64,000 bases of DNA from Candidatus Bathyarchaeota archaeon (GCA_963827165.1 CAWGZR010000004.1:1-64000); one strand, 5' to 3'; shown: positions 1-64,000, counted from the stretch's first letter. A program made the numbers and translations. The notes: generated by a model from the letters alone, not told the origin.

Positions 1-47
1 ACTTTTAACCTTAGATTTCCATTGTAAACAGCGAAGGATGGGTACCG

Positions 48-722
48 ATGCGTTTGGTTGTGCGTTTAGGCGGTTCAGTGGTTGCGTCGCCAGTCAATAT
101 AGAGCTCATGGCAAAATATGCTGATTTGATAAATACGGTGAAAGCGCAGGGGCACGAGATAGCTGTGGTCGTCGGTGGAGGCGCGTTGGCGAGGGAATTC
201 ATAAAGATCGCTAAAGATTTAGGGCTAGATATGCAGGGGCAGGATGAAATTGCAATTTCGGTATCCCGACTTTACGCGCAACTATTCCTAAAACGACTTG
301 GCAAAGCGGGATGCAGCAAAGTGGCCATTACGCTTGACGAGGCCGCGCAATGTTTCAGCGAAAGAAAGATTGTTGTTATGGGTGGTCTCAAGCCTGGAAT
401 CACAACGGACGCGGTTGCCGCGTTAGTCGCCGAACGGTTAAAAGCGAATTTGCTGGTGAAAGGCACGGACCAAGAAGGCGTTTACGACAAGGATCCGAGA
501 ACCAACTCAGACGCAGTTAAAATGGATAACTTAACTTTTGAAGATTTGCCGAAGATTTTCGGGGATAGCATTCACAGGGCTGGAATTCACCAAATAATTG
601 ATCCTGAAGCTATCAAGGTTCTGAAGCGGCACAGGGTCAAACTCATCGTTGTCAATGGATTTAAACCCGAAAACATTTTAGCTGCAGTCAATGGCGAAAA
701 AGTTGGCACAGTGATCGGTTAG
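48..722 (+). CDS. pyrH: UMP kinase, archaeal type
   Basis: Amino-acid-kinase motifs VRLGGS, VVGGG, MGGLKPGITTD, GVYDKDP, IIDP; 224 aa. Confidence 0.93.
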   Translation: MRLVVRLGGSVVASPVNIELMAKYADLINTVKAQGHEIAVVVGGGALAREFIKIAKDLGLDMQGQDEIAISVSRLYAQLFLKRLGKAGCSKVAITLDEAAQCFSERKIVVMGGLKPGITTDAVAALVAERLKANLLVKGTDQEGVYDKDPRTNSDAVKMDNLTFEDLPKIFGDSIHRAGIHQIIDPEAIKVLKRHRVKLIVVNGFKPENILAAVNGEKVGTVIG

Positions 723-889
723 TTAAATATTGAAAGAAGACTTCTTTTTAAACCACACAAAGTTATGTGTGCCCTGCGGGCTCAATTTGGACAAATTTCC
801 GAGGGTTGCTTTTGGGATGAGCTCGTTCTCTTTCTCAACATTCAGTACGTCTTTTTTAGTCGTTGAATTTTGTACACAATATCACCAAG

Positions 890-958
890 TTTAAATATCA
901 CTTGCGATATCGCATATGAGTTCAAAAACGATATCGATAACGATATCGCAGGCGATAT
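890..958 (+). promoter_or_regulatory. TATA box followed by array of CGATATCG palindromes (probable PadR operators)
   Basis: TTTAAATA at 890-897; TGCGATATCGCA 903-914, CGATATCG 929-936 and 941-948, partial GCGATAT 952-958. Confidence 0.65.
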
Positions 959-960
959 TA

Positions 961-1566
961 ATGGGTAAAGAAGAAAAAAAGCAAATCAAAGAAGAAATGC
1001 GTGAAGAAAAACACATGATGTTTCACGGACGGAACTGGCTACGACACAACGCCATGGTCCCGAAAGGTTTCCTGCGTTACCATGTGCTTGAAGCGCTTAA
1101 TGATCATCCAATGTCAGGCTCCGAACTCATGGAACAAATCGGAAAGCACACCGGAGGAACATGGAAACCCAGCCCGGGCTCAATCTACCCGCTGCTCGCT
1201 TACCTCCAAGACAACAGCTACGTAAAGGAGCTTCCAACAGAAAACGGTTTCAAAAGGTACGAACTAACAAAAAACGGCAAAGAATTTCTCGATGATCAGA
1301 CAAAAATCAGAGAGAATTTCACTCAAAACTCAGGATTTCTAGCAAGCCCTTTCTTTGACAGATTCTTTGGAAATATCCCTGAGGAAAAATCAAACGAAAT
1401 CCGCAACTCAATGAGGCGCCTTTTCGTGTCGTCAATTAAGCTCGGCAAAGCTTTGAGAGAAAACTACTCAGAGAAAGAGCTGGATGAAGCATTGAAAGTT
1501 CTTGATGAAACATCTGGAAAGCTTGAGGAAATAAAGAAGCGAGTAAAAGGCGACGAACATGAGTGA
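961..1566 (+). CDS. PadR family transcriptional regulator (start 961 preferred over 916)
   Basis: LRYHVLEAL..PMSGSEL..W.PSPGSIYPLL..L..KRYELT..G PadR signature; overlaps ABC ATPase start. Confidence 0.88.
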   Translation: MGKEEKKQIKEEMREEKHMMFHGRNWLRHNAMVPKGFLRYHVLEALNDHPMSGSELMEQIGKHTGGTWKPSPGSIYPLLAYLQDNSYVKELPTENGFKRYELTKNGKEFLDDQTKIRENFTQNSGFLASPFFDRFFGNIPEEKSNEIRNSMRRLFVSSIKLGKALRENYSEKELDEALKVLDETSGKLEEIKKRVKGDEHE

Positions 1567-2566
1567 AGCTGACGAAATAATAAAGGTTGAAGGATTAACA
1601 AAAGTCTTCAATAACAGCTTAACCGCTGTGGACCATATAAACTTCAGTGTCAAACACGGAGAAATCTTTGGTTTTCTGGGTCCCAACGGCGCAGGCAAAA
1701 CAACCACCATAAAAATGCTGATAACTGTTTTGAAGCCTACAGAGGGCAAAGCAACCATTTTGGGCGGAGACATCGCTAAGCAAAGCATGGCTGTACGCGG
1801 CGCCATTGGTGTCGTCCCGCAGGAATACACTGCCGACGAAGACTTGACGGGGTACGAAAACATCCTCCTTTGCGCGGACCTCTATGGAATCCCTCGTTCA
1901 GTTTCCAAGAAACGTGCAATGGAGCTTCTGCAACTCGTAGAATTAACCAGTTTCAAAGACAAAAGAGTCCAAACTTATTCAGGAGGCATGCGTAGAAGGC
2001 TGGAGTTAGCCAGTGGCTTGATCAACCGTCCCAAAGTGCTGTTTCTCGACGAACCCACGTTGGGCTTAGACGTGCAAACAAGGGCAGCGACTTGGAATTA
2101 CGTTAAGATGCTCAAAAAAGAGTTTGGGATGACATTGTTTTTAACAACCCATTATTTAGAAGAAGCAGATGCTCTCTGTGACCGCATAGCAATAATTGAT
2201 CATGGAAAAATAGTTGTCGTTGGCACTCCCACGGCTCTTAAAGACAGCTTAGGAGGCGACATCATGACTTTGGCTGTGCAAAAAGACGAAGATATAACCG
2301 CTTTGATCAGCAAAATAGAACATGTAAAAGATGTCAGAAAAGAAAACGGCGCCTACATAATAAAATCGGCAAACGGAGAACTAACCGCGCCTCTAATCAT
2401 TGAGGCACTGCGCAAAAATGGTCATGTTGTGACAAAACTTTCCCTGACGAAACCAACGTTGAATGAAGTTTATCTGCAGTACACGGGTCGCTCGATGCGT
2501 GACGCAGAAGAGTCCCGTGAAAATGTCATGCAGCAACGAATGGCCATGAGGAGGGCAAGACAATGA
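1559..2566 (+). CDS. ABC exporter ATP-binding protein (DrrA-like)
   Basis: Walker A GPNGAGKTT, signature YSGGMRRR, Walker B LFLDEPT, C-terminal PTLNEVYLQYTG. Confidence 0.93.
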   Translation: MSEADEIIKVEGLTKVFNNSLTAVDHINFSVKHGEIFGFLGPNGAGKTTTIKMLITVLKPTEGKATILGGDIAKQSMAVRGAIGVVPQEYTADEDLTGYENILLCADLYGIPRSVSKKRAMELLQLVELTSFKDKRVQTYSGGMRRRLELASGLINRPKVLFLDEPTLGLDVQTRAATWNYVKMLKKEFGMTLFLTTHYLEEADALCDRIAIIDHGKIVVVGTPTALKDSLGGDIMTLAVQKDEDITALISKIEHVKDVRKENGAYIIKSANGELTAPLIIEALRKNGHVVTKLSLTKPTLNEVYLQYTGRSMRDAEESRENVMQQRMAMRRARQ

Positions 2567-3402
2567 GCGAACAAGAAAAGGTTTCACAAAGCAAATTTCA
2601 TGGTCTTTGGGCATTGACTAACCGAGAGCTCAAGAAATGGTATCAGCAACCATTCGTTCTGGCGATGGGAATAATTCAGCCCATTTTGTGGCTTGCATTG
2701 TTAGGCAAGGCAATGAACATAGGCAATATCGTGTCGGGGATTCCTGGCGTCGACCCAAAAATTGTAATGATGCACACGTTTGGAACAACTAATTACTTCT
2801 CGTTCATGGCAATGAGCATGGTCGCGTTCACTGTAGTCTTTACGACGGCTTTTACAGGCATGTCGGTTGTTTGGGACAAACGCTTAGGATTCATGAACAA
2901 GGTGTTAAGCACCCCCGTCGCCCGGTCAGCCATAATCCTGTCAAAAGTGCTTTCTGCAAGTGTGAGAGCGATATTCCAAGCAGGAATTGTCGCTTTAGTA
3001 GCTTTCGCATTGGGGCTCACTTTGGGAACCAACTTCGGTTGGTACAGTATTCTTGGAGTCTTCGCTATAGTATTTCTCGTCAGCGTCGGCTTGTCATCGC
3101 TGTTTACTGCCTTAACATTGAGAACCACAAGAATGGAGATGCCTCAAGCAATCTTCCAACTGGTAACGCTGCCCTTGATGTTCGCGAGCAGTGCATACTT
3201 CCCAATCAACCAGATGCCCAGTTGGCTACAGGTGATAGCAAGCTGGAACCCAATATCCTACACGATTGACGCAGTAAGAAGACTAATGGTGTTCAGCGAC
3301 GGATTCGGACCTTTGACACTTGACTTTGCCTTCGTTGGAGCCTTCGCAGTTCTGGTGACAGCCATATGCGTTGTTCTCTCATGGCGATACCTGAATAAAT
3401 AA
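2563..3402 (+). CDS. ABC-2 type permease (DrrB-like)
   Basis: About 6 TM helices, LTNRELKKW..QP, WNPISY; ATGA overlap with ATPase. Confidence 0.9.
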   Translation: MSEQEKVSQSKFHGLWALTNRELKKWYQQPFVLAMGIIQPILWLALLGKAMNIGNIVSGIPGVDPKIVMMHTFGTTNYFSFMAMSMVAFTVVFTTAFTGMSVVWDKRLGFMNKVLSTPVARSAIILSKVLSASVRAIFQAGIVALVAFALGLTLGTNFGWYSILGVFAIVFLVSVGLSSLFTALTLRTTRMEMPQAIFQLVTLPLMFASSAYFPINQMPSWLQVIASWNPISYTIDAVRRLMVFSDGFGPLTLDFAFVGAFAVLVTAICVVLSWRYLNK

Positions 3403-3447
3403 ATACATCCGATGTTTAACAACGGAAATGCATGATGAGGAAAGACA

Positions 3448-4137
3448 ATGACAGCCTTGGTTGAAGCGATCGAACTTAGGAAAACGTATATGCTTGGAAA
3501 GGTGCCGGTTGAAGCAGTCGGTGGGGTAAATATGAAGGTTGAAGCAGGTGACTTCGTCTCCATACTTGGGCCTTCAGGCAGCGGCAAATCGACAATGCTG
3601 AATTTGATCGGCGCGCTAGACAAGCCGACTTCAGGAACGCTACTGATCGATGGCGTTGACATCTCCAAACTCAACGACAACCAGCTGACCGACCTGCGTA
3701 AGCGGATTGGGTTTGTTTTCCAATTCTTCAACCTAATACCCAGATTGACCGCCTTAGGCAACGTTGAATTGGCGATGTCGATTGCGGATGTTGGAAAGAC
3801 TGAGAGAAGGCAAAGAGCGATTTCGCTTCTTGAAACTGTGGGTTTGAAAGATAGGGTAAACCATAAGCCCGCAGAACTAAGCGGTGGACAGCAGCAGCGC
3901 GTTGCCATCGCTAGAGCGTTAGCGAACAACCCCAAGTTTCTATTATTGGATGAGCCGACTGGAAACATCGATTCTAAAACGGCGGCCGAAGTTGTTGGGT
4001 TGCTAAAAAAGCTCAACGTCGAAAATCATGTGAGTATCATAATGGTTACTCACGACCAGCATTTGGCAAGGGAAGCAAACAGGACTATGCAGATGTTTGA
4101 CGGAGTGTTAACGTCCGAAGTGGTGAATCAACAATGA
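3448..4137 (+). CDS. ABC ATP-binding protein, LolD/MacB family
   Basis: GPSGSGKST, IGFVFQFFNL, LSGGQQQRVAIARAL, LLDEPTGN. Confidence 0.93.
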   Translation: MTALVEAIELRKTYMLGKVPVEAVGGVNMKVEAGDFVSILGPSGSGKSTMLNLIGALDKPTSGTLLIDGVDISKLNDNQLTDLRKRIGFVFQFFNLIPRLTALGNVELAMSIADVGKTERRQRAISLLETVGLKDRVNHKPAELSGGQQQRVAIARALANNPKFLLLDEPTGNIDSKTAAEVVGLLKKLNVENHVSIIMVTHDQHLAREANRTMQMFDGVLTSEVVNQQ

Positions 4138-5477
4138 AAACGTACGATATTCTCGGCTACTCGTTTAGTGCAATAAAACTTCGCAAACTCCGCGCAGCCC
4201 TAACCACATTGGGCGTCATTATAGGCATCGCCGCTATCGTTGCGTTGCTCTCCATTACACAGGGCTTACAGGTAAGCATAACTAACGATCTTAACCGGGG
4301 GCTGTCAGCGAACACTTTGATTGTCGTACCAGGCAGCAACGCTTTGGGCGGTGTAGGCGGAGGAACCGACGCCGGCGGCTTAGGAGGAGGCAGAGCATCA
4401 AGAGCAACGGGAACCTCAAGCATAAACCTTGGCGGATCAGGCGCGGGAAGTTCGGGTTTCGCATTATACGATAATTACACTAGCCAAATTGACGCGTTGT
4501 CGCCATTGATCAATTCTTCGTTGGCCGTTGTAGAACGAGCCGGCTACGTTAACGCTGACGGCTTAAACAATTCAGCAACCTTTTACGGTGTGGATTTTAG
4601 TCAGTACGCACAGCAGTACCCCACAACGTTTGTCGCGATATCAGGTACCATACCGTTAAACCCAAGCAACAACGACATTGTGGTCGGCACAAGGGTTGTG
4701 GACCCGCAGGAAAACGGCACCACACTTTTCAGCGTTGGCAACAGTGTTGGTATTATCTGGACTAACGCGACTACACTTCAGATAGTGAACGAAACCTATT
4801 CGGCACAAGTTTCAGGAGTCCTGCAGAAAGTCGGGGGCTTCGGATTCGGCGGACCCTCAGACAACGGCGTATACATACCTCTGACCCAAGCTCAAAACTT
4901 CTTCGGAACAACCCAATGCGACTACATAATTGTCCAGCTCAAAGACAGCAGTAACGCGACAATATCAAATGTTTCTAAACTTATAACGGACCACTTCGAC
5001 GGTCAAGTAACAGTCATATCCTCAACCGCCGTTCTAAGCCTATTATCAACCATCTTTGGCACCATCCAGCTGTTTCTTGGAGGAATTGCCGCGATCTCTT
5101 TGCTGGTCGCAGGCATTGGAATCATGAACATAATGATTGTCTCGCTGATTGAACGCACTCGTGAAATCGGTATCCTCAAAGCTTTAGGAATGAAAAGCAG
5201 AACTGTGCTGTCGATTTTTCTTGGGGAATCAGCAATTATCGGCTTAATCGGAGCTTTGCTTGGGATACTTTCAGGCTGGATCTTAGCAAACATCACCTCT
5301 AGACTTCTCGGTTCAGGGGCATTCGGAGGCACAGGCTTCAAAGTAACTCCGCTGTTAACTCCTGAAGTTTTCGCAGGATCGTTGGCTTTCGGCATCGGTA
5401 TTAGCGTAATATTCGCCCTTTACCCAGCTTGGCGTGCATCCAAACTAAAGCCAGTGGAAGCTTTAAGGTACGAGTGA
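4134..5477 (+). CDS. MacB/FtsX-type ABC permease
   Basis: LTTLGVIIG, large extracellular loop, IMNIM..ERTREIG.LKA.G, YPAWRAS.L.PVEALRYE. Confidence 0.92.
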   Translation: MKTYDILGYSFSAIKLRKLRAALTTLGVIIGIAAIVALLSITQGLQVSITNDLNRGLSANTLIVVPGSNALGGVGGGTDAGGLGGGRASRATGTSSINLGGSGAGSSGFALYDNYTSQIDALSPLINSSLAVVERAGYVNADGLNNSATFYGVDFSQYAQQYPTTFVAISGTIPLNPSNNDIVVGTRVVDPQENGTTLFSVGNSVGIIWTNATTLQIVNETYSAQVSGVLQKVGGFGFGGPSDNGVYIPLTQAQNFFGTTQCDYIIVQLKDSSNATISNVSKLITDHFDGQVTVISSTAVLSLLSTIFGTIQLFLGGIAAISLLVAGIGIMNIMIVSLIERTREIGILKALGMKSRTVLSIFLGESAIIGLIGALLGILSGWILANITSRLLGSGAFGGTGFKVTPLLTPEVFAGSLAFGIGISVIFALYPAWRASKLKPVEALRYE

Positions 5478-5506
5478 TTAAGCAAGAAGCAGAGGTGCTT
5501 TCATCT

Positions 5507-5950
5507 GTGAAGCGGTTGTACCCTGATCAGCCAGTCGTGGGCGTCGGTGCAGTGATAATTAGAGAGGGCAAAATCGCGCTTATAAAACGGGGTAACGAAC
5601 CGGCTAGGGGCAAATGGACGATTCCCGGCGGTTTGGTTGAGCTTGCAGAGAGCCCGGAACAGGCGGTTGTTCGCGAGGCTAAGGAGGAAACTGGCCTTGA
5701 TGTTGAAAAACCAGTTTTGGTTGACGTTGTCACTAACGTCGATTATGACGACGAAGGCAAGGTAAAGTACCATTACGTTATCATCGAATATTTTGTACAT
5801 GTGACTACCGGAACAGCTCAGGCTTCAAGCGACGCCGTCGAACTACGTTGGGTACCATTTGATGAAGTAGAAGACTATGATTTGACTGCCTCTTTTCGGG
5901 TTTTTTTCAGTCACAACAGGGAAGAACTGGAGAGATCAAATTCGGATTAA
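5507..5950 (+). CDS. Nudix hydrolase (likely GTG start at 5507)
   Basis: Nudix box PGG.VE..ESPEQAVVREAKEETGL; GAGGTG SD-like motif at 5492-5497. Confidence 0.9.
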   Translation: MKRLYPDQPVVGVGAVIIREGKIALIKRGNEPARGKWTIPGGLVELAESPEQAVVREAKEETGLDVEKPVLVDVVTNVDYDDEGKVKYHYVIIEYFVHVTTGTAQASSDAVELRWVPFDEVEDYDLTASFRVFFSHNREELERSNSD

Positions 5951-5954
5951 CCTT

Positions 5955-7409
5955 TTAATTATTGAAGAATAGGCGCGTTTCACCCATTGTTTTGATATCC
6001 ATCGCTCTTACCCGTGCAACTATAGGGAAGTCGCTGACTACTTTTCCCAGCGTAAGGCAGTGATGCGGCGGCAAATCATGTGCTATTGAACGTACCGTTT
6101 CAGCATCTACCCTAGCGGCTCGGCTGACGACGTCGAGGTCATGTTCATTGGTGAAGTTAAAGAGAAAAATGTTGTCAGCCTGGCGGTAAATCGTCTCCTG
6201 AATTGTGTCTGGCTGGTTAGTGATGAAGGTTGTGAAGATGCCGAAGTGACGCATTCGAGTTACAATGTCGTCCCAGTAGGTTTCCCGCAGGTAAAGATGA
6301 GCTTCTTCCGCAAAGAGAAAAACCGCTTTGAGCTTCCAATTCGACAGTGAATCAACCAGCTTGCCCAACGCGTACTCCACGACAATTTGGCGGTCTATGT
6401 TCGAGGTGTTTTTCAGATTGATGACGATGGCGCCGCCCTGATCTTTGGATTTCAGGAGGCTTTCATCTAACAGGGTTGCTTCGCCTACTGAGTCGGTGAA
6501 GAAGCCCGAGTTGGCAAGGGAATAGAAACGGGAAGCCAAGGCGTCACGCACGTGTTGGTTGCAATTTAAATTGCGAATCTCTTCGCCTAGCTCCTGCATG
6601 TTTAGTTTTCCTTTTTCTTTTAGCATTTTCCAGATTCGGCGGAATTCGCGGGCTGAAGTTCCAGGCAGATGTAACGCGTTTACAAGTATCCCCATTACCG
6701 TGTTCAGATGAAGTTGGTCAAGCGCGACTTTGAAGTTTTGTCCTGGCGTTAACGCGTGGATTTTGTCGTAGTAGATGTTTCTTTTTCCGTCGTTGCTCAT
6801 GCCAAGGCTTGTGTATTCGCCGTTAAGGTCAAAAATGACTACGGTGGCTTTGTAACCCACCAAATTAACCATCAGCAGCTTGGAGAGGTGGGATTTGCCG
6901 CAGCCCTTCTTGCCTGTTATTATGTTTAATGTGCCATCTATTGCTGACGCGTCAATCGTAAGAAGCGAGGAGTCTTTGGCGCCGCCTAAAATTATGGGCA
7001 GTTTCCCGTCGACCTTGGCCAGTTTCATTAGCATGGGAACTGAAAGTTTTTTGATTGTGGATTGGGAACGGCTTGGAAGCCAACTGCTGCTTGGACTGAG
7101 CATGCCATTTTCCAAAGTTGCTCTTATCTTGCAAATGAGTAGGCTTGCGTCTTGTATGTACGTAATGTGCGGAGCGATTTCCATCGGGTCAATATCCTCG
7201 CCCTGCAAAGATTCTCCTCCGTCGGGAAGAGAACGCAAAAGCTCCTCAAGAACCCCCGGAACAGCGGCGAATTGCACGTCGATAACTTGAGCAATAAGGG
7301 CTTTTCCCGCGTCCTCATCTTCAACCAGCAAATAATCGCCTTTCTCAGCGTTCTCCGTTGGAAAACTGATTATTTGCAGGACGTTGCCTTCTTTTTTGTA
7401 GAGCTTCAT
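5955..7409 (-). CDS. herA: HerA-like (DUF87) ATPase/translocase
   Basis: Walker A TGKKGCGKS, IFDLNGEY, Walker B FAEEAH, TRMRHFG, ITNQP; N-terminal barrel-like region. Confidence 0.82.
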   Translation of the reverse strand: MKLYKKEGNVLQIISFPTENAEKGDYLLVEDEDAGKALIAQVIDVQFAAVPGVLEELLRSLPDGGESLQGEDIDPMEIAPHITYIQDASLLICKIRATLENGMLSPSSSWLPSRSQSTIKKLSVPMLMKLAKVDGKLPIILGGAKDSSLLTIDASAIDGTLNIITGKKGCGKSHLSKLLMVNLVGYKATVVIFDLNGEYTSLGMSNDGKRNIYYDKIHALTPGQNFKVALDQLHLNTVMGILVNALHLPGTSAREFRRIWKMLKEKGKLNMQELGEEIRNLNCNQHVRDALASRFYSLANSGFFTDSVGEATLLDESLLKSKDQGGAIVINLKNTSNIDRQIVVEYALGKLVDSLSNWKLKAVFLFAEEAHLYLRETYWDDIVTRMRHFGIFTTFITNQPDTIQETIYRQADNIFLFNFTNEHDLDVVSRAARVDAETVRSIAHDLPPHHCLTLGKVVSDFPIVARVRAMDIKTMGETRLFFNN

Positions 7410-8485
7410 GAGTAGATTTCTCCATTGCCGAAAGGCCCGAAAAGCACCCTGTGCATGTCAGGTCGGTTAACGATTTCTATTCCATGCTTTCGGGTGATGA
7501 AGTGCTTGATCGCTAAGACTTCGTTAGCCGTAAACGTGCACAGGATATGCGCTAAACGCAAGGTTTCGGGGTAGATTTGCGTGTAGAGGTCGTTGCCTAC
7601 CAATTTTTGCATTGCTCCAATTCTCTGCTCATTAAGTGTTTCTTTGTCGATGTCTAAGCGAAACGCGAAGTTCGCTCTATTAAGCCGCGCAACATAAACG
7701 TCGCCCAAAAGCATCATCGGCAACTTAGAATGCAAACCCGTGGTTTCAAGCAAATAAGGCGGTTCATGGTTTGGAAGTTGTTCAGTTATAAGAATCCCGT
7801 TTGTCCTCAAGGTGGTGGCTTTTGAGAAGGCGAGGACTACGCTGCTGTTTCTTCTTGCGTAGCTGAGGATTTCGCGAAGTCGCTGGGTTGGAGTGTCAAC
7901 GGTTCCCGAGGTAAGTGAGCCATCGAAGAGAATTACTCCGTCTTTTACGGTTTTAGCAAGCATCGTTTGCATCCATCTCTCTAGGAGGCTAGCGAGTCGC
8001 GTTGGCATCTGCATTAGGTTTGGGGCTGATTGATGCATGCTGCCGTAAGTGGTGCTGAAGTACGAATGCTCCAACGTGTTGTAGACGGAGTTTTTGTTGT
8101 CTTCGGTTATATGGAAAATGAAAGGGCCAAGACGAGTGTACTTGTAGCTATGGTTTTGGCGCCAAGTGATTGCTCCTCGAACGGCGATGATGATTCCTGT
8201 GCTTGTTTCGCCGATTTTCATTGTTGAGGTGTCGACGGCTGCGATTAGGGTTTCCTGATGGTCAGCTTTTATTTGGATTGGCTCGGGTCTTAATTGTATG
8301 CTGGATGGGTATTGTTCGGTTATGGCGGGTTGATGAAGGTTTTGGGGGTTTAGTTGGAAGGTTTGGTGTTGAACCTGTCGGAGGGAGTTGAGGCTTTGCT
8401 CAAAGAAGCGCTGTGGGAGGGCTGTGTCGATTGTAGGTTGCGGAAAGTTATATTTGTTAGTAATTGTATATTGTTCAATCACCAT
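7406..8485 (-). CDS. nurA: NurA family nuclease
   Basis: AAVDTS, LFDGSL, FSK, YPETLRLAH motifs; 4-bp overlap with herA-like gene. Confidence 0.8.
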   Translation of the reverse strand: MVIEQYTITNKYNFPQPTIDTALPQRFFEQSLNSLRQVQHQTFQLNPQNLHQPAITEQYPSSIQLRPEPIQIKADHQETLIAAVDTSTMKIGETSTGIIIAVRGAITWRQNHSYKYTRLGPFIFHITEDNKNSVYNTLEHSYFSTTYGSMHQSAPNLMQMPTRLASLLERWMQTMLAKTVKDGVILFDGSLTSGTVDTPTQRLREILSYARRNSSVVLAFSKATTLRTNGILITEQLPNHEPPYLLETTGLHSKLPMMLLGDVYVARLNRANFAFRLDIDKETLNEQRIGAMQKLVGNDLYTQIYPETLRLAHILCTFTANEVLAIKHFITRKHGIEIVNRPDMHRVLFGPFGNGEIYS

Positions 8486-8574
8486 GATTCACCAATATTC
8501 AACAACATGTTGGTGAAATATTTAAATATTGTGCATGTGCATCTTGCACAATACAATATACAACAAGTGAGAAC
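8486..8574. promoter_or_regulatory. Bidirectional promoter region with palindromic TATA flanked by two inverted repeats
   Basis: AATATTTAAATATT 8517-8530; TTCACCAA 8488-8495 / TTGGTGAA 8510-8517; TATTGTGCA 8527-8535 / TGCACAATA 8545-8553. Confidence 0.55.
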
Positions 8575-8982
8575 TTGACAGAAAGACAGCAAAACACTCC
8601 AATACGCGTAAAGATGAAAATCGGCGACATAGAATTCGAAATTGAAGCTCAACCAGACCAAATCCAAAGCACCGTCGACAAAATCCTACAAACCGTAACC
8701 GATCGTTTAAAAAGTACCAACCTTGCCCAAGTCGCCGAGCGACCAGCCCCACCCCCAAGAGCAGAAACATGCAAAGGCGTCATCCAAAAACTCTGGGAAG
8801 AAAACTGGTTCACTGAGCCAAGAGGCTTAGACGACGTCCACACCGAACTGGCCCGCAGAGGCTTCCACTACGACCGAACAGCCGTAGCGCACGCACTTGT
8901 CGACCTCGTAAAAGATAACATACTGACACGCATAGGCAAACCACGGCGCTACCAATACGCTCAGAAAAGACCACCAACTTGA
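8575..8982 (+). CDS. Small protein with C-terminal winged helix-turn-helix
   Basis: WFTEPRGLDDVHTEL..RGFHYDRTAVAHALVDLV..LTRIG..RRYQY fits a wHTH; divergent from nurA. Confidence 0.7.
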   Translation: MTERQQNTPIRVKMKIGDIEFEIEAQPDQIQSTVDKILQTVTDRLKSTNLAQVAERPAPPPRAETCKGVIQKLWEENWFTEPRGLDDVHTELARRGFHYDRTAVAHALVDLVKDNILTRIGKPRRYQYAQKRPPT

Positions 8983-9127
8983 GTTTTCCATCAGCCGCCA
9001 AGTTTCAAATATCAAGAGATCAAATCCACGAATCCTCTGAGTTAGCGAGTTAGGAAAGGTTTATACTTTATTTTTTTCATTATATTCGTGTAGTTTTTGA
9101 ACCGATTTTTGTCGGAGGTGAAAAATT

Positions 9128-9568
9128 TTGGCTGATATTATTGATACTGCCATGTCTTCGGACATGTTCAAAACTTTGGTCACGGCGATAAAAGCCGCAG
9201 GGTTGGTTGACACGCTTAAGGGTCCGGGTCCATTCACGGTTTTTGCCCCCACTGACGAAGCATTTGCAAAATTGCCTAAAGGCGCGCTTGATATGCTGCT
9301 CAAAGACACTGCGAAACTCAAGGACCTTTTGCTTTTCCATGTGGCTGACGGAAAAATGATGACGGCGGATTTGGCTAAGCACGAATATTTGCAGGCTCTC
9401 AATGGAGGAGAACTAAAGATTGACGCGAAAACTTGGCACCTGCATCGAAACATGAAAATTAATGGAGCAAACATCATCAAACCCGACTTAATGGTTGACA
9501 ACGGAGTTTGCCACGCGATTGACGCGGTTTTGATGCCGAAGATGGCGATGATGGATAAACCAATGTAA
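9128..9568 (+). CDS. Fasciclin (FAS1) domain protein
   Basis: GPFTVFAPTDEAFAKL, LLLFHV, NGVCHAIDAVL; GGAGGTG SD upstream. Confidence 0.92.
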   Translation: MADIIDTAMSSDMFKTLVTAIKAAGLVDTLKGPGPFTVFAPTDEAFAKLPKGALDMLLKDTAKLKDLLLFHVADGKMMTADLAKHEYLQALNGGELKIDAKTWHLHRNMKINGANIIKPDLMVDNGVCHAIDAVLMPKMAMMDKPM

Positions 9569-9646
9569 AACTAACCAAGCTATTGAAGAGCAAATCCCTT
9601 TTTTTAAGAACCAACTTTCAATTTAATCCTTCAAACGGGCTTAACG

Positions 9647-10243
9647 ATGCCTTTAACAGGGTCAAAAACCTCTGGAACCCTACTTTTTAGTCGGAAGCAT
9701 CCCAGTTCGGCATGTTCCTAATAGTCGCAGAGGCTGTGTACCCTAGCTACAGTGCCTAAGCTAATTGCATTGGCGATTTAGAAGCATGGGGCAAGCCTTC
9801 TGCTGTCCTATTTAACCCCTCAACCATCCTTTTCGGATTAACAGTTTTGGGAAGCTTATACTTCATAAACAAAGAATTCAAAAAACCCCATCTTCGCCAT
9901 CTTGTTCGGGTTGTCAGGCGCAGGTGCTTGGGCGTAGGCGTCTACCCGGAAAACACGTTCGTCATAAACGGCATATCGATTATTCATACCATTTGTGTAG
10001 GAACAGCGTTTATTGTTGGGGAATAACGGCGATTGCATCATTCAAATTTAGAAAGCCATCGCTAAGGTATGTCGGCGTAGTTTTAGGGGTTGCGGCGCTC
10101 TTGCATCTGTTCTGTTCAGGGCAACAAAAGACTTTGGTTACATGGGGCTCGGCATTGGTGGAATGGAAAGAATGATAGCCCACCTACCAATCCTATGGAT
10201 AATCGGTTACGGCGTATACCTACTTGGGAAAAACAACCAATGA
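9647..10243 (+). pseudogene. DUF998-like membrane protein pseudogene
   Basis: Frames join to SGTLLF..FGMFLIVAEAVYPSYSA*ANCIGDL..FNPS..GVGVYPEN..IHT..GIGGMERMIAH.PILWIIGYG; several frameshifts and one stop. Confidence 0.65.
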
Positions 10244-10342
10244 GCTGAATGGACGCTATTTTTTAAGTCATGCTTACCGATGGGTTTCCTTAATTTTGAA
10301 ATATAAAAAGGAAAACTGTAGTCTGCGGGCTTTGTTACTGGT

Positions 10343-10507
10343 TTAGGCTTTGTTGGGCTTGGGTTTCGGTTTTTGTGTTGCTGAAACTGGTTTCATTGGC
10401 GTTCCGCAACAAACTAATTCGCAGGGCTCACAACCGCATAGCTGATCAACCAAGAGTACTAGCCCGCAGTCTTCACATTGATATTTGTCACCTTTTTTAT
10501 TTGCCAA
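10343..10507 (-). CDS. 54-aa desulforedoxin-like Cys-rich protein (not in ORF track)
   Basis: MANKKGDKYQCEDCGLVLLVDQLCGCEPCELVCCGTPMKPVSATQKPKPKPNKA; TTG start preceded by GGAAGGT. Confidence 0.72.
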   Translation of the reverse strand: MANKKGDKYQCEDCGLVLLVDQLCGCEPCELVCCGTPMKPVSATQKPKPKPNKA

Positions 10508-10654
10508 AAAAATACCTTCCTACAAATACCACTACATATTCCTATAATTTCCATTCATATAAAAATATCCAAAAAAGCAATATTCCTAGCTTTCTTTAGG
10601 AAAACCTATTTTCGCTAAATCTGATATGGGCTAAAGTGGAAAATGTCTTCTGGA

Positions 10655-10927
10655 TTAGAGCTGTTTGATTTCGCCGAATCCATCACATTCTGCACAGACC
10701 TGACCATTTATTGCCAAGCGGAAGTCTTTACCTCTGCCTGAGCACGCAGGGCATTTTTCTGCGGATCCGGCTGGAAACATTCGCCATCCTGTTCCGCTGC
10801 ATTTTAGGCATGGGAACCCAATATCGGAGCCGCTGGTGTCTCTGCCTGTTCCGTAGCAAATCTTGCATTTAACCCGTCTATAGGTGGTTCGGATGTTTGG
10901 AGTAGAAGGCTCCATTGTTGTTTTCAT
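10655..10927 (-). CDS. Stand-alone DnaJ-type zinc finger protein
   Basis: Four CxxCxGxG repeats (CKICYGTG, CLKCSGTG, CPACSGRG, CAECDGFG); no J domain. Confidence 0.8.
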   Translation of the reverse strand: MKTTMEPSTPNIRTTYRRVKCKICYGTGRDTSGSDIGFPCLKCSGTGWRMFPAGSAEKCPACSGRGKDFRLAINGQVCAECDGFGEIKQL

Positions 10928-11001
10928 TTGTCGCGCCAGAAAGAATCAAGTTGGCACCTTCCAATATTTAGAATTTCTTACTTTACAATTTTGATTCAAG
11001 A

Positions 11002-11421
11002 TCAAAGTTTTCCCTTTATTTTTTCTGACATATCATCAAGTTTTGCTCTTTCAACCTCTTTGAGCTCGCCGAACCGCAGCAGTTTTTGGCCTTCAAACCT
11101 TGGAATAATGTGTACGTGCAAATGAAAAATGTCTTGTCCTGCAGCTTTGCCGTTTTGCTGAATGATACTTATGCCGTCTGCGTTTGTGGCTTCTTTGATG
11201 GGTCGGGCAAGTTTTTTGGCTGCAAAATGAACATGCTTTAATGTTTCTTCAGGGATTTCGAAGATGTCGACATAGTGGTCTTTAGGTATGACAAGGGTGT
11301 GTCCCATGGTTAGTGGTCTTATGTCGAGAAAAGCCGTTACCGCTTCATCCTCGAGGACTATGCTTGCTTGGGCTGTTTTATTGACGATTTTGCAGAAGAT
11401 ACATGATGGGTCAAACTTCAA
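11002..11421 (-). CDS. HIT family hydrolase
   Basis: CIFCKI, GHTLVIPK, HLHVHIIPR histidine triad. Confidence 0.93.
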   Translation of the reverse strand: MKFDPSCIFCKIVNKTAQASIVLEDEAVTAFLDIRPLTMGHTLVIPKDHYVDIFEIPEETLKHVHFAAKKLARPIKEATNADGISIIQQNGKAAGQDIFHLHVHIIPRFEGQKLLRFGELKEVERAKLDDMSEKIKGKL

Positions 11422-11569
11422 GTTGCAGCACCGTTACATGCTTATTTTGTTGCATCTGACGCATTAAGTTTCCCTTCGCCTTTTTTAGCTAGATACGCTA
11501 TGAAGCTAAACGATTTATATTACATGAGAATTCATAGTTAATTAATCAAAAACACGAGGTTTAAGAAAA

Positions 11570-11857
11570 ATGAGTAAATTAGAAGACCAAGTGCGTGAAG
11601 AAGTAGGCAAAGTGCAAGACCCCGAAACGGGTCAGTCATTCGCTGAAATGCAAATGATACAAAGCGTCAAGGAAACAGCGCCTGGCGAATTCACCGTCGA
11701 ATTCGTTCCGACAAGCCCATTCTGCCCAATCGCATTCAAACTCGCGGCTGACATAAAAGCCGCCGCCAAATCAGTTCCCGGCGTCAAAAAAGCAGTAGTT
11801 TACTGCCGTGGACACGCGATGGAACAACAGATAAACGAAATGACCAACAAGCAGTAA
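11570..11857 (+). CDS. DUF59/SufT-like Fe-S cluster assembly protein
   Basis: V.DPETG, PTSPFCP motifs; 95 aa. Confidence 0.82.
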   Translation: MSKLEDQVREEVGKVQDPETGQSFAEMQMIQSVKETAPGEFTVEFVPTSPFCPIAFKLAADIKAAAKSVPGVKKAVVYCRGHAMEQQINEMTNKQ

Positions 11858-11900
11858 AACAGCTTTTTTTCGATTTCTTTTTTCCAATTTTTAAGCTATA

Positions 11901-12671
11901 CTATTTCATCCTAGTGAACGCCCACGTGCCCACTATAACCATTAGTCCGTCAAACAAAGCGACGACGCCGACGTCAACCCAAAGCGATTGAACCTGAAAA
12001 GGAACCCATGAAGCTCCTAAAGTAACATGTCTTAAGGCATCGATGCCGTATGTCAAGGGATTCCACACAGCTATGTCTGAGAGCCAACTTGGAAGTCCGC
12101 CTCCTTTAAGGAGAAACAATGCGCCGCTTAGAAAGAACAGTGGTAGATTTACGAATGTTTGGATGGCACCGAAGCCTTCTAGGTTTCCCATGAAACTTGC
12201 AATCGTTAAACCAATGCTTACCAAGCCAAAAGTGACCAGAAGCATAACTGGTAGCGCATACAGAACCGTAATTGGGCTTATAGGGATCCCGATGACTAAG
12301 CCGATTGCGAAAACAATTATGCCTTGCATGAACGCATCAGTGCTGTCACCAACCATTTTTCCAAGAAAAATTGTTAATCTGGAAACAGGTGCAACAAGCG
12401 TTTCCTTCATAAACCCAAATTCTTTGTCCCAGATGACGTTTATACCCATGAACATGGCTGTGAAAAGCAGTGTCTGTCCCACTATGCCTGGAAGCAGTAC
12501 CTGTTGGTAGTTTAAGCCGGGCGGCAAAACGATTCTTGCGGCGAAGGCTGCGCCGAATATTATGAGCCAAAGCAGGGGCTGAACAAAGCTGGTTACAAGC
12601 CGCGTTCGATCACGGATGAAACGTTTAATTTCCCTAAGCCAAAGACTGTAGAAACCTCGAGTTTCACTCAT
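11901..12671 (-). CDS. ABC-2 type permease
   Basis: LWLREIKRF, QPLLWL, WDKEFGF, NPLTYGID. Confidence 0.9.
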   Translation of the reverse strand: MSETRGFYSLWLREIKRFIRDRTRLVTSFVQPLLWLIIFGAAFAARIVLPPGLNYQQVLLPGIVGQTLLFTAMFMGINVIWDKEFGFMKETLVAPVSRLTIFLGKMVGDSTDAFMQGIIVFAIGLVIGIPISPITVLYALPVMLLVTFGLVSIGLTIASFMGNLEGFGAIQTFVNLPLFFLSGALFLLKGGGLPSWLSDIAVWNPLTYGIDALRHVTLGASWVPFQVQSLWVDVGVVALFDGLMVIVGTWAFTRMK

Positions 12672-13654
12672 CTTATTGCCCTCCTGCGAGCGGCTGCGGC
12701 TCCATGCAGTTCTTTGCTTGTGTCTTCCCTTATGTTTCTGCCCGTGTAATGCAAAAAGACGTCTTCAAGGTTAGGTTCACGCAGAAGCAGAGATTCCACA
12801 TAGATGTTGTTTTGGGTTGCCAGCTCCATGATTCTCGGCATTACAGTTTTGCCATTGTGAACGGTTATCTCTAAAGTGCCGTCGACGATTTGCTTGTTGC
12901 TGAAACCTAACGATTTGGTTATGAGTTCGGAAAACTCGTCAAGTTTGTTTGTTCTGATAATGACGACATCGCCTTCAAGCGTGTCCTTAAGCTTGGGCGG
13001 GGTATCCAGTATAACGATTTTCCCATGGTCCATTATTCCGATGCGGTCGCAGAGTCTGTCTGCTTCATCCATGTAATGAGTAGTTAAAACCACCGTTATG
13101 TTTTGAGCCTTCTTGAGTTCGAGAATGTACTTCCAAATGTGATCCCTTGTTTGGGGGTCAAGACCGACCGTTGGTTCATCCAGAAACAACACTTTAGGAT
13201 AATGAATCAAACCGCGCCCCAACTCAAGCCTACGTCTCATCCCACCAGAGTAAGTTCGCATTAAATCGTCTGCCCTATCTTCCAACTCTATAAGTTTCAA
13301 AATACGATCTATGCGTTCTTTCTGATCTGAAGGTAGCACACCATACAGGTTAGCATGAATGTACAGGTTCTCTCTGCCCGTTAAGCGGTCGTCAATGCTT
13401 GGATCTTGAAAAACGATACCGATCGATTTGCGAACCTTGTTTGATTCTTTAACGATGTCAAACCCGCTTATAGTTGCGGTTCCAGATGTAGGCTTGAGAA
13501 TTGTGCAAAGCATCGATATTGTCGTTGTTTTGCCTGCCCCGTTTGGACCCAACAACCCAAAGATTTCTCCAGACTCAACCGTTATGCTAAGGTCGTCAAC
13601 TGCCTTAAACGAGTTGTAAGCTTTGGTCAAGTGGCGAGTTTCAATGACGGGCAT
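12668..13654 (-). CDS. ABC exporter ATP-binding protein (DrrA-like), paralog of 1559..2566
   Basis: GPNGAGKTT, YSGGMRRR, LFLDEPT, PNLEDVFLHYTG. Confidence 0.93.
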   Translation of the reverse strand: MPVIETRHLTKAYNSFKAVDDLSITVESGEIFGLLGPNGAGKTTTISMLCTILKPTSGTATISGFDIVKESNKVRKSIGIVFQDPSIDDRLTGRENLYIHANLYGVLPSDQKERIDRILKLIELEDRADDLMRTYSGGMRRRLELGRGLIHYPKVLFLDEPTVGLDPQTRDHIWKYILELKKAQNITVVLTTHYMDEADRLCDRIGIMDHGKIVILDTPPKLKDTLEGDVVIIRTNKLDEFSELITKSLGFSNKQIVDGTLEITVHNGKTVMPRIMELATQNNIYVESLLLREPNLEDVFLHYTGRNIREDTSKELHGAAAARRRAIR

Positions 13655-13882
13655 GTTTCAGCTTTCTCTTTTTAGCAATGGGAACAAATGCAAGATTTAA
13701 AGTTTAACAGCTCTTTGACATTAAACTCATTTGCAACGCGTTAATTTCTTCCTTAGCGACAAGGCGGTAAGTGGTTGGCTGATGAAGCATCAGTAAACGT
13801 CTGATTTTCCGAAACATCGTATCCCTTCTGATTCCGTAATCTTAAAATTTCTTTATTACATTGTTGTATCTGGTGATTTTTA

Positions 13883-14320
13883 ATGCCAGAAATGAATTTT
13901 GAAGGTATTGCAAGTTGGAAAGGCGGAACTGAATGTTCACTTTCAGTGAAAGGCAAGGAACTCGTTGTGGTCAGTCCCCCTCCGATGTTCGGAGGAAAAG
14001 AAGGATACTGCGTGCCTGAAGACATATTCGCTGCTGCTTTAGCGTCATGCATCAACACACTGTTTCTGCTGATTGCCAATAACAGTCAGTTGGGGCTCAA
14101 GGCATTGGATACAAAAGCAACTGTCAAAATGAATATTGAAGGAATGGAGAAACTGATCTTTACAGACGTGCACTTTAACATGAACGTTGGTTTGGAAACT
14201 GACAATGAACGTGAACGCAAAAAAGCAAACACTGTCTACGGAATGGCGCAGAAGATCTGTCCGATAAGGCAGTCATGGGGCGAAGCTGTCCCGATAAGTT
14301 TTGAGTTGAACTTCAAATAA
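13883..14320 (+). CDS. OsmC/Ohr family protein
   Basis: PPMFGG, PEDIFAAALASC, KICPI two-Cys pattern. Confidence 0.85.
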   Translation: MPEMNFEGIASWKGGTECSLSVKGKELVVVSPPPMFGGKEGYCVPEDIFAAALASCINTLFLLIANNSQLGLKALDTKATVKMNIEGMEKLIFTDVHFNMNVGLETDNERERKKANTVYGMAQKICPIRQSWGEAVPISFELNFK

Positions 14321-14472
14321 AACCTAAAGTTTAGTTTTCTTTCCACTTTTTCTTTTCGATTTGCCCTGAACATTTAGATTTTACAGAGAAATCCCGTTGA
14401 CAGGGAAAATACACATTAGCCTTAAATACAGAGGCTTTTCTATTTCTGCAACTGACAGGGGCATCATTTAGC

Positions 14473-15246
14473 ATGAGCTTTGCATATGCGGTTGAACTTA
14501 AAGATGTAACGAAACGCTACAATGAAATAGTAGCTGTAAACAACCTTAACCTCTCGATCGGCTCTGGCGAAATTTTCGGGCTTTTAGGACCAAACGGTTC
14601 AGGAAAATCCACGACACTCAAAATGCTGCTGGGTTTGGTTACGCCTGACAAGGGCAACGTGACAGTTTTGGGGTTAGACGTCACGAAGCAACCGGTGGAG
14701 GTAAAAGCTCTCACAGGCTACGTTCCTGAATCTGCCAACATCTATGAGTTTTTGACTGGAATAGAATATTTGGATTTCATCGCTGACGTCTACTCTGTGC
14801 CCCCTGAGGAGAAAAAAACTAGGATCATTGAATACCTCAAAGCTCTCCAACTCGATGGCAGAGAAGGCGACATGATTAACAGTTACTCGGACGGCATGAG
14901 AAAGAAAATCAGTTTAATCTCAGCTTTTATTCATAAGCCCAAGTTGCTACTGCTTGATGAGCCGCTTAACGCTTTGGATCCCCGTTCAGCAAGGATAGTT
15001 AAGGATTTTCTGCATGAACTCAAGGGGCAAGGCGTCACAACCATCATGACAACACACGTTCTTGAAATTGCAGAGGCGATATGCGACCGCATCGGTATCA
15101 TGTATCAGGGGCAACTGCTTGCTTTAGGCAACATGGATGAGCTACGAAAAACAGCGAGCCTGCCTAATTCGGGACTTGAGGATGTTTTCCTCAAGTTGAC
15201 AGGTACAGAAGATTTGAGAGCTGTTGTTGAGGAACTCATGAAATGA
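14473..15246 (+). CDS. ABC ATP-binding protein
   Basis: GPNGSGKST, YSDGMRKK, LLLDEP, LEDVFLKLT. Confidence 0.92.
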   Translation: MSFAYAVELKDVTKRYNEIVAVNNLNLSIGSGEIFGLLGPNGSGKSTTLKMLLGLVTPDKGNVTVLGLDVTKQPVEVKALTGYVPESANIYEFLTGIEYLDFIADVYSVPPEEKKTRIIEYLKALQLDGREGDMINSYSDGMRKKISLISAFIHKPKLLLLDEPLNALDPRSARIVKDFLHELKGQGVTTIMTTHVLEIAEAICDRIGIMYQGQLLALGNMDELRKTASLPNSGLEDVFLKLTGTEDLRAVVEELMK

Positions 15247-16916
15247 ACTGGAAAAATGTTCTCTACCTGCTTCGAGTTGAACGCAAATCTGGCAGGCTAA
15301 TCAGGGGAATAAAAGCCACACACTATAGGGAAAACAGTTTCATCGCGTATTGGCCTTACTGGGTAGCTGCTATACTGGGAGTGCTTGGAGGTGCATTGGC
15401 AACTTTCATCGTTCACTCTATATCTTCAACAGGAGTTTCTACTGGGCCGCAGCCGTTGAGTGTTGAAGCGGTCGGTTTCTTCTCGGTTTTGCCAACTCTG
15501 GTTTTAGGCATCAGCATAGTTTTCACATTGTTTCAGCAGGTCCAATTAGCGGGGAAGGCTTCGAGCCAAGTTATGTATTGGCTGCCCGTAACCTGGCAGG
15601 ATCACACTTTAGCTTCGATCTTAGCCAACCTTCTCGGGTTGCCCGCAGCTGTAGTCACAGGTTTAAGCGCCGGATTAGTTGTTTTTGGAGCATTTAACGG
15701 GTTAATTCTTCAAGCCCTATTAACTGTATTTGTCATGTTTGCGGCGGCTTTCTTAGCAAGCTCGATCACAGAAATTCTCAGAGTTGTGCAGATCCGTTTT
15801 TCAGGCGCCGTCTACAAGTCAAGTGGAAAAGCCGCCATATGGTTGCGACTTGTAGGCTCCCTATTAGTCGTGATAATATTCTACATAATCTACTTTTATG
15901 CCATCTCAGGAACTAACACCTTCATTTCAAGTTTAACAGCTGCTCAGAATGCCGCTTGGTACATTCCTTTTGTTTGGCCAGCCCTCATAATCTCGTCCGT
16001 AGCAAAAGGTTATTTCGTGCAAAGCCTCGGCTACGTCGCTTTATCTGCAGCGCTTATGGCGGGCTTGTATTATGTTGCAGTTGGATTGAACACGCGTTTT
16101 GGACTCTATGAGCCGCCGGCAATCACGCTGCAGAAAGCCGGCGTTTACGCACCGAAAATCGGCCTGCTGGGAAAACTTGGTTTTTCAAGTGTCGAAGCTG
16201 CTTTGATTCGCAAAGATTTAAATGCGTTCACTCGCCGTCGCGAGTTATTGGGGATCTACTTTATGCCCATTATCATTGTTATCATTTCGATTTTCTACTC
16301 CTTCGGAATCACCGGCGGTGGCTCATCCTCAAATCTTACTCTTTGGTCAGGCGTCATTTTCTTGGTTCCAGCCAGTGGAATGGCAATGCTGCTGGGGCAA
16401 GTTCTGATAGGCGAGGAAGGGCAAACGATGTGGCGGATATATGCTTCACCGATTTCACCCAAAAACTTGGTTAGAAGCAAATTTTTCTTAATCATCATAT
16501 TCGTAATCGTCGTTTTGTTGCCAACCGGGATAATTGGCATAGTAGTTTTCCATCCGACCCTGCGAAAAGCAGCCATAGGCATAATAGAATCCTTCCTAAT
16601 GGCACTCGCAGTAGCCTCTGTTTCGCTTCAAATCGGCTTTAAAGGACCCGACTTTTCAGGCACCCGAAGAGCAAGAATGGTTCGGCAAGAGTGGTCGCTG
16701 ATAGGTTCTGTCGTTGGATTTGTCACTGGATTGGGGGTCTTCGCACCTGTTCTTGCACAGTATGGCTACAGTTTAATCAGTGCAGTTTCCGTAAGTACCC
16801 TTGACTACGCCATCGGAGTAGTCATAAGCGCAGTGATTTCGATCGCGGTTACCGCAGTCTTCTACAAAATCAATGTTGGCAGCGCAGAAGAGCTTTTGCG
16901 AAAAGCTGAATTCTAA
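15243..16916 (+). CDS. Large ABC exporter permease (about 12-14 TM)
   Basis: Many hydrophobic helices, ALIRKDL..F.RR motif, coupled to ATPase. Confidence 0.75.
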   Translation: MNWKNVLYLLRVERKSGRLIRGIKATHYRENSFIAYWPYWVAAILGVLGGALATFIVHSISSTGVSTGPQPLSVEAVGFFSVLPTLVLGISIVFTLFQQVQLAGKASSQVMYWLPVTWQDHTLASILANLLGLPAAVVTGLSAGLVVFGAFNGLILQALLTVFVMFAAAFLASSITEILRVVQIRFSGAVYKSSGKAAIWLRLVGSLLVVIIFYIIYFYAISGTNTFISSLTAAQNAAWYIPFVWPALIISSVAKGYFVQSLGYVALSAALMAGLYYVAVGLNTRFGLYEPPAITLQKAGVYAPKIGLLGKLGFSSVEAALIRKDLNAFTRRRELLGIYFMPIIIVIISIFYSFGITGGGSSSNLTLWSGVIFLVPASGMAMLLGQVLIGEEGQTMWRIYASPISPKNLVRSKFFLIIIFVIVVLLPTGIIGIVVFHPTLRKAAIGIIESFLMALAVASVSLQIGFKGPDFSGTRRARMVRQEWSLIGSVVGFVTGLGVFAPVLAQYGYSLISAVSVSTLDYAIGVVISAVISIAVTAVFYKINVGSAEELLRKAEF

Positions 16917-17015
16917 AAAAAGACTAATTGAGCTCCACTGCCATGTTTTAAAGGTTGATTTAGGCTAAATTTAAAAGCAGATTGCGAGTGAACTTTAACC
17001 TGTTTGTTGAGCGCT

Positions 17016-17203
17016 ATGGGAAACGAGGGGAAGGGAACGATATTTAGACGTGAAGATGACAGGTACCTGCTTTATCTGCCCGTGCGCGTGGTTGATGACA
17101 GCATGTTCCCGTTGAAATGTACAAGCTCGATGCCTGTCAAAGTAGTTTCAAACCAAACGAAGGCAAATTAGTCGTTGAGAAATGGCAAGAGCAAAAAAGC
17201 TAA
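17016..17203 (+). CDS. Small AbrB-fold-like protein, probably frameshifted near 17145 (not in ORF track)
   Basis: MGNEGKGTIFRREDDRYLLYLPVRVVDDSMFPLKC..PVKV, then in shifted frame SFKPNEGKLVVEKWQEQKS*. Confidence 0.5.
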
Positions 17204-17261
17204 GACCCTTCCAGCAACTGTTTATTTACCAGTTTAACTTAGTCTTTTTTAGTGAAGTTTT

Positions 17262-17702
17262 ATGGCAGATTTAACAGTTAAGAGCCCCGCTTTTGAGGCT
17301 GGCAACCTTATCCCGAAAAAATACGCTTGCGATGGACAAGATATCAACCCGCCACTAACGATTGAGGGCGTTCCAAAGGAAGCAAAAACCCTTGTTTTAG
17401 CCATAGATGACCCTGACGCGCCAAGCGGCACCTTCGACCATTGGATAGTTTGGAATATCCCAGCGTCAACAACCAAAATTGCTGAGAACTCGGTCCCTGG
17501 AAAGGAAGGCTTCAATGGTGCAAGACAAACAGGATACATGGGTCCTTGTCCTCCTTCGGGCACGCATCGGTACTTCTTCAAGATCTACGCCTTAGACACC
17601 GAGCTGAATTTGGCCTTAGGCTCGAAAAAGAAAGATGCTGAAAAAGCCATGTATGGCCACGTTATAGCAAAAGGCGAATTGATGGCAATATACCGCCACT
17701 AG
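17262..17702 (+). CDS. YbhB/YbcL (PEBP) family protein
   Basis: CDG.DINPPL, DDPDAP.GTFDHW, YMGPCPPSGTHRY. Confidence 0.93.
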   Translation: MADLTVKSPAFEAGNLIPKKYACDGQDINPPLTIEGVPKEAKTLVLAIDDPDAPSGTFDHWIVWNIPASTTKIAENSVPGKEGFNGARQTGYMGPCPPSGTHRYFFKIYALDTELNLALGSKKKDAEKAMYGHVIAKGELMAIYRH

Positions 17703-17776
17703 CTGATTCACCAAAGAGTGAGTTACTTAGGCGTGCTTGTGGATCTGGCGGAGCAACGCAGGGGGGTTGGGTTAAG

Positions 17777-18967
17777 TTGAACCGAAATTTCATCATATTG
17801 GCCGTTGCGTTGCTGATTATCTTAATCTCTGTCACGCTTTTCTTGACGTTTATACCTATTAAGGAAGTTCCAAGCAGACCCTTTTATTTGGGCGTCGAAT
17901 TCGCGTATGGCAACCAATTCAGCCAGCTTAAAGCCTTTGCTGACGCCGTTAAGGGTTACACGAATCTTTTCGTCATAGGCTCCGTTCTCCTGACGTTTAA
18001 CAGAACCGCATTGGATGAGTCATGCAGCTACCTTTACAATTCAGGATTGAACTTCATCGTTTTAATCACCAGTTTCCCAATGTACAACAGCACAAACGGT
18101 TACCCCGCAAACGACACGGTTTTTGATTGGATGGGAAATGCAACACAAACTTATGGCAGTCGGCTATTGGGCTTTTACCGCTATGATGAACCAGGCGGAA
18201 ACCAGCTGGACAACGCAAAGTTTCAGCTCATCAATAATGCGTCGAGTCAAGAGGAGGCAGCTGACGAATACGTTTACAATTTAGGAGGCATAATTCATTA
18301 TTACGCTGCTTACGGCGGTAGACCTGATGTGACTCCGGCAAAGATTTTTTCTTCGGACTACGGGCTTTACTGGTTCGATTACGCATCGGGGTACAGCACG
18401 ATTTTTGGCGAATTCGTGGGAAACCAAAGCCGACAAACCACTATTGCACTAGACAGAGGAGCCGCGCAATCTTTCAATCGGCCTTGGGGAATCAACATAA
18501 CGTGGAAGTACGACCAAGCGCCCTACCTTGAGTCCCCCGACGAAATGTTAAGTGATTTGTCACTGGCTTACAGCGCCGGAGCCACCTACGAAGTGGTCTT
18601 CAGCTACCCAAACGTAACCATCCCCGGATCATTTGGCACATTAACCCCTGCCCACCTTGAAGCTTTGAAAACCTTCTGGAATGAAATCCACTCCGATCCC
18701 GGGCAATTCAGCTCAAACCCAGCTGAGGCAGCCTACATTGTATCAGCAAACTTCGGATTTGGCTTCCGCAGCGCCACCGACACAATCTGGGGTTTATTCC
18801 CAGCCTCAGGCGACAACAACACAGCAAAAATATGGAGCGACACACAACTCCTTCTATCAAGATACGATGATGCTTTGAACATAATTTTCGACAATCAAAC
18901 CATTATCGAGCCGACGCTCAAAGAGTACTCCCATGTCTTCTACTATAACCAGACAAAAATCACTTAG
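17777..18967 (+). CDS. Membrane-anchored extracellular hypothetical protein
   Basis: N-terminal TM/signal, many N-X-S/T sites, YDEPGG, SDYGLYWFDY, DRGAA..WG motifs. Confidence 0.65.
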   Translation: MNRNFIILAVALLIILISVTLFLTFIPIKEVPSRPFYLGVEFAYGNQFSQLKAFADAVKGYTNLFVIGSVLLTFNRTALDESCSYLYNSGLNFIVLITSFPMYNSTNGYPANDTVFDWMGNATQTYGSRLLGFYRYDEPGGNQLDNAKFQLINNASSQEEAADEYVYNLGGIIHYYAAYGGRPDVTPAKIFSSDYGLYWFDYASGYSTIFGEFVGNQSRQTTIALDRGAAQSFNRPWGINITWKYDQAPYLESPDEMLSDLSLAYSAGATYEVVFSYPNVTIPGSFGTLTPAHLEALKTFWNEIHSDPGQFSSNPAEAAYIVSANFGFGFRSATDTIWGLFPASGDNNTAKIWSDTQLLLSRYDDALNIIFDNQTIIEPTLKEYSHVFYYNQTKIT

Positions 18968-19045
18968 ATTCCAGCTCAACAACCCAGTTTACGGATAAAG
19001 CCTTTAAACAATAACGTAACATTTAAGCAACCTGTCTATTGGTTC

Positions 19046-22000
19046 ATGGGAGTTGGGGCATCTAACATGGAAGAGGAATCACGCGTCAAAACTGAACCCA
19101 AAGGGGAGTTGCCAGCCCTTGACGCATCAGGCATAGCGGAGTACATCCGTTTCGACTGTTGCCCCCGCTACTTCAAACTCCGCTTCGAAGAAAAAGACGA
19201 AAAGAAAACACCGTGGCCTGAAGCTTTCCATAAGCCACTGAGCCCCCTGCTTTTCACTGCGGGTAAGCAGCTGGAAGAAAAAACTGTTCAGAACCTTAAG
19301 GCAAAAGCTGCTGACTACAGAGATTTCACATGCTATGACCCTAAACAACAGAAAGAACGGTGGCCCATCGAGTGGCAAAACTCAATTCACGACATAATGG
19401 AAATCCTCGAAAACGCCATTTCAGCCGATAAAGAAAAACCTTACAGCCCTGTTCTGATTTACCAAGCGCCGGTGATGGGTCATATTGGCATGTGGGATGT
19501 AAAAGGTATCGCTGATCTCATTGGCGTATGGCCAAGCAAAAATGGCAAAGTCAAAATCCGTATTTTCGAAATCAAGTCTTCTTGGAGGGAGCAAACAGCT
19601 CACCGCATACAGGTCGCAATCTACGTGCTCTTGCTAACCGCGGCCATCGGCGAACTCGCTTCTAAGGTCGATTTCGAAGGCGGAGTAATCAACAAGGAAT
19701 CAGACCTAAAGAACCTCCTGCCGGAAAGTTTACCCTCTTTTCGACTTGAACCCTTAATCCAGGACGTCCAAAGACTCCTGAGCGCAAACGGTGAACTTTT
19801 CAGAATCCACAAAAAAAGGCTCTGCGACGTGGAATACCAGCTTTCTTGGCAATGTGATAACTGCGGCTATAATGAATGCTGCGTTGTTCGAGCGGTAGAA
19901 AAAGAAAGCGTTGCGCTTCTCAATTTGACCCGTGGTGAACAGAAGGCTTTGCGGCAACATGGAATTTTGCTGCTGGAAGACCTTGCCAAGTTGAAAGCAG
20001 TGCCTAGGCAAGAGGAACAGAAACCATACAACTTCAAAGAGATTCGCGCATCAGATCCAAAGAAAGTACAATCCTTGTCTGCTGACCCAATCATAGGAGG
20101 TAAGCTTGACAGGCTAATTCAAAGAGCTCAATTCATGCTTTTCGGAATACGTCCATCAAGTCCATGCGCGAACAAGGTAAGGGCGATGCCATGGTTAACC
20201 GGAACTGGATACGGCACTTTGCCTGAGGATAGCCCTTTGGAAGGCTCAGACACCGCGCTTCTATTCAAGCCAGATGGAATGATACGCGTCTATTTTCACA
20301 TTCAATGGGATTACTTGGTAAACATCATTTCGATGATTACCGCCCGAGTCAGCTGCACAAGATATAGAGGCGAAGCAATCAGCATTTCAAAAATCGTTAA
20401 CGCAATACCCAAGGAACAAAAAGAATGCATAGACGAGGAAAGAAATTTGCTGCAGGGATTCTTTACTGAGCTCACCGCGGCAATCAACAAAGTCGCTGTT
20501 GAGGTAGGCAGCCCAGATGAAGCACCCATTCACCTGTACTTTTACACTCGCCAGGAACGCGACCACCTCATGGATGCAGTACGACGTCACTCTTCTCTGA
20601 TAACAGCCAACGCCGTTCGGGACCTACTGGGGTTAAGGCAAGCTATAGACCAACCGATGTTTTCGATACTGCGAGACGAAATCCTCTTAAGAAAGGCAGT
20701 CGGCTACCCGAGTACTGGGCTTCTTCCAGTTCTCAAGCAATCAAGCTACTTCAACAGCAACCAATGGGTAATCAACCGCAAAGACGGATCCCAGCTTGAT
20801 CCCAGACGGGTTTTCTATGATGGCTTCTTCAACTTTGAAATGCCATACACAAAAAACCCCAACGACACCATTTCATTCCTCATCGGACCTGACCCTCGGC
20901 AAAAAGCAGGATACTACCCAGCACGTGCCCGTTTCGGAAACCAGATTCCCATCGAATACTTGTGGGCTGCGAAGGGACGACTTGACAGCAATCAGGAAAA
21001 AACCCAATCTAGAATTATGGTGGAGCGACGCATGTGGCGCGACTTCCCGACCAACACGCAAAGAATCAGCGATGAAGACTTGACGCTTCTCGGACAGCAG
21101 CTATGCATGGTGCTGGAGCATATCGAACGTTCCCTAACCATAAGGAATCGTCGGTTGGGCAAGAAGCCGATACCTGTGCCGCAAATTCCAAAGTTCACTT
21201 TGGGCAATGCAACTTTGAAGAGTAGCTGCAGCGAATTCTTAGACTTAGAATACTTCGCTAAACGTCAAGAACTCTACCAGCACTACTCTTTACTACCATG
21301 CCAACGAGTCAGCACGGGCAGATCAGTGATTTTCGAATGCGAAAGCGCTGAAGAAACGGACCGTGAGTTCAATGTGAGAGGTAGAATAATCTATGAAGCC
21401 CTGGGGTTGCCCAAGTCCGAGTGCCTAATCAACGCTTGCAGAATCAAGGGATCAGACGAATCTGGATCTGGAGACTGGATGGTTGCCACCGAAATCAGGA
21501 AAAACGAGCAGGGACAGTTTGAAGAGATGCAGAAGAAGTCTCCTTCTGAACTTGAGAAATCCGCGCTTGTCATAATAGACCGGGTTGATTTACGCAAGAT
21601 GGAAGTGGCGGTTAAAGTACTCAGTTGGCCCAGCGGAAAAACCAGACAGTACAGAACATGGCATAGCCTCCCAACCACCGACAAGATGAACGCCAAAGAA
21701 GGCAAACAACAGGTCTTCGAAGCAGGACGAATCTACATTTTAGACGAAATGGCTGACGACATCATTTCTGAGCGAGCGAAAAAATGCTTAGACCACACAG
21801 ACAATAACCAACTGTACTGTTTGCTAGAGGCCTTTTTGGCTGGAACAAGCAAACCCTCGGAACGCACCCCCTTGCCAAGGGAGCCGGCAAAGTCTTTCTT
21901 GAAGTGGGCTAACACCAAAAAGTTGCCGCCTAAACCAGAGCAGAACGGTTTCATCGAACGAGTTTTCGGCAGGGAACAAGTTGTTATGCTTCAGGGTCCA

Positions 22001-23410
22001 CCTGGCACTGGCAAAACTGAAACTCTTCAGTTGGCAGTGCTCGCCCATATTGCCGCACACAAAGCCACAAGTAACTGCCGCGTGCTAATGGTTGCTCCAA
22101 CGCATAAGGCAATTCAGGAGTTTGTCAATAAATTGGCCAAAACATGGCAAAGCTACTGCAGCGAAGGCAACGAAGATTTGGCTAGGTTAAAAATTTATCG
22201 CGTTGCAAACAGCAATCATTCAGCTAAAGCCGCTGACGGCATCAAATACGTGAATTACAACAAGGACGAAGCTGTCGTTGCGGAATTGAAGAGCGCGCTT
22301 TCAAGCCAAGGCAAACTGGTCCACGAAGCAGGCGACGATTTTCCTCTGGTACTATGTGTCACGCCGCCAGGACTGTACGGTCTCATGAAGAAAATAGGCG
22401 GTAAAGAACCCGAGTGGGACGAAGGCTTCTTTGACCTGCTCGTAGTAGATGAAGCAAGCATGATGAGACTGCCCGAACTGATTCTTTCAGGCGCATTTGT
22501 CCACAAAACCGCGCAGATATTAGTGGCTGGTGACCACCGCCAGCTTCCCCCAATCCAAGCGCACAACTGGGAAAAAGAGGATCGACGAACCATAGAGGAA
22601 ATGGCGTCGTTTTTGTCAGCAATGGATTTTCTCAGAATGCTACGACAAGAAGATCTGGGACTTGAACACATTAAGTCACTGCATAAAGCGGATATTCCAA
22701 CTGAGCGGCTTAGCGAAACCCATCGTTGCCATCGAGTGGTCGCGCAGTTCCTAAGGGACTGGGTGTACAATAAAGACGGAATTGATTTTCGCTCAGACCA
22801 AACGCAGACTCTTCAAGACGCAAAACCTAACACCGAAGGCTTAAGCGTTGTTTTGAAGCCCGAAAACGTCTTTGTACTTGTCGTCCACGACGAAGAGGAA
22901 AGTTTTCAATCAAACTTGGTTGAAGCACAAATTGTTAATGCCTTGGCGCGAAGCGTAAAACCCGAAAGTGTAGGCGTCGTTGCCCCGCATAACGCTCAAC
23001 GCGGCGTCGTCAAGAACCTTCTGCTCGACGGCTACCAAAACATGCGCGTGGACACGGTGGAACGCTACCAGGGAGGCGAGGCAGACTTCATAATCATCTC
23101 GTCGACAGTGAGCGACCCTGACTACGTTCGAATAGAAAGCGACTTTTTACTGAACCTAAACCGTCTAAACGTTGCGATCTCTCGAATGAAAAAGAAACTC
23201 GTCATCATCGCAAGCCGATCAATCTTCGAGTTCCTGCCCCAAGACGCCAAAGACTATGACAAGGCGCTTCTGTGGAAAGGCATAGCACAAACAGTAGGCT
23301 TTACCGCAAACGGCAACCCAAAATGGCGAGGCAGCTTGAAGGACTTTTTAGGGAAACCCGCCGTGGAAGTTGAGCTTCAAGTTTACGTTAAATCCGCTCA
23401 AAGCGACTAA
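19046..23410 (+). CDS. Cas4/RecB-like PD-(D/E)XK nuclease fused to SF1 (Upf1/Dna2-like) helicase, 1454 aa
   Basis: DCCPRY, GIADL..EIKSS..HRIQVAIY, CDNCGYNECC; helicase QGPPGTGKT, VVDEASM, AGDHRQLPP, ETHRC, DTVERYQGGE, RLNVAISR. Confidence 0.88.
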   Translation: MGVGASNMEEESRVKTEPKGELPALDASGIAEYIRFDCCPRYFKLRFEEKDEKKTPWPEAFHKPLSPLLFTAGKQLEEKTVQNLKAKAADYRDFTCYDPKQQKERWPIEWQNSIHDIMEILENAISADKEKPYSPVLIYQAPVMGHIGMWDVKGIADLIGVWPSKNGKVKIRIFEIKSSWREQTAHRIQVAIYVLLLTAAIGELASKVDFEGGVINKESDLKNLLPESLPSFRLEPLIQDVQRLLSANGELFRIHKKRLCDVEYQLSWQCDNCGYNECCVVRAVEKESVALLNLTRGEQKALRQHGILLLEDLAKLKAVPRQEEQKPYNFKEIRASDPKKVQSLSADPIIGGKLDRLIQRAQFMLFGIRPSSPCANKVRAMPWLTGTGYGTLPEDSPLEGSDTALLFKPDGMIRVYFHIQWDYLVNIISMITARVSCTRYRGEAISISKIVNAIPKEQKECIDEERNLLQGFFTELTAAINKVAVEVGSPDEAPIHLYFYTRQERDHLMDAVRRHSSLITANAVRDLLGLRQAIDQPMFSILRDEILLRKAVGYPSTGLLPVLKQSSYFNSNQWVINRKDGSQLDPRRVFYDGFFNFEMPYTKNPNDTISFLIGPDPRQKAGYYPARARFGNQIPIEYLWAAKGRLDSNQEKTQSRIMVERRMWRDFPTNTQRISDEDLTLLGQQLCMVLEHIERSLTIRNRRLGKKPIPVPQIPKFTLGNATLKSSCSEFLDLEYFAKRQELYQHYSLLPCQRVSTGRSVIFECESAEETDREFNVRGRIIYEALGLPKSECLINACRIKGSDESGSGDWMVATEIRKNEQGQFEEMQKKSPSELEKSALVIIDRVDLRKMEVAVKVLSWPSGKTRQYRTWHSLPTTDKMNAKEGKQQVFEAGRIYILDEMADDIISERAKKCLDHTDNNQLYCLLEAFLAGTSKPSERTPLPREPAKSFLKWANTKKLPPKPEQNGFIERVFGREQVVMLQGPPGTGKTETLQLAVLAHIAAHKATSNCRVLMVAPTHKAIQEFVNKLAKTWQSYCSEGNEDLARLKIYRVANSNHSAKAADGIKYVNYNKDEAVVAELKSALSSQGKLVHEAGDDFPLVLCVTPPGLYGLMKKIGGKEPEWDEGFFDLLVVDEASMMRLPELILSGAFVHKTAQILVAGDHRQLPPIQAHNWEKEDRRTIEEMASFLSAMDFLRMLRQEDLGLEHIKSLHKADIPTERLSETHRCHRVVAQFLRDWVYNKDGIDFRSDQTQTLQDAKPNTEGLSVVLKPENVFVLVVHDEEESFQSNLVEAQIVNALARSVKPESVGVVAPHNAQRGVVKNLLLDGYQNMRVDTVERYQGGEADFIIISSTVSDPDYVRIESDFLLNLNRLNVAISRMKKKLVIIASRSIFEFLPQDAKDYDKALLWKGIAQTVGFTANGNPKWRGSLKDFLGKPAVEVELQVYVKSAQSD

Positions 23411-23451
23411 CAGAAATCGGCGTCTAAGCATGTGGATGGTTGTTTTAAAAG

Positions 23452-23898
23452 TTAGAATGGCCGCATATTCCATACCCGGTAAGCCTCATACCAGAACACG
23501 GAGCATACGATTGCTCCAAACGAAAGAATAAACAGGTTGCCGCGGGTGAAACCGTCAAAAAGAAACGCCATGTACAGAACGAAGAACACAGTGGAAAAGA
23601 GGGCGTAGAAGAAATATCTGGGGAAAAGCAGCCTACCCAACTTGACGAAGTGGCGAAGCACCCCGATTTTCACCTCGCCAACTAGCATGTAACGACCGCT
23701 AACATTCTCTTTCTGAACTAAACCCAACTCGCGCAGTTGCTCCAAATGGTGAAAAGCAATGCTGGGGCTGCTAAAATGGAGGGCACGTTGAACCTCGCGA
23801 ACCCCCGCGGCGTTGCCGTTTTTAAGCAAAAACCAATAAACCTGCCATGCCTTGCCTCGTAACGAGTACTCAAGATCGGCTCCGTCGCTACCACTCAA
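23452..23898 (-). CDS. Winged-helix regulator with two C-terminal TM helices
   Basis: GVREVQRALHFSSPSIAFHHLEQL.ELGLV.K followed by two hydrophobic segments. Confidence 0.8.
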   Translation of the reverse strand: MSGSDGADLEYSLRGKAWQVYWFLLKNGNAAGVREVQRALHFSSPSIAFHHLEQLRELGLVQKENVSGRYMLVGEVKIGVLRHFVKLGRLLFPRYFFYALFSTVFFVLYMAFLFDGFTRGNLFILSFGAIVCSVFWYEAYRVWNMRPF

Positions 23899-24316
23899 CC
23901 AACTGAACCCTCAATGCAACATACAAACAAGCTGAAACATATAAGACCAAGCTTTAGAACACACCATAAAAGACATAACTATCCAAAGAGCAACTGGATC
24001 AGAATTTAAAACAACAATCCACAAATTTTTAACTTAAAAGCTGAATTATGATTGTTTTTTTAATCCCTTCGTTAGCTTGGTTTGTTGTGAAGTAAAGTTG
24101 CAATTTTGGGGTGCAGTTAAGTTTGGAGCGGCTTGATTTTGGGTTAATTTGTTAAAATGTGGGTTATTCGACTTTTTTTTAAGTGAAAGTCGTGAAGGAT
24201 TAAATAAGCAAGCATACAAGCGTTATGTCGGTTGTTTTTGGGTGGGCAAGTTCAATTGATTTTGTTCGGGTAAGCGGCGGTTTTTTAAAAAAACCGAATG
24301 GCGCGAGGCATTAACT

Positions 24317-24709
24317 GTGGATACGATTGCAAGAAGACTGGAATTATTGAAGCTTGAAGGCTTGGGCTTTTCTCAAGCTGAGATAGTGAATCAACTGAGT
24401 CAAAAGGCGGAGTGTTCAAAGCGTGCGATTTACTTGGATTTTGAAAGTCGGTCAAGTTGGCAGCCTATCTTGCAGAGCGTTCTGAAATGCGAAGACGTTT
24501 TGATGAAGGTTGTTAACCGGTATGAGCAGATTTACCGTCAAGCAAGCATTCGTTTGTTAACTAGTCAAGGCGAGTTAGCTCAGCTTGGCGCTTTGAACAT
24601 CATGCTTAAGGCAAATACGATGCTGTTTCAAACTGCTGTTCTGCCTGAGGTTGTAAATCGACTGCAGGTTTTGGAGGAGAAAACTAAGCGAGGAGTGTTT
24701 GTGCAATGA
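24317..24709 (+). CDS. HTH hypothetical protein (terminase small subunit-like, tentative)
   Basis: RRLELLKL..GFSQAEIV..CSKRAIYLD HTH, then helical C-terminus. Confidence 0.55.
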   Translation: MDTIARRLELLKLEGLGFSQAEIVNQLSQKAECSKRAIYLDFESRSSWQPILQSVLKCEDVLMKVVNRYEQIYRQASIRLLTSQGELAQLGALNIMLKANTMLFQTAVLPEVVNRLQVLEEKTKRGVFVQ

Positions 24710-25125
24710 ATTTTTCCAAGTTAAGCAAGAAGGTTGATGATTTGTCGGTAAAGCTTGCGGATGAACCTAAAGAGTGCATAGCTAGATTTGATAATAGCTC
24801 TTTTTCTGAAGCTGAGAAGGTTCTTTTTCGCAAGTTTGAGGAATTGCAGGAAGAACATGGTGCTCCCCTTCCGAATGATATTCTAAAAGCAAATATGAAT
24901 TTGATTTCCAAGGCTAACGAAGTCATCTTCAGATACGCCCTGGGCACGTTTAGGTTCGCAGTTCTTTGTCACTTGGGCAATCCCGAAAACAAAATTGACA
25001 CATTTTATTTCAATTTACATTTCCACAAATTCTTGGTGGGTTTGAAAGATGCTTTGAAGAATGTGCATGAATGGCCTGAAAGTGAGCGTAAAGATCTTGA
25101 TGAATTTTTGGAGACAAGAAAGTAA
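24706..25125 (+). CDS. Hypothetical protein
   Basis: 139-aa ORF overlapping the previous gene by ATGA. Confidence 0.6.
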   Translation: MNFSKLSKKVDDLSVKLADEPKECIARFDNSSFSEAEKVLFRKFEELQEEHGAPLPNDILKANMNLISKANEVIFRYALGTFRFAVLCHLGNPENKIDTFYFNLHFHKFLVGLKDALKNVHEWPESERKDLDEFLETRK

Positions 25126-25207
25126 GGGCAGATTCTTTTGGCGCTGAAAATGCTTCCGGTAATTTAACACGTGAGAGAAAACACCGAATATAGTGAGGAT
25201 AACGACA

Positions 25208-27195
25208 ATGAGCATTACGACAGAGTTTGAAATAACCGTTCCGCCCGCTGAGCTTATCGATGTTGATTTGCTTAGGACGGATAAATGCAACCCCAACAAA
25301 CTTAGCCCCAGAAAGTTTGAAGCCTTAAAGAAAAGCATTCAACGCTTTGGCTTTGTTGTTCCCGTTATTGCCAACAAGGATTTGCTTGTGGCTGACGGTG
25401 AACATAGGATCTTGGCAGCTAAAGCGCTTGGATTAAAACAGGTAACCGTTGTTAGGTTGCCTATTTCAGAAGTGGATAGGCGGTTGATTCGGCAGGTTAT
25501 GAATAAACTTCGCGGCGAGCATGATTTGTTCTTGGATGCAGAAGAATATTACAGGATCATATGTGAGGACCAAAGGGATTCGTTGAAGTCTTTGGTTAAT
25601 TGAAACTGATTTGCGTATTGATAATTTGCTTAAGCTTCGTGAACCAGCCATGTTTTAGCGATGAGGATTTGAAGCGACTTGCGATTGGGTTTGAGTCTAA
25701 AGTTGAAAACAACACCCTTGACCCAGCCGTTGAACGCTCTGGGGAGATCTGTTGACGTTGAAGTGCAACATAGAGTTTTCCACAAAGGCTGAAGTTACAG
25801 AGAGAACTTTGGCTGTTTGCGAAGCGTTTGGGCTTGGAGTAGATGAAACTAAACGGTTTGTGGTTTACGACAATTTTAGCCTTGAATTCAGACAGAGGGA
25901 CTTGATTTATGTGACTGGGGATTCTGGAGGCGGCAAATCTTCTCTTCTGAGGGCGTTTAAGAATTTTTTTGGTGAAGAATCAATAGAGCTTGACGATTTG
26001 CAGGTTAATTCTGAAGAGACACTTGTCGAAGGCGTCGGCAAAGACGTTAAAGAAGCCATTGAAATCTTGAGTTTATGCGGGTTAAATGATGCTTTTCTGT
26101 TTCTGCGCAAGTATAAGGAGCTCAGCGACGGACAAAAATACCGGTATAAACTTGCAAAAATGGTTAATTGCAAAGAAAAACATGTTTGGTTGGTTGATGA
26201 GTTTTGCGCTTCCCTTGATCGAGTTATGGCTAAGGTAGTTGCTTATTCTCTTCAGAAGATAGCTCGAAAGCTTGGCAAAACAGTGGTTGTGGCCACTACG
26301 CATGAGGATTTGTTGGATGATTTTCAGCCGGATATCACTGTTAGGAAGGGTTTTGAAGGCGAAGTTACAGTTGATAGACATGATTTTGAGGCCAAGCCAT
26401 GCAGCCTGCTAGATGCGATGCGTTTGGAAGAGGGCAGCTTTGAGGACTACGAGAAGCTAAAACGCTTCCACTACAGAAGCACCAATGAAAAAGAGAAAAC
26501 ATCAACCTCCGAATGCGCGAACTGCTTCAAACTCATTTACAACAACAATTTAATCGGTGTCATTGTTTATTCAAATTCCTATTTGAATCTAAAGCCGCAG
26601 AAACATGATTTTCGGGGACCGTTACCTGTTTACCCCAGGAGACTTGCACAGGGCCCGGCTGATAAATGATGAAATCGCAAGAATAAGCCGAGTTATTATT
26701 CACCCCAAATTCCGCGGGATCGGCTTAGGAGAGTTCTTTGTGAAGACAGACATTGCCTTTAGCTAACGCCAAAGTGGTTGAGGTTTTAGCAGTGATGGCT
26801 AAATACAACCCGTTTTTTGAGAGGGCAGGAATGGTTAAAGTTGACTACAGAAGAGAGGAGACAGCAATCGACAAAAAAATCAACGCCTTCTTGAAGGAGA
26901 CACAACTTTGATTTCCGATTTGCCAAGTCAAAGACTTACTGCCACGACTATTTCAGCCAGACTAAATGCGGAAGACAAACAAACTTTGACAGCCTATCTT
27001 AAGGAATTTGTTGAACAACCGTTCATTAAAGCTAAAGAAGTAACACCTGAACTATTAACCAAGACGCTTCATTCAAACGGCAACTACCTCTACTGGATAA
27101 ACTCAAGCAGCCTCAAGCCAACAGCCCTACAACCTGAAACAGCACCACTTGAGCATCCGCAATCAGCCTTGGAAGCCAGACAGGCAGTGGATTGA
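25208..27195 (+). pseudogene. Frameshifted ParB N-terminal domain - ABC ATPase - GNAT acetyltransferase fusion
   Basis: ParB NPN..SIQRFGFVVPV..DGEHR; ATPase GDSGGGKS, LSDGQKYR, LVDEF, ATTH; GNAT ISRVIIHPKFRGIGLG (about 26683-26730, outside ORF track), AVMAKYNPFFERAGM; protein-like linkers across frameshifts. Confidence 0.72.
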
Positions 27196-27273
27196 AAGTG
27201 ACTCCGTCATATATGTACAATTATGGACAAAATGGGCAAGCAGCTAGCAGAAAAATGATGGTGAACTGTAACC

Positions 27274-28080
27274 ATGCAGAGTATTGACCCACAAGTTCAT
27301 GATGCGAAGCTATCTGTAATGGAGCTGTTCGAAGACAGATACGGACGAGCAAAAAGAAAACCGTACTATGTCGCTCAGATTAAAACGCGTCTGGAAGCAA
27401 GTTTTTCTGATGATGTAGTCTATCAAGCAATCATGCAACTGGTGGGAGAACATAGGCTGTCCAAGACTAACGCAGATACAAAATACGCGCAAAAGGTTGT
27501 TTTCCTTTATAATGCAAAATTTGATAGCTATAAGTTCAAGCGCTCACGTGATATACATGTTAAATCAATCTGCAATATCATCAACAAGTACTCACACCCA
27601 GAAGTCTCCAAACAATATGGCAAATACTTAGAGGGCTTAGTTAAGGCAGAATTACAAACACAGGGGTTTACAATCGTTGGAGTCCACACAAATAAATACA
27701 AATACAAAAAATACGGTGCGAGCAATTACAATCTTGATTTTATTGCAGAGCACAGTTCAGGCAAGTTAACCATAGGCGTGGAAGTTAAGAACACCATTTC
27801 CATGATGGATAAAAAAGAAGTAGATATCAAGGTGCACATGTGCGATTTCTTGGGAATTACACCTGTATTTGCAACTCGTTGGCTAAAACCGTACACTAAG
27901 CTTATCGATGACAGAGGCGGTTTTTCATGGACATTCAAAACCCAACTATACCCACCACGCTTTAACGCTCTAGCAAAAACTCTCAGCAAAAGATTACATT
28001 TACCAGTGAACGTAGAAACGGAACTACCGACGGAATCAGTGCAGCTTTTCCATAGCTGGGTTAAAAAACAAACAACATAA
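27274..28080 (+). CDS. PD-(D/E)XK restriction-endonuclease-like protein with N-terminal wHTH-like region
   Basis: LEGLV..QGF..LDFIAE..VEVKN. Confidence 0.7.
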   Translation: MQSIDPQVHDAKLSVMELFEDRYGRAKRKPYYVAQIKTRLEASFSDDVVYQAIMQLVGEHRLSKTNADTKYAQKVVFLYNAKFDSYKFKRSRDIHVKSICNIINKYSHPEVSKQYGKYLEGLVKAELQTQGFTIVGVHTNKYKYKKYGASNYNLDFIAEHSSGKLTIGVEVKNTISMMDKKEVDIKVHMCDFLGITPVFATRWLKPYTKLIDDRGGFSWTFKTQLYPPRFNALAKTLSKRLHLPVNVETELPTESVQLFHSWVKKQTT

Positions 28081-28199
28081 GAATCTATAGTTTTTTTAGG
28101 TTTTAAAGGTGAATTTCAAGTCTAAAAGGAAATAGGCAAATCTAACGCTGGATTAATCCTTATAACGAAAGCAACCTATCAGGAACAACTAATCGCCAA

Positions 28200-28643
28200 G
28201 AAGTCATAGACCACACATCTTGACCCTAAATATCGACAATAGCGGATTGACTAGGCAAAAAAACATCAAGATACAATGCCTGAGGCAAAGGAGCTCCTGC
28301 GAAAAGTGCTTGGGTAGAACTGATTATTCGCAACAAGAGAATTTATTGGTTCTCGAAAGCAAGATTGCAACCTTTTTTGTACATATGTATCATATGTAAT
28401 CACCATGTATTTCACCAATAAAGGTTGGGAACTTGCCGAGAAAAACCAAATTTCCCCATTGATTTTGCAGAAGTTTAGCATAAATTTGCCTTCTGCCAAA
28501 ATAATTGCGTTTTCCAGTTTTGTGCCTAATTAGATTTAGGTGCTCGCTATCTCCACTTTTTGGCTAGAGAATAATAACGGCACAAAACTAAAACAAGGTG
28601 GAGAATAAAAAATACAGAAATGTTAGATTTGTTTCTCTTTAGT
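28200..28643 (-). repeat. Composite dispersed repeat, copy A (most complete)
   Basis: Aligns by eye with 45198-45390, 46180-46432 and 48002-48180; core ggtttttctcggcaagttcccaacctttattggtgaa..tacatatgatacatatgtacaaaaaaggttgcaatcttgctttc at 28447-28355. Confidence 0.9.
28519..28546. other. dif-like site (11-6-11)
   Basis: TTTGTGCCTAA TTAGAT TTAGGTGCTCG: TAA-N6-TTA core with imperfect inverted arms. Confidence 0.55.
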
Positions 28644-28850
28644 TTAATCTTTTTTGTCTAAATGGCTTATGAAAACTGGGCATTCTATGCATTGCTTTGT
28701 TGTGCATAGTTCTTCGGTAAATGGGCAGCTATGAAATATTTTTGCAAGATATTCGTTTAATGCCTTATTCTCTACTTCTTCAAAATCAAGTTTGGCGTTG
28801 CTAAGAAGTTGTCGAATTTCCCCTGTAGTTTTCTGAGTCATTTTGGTCAA
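28644..28850 (-). CDS. Small protein with C-terminal four-Cys motif
   Basis: CPFTEELCTTKQCIEC; stop lies beside the hairpin repeat. Confidence 0.55.
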   Translation of the reverse strand: MTKMTQKTTGEIRQLLSNAKLDFEEVENKALNEYLAKIFHSCPFTEELCTTKQCIECPVFISHLDKKD

Positions 28851-29381
28851 CTCTGCCTATTTTGATTTGCACCCTTTCTCTCTTTTCCTCGAGTGCATAT
28901 GGAAGCCTTCCCCTTCTTTTTGAGGGCCTTCTCTCCTTAAACAAGGCAAAACACAAAAAAGCATATAAGCCATATTTCCAAAAACGCAACATATCGTAAA
29001 CTAAGAAAGATTCTACAGCTTCAAGCCTTGAATCTCACAAGCGTTATCCCAAAGACCAAAAAATCAAACTAATAACGAAAAATTAAAGCTAAGTGATCTT
29101 TCAAAGCGTTATTACTAGCATAGTCACGACTAATCAGAATAAAAGTTACAAACATTGTGTTGACGCGAACGAGTTTTGGGGTGCGCCCTCAGAATTAAGG
29201 TTGAAAAAATAGCATGCGGTTTTTTTTATCTCACCTGTTAGTTTCAGAGTTAGGCGCTGATTTACCAGTGTGAATTTTGATTTGATATTCGTCGTCAGTG
29301 AACGTTTAGGTTTGGTCGGTCGATGGATGGTTTTTTAGCCAGTTTAAGGGAGGTTACATCAAGAGATGTTTTCGAATTGGG

Positions 29382-29789
29382 CTATTCTATCCAGATGGTT
29401 TCGGGCAGATTTTTAAAATGTTCGTCTCCGGTGATGATTTTGCTCTGGTTTATTCTAGCTGTGGCGTACACAATAGCGTCGAATAAGCTTGGAGTGTTTT
29501 GCTTGGAAATTTTTGCTTGTTGGTAGAGTTCTAGTTGGTATTTTGCTGCTTCTAAAGCTGTCGCTGAATCGATTTGAGTTATCACTGAGGTGGTTGTGAT
29601 TATTTCAAGCCACGTATTGATTGTTTTTTCATCTGTGCCTTCTCTGAGAAATTTTCTTGCGGTTTCGGCTAAAACTGTGCTGGGCGTATATACTTCTTCG
29701 GCGTTTTCCATTAGTTCTTTTACTTTATTTCCTTTTTCGCTACCTATTAGCAGCTCAATCCATGCGTATGTATCAATTACGATCTTCAC
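29382..29789 (-). CDS. vapC: VapC PIN-domain toxin
   Basis: IVIDTYAWIE, VLAE, SLFDAIV, ITGDEHF. Confidence 0.9.
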   Translation of the reverse strand: MKIVIDTYAWIELLIGSEKGNKVKELMENAEEVYTPSTVLAETARKFLREGTDEKTINTWLEIITTTSVITQIDSATALEAAKYQLELYQQAKISKQNTPSLFDAIVYATARINQSKIITGDEHFKNLPETIWIE

Positions 29790-29982
29790 CGCGATCTTCC
29801 TCGGAAAATGGTTTTATTCGGTTTTTGGCGATGCCAAATCCTTTGTCTAAAACTGCTTTACGCTGTTTCTTAACTAGTAATTTAATTGTTTCATCAATAT
29901 TTTCTGCGTTTAGCTTTTCGCGCAGGTGCTCAAGTGTTTTGGCAGTGTTCTTTGAAACCCGAATGGTTGTTGTGTCGTTCAT
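29773..29982 (-). CDS. vapB: VapB antitoxin (RHH-like)
   Basis: TTTIRVSK.T..L..DETI; overlaps vapC start. Confidence 0.85.
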   Translation of the reverse strand: MNDTTTIRVSKNTAKTLEHLREKLNAENIDETIKLLVKKQRKAVLDKGFGIAKNRIKPFSEEDRGEDRN

Positions 29983-30089
29983 AAGTAACCACTAACCATT
30001 TTTTAGTATACAAGTAGATAAGTATACTTGTTTTTTTTCACACTTAATCATTAGGCGCGCGAACTGTGATTCAAGTTTCAGACGTGGGT

Positions 30090-30240
30090 GTTGGCGATAG
30101 CTCAAAAGCATTAATTGCTGTACTTGACAGAATTGTTTTTTTTTCGTCTCAAGCTGGGTTACAAATTCAATCGACTCTTTGCGGTTTCTTAAGAAGTCTA
30201 TCAGTATGTCTGTGTCAATTATTATTCTGTCGGGACCCAT
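30090..30240 (-). pseudogene. Truncated, frameshifted VapC
   Basis: IIIDTDILIDFLR, then in shifted frame TILSSTAINAFEL; C-terminal half missing. Confidence 0.7.
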
Positions 30241-30368
30241 TTTTTCACGATTCGTTTAGTAAAAAATATGTTGAACAGGTACGCAATGCTTAACATGAAT
30301 TACGAAACAGAACGGACAATTCATAAGAAAAATAAACTGACTTCAAGATAACTCAATGCATATGCTGT

Positions 30369-30596
30369 GTGACCTTGATGACGATAGGTTTGGGATTCGT
30401 AATCACTGTTTGTGACTATGTAAATGGAAAAAGCGACAAAAGTTTGGATGAGATAGCGGAAAAAATATTGTCTAAGGTTCGCCCGGATGATTTGCAAGAT
30501 TTCTTTGAGAAAATCGCCTTGTTTAGTATCAAAAATAATCGATATCAAGAACTTAAAGCGAAATGTGAAACAATACTTGAATTGAAGCACAACTGA
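30369..30596 (+). CDS. Hypothetical protein or C-terminal fragment
   Basis: 75-aa protein-like ORF, no recognised motif. Confidence 0.3.
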   Translation: MTLMTIGLGFVITVCDYVNGKSDKSLDEIAEKILSKVRPDDLQDFFEKIALFSIKNNRYQELKAKCETILELKHN

Positions 30597-31645
30597 AATC
30601 GCCACAATAAAATGTTACATTCTAAAAGAATTAAACTTCACTTAGAGATGATTGAGTTAGGTCATTATAGTAACGAAAGTATTTACTCAAGACATCTTTA
30701 AAATTGACTTTTTATTGTCCAATTAATTAGATGGAAATTTGCGGGAACATCTATACTCCGATAGGAGCTTAATTTCTTTTTTAGGAGAATTATCATGAGG
30801 TCTTCTTTATCAAGTGAAACAATGATTGCTATTGTTTTATTAAGGTCGATCTTGTGATGGAGAGCTTCGATGCTGTATATGTTATATTCTAAGCAGAAAC
30901 AACAGTGCTTGAGGTGAAGAAAGGTGTTTTATACGACAGTGGATTAACATATTTTTGGGTTAAGTCAACAAATGAGGTCCATTTGTTTTCTTGGTTTCTG
31001 TTAGCTATGTTGAAGGGTAAGCTTATGTTTTTCGATGGCAAGAGTTCCCATGCTTCTTGGTAGATGTCTTGGTTCGGCGAGATTGAAAATTGGTTGGGAG
31101 ATTGATTAGTATTTCGGCGCATTTTTTGTTTTTATGTTCACCGGCTTTTAATGCGACGATAAGAACATTGGAATATAGAGTGAGAAGTTTACTTAGCACT
31201 ATTCATGTCGTCTGACCTGCGTGTTTCTTCTATTATGTAGGGCCGATATTCCATTTAGTTGAGACTGCGGTTTTTAGGTTTAGAGAGTTTTGTTGACACC
31301 AGTTTCAGTCTTAATTTTTTTTCTTCCTCAATCAGAGTCTCTTCATTGGTTATCATTAGTTCTGGATAATGATATTCAGTCCAGGTTTTAAGCCAAGTTC
31401 CACTTTTAACCGTTTTAGCTCTTTCAGCAGTTCTTGGGCGAGGTTTTAACGTCGAATTGTTGCCATTGCAGATCATCTATTTTTATGGTTATCCGGATTT
31501 AATCCAAAGTATAATTGTTTCTGGACACTTCAGCAGAAACAAACACTTGATTGCTTGTTCAGGCGAGCTGAACTCAAGTAAGCAGGCGTCGTAAGCCATG
31601 ATTTCGAGGGCAACATCGCTTCATGGTTGAAAAAATTTGCAATTG

Positions 31646-31770
31646 AAACGCCTACGTCACGGTTAGGTGCGCGTTATCTCCGTTTTAAACGGAGAATGAT
31701 AACGGCACGCAATTAAAAAAAGAATTAAGAAGAGAATAAAAATATAAACAGTTACACCGTTCTTTAGTTT
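31646..31770 (+). repeat. dif-like site plus bulged hairpin repeat, copy 2
   Basis: aaacgcctacg tcacgg TTAGGTGCgcgttatctccgttttaaacggagaatgataacggcac..gagaataaaaata..tctttagttt matches 28530-28645. Confidence 0.85.
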
Positions 31771-31968
31771 TTGGCGGTTTTGTTTTCGGTTTAAACTTCA
31801 GCTGCGATTTCTTCGATTGGCTTTAGCGGTGGCGTTGTAGCCTTCGTGTAGCCTATTCAGGCTCCTATTGCCAAGATAGCTATGAATCGGATGAAAACCG
31901 GTTCCTATAGGGCTCAACGAACAGTGCCGACTCTTATCCCTGACGGTATAGTAACTTATTGCTTGTTT

Positions 31969-32445
31969 TCAAAAATTCTTTAGGTGCATTACGTCAAATT
32001 GTCCTTTAGATTTTTCAAACAGCTTGTTGTCGGCCGTGATCAGTTGAGCGTCCATTTTGTTGCTGAGAAAAAGGTATGCGGCATCATAAACGGCAATTTC
32101 AATTTTGCAGGCTATCGCTAAAACCTGAGACGCTTCGGTCCAGGACAATTCGTGGAGATTCAACTCTGCGTTCTGCAAAAAATCTAGGGCGTCTTGAGCA
32201 TCCGTTTGTTGAATTCTCTTTTGTTTCGCGGCCAGCCATAAGGCATTTGCGGTTTCTTGTACTATAAATGAGGGAGCAAAGACTTGAATTGTCCCAGTTT
32301 GAAAGGTTGCTTTTAGTCTATTCGAATTTTCTTGGTATGTTTCGTCCGGCAGAATCCACTTCAATACCACGCTAGCGTCTAAGACATATTTGAGCGTGTG
32401 CTTGTCACGTCCTTCCTTCTCGAATCCAAGACAAAATTTCCTCAT
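31969..32445 (-). CDS. vapC: VapC PIN-domain toxin (true start probably near 32405)
   Basis: YVLDASVVLKW, ETANALW, AVYDAAY, LITAD.KL. Confidence 0.88.
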   Translation of the reverse strand: MRKFCLGFEKEGRDKHTLKYVLDASVVLKWILPDETYQENSNRLKATFQTGTIQVFAPSFIVQETANALWLAAKQKRIQQTDAQDALDFLQNAELNLHELSWTEASQVLAIACKIEIAVYDAAYLFLSNKMDAQLITADNKLFEKSKGQFDVMHLKNF

Positions 32446-32659
32446 TAGTTACCGGTTTTGACCTTTTTCTTATCTCATCGAGTTTGTCGAAGGCTTCTCT
32501 CTTTTTTTGTTCGTTTATTTTATTTTGCAAGCATTCTCGGATATATTGGCTCCAGTTAACATCAATTTTCTGCATATCATTCTTTAAGGCTTTAGGGACT
32601 CTCACGGTTATTACCACAACTTGTTCTTGATCGGCTAAGGCCATGACTTCATCTCCCAA
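32405..32659 (-). CDS. vapB: VapB antitoxin (RHH)
   Basis: VITVRVPK.LK..M..VNWS.YIR..WIREGR; palindrome ATTAATATATATTAAT upstream at 32680-32695. Confidence 0.88.
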   Translation of the reverse strand: MGDEVMALADQEQVVVITVRVPKALKNDMQKIDVNWSQYIRECLQNKINEQKKREAFDKLDEIRKRSKPVTNEEILSWIREGRT

Positions 32660-32796
32660 TTACCGTTATCGTATATAGCATTAATATATATTAATAAGCA
32701 TTATGTGCTGTATATCAAGCTGAGCAATTGAAGAGAAATCAACGCATCGATAGGTTAAGACGTTGTTATTGCGTCGATTCTCGCTGTGTTTCCGGT

Positions 32797-32860
32797 AAAG
32801 CGCCTCGTCACGTTTAGGTGCTCGTCACCTCTTTACTTTCAGAGAATAATTACGGCACAA
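32797..32860 (+). repeat. dif-like site plus bulged hairpin repeat, copy 3
   Basis: aaagcgcctcg tcacgt TTAGGTGCtcgtcacctctttactttcagagaataattacggcac. Confidence 0.85.
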
Positions 32861-33154
32861 AGACACACTCACTGCATCGCAAACAGCCTCTGCAAGGGCG
32901 CAACCGAGGCGGTCAGCACAATCATGCTATAATGTGCTCAGGAGAGTTTTTCCTATAAATTCAATCTGTTCAGACGTGACCTATGGTAAATTGACAGAGA
33001 AAACCTGCCTGGATAGCTTGGAGCTCCAAAGTTCTTTATGACATTGAGGCAGCAGCATGAAAGATTGGGGCTGTTTTTGATAGTTTTAACCAAAACTGAT
33101 AAGTGGTTAGTTTTTGTTTTTTGTTATCTAAATTTACTTTAGCGTTAGGATGGT

Positions 33155-34741
33155 TTGATGAGTAAAGCTGCGGATATGGCTAAGGCTTCTGTGAGGGGCG
33201 GTTTTCATGTTTTGTGGGGGCTGTTAGTTTCCACAATCATTTCAGCAGTCGGCGCAATCATCCTCGCTTTGGTGTTGGGCGAAAACAATTATGGCCTATA
33301 CGCTGTGGTTTTAGCGGCGCCAACGCTTATTGGGTTATTTCAGGATTTGGGAGTAAATTACGCGGTTACTCGTTATTCGGCACGGCTCAATGCCGAAAAC
33401 AAGGCTGCGCAAATAAGAAGCATCTTTCTGTCTGGGTTTATCTTCAAAACGTTGTTAGGCTTGGCGCTCTCACTTTTTTGTCTTTTGCTTTCGCCATATT
33501 TGGCGACAGCTGTTTTTCATCGCCCCCTTATTACGCCGCTAATTCAAGCGGTTTCATTCATTATTTTGGCGCAAGCCCTTGTGAACACTGCAACTGCCGC
33601 ATTCACTGGCGTCGAGAAAATGCACCTCAACAGCATTATGGTTGTAAGCCAATCAATCATCAAAACTATACTTGCGCCTGCACTGGTTTTGGTTGGTTTA
33701 AGCCTGTACGGAGCTGTCATGGGTTACACAATTGCCTACCTAATCACTGCAGTAATAGGACTCTTGCTTGCGTGGACAATCTACAAGAGTCTGCCGGGTT
33801 TAGTCTCGAATAAAATGGATCTCTTAAACGACATGAAAGTACTTCTTAGATTCGGATTACCTTTATCTTTTGGCGATATTATTGGGAGTTTTCTTACTCA
33901 ATTTTACACTTTTGTATTGGCTATTTATGTTGCTAACAACACTCTTATTGGAAATTACAATTTAGCCTCGAATTTTCTCGTGTTGATAACGTTTGTTTCC
34001 CAGCCGATTAATACTATGTTATTTCCAGCGTTCTCAAAACTTGACGCTGAAACTGAGCAAACAACGCTTAAAAACGTCTACCAATCCTCAGTAAAATATT
34101 CAACTCTTCTGGTTATGCCAGTCATAGCAATTATGATCGCGCTTGCAGGACCTGGCGTTTCAACAATATTTGGTCACCGCTATTCTCAAGCACCATTTTA
34201 CCTATCAATACTCGCCATCAACTACGTGTTCTTAGCCTTTGGCATATACAGCACAGGCAATTTAATCAACAGTCAAAACCAAGCCTCTATCAAAATAGTA
34301 CTTGTTTTAGTTACAGTAGTCATGGGCGTACCGTTGGGTTTAATCATGATTTCAAGATACGGCGTACTAGGTATGCTTATCACTCTAATCTTTGATGGTG
34401 TACCGAGCACCATTATTGGTTTGGTCTTCATAAAAAAGCATTACAACACGACCGTCGATTGGGTTGCGTCAGGAAAAATAATTCTATCCGCCTCCGTGGC
34501 AGCTCTCCTCGCCTACGTCGTCATTAAATTACCCCTTCCAAGCCTTATCCAGCTGATAATCGGCATAGTAATCTTCCTGCCGTCTTTCATAATGATGATA
34601 GTTCTAACAAGAACCCTCAGCAGAACTGACATAGTTAACTTACGGGAAATGACCAACAGTTTGGGACCATTGGGCAAACTAGTAAATACCTTGCTAATCT
34701 TGATAGAAAAGCTTATGACGATTACGCCGCGCTTTTCTTAG
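33155..34741 (+). CDS. Oligosaccharide flippase (Wzx/MOP family)
   Basis: About 14 TM; LG..NYGLY, DLGVN.AVTRY, LLRFGLPL, LFPAFSK. Confidence 0.85.
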   Translation: MMSKAADMAKASVRGGFHVLWGLLVSTIISAVGAIILALVLGENNYGLYAVVLAAPTLIGLFQDLGVNYAVTRYSARLNAENKAAQIRSIFLSGFIFKTLLGLALSLFCLLLSPYLATAVFHRPLITPLIQAVSFIILAQALVNTATAAFTGVEKMHLNSIMVVSQSIIKTILAPALVLVGLSLYGAVMGYTIAYLITAVIGLLLAWTIYKSLPGLVSNKMDLLNDMKVLLRFGLPLSFGDIIGSFLTQFYTFVLAIYVANNTLIGNYNLASNFLVLITFVSQPINTMLFPAFSKLDAETEQTTLKNVYQSSVKYSTLLVMPVIAIMIALAGPGVSTIFGHRYSQAPFYLSILAINYVFLAFGIYSTGNLINSQNQASIKIVLVLVTVVMGVPLGLIMISRYGVLGMLITLIFDGVPSTIIGLVFIKKHYNTTVDWVASGKIILSASVAALLAYVVIKLPLPSLIQLIIGIVIFLPSFIMMIVLTRTLSRTDIVNLREMTNSLGPLGKLVNTLLILIEKLMTITPRFS

Positions 34742-34918
34742 CGGTCGCTTGGGTAGTCTGGGACCCCTTTTTACTTTCGTTCTTCCTTTTTTATCTTCAA
34801 TTTCCGTAGGCCCACAAAAGTGAACCAGCATGAAAAATGCTAAGGCGTTAAACTATCTTATGATTCTTGTTTGAAATAGTCTCTTTAGAAAACATTTTTC
34901 GACACCGGTATTCCGTGA

Positions 34919-35170
34919 TTACTTTTTGATCTTTAAAGCTCTCAGATCTTGGACTGCGAAGACAGCAAGGAATACAAATAGATTAATATGGTTTAAGGGC
35001 GAGAACTATTAGCAAATTGCTGCACAAGAATCTATTCAATAAATGAACTTATAGAGGGTAAATGTTAAGCAAAAAATAACGCTGATGATAGTAATGCCAG
35101 CAAAGAAGGAGCGAAAAGAAGTTTCTTTTTTCAACACAGGAAAGACGTTTCAGATCCTCCCGAAGTATAC
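34919..35170 (-). pseudogene. Degenerate C-terminal fragment of YdjM-like membrane hydrolase
   Basis: DLKRLSCVEKRN..SNLLIVLAL..AVQDLRALKIKK* resembles the C-terminus of 40984..41634. Confidence 0.55.
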
Positions 35171-35178
35171 GACTATTC

Positions 35179-35679
35179 CTATACTATTAGAGCCAGCAAT
35201 GGTAAAAGCATCAGTATATTTCTTTTATCGACTGATAGAAGTCGCCGTAAATCTCCTGAGTACATAATGAGTCCTGCGGCTAGGACCAAGCCTGCTGTTT
35301 CAAGTGTAACATCGACAACAGAAGGCATACCAAAGCCAAAGCCCACAAGTTTGTAGCTGAACGGCCAGAAGATCATAACTTTTCCCATGATTAAGTCTCC
35401 GAAAGCAAAGTGCTGTACCACCGCCACGAAGTAGGGAATGGATTTTAAACGAAAAATAATGAAGAGTGGCACAAACAGGATGATCCAGAAGAGAAACGAA
35501 TGTGTAAAGGTGCGGTGCATGACTCCTATGCCTCCGAGAAGAAGATCTCCATCGGGCAAAATCCCAAGAAGCAGGATTAGGGGCACAATGAGCTTTCCTG
35601 TGCGTTTTACGCCGGGTATGAACGCCCAAGCTATCATAGCGAAAACATAGGCTCACATCATATGCCCAAGAAAATACAG
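35179..35679 (-). pseudogene. YdjM-like metal-dependent membrane hydrolase, copy 1 (nonsense, truncated)
   Basis: CTG-YFLGHMM*AYVF, LPDGD, HRTFTHS, HFAFGD; TGA at 35655-35653; 3' end lost. Confidence 0.75.
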
Positions 35680-36030
35680 TTAAAGCTCCTCCAACTTAGC
35701 GTCCGATCAGATGATAGCTGCAAAACAAGTAATCCTGCACCTTAAAAGCATATTGACACGCGGCCCCGTTAACCTCATAAGCCACATTTCAAAAAACTAC
35801 AAGGTGTCGCATCGACATGTTGCTTTAATCTCCGCTGAAAAATCTGTATTCAAAAGAATTTGATTTAAGCTTTGTCGGCGTGTTTAATGCTTTAAGCTGT
35901 TTTCGTCGAGTTTAGCACCATTTGGTTTTTAGGTTTTCTGCTTCTTTAAAATGGTCGTCGTCTGAAAAAAGGGAACATTCATAAATTTGGGCTGTTGCCG
36001 TAAAATGGCTGCAAGCTTTTTGTCGTCCTT

Positions 36031-38043
36031 TCAACGAGGATGACGTGTAGGTGTTGGAGTTGGCTTAGGAGTGGGTGTTGGTGTGGGTTTAGTTGTGGGA
36101 GTTGGTGTGGGTTTAGTTGTGGGAGTTGGTGTGGGTTTAGTTGTGGGAGTTGGCGTTGGGGTAAGTGTCGGACTTGGACTTGGAGTTGGTGAGGACGATG
36201 GCGTTGGCGTAGGGGTAATTGTCGGAGTCGGGATGGGTGTGGGTGTGTAGGTGGCGTATATGCTTGTGGTGGTTTGTTCGTATCCGGTTGGGGTTCCAAA
36301 AGTTGATGTATACTCGTTTGAGTAGGTGGTTGTTTTCCATGCGTGTGTGTTTGCGGTTGTGGAGCTCATTGTTCCTGTTGCTGATGAGCTGCTTGAGATT
36401 ATGCATAGCCAGTAGTATCCTGTGGTGAGGGTGCTTTGTGGGAGGGTGAATGTGTTCCATCCTGTTGTGGTGACTGTTTGGCTGCTGCTTTGGGCTATTA
36501 GGGTGTTTGGTGCGCCGTTGTTGTCTGTGTATATTGCTGCTTTGGCGCTAAAGCCTGTTGTGGTGAAGTAGGTTGATATGCTTTGAACTTGGCCGCTTTG
36601 GGTTAGTTGGAATCTGCTTGCATCCTTATCCGTACCAAAATAGTTGGTTAGCGACCCAACAGCTGTATCCCCAAAAGTACTTGATGTTGGAGTAGGCGTA
36701 GACGTAGGCTTAGACGTAGGCGTAGACGTAGGTACTGGAGTAGGTGTTGGTGTTGGGGATGGTGTTGGAATGGCTGTTGGGGTATAAGTGGCGTATATGC
36801 TTGTGGCGGTTTCCTCATATCCAGCGGGGGTTCCGAATGTTGACGTATATTCATTTGCGTAGGTGGTTGTTTCCCAGGCGTGTGTGTTTGACGATGTAGG
36901 TGTCATGGTGCCTGTCGACGAAGCGCTTGAGACTGCGCATAGCCAATAGTACCCAGCAGTGAGTGCAGTTTGTGGGAGAGCGAATGTATTCCAGCCGGTT
37001 GAAGAAACTGATTGGCTACCGCTTTGAGCGACTAGAGTGGATGGCGCACCATTGTTATCTGTATAGATTGCTGCTTTGGCGCTAAAGCCTGTGCTGGTGA
37101 AGTAGGTTGTAATGTTTTGCAGTTGGCCGTTTTGGGTTAGTTGGAATCTGCTTGCGTCTTTATCGGTGCCAAAATAGTTGGTTTCTGATCCAACTGCTGT
37201 ATTCCCAAAAGTAGCTGATGTCGGAGAAGGCGTTGGAGGATAGGTTGAGCCGAGATTTAATGCTTGATTGGTAGTTAAAACTCGAACTCCGCTGTTGGCG
37301 ATATAACTGAGTAAAGTGCTGAAGTCAGTTGTGTCTATTCCATACGGCAAATATGAAGCAACGTTCGCTGCAGGGACAACGTGGTGGAAAAAGATGATTA
37401 CCCAACTGTTTGTTGCTATGGCCTGATCTACTGCTGCTTCATCTTGCGATAAAGCTGTAGTGACACTTGCTGCTTCGCCTGCAAATCCCATGGGGATATC
37501 TGTTGAGGGCGATATTGGGTTTAGCCAGTTTGATTGATATGAGTATCGTGCTGACCTGTAATATTGAAGAACGATGCTGTCGGTAGTGCTGTTTGCATCT
37601 CCGTATGGGTAAGCAAAGTTTTTACCGGAAAGACCATTGGATTGAAGAAACTGTTGAGATTCACTACATTCCGCGTTAGTCTGAGCGGCAGTCAAATCTA
37701 GAAAGTCTGGGTGGTCAACGCTATGACTGCCTATTTCATTGCCGCTAGCCTGCAGGGTTTGAAGCTCTGGAACTGTCATGTACCCACTTGTTCCTAGAAA
37801 GCCAGTAATGACGTAGAACGTTCCATTCATTCCGTATTGTTGCAGTAGTGGATAAGCATTATCGAATTGGTCTTGGTTGCCGTCGTCAAAAGCGATCGTA
37901 ACAACTCCTGATGTTTGTTGCGCTTTTGTCAGTTTCACGGGTGAAAATATTAAAGTGCTTAGCATTATTAGAATAATAACTGTTATATACAATATTTTGA
38001 ATGATTTCTTCATTTTTTTCACCCTGCGAATAAAATTAATCAA
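36031..38043 (-). CDS. Secreted polysaccharide deacetylase (NodB/CE4) with two tandem C-terminal domains and Pro/Thr linkers
   Basis: Signal peptide, [26 protein letters not shown]; duplicated [31 protein letters not shown] domain. Confidence 0.88.
36049..36250 (-). repeat. Coding tandem repeats, about three 24-bp units (PTTKPTPT), within the PT linker
   Basis: tgtgggtttagttgtgggagttgg repeated at about 36082-36153. Confidence 0.85.
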
Positions 38044-38290
38044 ATAACCAGTGTTTGAAACTATTATTTAAGGCATATTTCGACCGCAGGAATATGTTGA
38101 AAAAGTTTCTCCCTTAGTCTTGGCCTATAAAATAAAAGGCAATGCTTTTCAAAAATGTTTCTGTGAAATCTTTTCTTGGACCGTGTCTACGAAGATCTAC
38201 AGTTAAAACGAATGCTCCTTCAGAGGACCATTTAAATCCTTAATTTATTTGACTTGCTAATTTCCTTTAATGTAAATTTTAGGAAATAGA

Positions 38291-38428
38291 AGCAATCTGC
38301 CAATAGCTCTCGCCATAGGCCACATTATTCTATTTACATTCATTGCAATCTCCGCATTCCAAGGACTACGAGCCTTTCGACCCAAAACAAATAAAACCAC
38401 ACGAAAAAATAGATCTGAGCGCCAGTGA
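38291..38428 (+). pseudogene. C-terminal fragment of YdjM-like hydrolase on the opposite strand
   Basis: SNLPIALAIGHIILF..SAFQGLR vs SNLLIILAIGHLILV..STFQGLR in 40984..41634. Confidence 0.65.
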
Positions 38429-38486
38429 TAACGACCTAAAGATTACTGAAAGCTTATTTGTAAATCCTAACACATTGTTACCCTGA

Positions 38487-38636
38487 GGCAAGCTTTCACA
38501 CGCCGAAGAAGTAGGCGACATGATACTGCACGTTGACGACGAAGGCGAACCGCTTTTCCTAGAGATTCTTAAAGCCAGCAAAATAGTTCCACTGATGGTT
38601 GAAGGCTTAGCAAAAAAAGAAGTAACCGTTGCTTAG
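38487..38636 (+). pseudogene. DUF2283-like (TA-associated) protein fragment lacking N-terminus
   Basis: GKLSHAEEVGDMILHVDDEGEPLFLEILKASK. Confidence 0.6.
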
Positions 38637-38763
38637 GATTGAGGCTAAAGGGTAGCGGCGCCGGCGTAAATTGAGTTAACTTTATCCTACATCGATAATG
38701 CGCCGTTATTCACGCACTATCATAGAAAGTCGGCATTCACAAATCTAAGATTTAATTTAACTG

Positions 38764-39573
38764 TTAGAATTGAGCTTCTAGCATTATTCGTTTCAAAATT
38801 TCGGCCCCGTTTTTAAATCCTAGTTTCTTCTCGCCTAATCTTTCTCGGTATTTAATGGGTACTTCCGCGATGGCAAAACCTTCGCATGTCACATGATGAT
38901 TAAGCTCTACCTCAACATCAAAACCCTTAGACTTTACCTTCCAGTTTCTAAGTATTTCCGCACGCACCACACGCAAACCAGTCAAAGGATCAGCCAACTG
39001 GATTCCGTTAAAAAAGTTATGAGCAAAAGCAATAAGCCTATTCCCAAAATAAAAAACGCGATTCGACCCTGTCAAATCCGCATAACCACTTAACCTGCTA
39101 CCGCAAACCATGCCCACATCAGGATTCGCCTCCATTACCTGAATCATCTTTGGAACGTATTCGGCAGGATAAGTGTAGTCTGCGTCAGTAATAACAACAT
39201 AATCAACCGTTAAATCCAAATTCTCAATTGCCTTCGCTATTGCATCTCCTTTCCCCAAGCCATCTTGTAAAACGACGTGGGCGCCCATGTTCTTGGCTTC
39301 TTCAACCGTTCGATCTGTGCTTTTGCCGTCCACAACCAAAATCTTGGGACACTTAAGTGTATGGTTTAACTCGGAGATGGTGAGACCGATGCCTTTTTCC
39401 TCGTTCAAAGCAGCTATTACAACCTGAGTTGAAGGGGCACGCCGCAAAACTTTTTTCTGTACTTGCCGTGGCGTTATAGTTTCGTTCTCCACTACTGCAC
39501 CTATTATCGACTGTGTCGAAGAAGCGTACTGCAAATCTCCTTTTACAAAATTTCGATTTAAACTCTTATTCAT
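38764..39573 (-). CDS. GT2 glycosyltransferase (DPM synthase-like)
   Basis: VIAALNEE, VVDGKSTD, GKGDA, DAD, DPLTG, GFDVEVE, EVPIKY.ER.G. Confidence 0.9.
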   Translation of the reverse strand: MNKSLNRNFVKGDLQYASSTQSIIGAVVENETITPRQVQKKVLRRAPSTQVVIAALNEEKGIGLTISELNHTLKCPKILVVDGKSTDRTVEEAKNMGAHVVLQDGLGKGDAIAKAIENLDLTVDYVVITDADYTYPAEYVPKMIQVMEANPDVGMVCGSRLSGYADLTGSNRVFYFGNRLIAFAHNFFNGIQLADPLTGLRVVRAEILRNWKVKSKGFDVEVELNHHVTCEGFAIAEVPIKYRERLGEKKLGFKNGAEILKRIMLEAQF

Positions 39574-40050
39574 AGCAACACCACAAAAACGAAAAAAATT
39601 TTACGTTTTCAACATAGTCCCAAGTTAGCATTAACTTCTCAAATAAAAATGTTATTTTGTGTTCACGATCACAGCTCAAAGTCCACATCGCCCAATCACA
39701 ACCAAAATATCCTTCTTATCTAAAAACATCATTAAAGCTCTCAACATTCTCTCTCCAGCGCCTTTTTCATCTTTAAACATATTAAACAACAAAAGCCATA
39801 TAGGCGATGCTACAAAAACCGCAATATATCTAAAAAACACAGTTAAACTTCTATATTCAAGCAGCACGGTCAGATCAAATATCTTAGCCGTTTAGCGAGA
39901 AGTTTAGCCCACGCATAAGCCGAAGCGGGGGAAACCAGGTCTGCATCTAACCTGTGAACTGCCCCACCATGATAGAGTGATTCATACGTGCAAGAATCGG
40001 GTCGGTCACAATCCTTACAAGTTTTATAATTTATAACGTTCTTAAGGATC

Positions 40051-40581
40051 CTAAAATTCCTCGTTTAGAGAGGTTATTCTGCTTTCAATTAATGGGTTGA
40101 TGGCTTCTCGACGTTTTAGTATATCTTCATCTAAAGTGACAAAGCAATCTATTTTTTGGCCGTAAAGCCGCCCTGAGATGGCAGCGGATGCTAAATGAAT
40201 TGCGTCCAGAGTTTTAACTCCAGTTTTTGAACCTATTTCCAAAGCCAAAGCAAATATAGCAGGAATCTCCACACGATCTTCATCAGTGCTCTTCAAGGAG
40301 ATTTCGCCGCCAATAGGAATAAACCTTAACTTTCTAATTTTCAAAAATCTTCGAAGGAATGCCCCAGCAACTGCCTCTCTTCCCAATGCTTCTGCCGTGT
40401 TGTTAAACTTTTCATAAGCTCTGCTTGTGGTGCAAACAACCTCGACCAAACTTAACACAGAAGTCACTGCTGACAACTTTCCCGTTTCTATTTTGCTCAG
40501 AAGCCTTTTCGCTTGTTCATGGTGAATTTCTTCCGGGGCATACCTGGCAAGTAGAACATTAGTGTCTAGGTAAACTATCAT
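40051..40581 (-). CDS. vapC: VapC PIN-domain toxin (long form)
   Basis: VYLDTNVL, SVLSLVE, KTLDAIHLASA, FVTLD. Confidence 0.88.
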   Translation of the reverse strand: MIVYLDTNVLLARYAPEEIHHEQAKRLLSKIETGKLSAVTSVLSLVEVVCTTSRAYEKFNNTAEALGREAVAGAFLRRFLKIRKLRFIPIGGEISLKSTDEDRVEIPAIFALALEIGSKTGVKTLDAIHLASAAISGRLYGQKIDCFVTLDEDILKRREAINPLIESRITSLNEEF

Positions 40582-40853
40582 TATTGGCGCCCTTGTGCAA
40601 CGAGCTCTGCTACTTTTGCACCGTTGAAGACTTTCGCACCTAGCTGCTCCAATTCATCGTCTGATAATTCTGGAGCATTCTCAATTAAGTCTTGAACCTT
40701 GTCGCCGAGGAAAAGTTCAGGATGCTCTTTTAGGTATTCTTCGGCGATTTTTCTGAGAGCTTGACTTCTGCTTTTGAAATAGCCCCTTGAAACTGCTTTG
40801 TCAACCTTTTTGATTACCACTTCTGGAAACCGAGATGTTATAACCTCTTCCAT
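40581..40853 (-). CDS. vapB: RHH antitoxin (start at ATG 40853)
   Basis: VITSRFPE..VD.AV.RG.FKSRS.ALR; C-terminal ELVAQGR; TAATG coupling to toxin. Confidence 0.82.
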   Translation of the reverse strand: MEEVITSRFPEVVIKKVDKAVSRGYFKSRSQALRKIAEEYLKEHPELFLGDKVQDLIENAPELSDDELEQLGAKVFNGAKVAELVAQGRQ

Positions 40854-40983
40854 GTGATTAACCCTAAAATGTATACATTTCGAATACATATATATCTTAT
40901 CCAGAAACTCGTAATCTTTAATCCACATCGTGTACGCGTCCAAATATTCGCGCCATCGACCTATTTTCTGTAATAGTTTGATA

Positions 40984-41657
40984 CTAATTCGGCGATTTTT
41001 CTCTCGTTTTTGGGGGTCTTAATCCTTGAAAAGTCGACGCCACCAAGAAGGCAACCAAGATTAAGTGCCCTATCGCTAAGATAATTAGCAAATTGCTCGA
41101 CGAAACATAGTCAAATAGCGAAGTCACGCCGCCTAGGTGAAAATCGAAGTACAAAGCTGATACTATTAGAGCCAGCAATGGTAGAAGCATCAGGATATTT
41201 CTTTTGTCAACTGATAGAAGTCGCCGTAAATCTCCTGAGTACATAATGATTCCTGCGGCTATCGCCAAACCTGCTATTTCAAGGGTTACATCGACAATTG
41301 AGCCCATGTTAAAGCCTAAGCCGACGAGTTTGCTGCTAAGGGGCCAGAAGACCATAACCTTTCCGATTATTAAGTCTCCGAAGGCGAAGTGCGATACAAC
41401 TGCTACAAAGTAGGGCAGGGATTTTAGGCGGAAAACAATGAAGAGTGGCACGAATATGATGAGCCAGAAGAAAAATGAGTGGGTGAAAGTGCGGTGCATG
41501 ACTCCTATGCCTCCGAGGAGAATATCTGAATCGGGCAAAATCCCAAGAAGCAGTATTAGAGGTACAATGAGCTTTCCACTGCGTTTTATGCCAGGTATGA
41601 AAGCCCACGCGATCATAGCAAAAACTAGGCCCACGCCATGTGTCCGAGAAAATACAG
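40984..41657 (-). pseudogene. YdjM-like metal-dependent membrane hydrolase, copy 2 (1-bp deletion near start, or sequencing error)
   Basis: CTG-YFLGHMAWA, frameshift, then VFAMIAW..LPDSD, HRTFTHS, HFAFGD; highly similar to 35179-35740 including upstream DNA. Confidence 0.7.
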
Positions 41658-42033
41658 TTAAGGCTCCTCTCCAATTTAGCCTTTGATCAAGTGATATTTA
41701 CAAAAGCAAATAATCCTACGGTTTAAACAAGTTTGGAACCCCTGAGGAAATAAAAAAAGAACTTGACAAGCTCAGCATGAAAATGGATAAAGCAGCGTAC
41801 GATACGAGGTTTTTACAAAAAGAGTGATGGTTTAATCTTGGCCTGCAAGCGAGCCAAGCAAATACTGAATTGCTATGGTCTGTAAAAGGTTTTTTTGGTG
41901 TTGTCCTTACATTTGCTTTCTATTCCATAAAATCCTATTTCAGGAGAGAACAGTTAGATTTTAGATATTAAAAGGCGGGAGTATAAGTTAGGATTGTGGA
42001 TTCTTAAAGGTTAAATGAATATTCATTTGATAA

Positions 42034-43836
42034 GTGCACATGCAAAAGAGAAAAAATATAAACTTGCTATTTAGGTTCTTGAGTAAAAGTGCTACTCCGC
42101 TCAAGATTATACCTTCAATTTTATTGTTTTTATTGCTTTTTGCAGCGTTGTTAACGCCGCTGAATGCTGCGCTTAGTCCAGCTAGGGATTTGACTGGAAC
42201 ATGGCAAAGCGCTTTATCTGAAAAGTACTATGAAATGGATCCTTCTGACCCAAACACGCGGATGAATGATGTAAGCGTAACATATACTATGATTATAACT
42301 CAAAGCGGTAACTCGATAAATATAGTATTGAACGTTGAAGAGTCAAGTTGGGTCACTGATAGTGCATACTGGAATGAGTACGGCATGTCTGGTGTTCCTC
42401 CAGTTGGATTTAATCAAATTGGGCTTTCTGGAACGGTTTCAAGCGCAAGTTTTGCCGCTGACGAGCAAGGCGCAAGCACAGGAAACGCGGAACATTTAGC
42501 TGGAACATTTACCACCGACATCATAACAGCAACCCTTACGGGTCCATACGAAACAACCGATACCAATGGCTTAATCGTGTTGCGGTCAGGCTCATCAGCC
42601 ACTATGCCGCCCACAGCAACTTCAGCCCCGACTCCCACACCCACACCAGCGCCTGCCCTGCCAACATCAGACAATTTAGGCAGCGTTTCACTAGTTCAAG
42701 GTTCAGCGTGGTTTGCAGACACTGGCGCAGCAGTCACCACTCAAAGCACAGTGGGCACAGGTGCAGAAATCAAAACGGGCAGCGATAGCAATACAATCGT
42801 AGGTTTCAATTATCCCGATCAAGTCGGAACAGTGTACTTAGGTGCAAACTCCGATGCAGGATGGGTGTATATTGAGCCGCAAACTGACCCAATAACTGGA
42901 AACACAAGTTATGCTGTAGTCCCACCACCTTCAGGTTCTTTTCAATATAGCGAGGGGATAGACCCTTGTGAGTTTGGTCAAGCCGGATTGCAGCTTTCAA
43001 TAGAAGTAGGCATAGGACTTGGGGTTATGCTGGTTACCGGAGCGCCATTATCCTTAGGAGGCGCATTGGTTGTGGAGGGAACAATATTGCTGGGAACAGG
43101 CATCGCATATATACATGAGCAGTTTTCTCCGCAAGAAGGAACCTATGACGTGAGACCTGTTCAGGTGCCACAAGGATTAGTTATGGGTAATGGAACCGAT
43201 GATTATGTCGTGACCGTTTCCAATGAATCGACAACAATCCAAGTCATAGACGGCTCAGTTATATTCGTCGATCAATACACCAACAATACGATAACCGTGC
43301 AAGCGAATCAGATGCTGATGCTTCCCTCTGGAGTACCAACGGGCTTCAGCAACCTTGACCTCCAATCTCACTTATCCGCCTATGATGCATCTTCAATGAA
43401 CCAATGGTGGATACCAACCGCTACTGCTGCACCATTGATTGCCACCGCGTCGCCGACAAATCCAGTGACAAATCCGGCAACTAGCAACAACTCGAATCTT
43501 CTGTTTCAACCTAATTTTTTGGCGCCTCTCATTATGGTAATAGCCTTCGTGCTAGCCGGGATATTCCTCACCGTACGAAGAAAACAAACCCGAAAGCCTC
43601 GCATATCAAGCAAAAAGACAGCTGATCAAAGTGGCCCGCAACAAATCACGAATGAACCCCAGAAACCAACAATGCAAACCACCGAAACAATACCTCCGCC
43701 GCCTAACGAACTAAATACTACTCAATCGAAGGCTGTCTTCTGTCCCAACTGCGGAAATCAACTTCGAAACGCCTCAAAGTTCTGCCCATCTTGCGGCTCA
43801 GACCTAAGCCAATGGTTCACAAATGCCAAAAAATAG
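42034..43836 (+). CDS. Membrane-anchored protein with FecR-like extracellular domain and cytoplasmic zinc ribbon
   Basis: Signal/TM, IKTG..S..VYLGANS, VPQG..GT..VV.V..T.IQVIDGSV..V.ANQ, TM, FCPNCG..FCPSCG. Confidence 0.7.
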   Translation: MHMQKRKNINLLFRFLSKSATPLKIIPSILLFLLLFAALLTPLNAALSPARDLTGTWQSALSEKYYEMDPSDPNTRMNDVSVTYTMIITQSGNSINIVLNVEESSWVTDSAYWNEYGMSGVPPVGFNQIGLSGTVSSASFAADEQGASTGNAEHLAGTFTTDIITATLTGPYETTDTNGLIVLRSGSSATMPPTATSAPTPTPTPAPALPTSDNLGSVSLVQGSAWFADTGAAVTTQSTVGTGAEIKTGSDSNTIVGFNYPDQVGTVYLGANSDAGWVYIEPQTDPITGNTSYAVVPPPSGSFQYSEGIDPCEFGQAGLQLSIEVGIGLGVMLVTGAPLSLGGALVVEGTILLGTGIAYIHEQFSPQEGTYDVRPVQVPQGLVMGNGTDDYVVTVSNESTTIQVIDGSVIFVDQYTNNTITVQANQMLMLPSGVPTGFSNLDLQSHLSAYDASSMNQWWIPTATAAPLIATASPTNPVTNPATSNNSNLLFQPNFLAPLIMVIAFVLAGIFLTVRRKQTRKPRISSKKTADQSGPQQITNEPQKPTMQTTETIPPPPNELNTTQSKAVFCPNCGNQLRNASKFCPSCGSDLSQWFTNAKK

Positions 43837-43950
43837 CCATTACCTCGCTACGTTCCCTTTTTCTTTATTATGTGGATAACCAGATAAAAAATGCAATAAA
43901 AAAATTCGTTGATCTTTCCGGTCCATTTTTGCTCTTTAACCATTGGCTTG

Positions 43951-44367
43951 TTAGGGACATCTAATTTGATCTTTGTATATTGTGCGCTCAAGCTTTTTGG
44001 ATAGTTTTGTATCGAGTGTTAGGAACTGCAGATCTAATTTATTTGCAAGTGCTATGAAAGCAGCATCGTACACAGTGATGTTCAACTCTAACGCTTTGTT
44101 CAATGCATCAACTATGACCTCAGAGAAACTATGAACCGCGTAAAGATTCATCATTTTTTCAGCTTGTTCGAAGGCCTCAGTAGCATCCTTTGTGTCGAAT
44201 TCGCCGGATACTTTATGCGTTATAGCATTGGCTACTTCATAGAAGCTTAAGTCCAATATGTGGAAATACTCATACTCTTGTATAATTTTTGATGCCCATT
44301 CAGAGTACTTCTCAAGCGTAACTAATGAGGCGATTACAGATGAGTCAACGACGACTTCAATGGCCAT
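43951..44367 (-). CDS. vapC: VapC PIN-domain toxin
   Basis: VVVDSSVI, YEVANA, TVYDAAF, LTLD.KL. Confidence 0.9.
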   Translation of the reverse strand: MAIEVVVDSSVIASLVTLEKYSEWASKIIQEYEYFHILDLSFYEVANAITHKVSGEFDTKDATEAFEQAEKMMNLYAVHSFSEVIVDALNKALELNITVYDAAFIALANKLDLQFLTLDTKLSKKLERTIYKDQIRCP

Positions 44368-44590
44368 GGTCTCGATCTTCTCTGGTTATATCTGATGAGG
44401 ACTTTGTGATTCCGGTTTTTTTGCCCAACTTGTTCCTAAACAACTCAGTTTCCTTTATGACCTGCTTTAATTTCTCCGCCTTAACCCTTCTTTCAAGATA
44501 TTCTCTGACATCTTCTGCATAATTTACATTCAATTCTCGAAGTTCATCTTTGAGTTTCTTGGGAACTCTGATGGCTATTACATCGCTCAT
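44357..44590 (-). CDS. vapB: VapB antitoxin (RHH)
   Basis: MSDVIAIRVPKKLK..VNYAE.VR..REDRD. Confidence 0.88.
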   Translation of the reverse strand: MSDVIAIRVPKKLKDELRELNVNYAEDVREYLERRVKAEKLKQVIKETELFRNKLGKKTGITKSSSDITREDRDHGH

Positions 44591-44779
44591 AATTAACATT
44601 TTAGTAAACAAATTATTAAACACATTGTTAACAAAAAAGTAAACTTGACGAACTCTTCAAAAACAATTCCGCGAGCATGTTTGCAATTTGCGTGGTTGAA
44701 TTAAGCTTAGAAATAGGGATTTAATTTGTTTGGATATAAAGCTTATATTTTCCACAATGGGAATTTTTATGGTGGGAAA

Positions 44780-45034
44780 ATGAGCATAGAAGATGTAACT
44801 ATTGACCGCAAAGGGCGGATTCAAATACCAAAAGCGGTTCGAGACAAAGTCGGTTTACAAGTTGGAGGAAAAGCTCGCCTGAAAATAGAGAGAGAAAACA
44901 TAGTTATCATGCCGCCAATTTCACCTGAACAATTCATTCAGGAAATGGAAGGCTGCATTAAGGAAGGCACACCCACCATGGATTCACTGAAGCTAAAGAA
45001 AATGTGGGAACTTACAGAAAAACAAAGTGAATGA
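44780..45034 (+). CDS. AbrB/MazE family antitoxin
   Basis: VTIDRKGRIQIPK.VR.K.GL..G. Confidence 0.88.
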   Translation: MSIEDVTIDRKGRIQIPKAVRDKVGLQVGGKARLKIERENIVIMPPISPEQFIQEMEGCIKEGTPTMDSLKLKKMWELTEKQSE

Positions 45035-45200
45035 ATGCTATTCGTTGATTCCGACATATGGTGCTAACTTTGATCAGCACCTTTCTGAACACATGCCTGT
45101 CCGGGCGCCATGCGGGAAATCATTAAATCCGAAGAAATAGTCTGCAACTCTGTTATTGTGATGGAAGTGGCGCATTACCTTATTAGGCATTTCACAGCTC
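45035..45200 (+). pseudogene. VapC pseudogene, truncated at repeat copy B
   Basis: MLFVDSDIWC*, frameshifts, NSVIVMEVAHYLIRHF, then the repeat begins. Confidence 0.7.
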
Positions 45201-45390
45201 GGTAAAAATAGGTTTTCTCGACAAGTTCCCAAACCTTATGGTGAATTGCACGGTTATTACACATGATACATATGTACAAAAAAGGTTGCAATCTTGCTTT
45301 CAAGAATTTCCTCTTAAAACGATTAAATCGGGTCTTCATTTCGTGAGTTAATTTCAGGAAATTTTTGCCTTAGGTATTGCGTCTTGCCAT
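45198..45390 (+). repeat. Composite dispersed repeat, copy B (core plus tail)
   Basis: ggttttctcgacaagttcccaaacc..tacacatgatacatatgtacaaaaaaggttgcaatcttgctttcaagaa..tttgccttaggtattg. Confidence 0.88.
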
Positions 45391-45503
45391 TTTTTTTCTT
45401 CGTTTATTTGACTGTTTCTTTTGCTTAGTTGCCTCTCATCTTTCGCCAAATGGTGCTACTAATTGGTGGGAAAGTATAAATTTAAGTTGGATAATCTTAC
45501 TTA

Positions 45504-45767
45504 TTGGTGTCCAAGATGGCTCGCAAAAATGTTGGCCAAAAAGGTCAGTTAGTTATTCCTAAGCAATTAAGGGATGCGATAGGGCTTAAGCCCGGTGTCG
45601 AAGTAATTTTAGAAATCAGGGGTGACGAAATAGTCATAAGCAAGCCAAAAATCGAGGGCAGTTACACAGAATATTACACCACAACACACACCCCAAAACT
45701 GAAAAAAGTTGTCAACCTCAAAGAAATAATTACTGAAGAGGTATCCCAAAGACATGCAATACCTTGA
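45504..45767 (+). CDS. AbrB/MazE family antitoxin
   Basis: VGQKGQLVIPK.LR..GLKPG. Confidence 0.9.
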   Translation: MVSKMARKNVGQKGQLVIPKQLRDAIGLKPGVEVILEIRGDEIVISKPKIEGSYTEYYTTTHTPKLKKVVNLKEIITEEVSQRHAIP

Positions 45768-46164
45768 TTCTAACGTATTTCTGTACTCCGCATTATACTC
45801 GCCTACTTCAGAACCAAAAGCAAAGAGAGCAAAGGAAATGCTCCAAAAAATAGAAAATGGCGAGATAACTGCAGCGACGTCTACCTTGACATGGGATGAA
45901 GTTGTTTGGGTAGCAACCAAACTGTTAGGCAGAGCTGACGGAATAGCCCAAGGACAAAAACTACTTGGTTTCCCAAATATAGAATTTATAAATGTAGATG
46001 AAGGAATAATCGCTCAAGCTCAAGCACTTATGGCGAAATACAAACTTAGCCCACGCGATTCAATCCACGTTGCATCAGCACTTAGCAAAAAAACCAAAAC
46101 AATAGTAAGCGACGATGAAGACTTTGATCAGATTAAAGAAATCAAGAGAATACCACTAAAATAG
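45754..46164 (+). CDS. vapC: VapC PIN-domain toxin
   Basis: YLDSNVF, TWDEV, PRDSIH.ASA, IVSDDEDFD. Confidence 0.92.
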   Translation: MQYLDSNVFLYSALYSPTSEPKAKRAKEMLQKIENGEITAATSTLTWDEVVWVATKLLGRADGIAQGQKLLGFPNIEFINVDEGIIAQAQALMAKYKLSPRDSIHVASALSKKTKTIVSDDEDFDQIKEIKRIPLK

Positions 46165-46179
46165 GGCCACCGTGACTTA

Positions 46180-46432
46180 ATCCTTGTTTTAACTATAGGC
46201 AGCTATCAGTTTCCAACAAAATGGAGTTGGCAAGCAACTAAGCCTAATTAGGCACTGAGAGGGAAAGGCAATTATTCTCATAGATAGAGCTTTACTTTAA
46301 GCTTTTACAAAATCACTCGGGAAAATCCTGGTTTTTCTCGGCAAGTTCCCAACCTTTATTGGTGAATTGCATGGTGATTACATATGATACATATGTACAA
46401 AAAAGGGTTGCAATCTTGCTTTCAAGAACCAG
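46180..46432 (+). repeat. Composite dispersed repeat, copy C (decayed hairpin, dif-like site, core)
   Basis: dif-like CAAGCAACTAA GCCTAA TTAGGCACTGA 46231-46258; palindrome TACATATGATACATATGTA 46379-46397; colinear with reverse complement of 28600-28347. Confidence 0.9.
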
Positions 46433-46571
46433 AAAACTCGTTTTCATAATAAGCAGCGTAACTTCTGCACCATTTGGGCACACAATTGGATCGGAATTTT
46501 ACCCTGCCTTTTTCTCTACGTCATATGGCAAGTTTAAATGAGTGAATGTCCCACTATGTACTGGTGGGATA

Positions 46572-46814
46572 ATGGATATTACGCTAAAAATAGATGCAAA
46601 AGGCAGACTTTGCATTCCAGCAGACATAAGGGAAGAAATCGGAGACACGGCCACGCTTAAAAAAACATCCGAAGGCTACCTTATAATCCCCGGCAAACAA
46701 GAAAATTTTCTGAAAGAATTCCAGAAAATCATCGAATCAAAACACAAGAGAACAGGAAAACCGGAAAACTGGTCTCCAGAAAAAATGAAGTCAATCTGGA
46801 GCCAAACTGAATGA
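46572..46814 (+). CDS. AbrB/MazE family antitoxin
   Basis: KIDAKGRLCIPADIR; TCCCAC/GTGGGA inverted repeat upstream at 46549-46569. Confidence 0.85.
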   Translation: MDITLKIDAKGRLCIPADIREEIGDTATLKKTSEGYLIIPGKQENFLKEFQKIIESKHKRTGKPENWSPEKMKSIWSQTE

Positions 46815-47245
46815 TTTTTGGCCTAGATACCAACATAATTTGCTATGCCTTGGATGAAGAATACCCTGAACATAAAAAAGCGAGCAATTTGCTCTTAAAT
46901 TTATCCGCTGAAAACAAAATTGCCCTAAACCCAACCACAATCCATGAAACATATCATACGCTTGTTTTTGGGCAAAAATGGATCCAACAAGACGCTGCTG
47001 AAACACTAAGAATGCTGCTAAAGCATCCGTACATTAAATTTCTAAATCAGACATTGCGAATCACAACAATTGCTCTGACCCTGTCTGTCAAACATGGGCT
47101 CGGCGGAAGAGATGCACTCATAATTGCCAACTTCTTAGTAAATGAGGTACCCATCATGTATACTCACGATAGGGAAATCTTGAATATTCAAAAAATCTCG
47201 TGGAAAAACTTCAATTTAACATTCAATGATCCCCTAATAAAGTGA
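46811..47245 (+). CDS. vapC: VapC PIN-domain toxin
   Basis: GLDTNII, IHET, GRDALI, YTHD. Confidence 0.88.
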   Translation: MIFGLDTNIICYALDEEYPEHKKASNLLLNLSAENKIALNPTTIHETYHTLVFGQKWIQQDAAETLRMLLKHPYIKFLNQTLRITTIALTLSVKHGLGGRDALIIANFLVNEVPIMYTHDREILNIQKISWKNFNLTFNDPLIK

Positions 47246-47361
47246 ATCGATACACCAAGCTAGAGACTGTTCTAGCTTCTCGTCCATTTTCTGTTTTTCT
47301 TTTTTGCATAATGCGGGAAAGCTTTTATTTTTCATTACTCATCTTTCATTCGTGATGTAAC

Positions 47362-47598
47362 ATGAAGGTCGTACAAACAACCCTTACAGAAGCGGAACAC
47401 AAACTCCTCGAAGAATACGCAAAAAGAAACTCAAAGAGCATCAAGGAAGTTCTACGTGAAGCTATCAAGAATACAGTCGAAGGCAACGTCAACCCGAATG
47501 ACCCTATTTTTACAAGCCCACCCAGTTCCAGACGAACCGGAAAAATAGATCATGGCTCAGAAGAACATGACAAGTTTCTGTATGGTGAAAATACTTGA
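47362..47598 (+). CDS. CopG/RHH antitoxin
   Basis: VVQTTL...EH.LL..YA..SI.EVLREAI; C-terminal SEEHD..LYG. Confidence 0.85.
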   Translation: MKVVQTTLTEAEHKLLEEYAKRNSKSIKEVLREAIKNTVEGNVNPNDPIFTSPPSSRRTGKIDHGSEEHDKFLYGENT

Positions 47599-47999
47599 TA
47601 TTTGTAGATACAAGTGCATGGTACGCCCTCGAAGTAGAAGATGATGTGAATCATGAAACGGCATACAAGTTCCTTTCCACGTTAGCCTCGGGAAAACACG
47701 GTATTTCCGTAACAACCGATTATATACTTGACGAAACGCTCACTTTGTTAAGGTCAAGAAGAACCCTTTCTGCAGCCTCCGCCTTTATGGATAAGATAAA
47801 GAAAAGCAAGAGTGTTCGCGTATTCTGGGTAGAAGAAGACTTATTTGAAAAAGCACTCGACATGTTCAAACGATCTGATCTCAAATCGTGGAGTTTCACA
47901 AACTGCACAAGTTTTGCCTTGATGAAAGATCTTTTAATCCCTAACGCATTCACATTTGACAGCCACTTTAGGCAAGCTGGCATTCAAATGCTCCCTTGA
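47595..47999 (+). CDS. vapC: VapC PIN-domain toxin (one conserved Asp appears as Asn, SFTNC)
   Basis: IFVDTSAW, TDYILDET, SFTNCTSF, FTFDSHF. Confidence 0.88.
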   Translation: MIFVDTSAWYALEVEDDVNHETAYKFLSTLASGKHGISVTTDYILDETLTLLRSRRTLSAASAFMDKIKKSKSVRVFWVEEDLFEKALDMFKRSDLKSWSFTNCTSFALMKDLLIPNAFTFDSHFRQAGIQMLP

Positions 48000-48001
48000 C
48001 G

Positions 48002-48180
48002 CCAACCTTTCCCGTAGAAAAAAATTGCAATCTTGCTTTCGAAAAAATAAATCCTCTTATTGTGAGTAATCCGGTCTACCCACGCACTTTTCGTAAGAAC
48101 TCATTTGCCTCCTGCATTGGTTTTTTGCCTCGCCGATCCCACCATTGATGTCATCAGGTCTCGGATGCTTGTCGTATTGA
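48002..48180 (+). repeat. Composite dispersed repeat, copy D (central palindrome deleted, tail retained)
   Basis: ccaaccttt..gtagaaaaaaattgcaatcttgctttcg..tctacccacgcacttttcgtaagaactcatttgcctc matches reverse complement of 28430-28200. Confidence 0.85.
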
Positions 48181-48226
48181 CTGTAAACTAATCCAAAACC
48201 GAAGAGCAAACCAAAGCACAAGTCGA

Positions 48227-48655
48227 TCAGTTATTTGATTGTTTTTCATTGGCTTGCCCGTAGCTGAAGAATGTGAAAAATGATATGATTGGGTACAGCC
48301 ACATCATGATTATCCAGTAGGCTTCTGGGAATCTTAAGCCGAGGTTTAGCACGTCTGAAACATCATCTACGCTGAGGAGGAAAAGAGCAACCAGATAGAT
48401 CGTCAAGGGCAGCAACCCCTTTGTATCACTCTCGGGGTTTTCTTTGTTTTTTGCTTGGCCGTAAGCGAAGAAAATCAGGATCGAGGCTAACGGGTAGATG
48501 ACGTCCATTATGGGCCAGAGGCGTAGTCCAAATATTGTGTCCAAGTTGCCGATGTTTGGTCCTGTGTGGTTGTCACCAAAAGTCAGGAGTATCACGAGTG
48601 CCCCGAACAGGAAAATTAATGCTTCAGTTTTGAATTTTAGCTGCATCTTGAACAC
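48227..48655 (-). CDS. Four-TM hypothetical membrane protein with internal duplication
   Basis: YPLASILIFFAYGQAK vs YPIISFFTFFSYGQAN. Confidence 0.65.
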   Translation of the reverse strand: MFKMQLKFKTEALIFLFGALVILLTFGDNHTGPNIGNLDTIFGLRLWPIMDVIYPLASILIFFAYGQAKNKENPESDTKGLLPLTIYLVALFLLSVDDVSDVLNLGLRFPEAYWIIMMWLYPIISFFTFFSYGQANEKQSNN

Positions 48656-48831
48656 CTCCGAATTGCAGATTTACAGCGTTGCTCTAAGCAATCTACTTTT
48701 CGATAGAAAATGGATTTTATCCAACGCAAAAGGACGACGTGCGCCATATCCTATGAAGCGAAAAACAAACTTTGAATCTTACCCCAAATGTAATCCAAGT
48801 GAACATAACGACGAATTTCTGGCACGTCGTG

Positions 48832-49005
48832 TCATCTATTGTCTCTTGCAAAATCTTCTTTTCGAGCTTCTTTGAGCAATTGCCGAGCAGTTCTACCATT
48901 GGCGACCTTCTTAAAAGATCCAAACAACTCAGCGGGAGTTGGAACTGCTTTGACGACAAGACCGCATTCATTTTCTTCGAAGATTACTTTGTCTTTAATG
49001 TTAAG
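48832..49005 (-). pseudogene. AbrB-type antitoxin C-terminal remnant
   Basis: IKDKVIFEENECGLVVKAVPTPAELFGSFKK..RTARQLLKEARKED*; no start or toxin. Confidence 0.55.
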
Positions 49006-49254
49006 GAATGTGGAGAAAAGCAGTAAAAGGACACTTTTCGGCTTTATCTGCTATTCAAATTCTGATTTCAACTTTTTTTTTACAGATGTTAGATCTTGTT
49101 TGCCTCTTGGTTGCCGATGTGCAGCATGGTGAAGTTTTAGGAATTTGCACGGCAAGTGTTTCAAGGGAAAGGATATGTCGGGTTCGTTATATTCTGTTTT
49201 TGGAAATAAGGCTTTTTAAAATATCTTACGATTCAATATTCTAAGGTTATAGCA

Positions 49255-49497
49255 TTGAGTGGATATATCTCGAAAAGTAAAGTAATCAATAAAACCGCTG
49301 GGTTGCCTATAATCAAATGTTCCTGCGGCTACAAGATACTTCTTCTGCCAAGCGTTAAGGCGATGAGCCAAGCAATAGAAGCTCATGTTGAAACACACAC
49401 ATTAAAGATAAAGAACGCGTCAGAAGCTCAGAGGGAATCAGATCGGCTTCGCACCAATCTTATTGAGCAAGTGTTCAATCTTGCCGAGAGACTGTAG
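49255..49497 (+). CDS. Small CxC..HxxxH putative zinc-binding protein
   Basis: LPIIKCSCG.KILLLP..M..AIEAHVETH. Confidence 0.6.
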   Translation: MSGYISKSKVINKTAGLPIIKCSCGYKILLLPSVKAMSQAIEAHVETHTLKIKNASEAQRESDRLRTNLIEQVFNLAERL

Positions 49498-49529
49498 AAA
49501 ACTGTCCCTCACTGGGTAGTTACGTAAAC

Positions 49530-50145
49530 TTAATGGCCGAATGGGTAAGTACTGATCCCTGTTAGGATGTATTGGATTGCAATTCCAGCTATTAGTAGTG
49601 CCATTACTCTTGCTATAACGATTGCACCTGTTTTTCCCAGAAAATGGTCAATTTGGTTGATGAATCTCAGTATTATCCATGTTAAAGACATAACTACAAC
49701 AACCGCGAGGACTGCGATTGAAAGGGCGATTTCCAATCCGCTAATTTTGAAGTATGTTTGGAAGGTAACCATGGTTGTGGTGATTGCTCCAGGTCCTACT
49801 AGAAGCGGGATGGCTATGGGCACAGCGCCTATGCTTTCGGGAGATTCAACGTTCTCGCGGGCTCCGGAAATCAAGATTCTAATTGCAATAATCAAGAGCA
49901 ATAATCCTCCTGCAATCTCAAAACTTTGAAGAGATAATCCGAAAGCGGTTAGAATTGCGGACCCAGCGAATGCGAAAACAAGCAGGAGAATCATTCCGAC
50001 AAGTACTGCGGTGTTGTAAACTCTCTTTTATTTTTGCCTCGGGAACATTTTGGGTTAGGCCCAAGAATATCGGGATGTTTCCGAATGGATCTACTATTAT
50101 GAATAAGGCTATGATTGCTCTGAACAGGTCGGTGAGGTAATCCAA
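49530..50145 (-). pseudogene. marC: MarC family membrane protein, one frameshift near 50030
   Basis: LFIIVDPFGNIPIF; SFEIAGG, VPIAIPLLVGPGAITT, RVMALL. Confidence 0.82.
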
Positions 50146-50316
50146 ATTGACGTTCTCCGCAGGCAGTTTAGTTTAGATGCAGATTCAATAAAAGGTTAGC
50201 GCCTCCTTTGAAGTTAAAGAATCACAAGATCTTGGCAAAGCGGATGCGTCAAAATGTGAAAGATCAAACCGAACCATTTTTGGTTGAGCTTCAAAAAAAA
50301 GTAGGTTAGGCGGTTA

Positions 50317-52374
50317 TTAGGTAACCGTCACGCTAATTGTTGTTGTGTGTTTGAGTCCGTGTGTGCTGTCAGTTCCGGTTATTGTTATGGTGTATGTGCC
50401 TGCTGCGGTTGTTCTGCTTGTCATGAACATCAGAGTTGAAGATGATCCGGCTTTCACTGGGTTAGTGTTGAAGGTGGCTGTCATTCCGCTTGGCATTCCA
50501 GTGGCAGAGAGGGTCGGTGAACCTGTGTAGCCTCCGATTGAGTTGACAGTTATCCTTGAGGTTCCTAAAGATCCAGGTCTGATGCTTAGGCTTGTTGGAT
50601 TGGCGGTTAAGCCGAAGTCAGCGGTTGTAATAGTTACGCCGACGGTTGTGGTGTGGCTTGCTGAACTGCCTGTGCCTGTGACTGTTATTGTTCCGCTTGC
50701 TGCTCCTGTCGTTGCCGTGAGTGTAAGGGTTGATGTTGCGGATGTTGTTCCTGAAGGTATTGATACGGTGGCTGGGTTGAAAGTTGCCGTTACGCCTGAG
50801 GGTAGGTTTGAGGCTGTTAGGCTAACTGACCCGGTAAATCCATCTTTAGCGGTTATCGTCATGGTTGAGGTTGCTCCTTGGCCTCCGATGGGTACATTCA
50901 CGCTGGTTGGCGATGCTGAGACCAAGAAGTCTGGATTAGTAACCGTTATTGTGAATGTCGTTGTGTGAACGGTTGAGCCGGCTGTTCCTGTCACAGTGAC
51001 GGTGTCTGTTGTATCGGCTGTTCCTGATGGGACTGTTATAGATATAGTTGCGGTTCCTGGTGGTGTAACTGCAGTCGAACTTGGAAGTGTCGCAAAATTG
51101 TCAGAGTCTGACACGCCGAGTGTTACTGGGGTGTTGTATCCGTCAAGCGATGCAACTGTTACCGTGTTGGAGCTTCCCGTCGTTCCTGCTGGAATTATTA
51201 CCGAAGATGCTGACAATGAGAAGTCAGGGGTGCTTACTGGTTGGAAGTTTGCGGTTCGGGGGCTGCCTATGCCTGTGACTAAGTCATAGCCTGGTCCTGC
51301 TGAGTGACCGTTTGAGCCGCTTGTTACATCGTAGATTTCAGTTGTGTAGGCTGACGACGCTGCGGTTGCGTATAGGTTGGGGTTGTTTGCTGTTGCTCCG
51401 AGGGCTTGGATTGCGGCCCACTGTGGTGCTCCCGCGCTTGTGCCTCCTACGTCCCACCAACCTGCTTGGCCGTTGTAAGGTGTGCTGTCGTAGACGTAAA
51501 CTCCGGTGTTTGGATCTGCATCGTAGGCAACATCTGGAACTGCCCGGTGAGTTGTTTGGAGTTGTGTGTTTAAGCCAAAGCTTGTCTGGTAGGTCGGCAT
51601 AGCTTCGTAGGCGCTAACGCCTCCTCCGCTGTCACTCCACGCTGTCTCTGAAACGAAGGTGTTGCCGCTCATGGTCAGGGTGGTTCCTCCGACGCTTACG
51701 ATGTTAGGCGACGTCGCCGGCCAAAGTAACTGAGCCGCGGTGTCACCTGCTGAGGCGAAGAAAGATATTGGTGCTGTAGCTGTGCTTGGTGTCGTAAAGT
51801 AGCTGTCGTATGAGCTTTCTGTGGAGAATTCGCTTCCTCCCCAACTCATCGAGACTGCCACGACGCCTGGCTGACTTGCAGCGTACTGGACGGCTGAGAG
51901 AAGGTTGCCAAGTGAGCTTGATGTGGCTTCAACGAGCAAAATGCTTGCGTAGGGAGCGATTGTGTGTGCCCACTCTACGTCGAGTGATATTTCAATTGCC
52001 CAATCGGCGTTGTTAGAGACAGAGCTTGACATTTTGTGCACAGTCAAAGTTGCAGCGGGTAAACCGAAGTTGGTGCAAAATGTTGATAGGTCGCTTGCTA
52101 TGGTGGGGTCGTTGTAGGCGTCGACGATGGCTATTGTTTTTCCAGCTCCGCCGTTTGTTGATGCGAGGTTGTATGCGCTTAGGATTTGGGTCGGAGTCAA
52201 CGGGTCAGGTCCAGCTTGGGCTAACGGCCGTGCTTCGAAGAGGGTTTGTGCGTTCCAGTTTACTGGTGCTGCTTTGACAGTGGATAGCGTTCCCAATTCT
52301 GGTATGGCTAAAAGGCAGACTAATGCTGTAAGAATTATAGCTAGTCCTATTTTGTTTTTAAGGAATCTGGTCAT
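50317..52374 (-). CDS. Secreted S53 (sedolisin) peptidase with about three C-terminal Ig-like repeats
   Basis: EISLDVE, SAGD, VGGT, RAVPDV, GGTSAGAPQW, GYDLVTGIGSP; repeated DF.L.A.P..G..ST.T. Confidence 0.88.
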   Translation of the reverse strand: MTRFLKNKIGLAIILTALVCLLAIPELGTLSTVKAAPVNWNAQTLFEARPLAQAGPDPLTPTQILSAYNLASTNGGAGKTIAIVDAYNDPTIASDLSTFCTNFGLPAATLTVHKMSSSVSNNADWAIEISLDVEWAHTIAPYASILLVEATSSSLGNLLSAVQYAASQPGVVAVSMSWGGSEFSTESSYDSYFTTPSTATAPISFFASAGDTAAQLLWPATSPNIVSVGGTTLTMSGNTFVSETAWSDSGGGVSAYEAMPTYQTSFGLNTQLQTTHRAVPDVAYDADPNTGVYVYDSTPYNGQAGWWDVGGTSAGAPQWAAIQALGATANNPNLYATAASSAYTTEIYDVTSGSNGHSAGPGYDLVTGIGSPRTANFQPVSTPDFSLSASSVIIPAGTTGSSNTVTVASLDGYNTPVTLGVSDSDNFATLPSSTAVTPPGTATISITVPSGTADTTDTVTVTGTAGSTVHTTTFTITVTNPDFLVSASPTSVNVPIGGQGATSTMTITAKDGFTGSVSLTASNLPSGVTATFNPATVSIPSGTTSATSTLTLTATTGAASGTITVTGTGSSASHTTTVGVTITTADFGLTANPTSLSIRPGSLGTSRITVNSIGGYTGSPTLSATGMPSGMTATFNTNPVKAGSSSTLMFMTSRTTAAGTYTITITGTDSTHGLKHTTTISVTVT

Positions 52375-52544
52375 GAATTCCTTTCACCTGTTATTTTTTG
52401 CTTAACGTTCTCTTGATTACCTTGCTTAATAAGATTTTCTGCGATGTTAAAAACACCGTTATAACACTAATTATATTGAAGCGTGCGACCAGCATCCCGA
52501 GGACCCTAACTTTAGCGATGGTTCCAACGTGCAGTGGCTCGGCA

Positions 52545-52670
52545 TGGTGCCGTTATCGGGCTTCATGAGCGTTTCTTTCAGAGTTTTCACAATTCGTGAT
52601 ACTTTACTTCATCTGTTAGTCGTTTCTCTTTTTAAAGAAACGCCTTTGAGAATCTCGCCGTGTAGGGCAT
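52545..52670 (-). pseudogene. RelE/ParE-like toxin remnant
   Basis: MPYTARFSKAFL*KEKRL..RIVKTLKETL..P directly after the antitoxin. Confidence 0.5.
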
Positions 52671-52672
52671 GT

Positions 52673-52903
52673 TTATTTCAAGACTTTTTCCAAGTCATTA
52701 ATCGAGCAGTCAATGAATTCGCCCTTAGCCACCTGTTTTTTGCTTTCCGCAATAGACTTCAAAGTTTCTTTATCTGCAAGCGTCTCTAATGTGGCAAGTA
52801 TCTGCTCTACCTTAACGTAAGTCCCGACCATTTCCTCAAAAAGATCCTTTGGAATAACAATTCCATCCTTAGTAACTTTGACCTTTGCCTCCAATACAAG
52901 CAC
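52673..52903 (-). CDS. Antitoxin-like protein
   Basis: ATLETLAD..L.SI.ES...V.KGE motif typical of RelE-partner antitoxins. Confidence 0.65.
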   Translation of the reverse strand: MLVLEAKVKVTKDGIVIPKDLFEEMVGTYVKVEQILATLETLADKETLKSIAESKKQVAKGEFIDCSINDLEKVLK

Positions 52904-53043
52904 CTGAAAAATAGAACACTTAAGCGACTTTCAATTCTTTTCAAACAAAATCTTAAATTTCGTCAGAAGCGGACTTTACGTTTTTTCTGATTCGTATCAT
53001 TTGGCCTATAGTGTAATGTCAATTGTTGGCATTTAACTGTAAC

Positions 53044-53847
53044 TCATTCTTTCGCGTTTGTTTTCCGGCATTTTTGCCATACTAAATCAAAATAATCTTG
53101 GGCTAAGTCAACTGCAGCTTTGTTGTTGGACCATAAAGTGGGATACGGGAAAGGTGAATCAACCGCGGATGTGCTGAGCAGCATTTCCTTTTGATCCCAA
53201 ACGCTAAAACCTACATTCGGAGGCGCTGAAGCTAATCTGAGGCCAAAATTCGGATACTTCATTAATGCTTCAAGTGGTCCTCCCAAACGCTCGTCAGCGT
53301 CTGGCTTTGGAATAATTATTTTGAAAGCCACATTGCGCTTCAGCACGTCTTGTAAAAGAGGTGAGTAACTTGAGACCCAAGCGATCATTCTTCTTCTCAA
53401 AGCCATAAAGCAGATTGTGTCTTCGACGTTTCTGATCATTTTCTCAGCTTTAGCGTATATTGCAGCTCTACTGGGAATAAGCATGAAATCGAATTCTTCA
53501 CCAAGCTTCTCTTTTATGTTGATGCGCTTGAAGCTTTGGGTCAATGAGAGAGCTTTCTTTTGAAGTTCAACGGTTTTCATAAGTCTTCTTTGCATCAATT
53601 CGGATACACACTTTTCCACCGGCACCGCCTGAAATCTCACCGGCTTCGAAATTTTTCTTTCGATAAACCCCACCTTCTCCAGTTCAACTAGAATTCTGTA
53701 GACGTCAGGTCTAGTAATTCCAGAGATTAAGGATATTTCAGGTGCCTTAAGACTTCTTGATTTTGCAAGTGACAAGTAAACTTTGGCCTGTGACACGCTC
53801 AAACCCAGTTCAGTCAGGGTGGAAACGTATTCGTCGCTATCTGCCAT
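53044..53847 (-). CDS. TrmB family transcriptional regulator
   Basis: LGLS..QAKVYL.L, I.RPDVYRIL.EL...GFI, P.RFQAVP; PLD-like C-terminal domain. Confidence 0.88.
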   Translation of the reverse strand: MADSDEYVSTLTELGLSVSQAKVYLSLAKSRSLKAPEISLISGITRPDVYRILVELEKVGFIERKISKPVRFQAVPVEKCVSELMQRRLMKTVELQKKALSLTQSFKRINIKEKLGEEFDFMLIPSRAAIYAKAEKMIRNVEDTICFMALRRRMIAWVSSYSPLLQDVLKRNVAFKIIIPKPDADERLGGPLEALMKYPNFGLRLASAPPNVGFSVWDQKEMLLSTSAVDSPFPYPTLWSNNKAAVDLAQDYFDLVWQKCRKTNAKE

Positions 53848-53963
53848 GTTAATTCCCCTGAGGCGGAGCTTTCAGATATGATCTGTTTTTGTTGATAAGC
53901 TTTGTTGTAAGTGCACCCACCACCAACAAGATGTTAAATGCAAAACGCACCGATCCATGGAGG

Positions 53964-53979
53964 GTACACGCGTGTGTAC
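53964..53979. promoter_or_regulatory. Near-perfect palindrome between TrmB and the beta-propeller gene
   Basis: GTACACGCGTGTGTAC. Confidence 0.4.
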
Positions 53980-54004
53980 TATTAATTAAGGAATGGAGAA
54001 AAAA

Positions 54005-57000
54005 ATGAAAAATACAAACAAATTTTTAGCTCTAGCACTTGCAATAATTTTTGCAGTCTCAATGACAGCTTCAATAGCAACAATCCCTGGCGCATTCGGT
54101 CATACACCAGCATGGCAAATTCCAACCTATGCATACACTTTACGCTCTCCCTAACCCGATCGGCGTGGGTCAAACCATACAAGTTTACATGTGGCTTGAC
54201 GCAGTTTACGGAGCCGCAGGCGGATAAGCAGCATCAGTAGGCACAAACGGAATGACAGCAAGCTCCGCCCTCATGTCAAACAATTACCGATTCGAAAACT
54301 ATAAACTAGTAATCACCGCGCCAAACGGGCAACATAACCACTGAAACCTTCCCAATAGTTGAGGATACAACAAGCAGCCAAGAATACGCATTCACCGCAA
54401 GCCAAGTTGGAACATACACCTTCAACTTCACTTATCCAGGACAAGTATACGGCGCCAACGGCAACGGCTACGCCAAATCAGTTCTGATTGGAGACCAATA
54501 CCTCGCAAGCGCAGCATCAACGACAATGGCAGTCAGCGCATCGCCAATACCCTCACCCATAACCAGCTCGCCTCTTCCAACCGCATATTGGGAAAGCCCA
54601 ATTTACGGTGAAAACAGCAACTGGTGGTCAATCACCTCAAACTGGCTCGGTTCAGGCTCACCTGTTCCAGCAGGCTACACAAGCTCAACGCTGTTCCACG
54701 GAGACGGCGTCGGACCATTAACATCGCACCTTATGTGGACAACTTCCATGCAGTTCGGCGGAGTCGTCGGTGGCAACTCATTCCAGCCAGGCGGTTCATA
54801 TCCAGGCAACGGCCAAGGAGTACAATACTATGAAGGCTCAAGCTATCAACCAAGATTCAGCAACCCAATCATCATCGACGGCTATCTATTCTACACCAGC
54901 CCGTATCCTTCACAGGTCCAAGCAGCGGCGCAACAACCTGCGTTAGCTTATTCATGGAAAAACCCTGTGGACGAACCAGCCATGCCACCAATCTCATTCG
55001 GCTATGTCTACAACTTATGGGACCCAGACCAACACGGAACAATGTCTCCAGACCTTATCTGCGCAATAGGCGGAGGACTCACAGGTCTACCATCAATGTG
55101 GGAAGTATTCGACGCATACACCGGAATAGCAATGTTCAACGTAAGCTACGTTCCAGGCTTTGCACCACAAACAGGCCAACTAATCAACGGTCAACCCGTT
55201 GCTGGCACTCACCTACGGACAAACCATCGGCCCCTCAGGAGAAGTCCTAAGAGACGTATTGATGAACTGCGGAACCTCAGCTAACCCACAATGGTACCTT
55301 GCTGAATGGAACATGTCAAGACTATGGTCCTACGACATAAACCCATTCACTGGCGGAGGAAGCTACTCACCTATCGAAATCTAAATGGAAACAAACGTCA
55401 TGGTAGCTAACTTACCTATACTGATTACAGGCACAACAGGAACAACCCCTCAGGCGGAAGCCAATTCATCCCCTACGGCACAAAACTAACTGTCTTCGGA
55501 AACATCACATCACGCAAGGCGTAGCTCTATCTCAGGCAAACCCGCTTGGCAGATTTGACTGGAACATTTCAATGCCAATGGCTCAACAGCCTCGTACCAC
55601 AAGCAACCATGAGCACAGTCACCGGCAACCCCGTTCCAGGAGTCGTACAAGGACCAACAGGACGCAGTCTTCGCACAAGGCCCATTAGGTGGCACATGCC
55701 CAGTCAGCGTTGTAGGAACCGACTACGGCAACATGATGCTCCTCAGATACGGCGGATTACCACAGGATACAAAGGAAACAGCATAGGCTTACCCGCAACT
55801 ACCATACACACTATACGCAATCAACCTGAACGCTTCAGTCGGCGCAATCGGCTCATTACTTTGGCAAAAAACCATCCAGCCCCCAGCAGGCAACATTACC
55901 GTACAGTGGGCAGGCATTGATTGGCAGACAAAAACCTTCACACTCAACTATGAAGAAACCATGCAATGGGTCGGCTACAGCCTAACAAACGGCGCACAAA
56001 TATGGGGTCCAACTACATCACAACCAGCCTTAGACTACTACGGCGTCGGCAACACAATGCTCAGCGTATTCGCATACGGCAACCTCTACACTAGCCAAAT
56101 GGCAGGCATATGCTTCGCATACAGCGACACCACCGGCAAACTGCTCTGGACCTACGGCAACGGAGCCCCAGGATCAGACAACAGCACATATGCAGGATTA
56201 GCAACACCATACGGCGACTACCCAACAGCTATTCAATCAATCGCCAACGGCATAGTGTACATAGCCACAGACGAACACACAATTCTCAACCCAATCTACA
56301 AGGGCGCAACTACAGAGGCACTTAACGCAACAACAGGCAAACTGTTATGGGAACTCTCGGATTACCCGTCTGAATGGTCAAGTCCAGGCGCAGAATATGT
56401 AGTGGGCGGCGGATTCGCGACCTTCATGAACGGCTACAACAACCAAATCTACAGCGTTGGCAGAGGACCAAGCTCAACTACAGTTAATGTGTCACCAGGC
56501 GTGACGTCATACGGAAGCAATGTTGTCATATCAGGCACAGTCATGGATGTTTCAGCAGGCACAAAGCAGAGCCAACAAGCAGCAGACTTTCCAAACGGAG
56601 TCCCATGCTCCTCAGACGCAACCATGTACCAATGGATGGGCTACGTTTACCAGCAGCAACCAATGCCAACAAACTTCACAGGAGTACCAGTGACAATTTC
56701 AGTCTTAGACTCAAACGGCAACTACAGAGCAATAGGCAGCGCAACCACAAATGAAAACGGCATGTTCACCTTCACATGGACACCAGACATCACAGGCAAC
56801 TACACAGTCTACGCAAACTTCGGAGGCACAAACGGCTATTGGCCATCATCCAGCACAACAAGCTTCAACACCATGAATGCAGCTCCAACAGCAGCACCAA
56901 CAGGCACACCACTTAGCATGGCAGGCACCCAAAGCACCATCATGATGGGCGTCATCGCAGTCATTGTAGTAGTAATCATAGGCATCGCAGTAGTCGCAAT

Positions 57001-57025
57001 GCTCATACTCCGAAAGAAACCATAA
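54005..57025 (+). pseudogene. PQQ-binding-like beta-propeller surface protein; 5' two thirds multiply frameshifted
   Basis: Signal MKNTNKFLALAL..HTPAWQIPTYAY; TG.LLW repeats; intact 55961..57025 ends in TM + RKKP. Confidence 0.8.
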
Positions 57026-57144
57026 GCAAAAGAACCAAAAAAATCATCTTTCTTTTTTTTGTTTTTGACCCTAATCTGAGACGAAGTTCTGCCAAAAGCA
57101 ACTGATAACATATTGGCGGAAAGCTACTTATCCCGTCATCGAAC

Positions 57145-57621
57145 ATGTGTTGCAACGGAGAAGAGAGAATCAGCGAAACAATAGAGTTCCCAAAAACGTT
57201 GGTCATCGCAGGAAACATCGCCTTAGCCGCGTGGATCCTGCTGGACGCCGTGGCGCTTTCCCTCGTCAGCCTGGCTGCCGGCGTCGCGATCCTTCTGGTT
57301 CTACTAATCGCCGTCTACGGTATCCTCAAATTCCTCGGATGCCTCCGACCCTGCTACAACTGCAAAAAATGCACATTCGGCATGGGCAGATTGGCAGCGC
57401 TCTATTTTGGCAAAAGAAGCCTCAAAGACTATAAACACAACTACCGCCTACCAGTCGCTTTATTCTATTACACTCTGGTCGGACCCTTGCCAGCCGCAAT
57501 CCTACTTGCCTCAACAATAGAAGTCTTCACAGCCGCTAAGACCGCTGTCCTGTTCATCTCCTTTGCCTTCTCAGTAACCAGCGCCCTGACGTGGCGTGCA
57601 AATCCAAGCAATGTTCCTTAA
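57145..57621 (+). CDS. Four-TM membrane protein with Cys cluster
   Basis: GCLRPCYNCKKCTFG between TM pairs. Confidence 0.65.
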   Translation: MCCNGEERISETIEFPKTLVIAGNIALAAWILLDAVALSLVSLAAGVAILLVLLIAVYGILKFLGCLRPCYNCKKCTFGMGRLAALYFGKRSLKDYKHNYRLPVALFYYTLVGPLPAAILLASTIEVFTAAKTAVLFISFAFSVTSALTWRANPSNVP

Positions 57622-57694
57622 ACCGTGTAGCCATTTTCTATGCAGCAAGCGGAACCTTCTCAAAATGCCTCAAGCCTCATAGAGGATTTAGTCT

Positions 57695-59215
57695 TTAATA
57701 AAACCGACTAAAAAAGCTGAAAGATCGAAAAGCAGGCGTGTAAGACAATGTTTTTGATCGGCTCACGTCCGGGCTGTCGTCAATTTTATGGTCGTTGGTT
57801 CTTTTTCTCAGGTAGAATACAGCTAAAACTGCGACGACCGCTATAGCTGATGCAATTACAACGCTGGCAATGATGGTTTCAGAACTGATTGAGATTGACG
57901 GACTTGAGGTTGGCAAAACAGATGGAGTGGATGCAGTGACTGAAGTCAGATTCGATACCGTTTCCACTCTGTAGACATAACAGCCCACTGGAAACGTCCA
58001 AGTTCTCACTACCTGCCCAGCAGGATTCACTTCGACAAACACGGCGCCGGTGTTGGTGAAATTCCAGGTCCCATTCGGAAGTTCGTTTTGGGTATCGTAG
58101 TGCGTTGGGTCGCCGAAGTCTCCGAGAAAGTCCCCGTTTGGAAGAAGCAAGTTCGCGCCGGCATATGAATTCCAATTCGAGATTGGTGCTTCCCAACTCC
58201 AGTTAACATACGCAGTCATACTGGTCTCATTAAGAGTAACTTACATCAAACTGCTGCGGCAATCGTCAGGATTAGTGACGTTATCGTAGTCGTTGTTAAA
58301 CATGGTGAAGACATCGGGAGCCACCTCTTTCACGTCATGCTCACCATAGAATAAGCTGGAAACGGTCTGGTCGTTATCGCCCAGAAGAGTAAAGTTGCCA
58401 AATCTGCCGCAAGCCCAAAATATGTCCCCCGTAGTCTGGTTAATCTTATAGAACGTGTCAGTTGAACGTGAATTCAGGTATATGATGCCGTCGTTGTAGT
58501 CCCAGTCAAGTGAGTTCGCATGAATAAAATCAATCACAGTTTGCCCATTAAGAGTGGTTGTCTCGTTGAAAGGAGACGCCTCGCTTATCGGTATGTGATT
58601 GTAAGAGTTCCATGTCCATAGGGCTGTTCCGTTTGGTTCAAGCTCCACGATCTTGTCTACGAGGTATAGGTCATTTCCCACTGGTTGAACATATTGCTGC
58701 AGCGTGAGAAAAGTGTTATTGACTGGGTCATATTCAATATCATGCTCACCCACAACACCAGGAAAGTCTTCGATTGCTCCCGTGGACAAGTTCCAGAAAT
58801 GTGTCTCGTATGTCGGCGCATCTTGAGCACCGTCCACTTCGGGTTCACCTTCGAACATCATGGTGTCAGGTGAAATATTGTAAGCGGCGCCATAGCTATT
58901 GTCCGATTGAGGGACAGCCACTACCGTGCCATTAGTATCCATAACGACAAAATAGTTGCTGTTTGCTTCTGTACCCACAAAGCTGCTGCCTATCTCGAGA
59001 TCAAACGCAATTTCGCCGTTCCATGCATTTCCAGTTGTATTAACTGTGCAAGGTAAAACAAAATTCTTGTCGGTTTGAGAATAGGTTATTGGCAAAAAAC
59101 TGGAAAGTACAAGACATAACGCGGTCATCACAACTACGGTTAAAATTGTTTTTTTGCTTCTCTTAAAATCAAGCATGATTTTTTCCTTTTCCGGTTTATT
59201 TTCTGAACGAGACAC
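57695..59215 (-). pseudogene. Arylsulfotransferase (ASST)-like secreted protein split by one in-frame TAA
   Basis: HDI, DFIHANS, LNSR, HDV, FNN; ORFs 58241..59215 and 57695..58219 share a frame; C-terminal TM. Confidence 0.75.
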
Positions 59216-59399
59216 CTACAGTGGTTTCGTCGGGAAAGAAAATAATATGGACTTTTAAAGTGATACCTAAATCTTACCCAAATCCGCATCTACAGCGCGG
59301 CGTGAATTTTTAGTTCGGTTAAATGGCTCGCGCGTCTGCTCTTCAAATATTTGCTGTTAAGTTGTTCAGACTATTCGCATTTTGAATTATGTATCGGTC

Positions 59400-59860
59400 G
59401 AATCTTCTTGCTTGCTATCAAGGTTCCAACCAAAAAAGCCATGAAAAGAAAATAGAAAGCAAGCCCGAAAATCAGGGTCCTTGCAGGATTAAAGATCAAG
59501 CTAGAAGCAACAATGTCGAATAGATGCCGCCCGACAAAAACAAAGTTTCAACGTTGCTAAGACCTCTCAATTCAACATAAGCAAAGACTAACAGTAGCGC
59601 CATCCAAGTTACGAATATCAAATGTATGCCGCCGATGAACATAAATTGTGACAATAGGCGGTTGCCGACTGAAATAATAATTAGGAGAATTGGACCCCAA
59701 CTCTTTCGTTTCACAATCCAAAACAGAGCTAATAGATTAAGCGGTATGGCAGCCACTGCGTCCAAAACCGCGATTTCCCAACTAACTGTTAAAGTAAAAC
59801 GATGCGCTGGGGATTTTGTCCATATAATTATTGAAAATATCTCGCCTATAATGTTAAAAG
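59400..59860 (-). pseudogene. Degenerate membrane protein
   Basis: Hydrophobic fragment 59496..59765 continuing in neighbouring frames. Confidence 0.35.
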
Positions 59861-60088
59861 CACCAAAATCAAAAGGATTTTATGCTTTACGTCTTGCACG
59901 CTCATTTGTTCAAAAGCGCATTTTATAATTCCTCGATTCTGCTTTGCTCCACATCGATCTCAGCAAATTGAAAGCCCCAACTTGGCGAACGAATAGAGCA
60001 AAAAAGATGCGTTGATCTCAAGCAATATTTACTGCTAGCCCTAAAGAAAAAAAGGATTGGTAGATCAATTTCCCGTTTTGTCGGGACT

Positions 60089-60901
60089 TTATTTTTCTTT
60101 TCTTTTCACGTAAACAATCGTTCCAAAAGCTACCAGAACAAGCACAGCTCCAACCATAATTTCGGCTGCTGACGAAAACTCATTAACAGTCGGCGTCGGC
60201 GAAGGAGACGATGACGAAACCGACGTTATCGACGGTAACGTTACGCTGCTGCTTTGCGGGATGAAATAGCCTTGCACAGCGCATGCTTCTGCGGTTACGT
60301 TGAATTTGAGCGGGTTATCGGTGGAAACAGCTGATCCGCCCTTGGCGGCTGGAACCAACCAGTAAAGGAATTTGAAGCCGTCTGCAGGTTTGGCAGTGAA
60401 GGTGGCAATATCGCCGATTGAGTAGTTGGTGTAAATTGCTGCACCTGGGCTTGTTGTTCCACCTATTGAAATTAAGACATCGAAAGGCGATTGTCCAGTT
60501 TGACTGGTGGATTGGGCAAGTGACGCGTTAATGTCGGGGACAAACATTGGTTGAATGGCACATCCGGTTGACGTGATCTTGTAGTTGAAGGGATCATTTG
60601 TGGATGTGGCGGCGCCGGTTGAGTTGGCGTAGTCCCAGCATAAGAACTTGAATTGTGCAAGCGGCGTCGCTGTAAAGGTGACGGTTGAGCCCGCAGTATA
60701 ATTGTAGGTTGTGCCCCCTGTCAGAGTAGCCCCTGACGCCGAAACTATCCCGCCGCACGATTCGTAAAGATAGACGCTGTCGGTTCCTTGTGCTTTGACA
60801 GTTTGCAGGTTCGAATTCACTGAAATCAAAATAAGCACTGACGTTAGCAAAAACAACGCCAAAAACTTTGAGCCATTCGTCGCCCTAAAAAACTTGGTCA
60901 T
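60089..60901 (-). CDS. Surface protein with two InlB B-repeat-like domains and PEF-CTERM-like anchor
   Basis: Two copies of GG..Y..G....FTA.P...FKFL.W; VNEF + TM + KRKEK. Confidence 0.72.
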   Translation of the reverse strand: MTKFFRATNGSKFLALFLLTSVLILISVNSNLQTVKAQGTDSVYLYESCGGIVSASGATLTGGTTYNYTAGSTVTFTATPLAQFKFLCWDYANSTGAATSTNDPFNYKITSTGCAIQPMFVPDINASLAQSTSQTGQSPFDVLISIGGTTSPGAAIYTNYSIGDIATFTAKPADGFKFLYWLVPAAKGGSAVSTDNPLKFNVTAEACAVQGYFIPQSSSVTLPSITSVSSSSPSPTPTVNEFSSAAEIMVGAVLVLVAFGTIVYVKRKEK

Positions 60902-60986
60902 AAAAAGTTCCTAAATAGGAAGATGCAAATCTAAAAATAAGCATTATGGGGAGCGAGCCCTTCCTTCCAAATTTCCAGCATTCAAT

Positions 60987-61445
60987 CTACGCCGCTACAT
61001 GTACTATACCTGTTACGTTTAGGACATAGGCTTGGTAAGCTGTTTCATAACTCATTTCTCCAATAACCTTGACTGGCTGATTCTGATCGTACCCAGTTGG
61101 AAAGCCAACGGTGAAGTTTGAGGGAAAACTTGCAGGAGGAAAAAGATCAACTGGAAAAGTCAGAAAAACAAAGGAAGCAACCGCTTCTTTTTGACCAGTA
61201 CCTTCTGTAAATGTTCTTGTGCTGGGTTGAGGTGAAACAGGCGGCGTTATTGTTGTGGCGGATATGCCTGGGTAAATTGCGTGGCCCGGCGCATAACTCA
61301 AAAATCCAGTGATTGTGTAAAAGCCCGCCTGCGGCTTCGTTGTTTGGTTCTGGAAATAAAATAGGGTTCCAACGACTATACCAACGACGAGAACTGCGAT
61401 TAAACCGAAATAGAGCGCAAGAGAGTTTTTTCGAGATAACTTCAA
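60987..61445 (-). CDS. Membrane-anchored hypothetical protein
   Basis: N-terminal TM, 152 aa. Confidence 0.55.
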   Translation of the reverse strand: MKLSRKNSLALYFGLIAVLVVGIVVGTLFYFQNQTTKPQAGFYTITGFLSYAPGHAIYPGISATTITPPVSPQPSTRTFTEGTGQKEAVASFVFLTFPVDLFPPASFPSNFTVGFPTGYDQNQPVKVIGEMSYETAYQAYVLNVTGIVHVAA

Positions 61446-61596
61446 TCAAGATGCCCTTTACTCAATTATCATGAACTCCAGTTATTTAGCGCTACATTTT
61501 AGAACAGGATTCTTCGCCTAAAAACATGACTAAAGCGAACGCGTCCACCAAAAAACCTTTATTCTCCCAAAACCACTCGTTTTCTGGTGACTGAAG

Positions 61597-61830
61597 TTGG
61601 AAGTGGAGATTAAGGCTGTTGACGAACAGGGACGTATCATATTGCCGAAGGTCTGGCGTGAAAAATATCTCAAAAACAAGAAAGCTATCGTCTCAGCTAA
61701 AGGTGACACTCTCGAAATTAAACCTTTTTCCGCAATTGACCTCACCGAATACTTCGACAAAATGGATGTAGACCTAAAGGCAGACCTCTCAGACTGGCAC
61801 AAAGTCCGCAAAGAATTAAGGGGCAAATAA
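61597..61830 (+). CDS. AbrB/MazE family antitoxin
   Basis: VDEQGRIILPK.WR. Confidence 0.9.
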   Translation: MEVEIKAVDEQGRIILPKVWREKYLKNKKAIVSAKGDTLEIKPFSAIDLTEYFDKMDVDLKADLSDWHKVRKELRGK

Positions 61831-61831
61831 A

Positions 61832-62257
61832 GTGTCCCAAGCCTACGTTGATGCTAATGTATTCGTTTATGCCTTTCTAAAAACCAAAAGGCCACTACAG
61901 CCGAATGAGTTAGAAATAAAGCAAGCAGCCAAAAATATTGTCGCAAGAATCAGCAAAGGAGAAAAAGTAATCACATCTGTTGTTCACTTCAGCGAAGTCT
62001 GCAACGTTTTAGAGGATCATCTCTCGTTTGAAGAAGCGATTCTCTTAGAAAAGGGGTTGCTGTACCGAGAAAACGTTTCAATCTGTGAAGTAGTCCATGA
62101 GGATTACATCAAAGCCGTATCAATAGCAGAAGAACATAATGTGGGCGTTAACGATGCGTTGGCTTATGTACTCATGAAAGAACAAGCCATAGAGATAATC
62201 TACTCCTTTGACAAAGACCTTGACACCTTCATTGATATCAAACGAGTAATCAAATAA
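61832..62257 (+). CDS. vapC: VapC PIN-domain toxin
   Basis: YVDANVF, HFSEV, VNDALA, IYSFDKD. Confidence 0.9.
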   Translation: MSQAYVDANVFVYAFLKTKRPLQPNELEIKQAAKNIVARISKGEKVITSVVHFSEVCNVLEDHLSFEEAILLEKGLLYRENVSICEVVHEDYIKAVSIAEEHNVGVNDALAYVLMKEQAIEIIYSFDKDLDTFIDIKRVIK

Positions 62258-62581
62258 ACATTTTACCTCTTCTGCAAGAAAGCTTGACTTGCACTCAAAA
62301 GATCGGGGTCATATTTCCAAGTTCGCCAAAACATGTTTTCCGTTAAAAGAATAGGAGCCCAAAATCGAAGTTTTAGCGTTAAGGGTTTGCTGAGGCTCTG
62401 GAAACTAAGGAAGAAAAGTTCTTTTCTTTAGGAGAAAAAGAAAAATGCAAACTCTTCAATTGCAGCTATTTTGAATGTAACCAGAGCCTTCTCAGCGCCC
62501 ATTCTTTTCATATCTCCATTTTTTCATGTTTCAAAGGATCAAAAAAAGGGAAAAGGGAATTGTAGTTTTGGTTTTTGTCGT

Positions 62582-64000
62582 TTACGGGTGTTTTCTTGTG
62601 ACGAGCATTGCGAGAACTGCGCCGATGACAATTATGATAATGGCGATGGCGGCAATTCCGTATTCGACTGTGGTGTTTGAAGCTAAGCCCGTGAGCGGTG
62701 TTGCTGTTGGTGCTGTAGTGGTTGCAGGGCTAGCATAGAAGGCGGCGTTCGCAGATGATCCATAGTATCCTGATGTGCCTGCGAAAACCGCGTTGACTGT
62801 GAAGTTGCCTGCTATGTCTGGTGTCCATGTGAGGCTGTAGAATCCGTTTGCGTTGCTTGTGGTTGTTCCGATGGCTCGGGTGTTGTGGTTGGAGTCGGTG
62901 ACCATGATGGTGACTGGGACACCTGTAATGTTGTTGGGCATCGGCTGCTGCTGATAAACTGCTTCCATAAATTGGCTCATGCTTGCGTCAGAAACCGCTG
63001 GAAGCCCATTTGGAAAGTTCATGGCGACTGCGTTTTGTTGTGAGCCAGCAGAGATATCTGTGACAGTTCCCGTAATGGTTATGGGAGTTGCGGTGGTAAC
63101 CCCAACGTCAGGAGCAGTGACGGTTGTTCTGGTCGGCCCTGTGCCATAACAGTATATTTGATTGTCATAGCCATTGTCCCAAACCATATAACCGTCGTCG
63201 AGACCAGCAGTGCCGGTTACAGCGTAATCCAATGTTTCGAAGATTTCTTTGCCTGTTGTAGCATTTAGGCAGTAGAGCTCTGCACCTTGGAATACTGGTG
63301 GCGTGTAGTCGTGGCCAGCCGCGATGTACAATTTGCCGTCTGCAAGAATGTTGTTTCCATTGAAAGTTCCTAGAGGAAATGAGCCATAAGGTGTGTCATA
63401 GCCTGCGCTTCCCGCACTCCATGTCCATTCAAGCTGGCCTGTTGTATCGTTGTAGCAATAGACATCGCCGCTTAAGCCCCAAGAGTATAAGTTGCCATAT
63501 CCAATAACGCCCTGGCCGATCTGGAAGTAGTTCCATGAGCTATTCTCCGTCTCAGAGAAAGATGAAGCCCAAAGGAGTTTGCCGGTCGAAAGGTCATAAC
63601 CTTTCCATAACCCTGTTTCAGTAGTAAGTTCAAAGTATTTTCCATCTCCTAATTTTATGTCCTCTGTAGTGTAAGGTGTCATCGTTCGGTTATATGGGCC
63701 CCAGAGCAGTTGACCTGTTGTGGCGTTGTATCCTGCGTCGATTCTATAGTTTGATGCGCCTTGAGCTAGTCCTTGCCCGAATTCTGTAGATAAAGGCTGA
63801 GCTGTTACAAGAGCTATTCCATTGTCGATTCCTGTTAGACTTTGGGGATCAGTTATGGGAACACCGCTAACAGTCTGTGCAAGTTGTGCACTCCAATTAT
63901 TTCCCAAACTCCAGTCGATAGTTGCTCCTTGAGGTGGACGCCAAATTTGTGCAGCACTGTATGTAAAATAGATATTGTTAGCTTGCGAGGCTTTTTGTAT
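62582..64000 (-). CDS. PQQ-binding-like beta-propeller surface protein (5' end probably beyond window)
   Basis: TG.L.W repeats; FPNG.P..SD..M...M..VYQQQPMP.N.TGVPVT shared with 55961..57025; TM + RKHP. Confidence 0.85.
   Translation of the reverse strand: MQKASQANNIYFTYSAAQIWRPPQGATIDWSLGNNWSAQLAQTVSGVPITDPQSLTGIDNGIALVTAQPLSTEFGQGLAQGASNYRIDAGYNATTGQLLWGPYNRTMTPYTTEDIKLGDGKYFELTTETGLWKGYDLSTGKLLWASSFSETENSSWNYFQIGQGVIGYGNLYSWGLSGDVYCYNDTTGQLEWTWSAGSAGYDTPYGSFPLGTFNGNNILADGKLYIAAGHDYTPPVFQGAELYCLNATTGKEIFETLDYAVTGTAGLDDGYMVWDNGYDNQIYCYGTGPTRTTVTAPDVGVTTATPITITGTVTDISAGSQQNAVAMNFPNGLPAVSDASMSQFMEAVYQQQPMPNNITGVPVTIMVTDSNHNTRAIGTTTSNANGFYSLTWTPDIAGNFTVNAVFAGTSGYYGSSANAAFYASPATTTAPTATPLTGLASNTTVEYGIAAIAIIIIVIGAVLAMLVTRKHP

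Follow-up and report, generated by a model that had tools for sequence, protein, structure and literature searches.

A bulged hairpin of about 50 nt appears to mark the borders of small units, most of them VapBC or other toxin-antitoxin (TA) pairs, in co-oriented arrays that are confined to essentially one genus of Bathyarchaeia. We analysed a 64,000-nt stretch from a Candidatus Bathyarchaeota archaeon (GCA_963827165.1, CAWGZR010000004.1:1-64000; hereafter the window), which is best read as a small, decaying example of such a cassette array, with three good minus-strand sites and a degenerate plus-strand stretch (Table 1). Judging from sequence, we put at roughly 55% the probability that the arrays are integron-like, that their site is specific to this lineage and that a recombinase acts on it in trans.

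The original prediction described four homologous segments (A to D) of the window as copies of one composite repeat of about 400 bp. Alignment confirmed the four copies and the order of their elements, blastn and nhmmer searches of the full genome agreed, and B, C and D are direct repeats, as predicted, with A inverted. When each copy was compared with the 3.13-Mb genome by blastn, A matched C at 81.7% identity over 229 nt (E = 9e-54), B at 89.5% over 95 nt and D at 82.6% over 109 nt, and B matched C at 87.6% over 113 nt; neither blastn nor nhmmer found a fifth full copy on the 14 contigs. The repeat is three parts and not one element: the hairpin, a long palindrome and the decayed C-terminus of a gene, X. 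The central palindrome, TACATATG-ATA-CATATGTA, stands as predicted, but the boxes listed beside it as separate elements, ggtttttctcggcaag... (the mid box) and ggttgcaatcttgctttc (the tail box), form the opposing arms of a single long palindrome centred on it. In copy A this palindrome has a folding z of −3.66 on the minus strand and −5.53 on the plus strand, and the consensus fold of seven copies has 31 pairs, 5 of them with compensatory changes.

The tail of the repeat had been taken as non-coding. In copy A it matches the C-terminus of X from genome G020 (tblastn, 54.8% over 31 aa, E = 5e-5), and a further search against X gave E = 5.2e-4 with two TAG stops; the match of the copy B tail to X was not significant (tblastn, E = 3.7), and one reading frame of copy D resembles the X C-terminus by eye. 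X is a small gene of no assigned function. Because the tail is decayed coding sequence, an outcome that the original prediction had itself named as counting against it, we reject the ~400-bp repeat as a functional unit. It is probably one recurring way in which a unit begins next to the site, in the order site, 80 nt, long palindrome and reverse-oriented 3′ end of X, and rearrangement has probably copied or truncated it several times. The full composite was found in this window and a few genomes (5 of 61 examined), and the hairpin site is its sole general part.

Table 1. Features of the window, with positions counted from its first nucleotide.
Feature	Position	Strand	Basis or score
Copy A, composite repeat	28200..28643	-	alignment, blastn, nhmmer
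Decayed gene X C-terminus (tail of copy A), two in-frame stops	28213..28311	+	tblastn
Long palindrome of copy A, ~110 nt	28345..28450	-	folding z, consensus fold
H1 core, earlier read as dif-like: GCACCTAA-N6-TTAGGCAC	28522..28543	-	
Hairpin site H1 (part of copy A), stem-loop with bulge, followed by GCAC-CTAAA	28528..28590	-	covariance model R1, 71.3 bits
H2-H1 unit, small ORFs	28644..31654	-	ORFs, Pfam
68-aa Cys-rich ORF in H2-H1 unit	28644-28850	-	
VapBC pair in H2-H1 unit	PIN 29382-29789, partner 29773-29982	-	
Hairpin site H2, best-folding copy	31655..31715	-	R1, 74 bits
VapBC cassette, H3 to H2	31969..32659 (PIN 31969-32445, partner 32405-32659)	-	Pfam PIN, E = 2.7e-8
Hairpin site H3	32806..32865	-	R1, 65.5 bits
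AbrB/MazE-type antitoxin gene (44726-45034) and PIN pseudogene (ending 45199)	44726..45199	+	Pfam, translation
Copy B, long palindrome and diverged X tail, without hairpin	45198..45400	+	alignment, blastn, nhmmer
VapBC pair	45504..46164	+	MazE_antitoxin E = 2e-10, PIN E = 2.5e-19
Copy C, contains H4	46180..46470	+	alignment, blastn
Hairpin site H4, degenerate (in copy C)	46190..46249	+	R1, 30.7 bits
Two VapBC-type pairs	46542-47245, 47362-47999	+	Pfam
Copy D, right half of long palindrome and X tail (coding sense minus strand)	48002..48180	+	

The general element has a 5′ arm that begins GTGCCGT and a 3′ arm that ends CGAGCAC, with the end reading GCAC-CTAAA; downstream of CTAAA come some six variable bases and then a short TAYGC box, and upstream of the hairpin roughly 25 A-rich bases are conserved. 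RNAalifold on 13 copies gave 14 pairs, in a stem that closes a short loop and has a single bulged base in its 3′ arm. Across 111 copies, 94.9% of cells in the lower stem and 76.2% in the upper stem were paired. The covariation score was 0.150; shuffles gave 0.135, with 0 of 500 reaching the observed score, and slid partners gave 0.027–0.081. G-T/G-U pairs are fixed at two positions (in 84 and 71 of 110 sequences), so that the fold is strand-specific, which would suit RNA too. As DNA, two of the three good window sites fold no better than shuffled sequence; the stability of single-stranded H1 is not unusual (z = −0.38), and H2 folds at −15.6 kcal/mol (z = −3.45).

Covariance model R1 found five sites in the window's genome, four of them within 18 kb of one another in the window and the fifth on contig C5, which bears out the expectation that copies cluster; the four segments first reported hold up as a set that had missed H2, H3 and the C5 copy. 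H3 and H2 lie 1151 nt apart. The TA pairs predicted to be flanked by copies proved by Pfam to be of VapBC type, a small AbrB/MazE-, RHH- or VapB-type gene with a PIN gene immediately downstream, and seven intact pairs and one decayed pair lie between 29.3 and 48.0 kb. Copy B does begin where a vapC is cut off: a PIN N-terminus with three in-frame stops ends there. A glycan gene cluster lies between the minus-strand sites (28.5–32.9 kb) and the degenerate plus-strand stretch (44.7–48.2 kb).

Across the genus, 48 of 120 genomes carried the site according to the covariance model; a single genome had up to 26 copies, and many had sites at two or more loci. In a class-wide draw of 151 genomes it occurred in two, the window's genome and a weak case in a sister genus. 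Of 20 contig stretches fetched, 18 had all their sites on the same strand. Spacings ranged from 256 to 20912 nt, many of them 660–1800 nt. Among 45 metagenome contigs with an exact match, all five that held two copies had them co-oriented, 849–1394 nt apart. For gene content we tallied by hand the Pfam matches of the nearest upstream ORFs: 66 of 119 had a match, and half of these (33/66; 33/119 overall) were PIN or PIN-like. Annotated neighbours were co-oriented with the site in 51 of 66 cases, and crude ORF calls gave 72 co-oriented against 48 not. Units without TA pairs hold NUDIX genes, glycan genes or plasmid-like cargo.

Set against 19 array stretches fetched from 16 further genomes of the genus, the window indicates at sequence level that hairpin-bounded units move independently, as cassettes, one by one. 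In none of 22 cassette pairs homologous between genomes were the neighbours collinear. Twenty had no homologous neighbour at ±1 or ±2, and the remaining two were mutual neighbours in swapped order. The 68-aa Cys-rich ORF of the H2-H1 unit also precedes a hairpin site in G136. G029 and G132 share five blocks at 88–99% identity, in one orientation and permuted, of which three end 14–19 nt past a CTAAA anchor and two start 72–76 nt before one. The same two genomes share a 99.7% identical unit with its hairpin and diverge after CTAAA, and in G124, G113 and G103 the sequence is common from CTAAA on and the hairpins before it differ. The break points are not at a single nucleotide. In pairs homologous upstream only, identity stays elevated as far as about +9 to +13, in pairs homologous downstream only it rises from about +17, and some pairs break already within the loop or some 48 nt upstream, a spread that homologous recombination between repeats could also yield.

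We propose that the hairpin element serves a site-specific recombination system as its attachment site. A unit would be cut out as a circle by a recombinase encoded elsewhere and reinserted at a different copy of the element. As in integron cassettes, most of the hairpin would remain attached to the upstream unit, and the stretch between about +6 and +17 would go with the downstream one. No circle or empty site was seen: four runs, covered as contigs, showed no joint at a site, and none of the 45 metagenome contigs had matching ends. As predicted, there is no recombinase in the window, nor any PF00589 gene on its contig, and the arrays of G012, G124, G136 and G029 have no such gene within or next to them. 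No serine recombinase was found in array-rich genomes, and IntI was over the TIGR02249 cut-off of 265 bits in 0 of 5 genomes (best, 47.9). More tentatively, the arrays could be the work of an archaeal cassette-capture system independent of integron integrases, in which the genus-specific folded site serves as both unit border and landing pad, and the driver would be either a recombinase of a kind that sequence does not yet reveal or a reused host enzyme. If so, the site would border hundreds of mobile TA and accessory units and receive integrase-less plasmid- or virus-like elements.

The hairpin might alternatively be RNA or protein-binding punctuation, such as a 3′ stem-loop for processing or termination, with units reshuffled by homologous recombination between repeats of about 100 nt. 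The site lies a median of 83 nt past the stop of a co-oriented gene, 31 of the 33 PIN genes share its orientation, and both the fixed G-U pairs, which favour one strand, and the spread of break points over the element agree with this. Yet 15 of the 66 annotated neighbours are opposite to the site, including all six MNT nucleotidyltransferases, while each array keeps one site orientation. Conserved sequence reaches about 25 nt upstream and 17 nt downstream of the stem, which exceeds the needs of a stem-loop, the sites sit in a few islands (five in the window's genome) and do not follow TA operons, and no Rfam family exceeded its threshold in the window. We consider this explanation unlikely.

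The original prediction offered a Xer-type cassette system or repeated integration at the chromosomal dif, and of this a decayed, TA-rich cassette array with mobile units survives, without the dif identity. As outlined in PMC2958812, a dif consists of 11-bp imperfect inverted repeats around a 6-bp spacer and occurs once per chromosome, shared by relatives. In copies A and C the core forms an 8-6-8 inverted repeat with a TAA-N6-TTA centre, and CTAA-N6-TTAGGCAC occurs twice in the window (28522-28539, minus strand, and 46238-46255, plus strand) against 0.31 expected, with at least two occurrences in 6 of 100 shuffles. The left arm of the H1 core is the 3′ foot of the hairpin. Its arms are complementary at 6 of 8 positions, and at least 6 of 8 is reached in 3 of 127 sites, copy A among them, so the dif-like symmetry is not a conserved property. 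Over the 127 sites the right arm is slightly above random 8-mers (median match 3 versus 2 of 8), and 11-6-11 scoring gives mostly 3–4 of 11. The hairpin site was rejected as a dif because it is multi-copy, is a poor inverted repeat and went unfound by the model in 72 of the 120 genus members, including some on 1–3 contigs.

It is improbable that the core represents a dif, or a XerA site derived from one, with the units as pdif-like modules or as elements piled up at the chromosomal dif. The units lack a recombinase of their own, a strong tyrosine recombinase match lies away from the arrays in the window's genome (C10:392923-393384, 88.8 bits), and the one-contig genome G003 has a single site, all of which would fit. 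Against this stand the many genomes with several loci, a 14-bp hairpin that a dif does not need, and G012, where 26 sites coexist with PF00589 matches of at most 33.5 bits. In Acinetobacter, pdif modules are plasmid-borne, often carry TA pairs and are bounded by oppositely oriented XerC/XerD sites. The present units resemble them as small modules, often TA, bounded by short recombination sites and possibly served by a host enzyme in trans, but these sites are direct and not alternately inverted, chromosomal, hairpin-bearing and poorly symmetrical. IMEX such as the CTX phage integrate at dif through host Xer, the CTX site being a folded single strand. A folded strand could likewise build a recombination substrate here, and D5-type primase-helicase cargo (D5_N/DUF5906 genes) lies between sites, with no integrase alongside, in four genomes, as in integrase-less elements stacked at a site, but the site is not the chromosomal dif and most units have no replication or virion genes.

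That the four copies are non-functional remnants, left behind when gene X and its downstream flank duplicated locally and decayed, is very improbable for the site, and this reading fits the ~400-bp repeat but not the hairpin within it: the pseudogene tail, the narrow range of the full repeat, the lack of a hairpin in B and D and the degenerate one in C speak for it, and it fails on the hairpin arrays of 48 genomes, their single orientation and the independent neighbourhoods of homologous units. A selfish REP/MITE-like repeat, spread by a hairpin-recognising transposase of IS200/IS605 or RAYT style and landing behind genes by chance, is scarcely credible: the hairpin has a short conserved motif 3′ of its foot and a semi-conserved upstream TTAG that could pair with CTAA, but that helix is paired in just 56.9% of cells, the copies are clustered and co-oriented where REP/BIME elements, likewise short extragenic hairpins behind genes, are dispersed genome-wide, and the Y1 transposase PF01797 was found in 0 of 5 genomes (the control search was positive in 6 of 14 known genomes).

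The integron-like reading can be set against known integrons. In attC sites, R″ (RYYYAAC) on the 5′ side pairs with R′ (GTTRRRY) on the 3′ side at the hairpin base. Here 0 of 127 sites had the pair in the right order on either strand, and canonical attC was rejected; an inverse-core-like word after the stem, taken alone, occurs in 25 of 127. The present stem spans about 14 bp and closes a short loop, and the conserved CTAAA falls beyond it. The Vibrio superintegron combines near-identical VCR repeats with many TA cassettes thought to stabilise the array. The present arrays are similarly chromosomal, with near-identical structured repeats and many TA cassettes, but here TA genes dominate, as the PIN share of annotated site-adjacent genes indicates, and, unlike in the superintegron, we identified no integrase or attI for them. 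Compared with integrons in general, gene orientation is less uniform, the range is essentially one genus, and IntI was not found in the five genomes searched.

Ghaly et al. (2022; PMC9668308) describe archaeal CALINs, clusters of attC sites without an integrase, defined by at least two co-oriented sites less than 4 kb apart. The hairpin arrays are CALIN-like in their short units between co-oriented imperfect hairpins with a bulged base, in the frequency of TA units, in the lack of an adjacent integrase in most arrays, and in homologous units that occur in unrelated neighbourhoods with the hairpin mostly moving with the upstream unit. The lack of the R″/R′ pair sets them apart from attC, and some may overlap with the CALINs of that study. 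The minus-strand sites of the window, at 28528, 31655 and 32806, are co-oriented and less than 4 kb apart, as are sites in other arrays.

The bulged hairpin of about 50 nt, followed by GCAC-CTAAA, forms an independent element, and the 400-bp repeat in which it was first noticed is a rearrangement scar holding one such hairpin site, a more modest outcome for the window alone. The four copies of the repeat, A on the minus strand and B, C and D as direct repeats on the plus strand, are present as described, and a four-way alignment showed the proposed order of parts to be common to all of them. In blastn against the whole 3.13-Mb, 14-contig genome, A aligned with C at 81.7% identity over 229 nt, with B at 89.5% over 95 nt and with D at 82.6% over 109 nt, and B with C at 87.6% over 113 nt; no copies beyond these four were found. 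A profile search with the repeat gave two extra weak partial matches, at 31650-31723 and 32789-32863. The modules between the copies are indeed VapBC-type toxin-antitoxin (TA) pairs, and the vapC reported as cut off where B begins is a PIN N-terminus with three stops that ends at 45199. The original prediction treated the repeat as one non-coding element of about 400 bp; its copies are real, but it is composite, and its tail is decayed coding sequence.

The evidence for the tail comes from another genome of the genus (G020), where the same DNA extends as an open frame read on the complementary strand. Used as a query, this frame (gene X) matched window 28216-28308, in the tail of A, with two in-frame stops (E = 5e-5; 5.2e-4 in a second search), and the tail is thus decayed coding sequence. 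The match between the tail of B and the X protein was not significant (E = 3.7), and the tail of D is assigned to X from its DNA similarity to A and a frame judged by eye. Intact copies of X encode 138-167 aa. Of 120 genomes in the genus, 26 carry X, frequently as multiple copies and fragments, and it was not found in the array-rich G012, G029, G124 and G132. It has no Pfam or PHROG match, its 99 relatives (some labelled Bathyarchaeia) are all unnamed or ‘hypothetical’, and its confident AlphaFold model (pLDDT 87.4) is all-helical and matched no PDB fold at E ≤ 0.001. On these grounds we rejected X as a recombinase or a ribbon-helix-helix (RHH) regulator.

The two ‘boxes’ and central palindrome of the repeat form one imperfect long palindrome of about 110 nt, which folds far better than its shuffles (z = −3.66 and −5.53) and keeps 31 pairs across seven copies, five of them with compensatory changes. 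It lies between the X stop and the hairpin in G020, G086 and G129; in G135 and G085 the hairpin stands about 15-20 nt from the X stop, so the long palindrome is optional. Its centre is the cut point of copy D and of one G020 copy (contig C31). Its role might be that of a second point for recombination or insertion, or of a terminator for X.

A covariance model built on 13 copies of the hairpin site detected it in 48 of the 120 genus genomes, at 1 to 26 copies each, and in 2 of 151 genomes drawn from the class, namely the window's own and, weakly, one from a sister genus. Scanning 38 stretches fetched from 17 genomes, together with the window, yielded 127 sites with flanks. All sites lie on a single strand in 18 of 20 contig stretches, the exceptions being the window (three minus, one plus) and G116; in pdif modules, site orientation differs from that in these arrays. 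A pattern scan of metagenome contigs matched 45, and where a contig held two copies they were co-oriented (5/5) and spaced 849-1394 nt apart. Viral contigs gave no exact match to the site pattern, Rfam at gathering thresholds returned no family over the whole window, and no tRNA genes were found there, hence no tRNA-type att site.

Conservation begins about 25 nt ahead of the stem and ends about 17 nt past it. Pairing is seen in 94.9% of cells for the lower stem and 76.2% for the upper, with covariation exceeding that of shuffled and slid controls. Two positions are G-T/G-U in most copies, and the fold therefore favours the strand shown; within the window, only H2 is thermodynamically notable. 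An outer helix resembling the attC R box was unsupported (GTAGTT/GACTAC paired in 64% of cells, TTAG/CTAA in 57%). Homogenisation of sites within genomes was likewise rejected, the identity of the 3' arm and core showing no real difference within (0.722) and between genomes (0.696).

Coordinates of hairpin sites and associated features. H1 to H3 are the good hairpin sites of the window; labels beginning with G, L and C denote other genomes of the genus, fetched stretches and contigs.
Feature	Location	Strand	Remark
Hairpin site H1	window 28528-28590	minus	good
Hairpin site H2	window 31655-31715	minus	good
Hairpin site H3	window 32806-32865	minus	good
Hairpin site	window, inside copy C		degenerate
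Hairpin site	contig C5		one copy, same genome as window
Long palindrome	window 28345-28450 and six other copies		conserved, structured (folding z, consensus pairs)
D5_N/DUF5906 primase-helicase	L040:2882-4891		G124
D5_N/DUF5906 primase-helicase	L046:14703-17258		G029
Window loci in G035 comparison	window 48227-48655 and 49530-49994
Single hairpin site	L003:1500-1545		G035
Single hairpin site	L004:1501-1546		G003
Cys-rich protein gene	window 28644-28850	minus
Cys-rich protein gene	L044:5426-5623		G136
Cys-rich protein gene	G135:C7:543568-543753
Direct repeat, ~500 nt	window 35181-35691 and 41160-41669		82-84% identity
Polysaccharide deacetylase gene	window 36031-38043	minus	670 aa
Gene run	window 19046-28080	plus
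HTH gene within the run	window 23452-23898	minus

The short minus-strand array of the window reads, in order, H3, a VapBC unit, H2, a 3-kb unit (VapBC and small ORFs), H1, the long palindrome and the X remnant. An 11-kb glycan cluster with two more PIN pairs separates it from a plus-strand stretch in which four TA pairs, one decayed, are set apart by B, C and D. These three are truncated copies of the unit start made up of site, palindrome and X, and a single degenerate hairpin survives there.

In the gene maps, which rest on our own crude ORF calls, a typical unit consists of an antitoxin, a PIN toxin and then the site. A Pfam match was obtained for 66 of the 119 ORFs nearest upstream of sites; by hand tally, 51 of these 66 are co-oriented with the site, as are 31 of the 33 that are PIN or PIN-like, while all six MNT nucleotidyltransferases beside sites are opposite to them. 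The crude calls as a whole gave 72 co-oriented, 48 opposite and 7 with no ORF. Other upstream ORFs include NUDIX, HicB, UPF0175/RHH and glycan genes, and the arrays lie within or beside glycan-synthesis islands. Larger hairpin-bounded units in four genomes carry D5_N/DUF5906 primase-helicase genes and no integrase; they appear to be plasmid- or virus-like elements that exploit the hairpin site. Other units carry a module in which a TFIIB-like zinc-ribbon protein is combined with an HTH protein, X and a protein of 155-182 aa. We also noted a Cys-rich protein of 61-68 aa (weak TFIIH C1-like match, E = 0.002), whose gene stands immediately before a hairpin site in the window and in G136.

Comparison of 143 units and flanks across genomes gave 22 homologous pairs. 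None is collinear: 20 lack a homologous neighbour at ±1 or ±2, and the other two are mutual neighbours in swapped order. One unit of about 1 kb recurs in four genomes with different neighbours each time. Between G029 and G132, five blocks at 88-99% identity are permuted and keep their orientation relative to the sites; three right ends fall 14-19 nt past the CTAAA anchor, and two left ends precede an anchor by 72-76 nt. From these comparisons we infer that units have moved by site-specific recombination at the hairpin sites. Some individual junctions break directly after CTAAA, others in the loop or upstream, and the averaged identity profile switches between about +9 and +17, so that the crossover is not pinned. 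Homologous recombination between the repeats, which could also reshuffle units, is still a viable explanation.

Part of the window stretch is present in eight public runs from two soil studies (best share 0.32). Contigs, as distinct from raw reads, of four runs contain no joint at a hairpin site, which weighs neither way on excision; one variant contig has 31547-31655 replaced by 99 other letters. No matching contig ends were seen among the 45 metagenome contigs with the site pattern. In the one-contig genome G003, a single hairpin site has an epimerase gene on one side and a reverse 162-aa gene on the other. A homologue of the latter (57% identity) comes after the last site (L045:9571-9628) of the 13-site array in G136; the two loci may represent an empty and a filled landing pad. 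The idea that arrays end at a conserved anchor gene was rejected, as the 162-aa gene recurs behind the last site of G136 only. In G035, a single site stands between a MarC gene and, by eye, a homologue of the window membrane-protein gene bordering copy D, which hints that the right end of the window array sits at a conserved chromosomal place.

No enzyme acting on the hairpin site is evident. As originally noted, the window holds no recombinase, nor is there a PF00589 gene on its contig. All five genomes searched have PF00589 genes, none inside an array; on array-bearing contigs they lie roughly 70 kb (G012), 140 kb (G136) and 240 kb (G124) from the array. In the same five genomes we found no IntI above cut-off and no Y1 transposase; a serine recombinase turned up in just one, the window's own, where it lies on a different contig. 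Candidate tyrosine recombinases include the gene at C10:392923-393384 in the window's genome and others of 380-490 aa.

The array logic is the same as that of integron cassettes and of CALINs (clusters of attC sites without an integrase). The R''/R' pair of attC is missing in 127 of 127 hairpin sites, and for this reason we do not file the site as attC. Nor is it a dif: it departs from the definition, as given in PMC2958812, in copy number, conservation among relatives and arm symmetry. Integrons are the textbook case of genes being captured by site-specific recombination, and archaeal integrons and CALINs have been reported; according to PMC9668308, those in archaea have come to light solely by way of canonical attC sites detected with bacterial models. 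The listings returned by literature searches on archaeal integrons, attC, cassettes, Bathyarchaeia integrons and archaeal vapBC recombination sites held no description of such arrays. If our reading is correct, this would be a second, lineage-specific site that shares the array logic but differs in sequence and has no IntI, and cassette platforms would have arisen or diverged more than once; surveys with attC models would overlook them. Such a system would also account for the very large, variable stocks of VapBC pairs that Bathyarchaeia build, and the short, well-defined DNA substrate could serve in the hunt for the enzyme.

Several other features of the window were recorded. A plus-strand gene run reaching as far as the X remnant in copy A looks like a defence island, with a 1454-aa PD-(D/E)xK nuclease and superfamily-1 helicase, a ParB_N-like protein, an ABC-type ATPase, several unknowns and, on the minus strand, an HTH gene; on G020 contig C60 an ATPase gene that is related, as judged by eye, adjoins an X remnant. 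The polysaccharide deacetylase gene contains long runs of 12-nt period and two internal repeats of about 300 nt (families D1, D3, D4), with GC up to 0.50 and strong GC skew. Finally, a direct repeat covers two YdjM-like paralogues, and in contigs of runs X1 and X2 position 41669 is joined back to 35719 across 25 other letters, which suggests that a 5.95-kb piece of the glycan cluster exists in a tandem, circular or rearranged form in the population.
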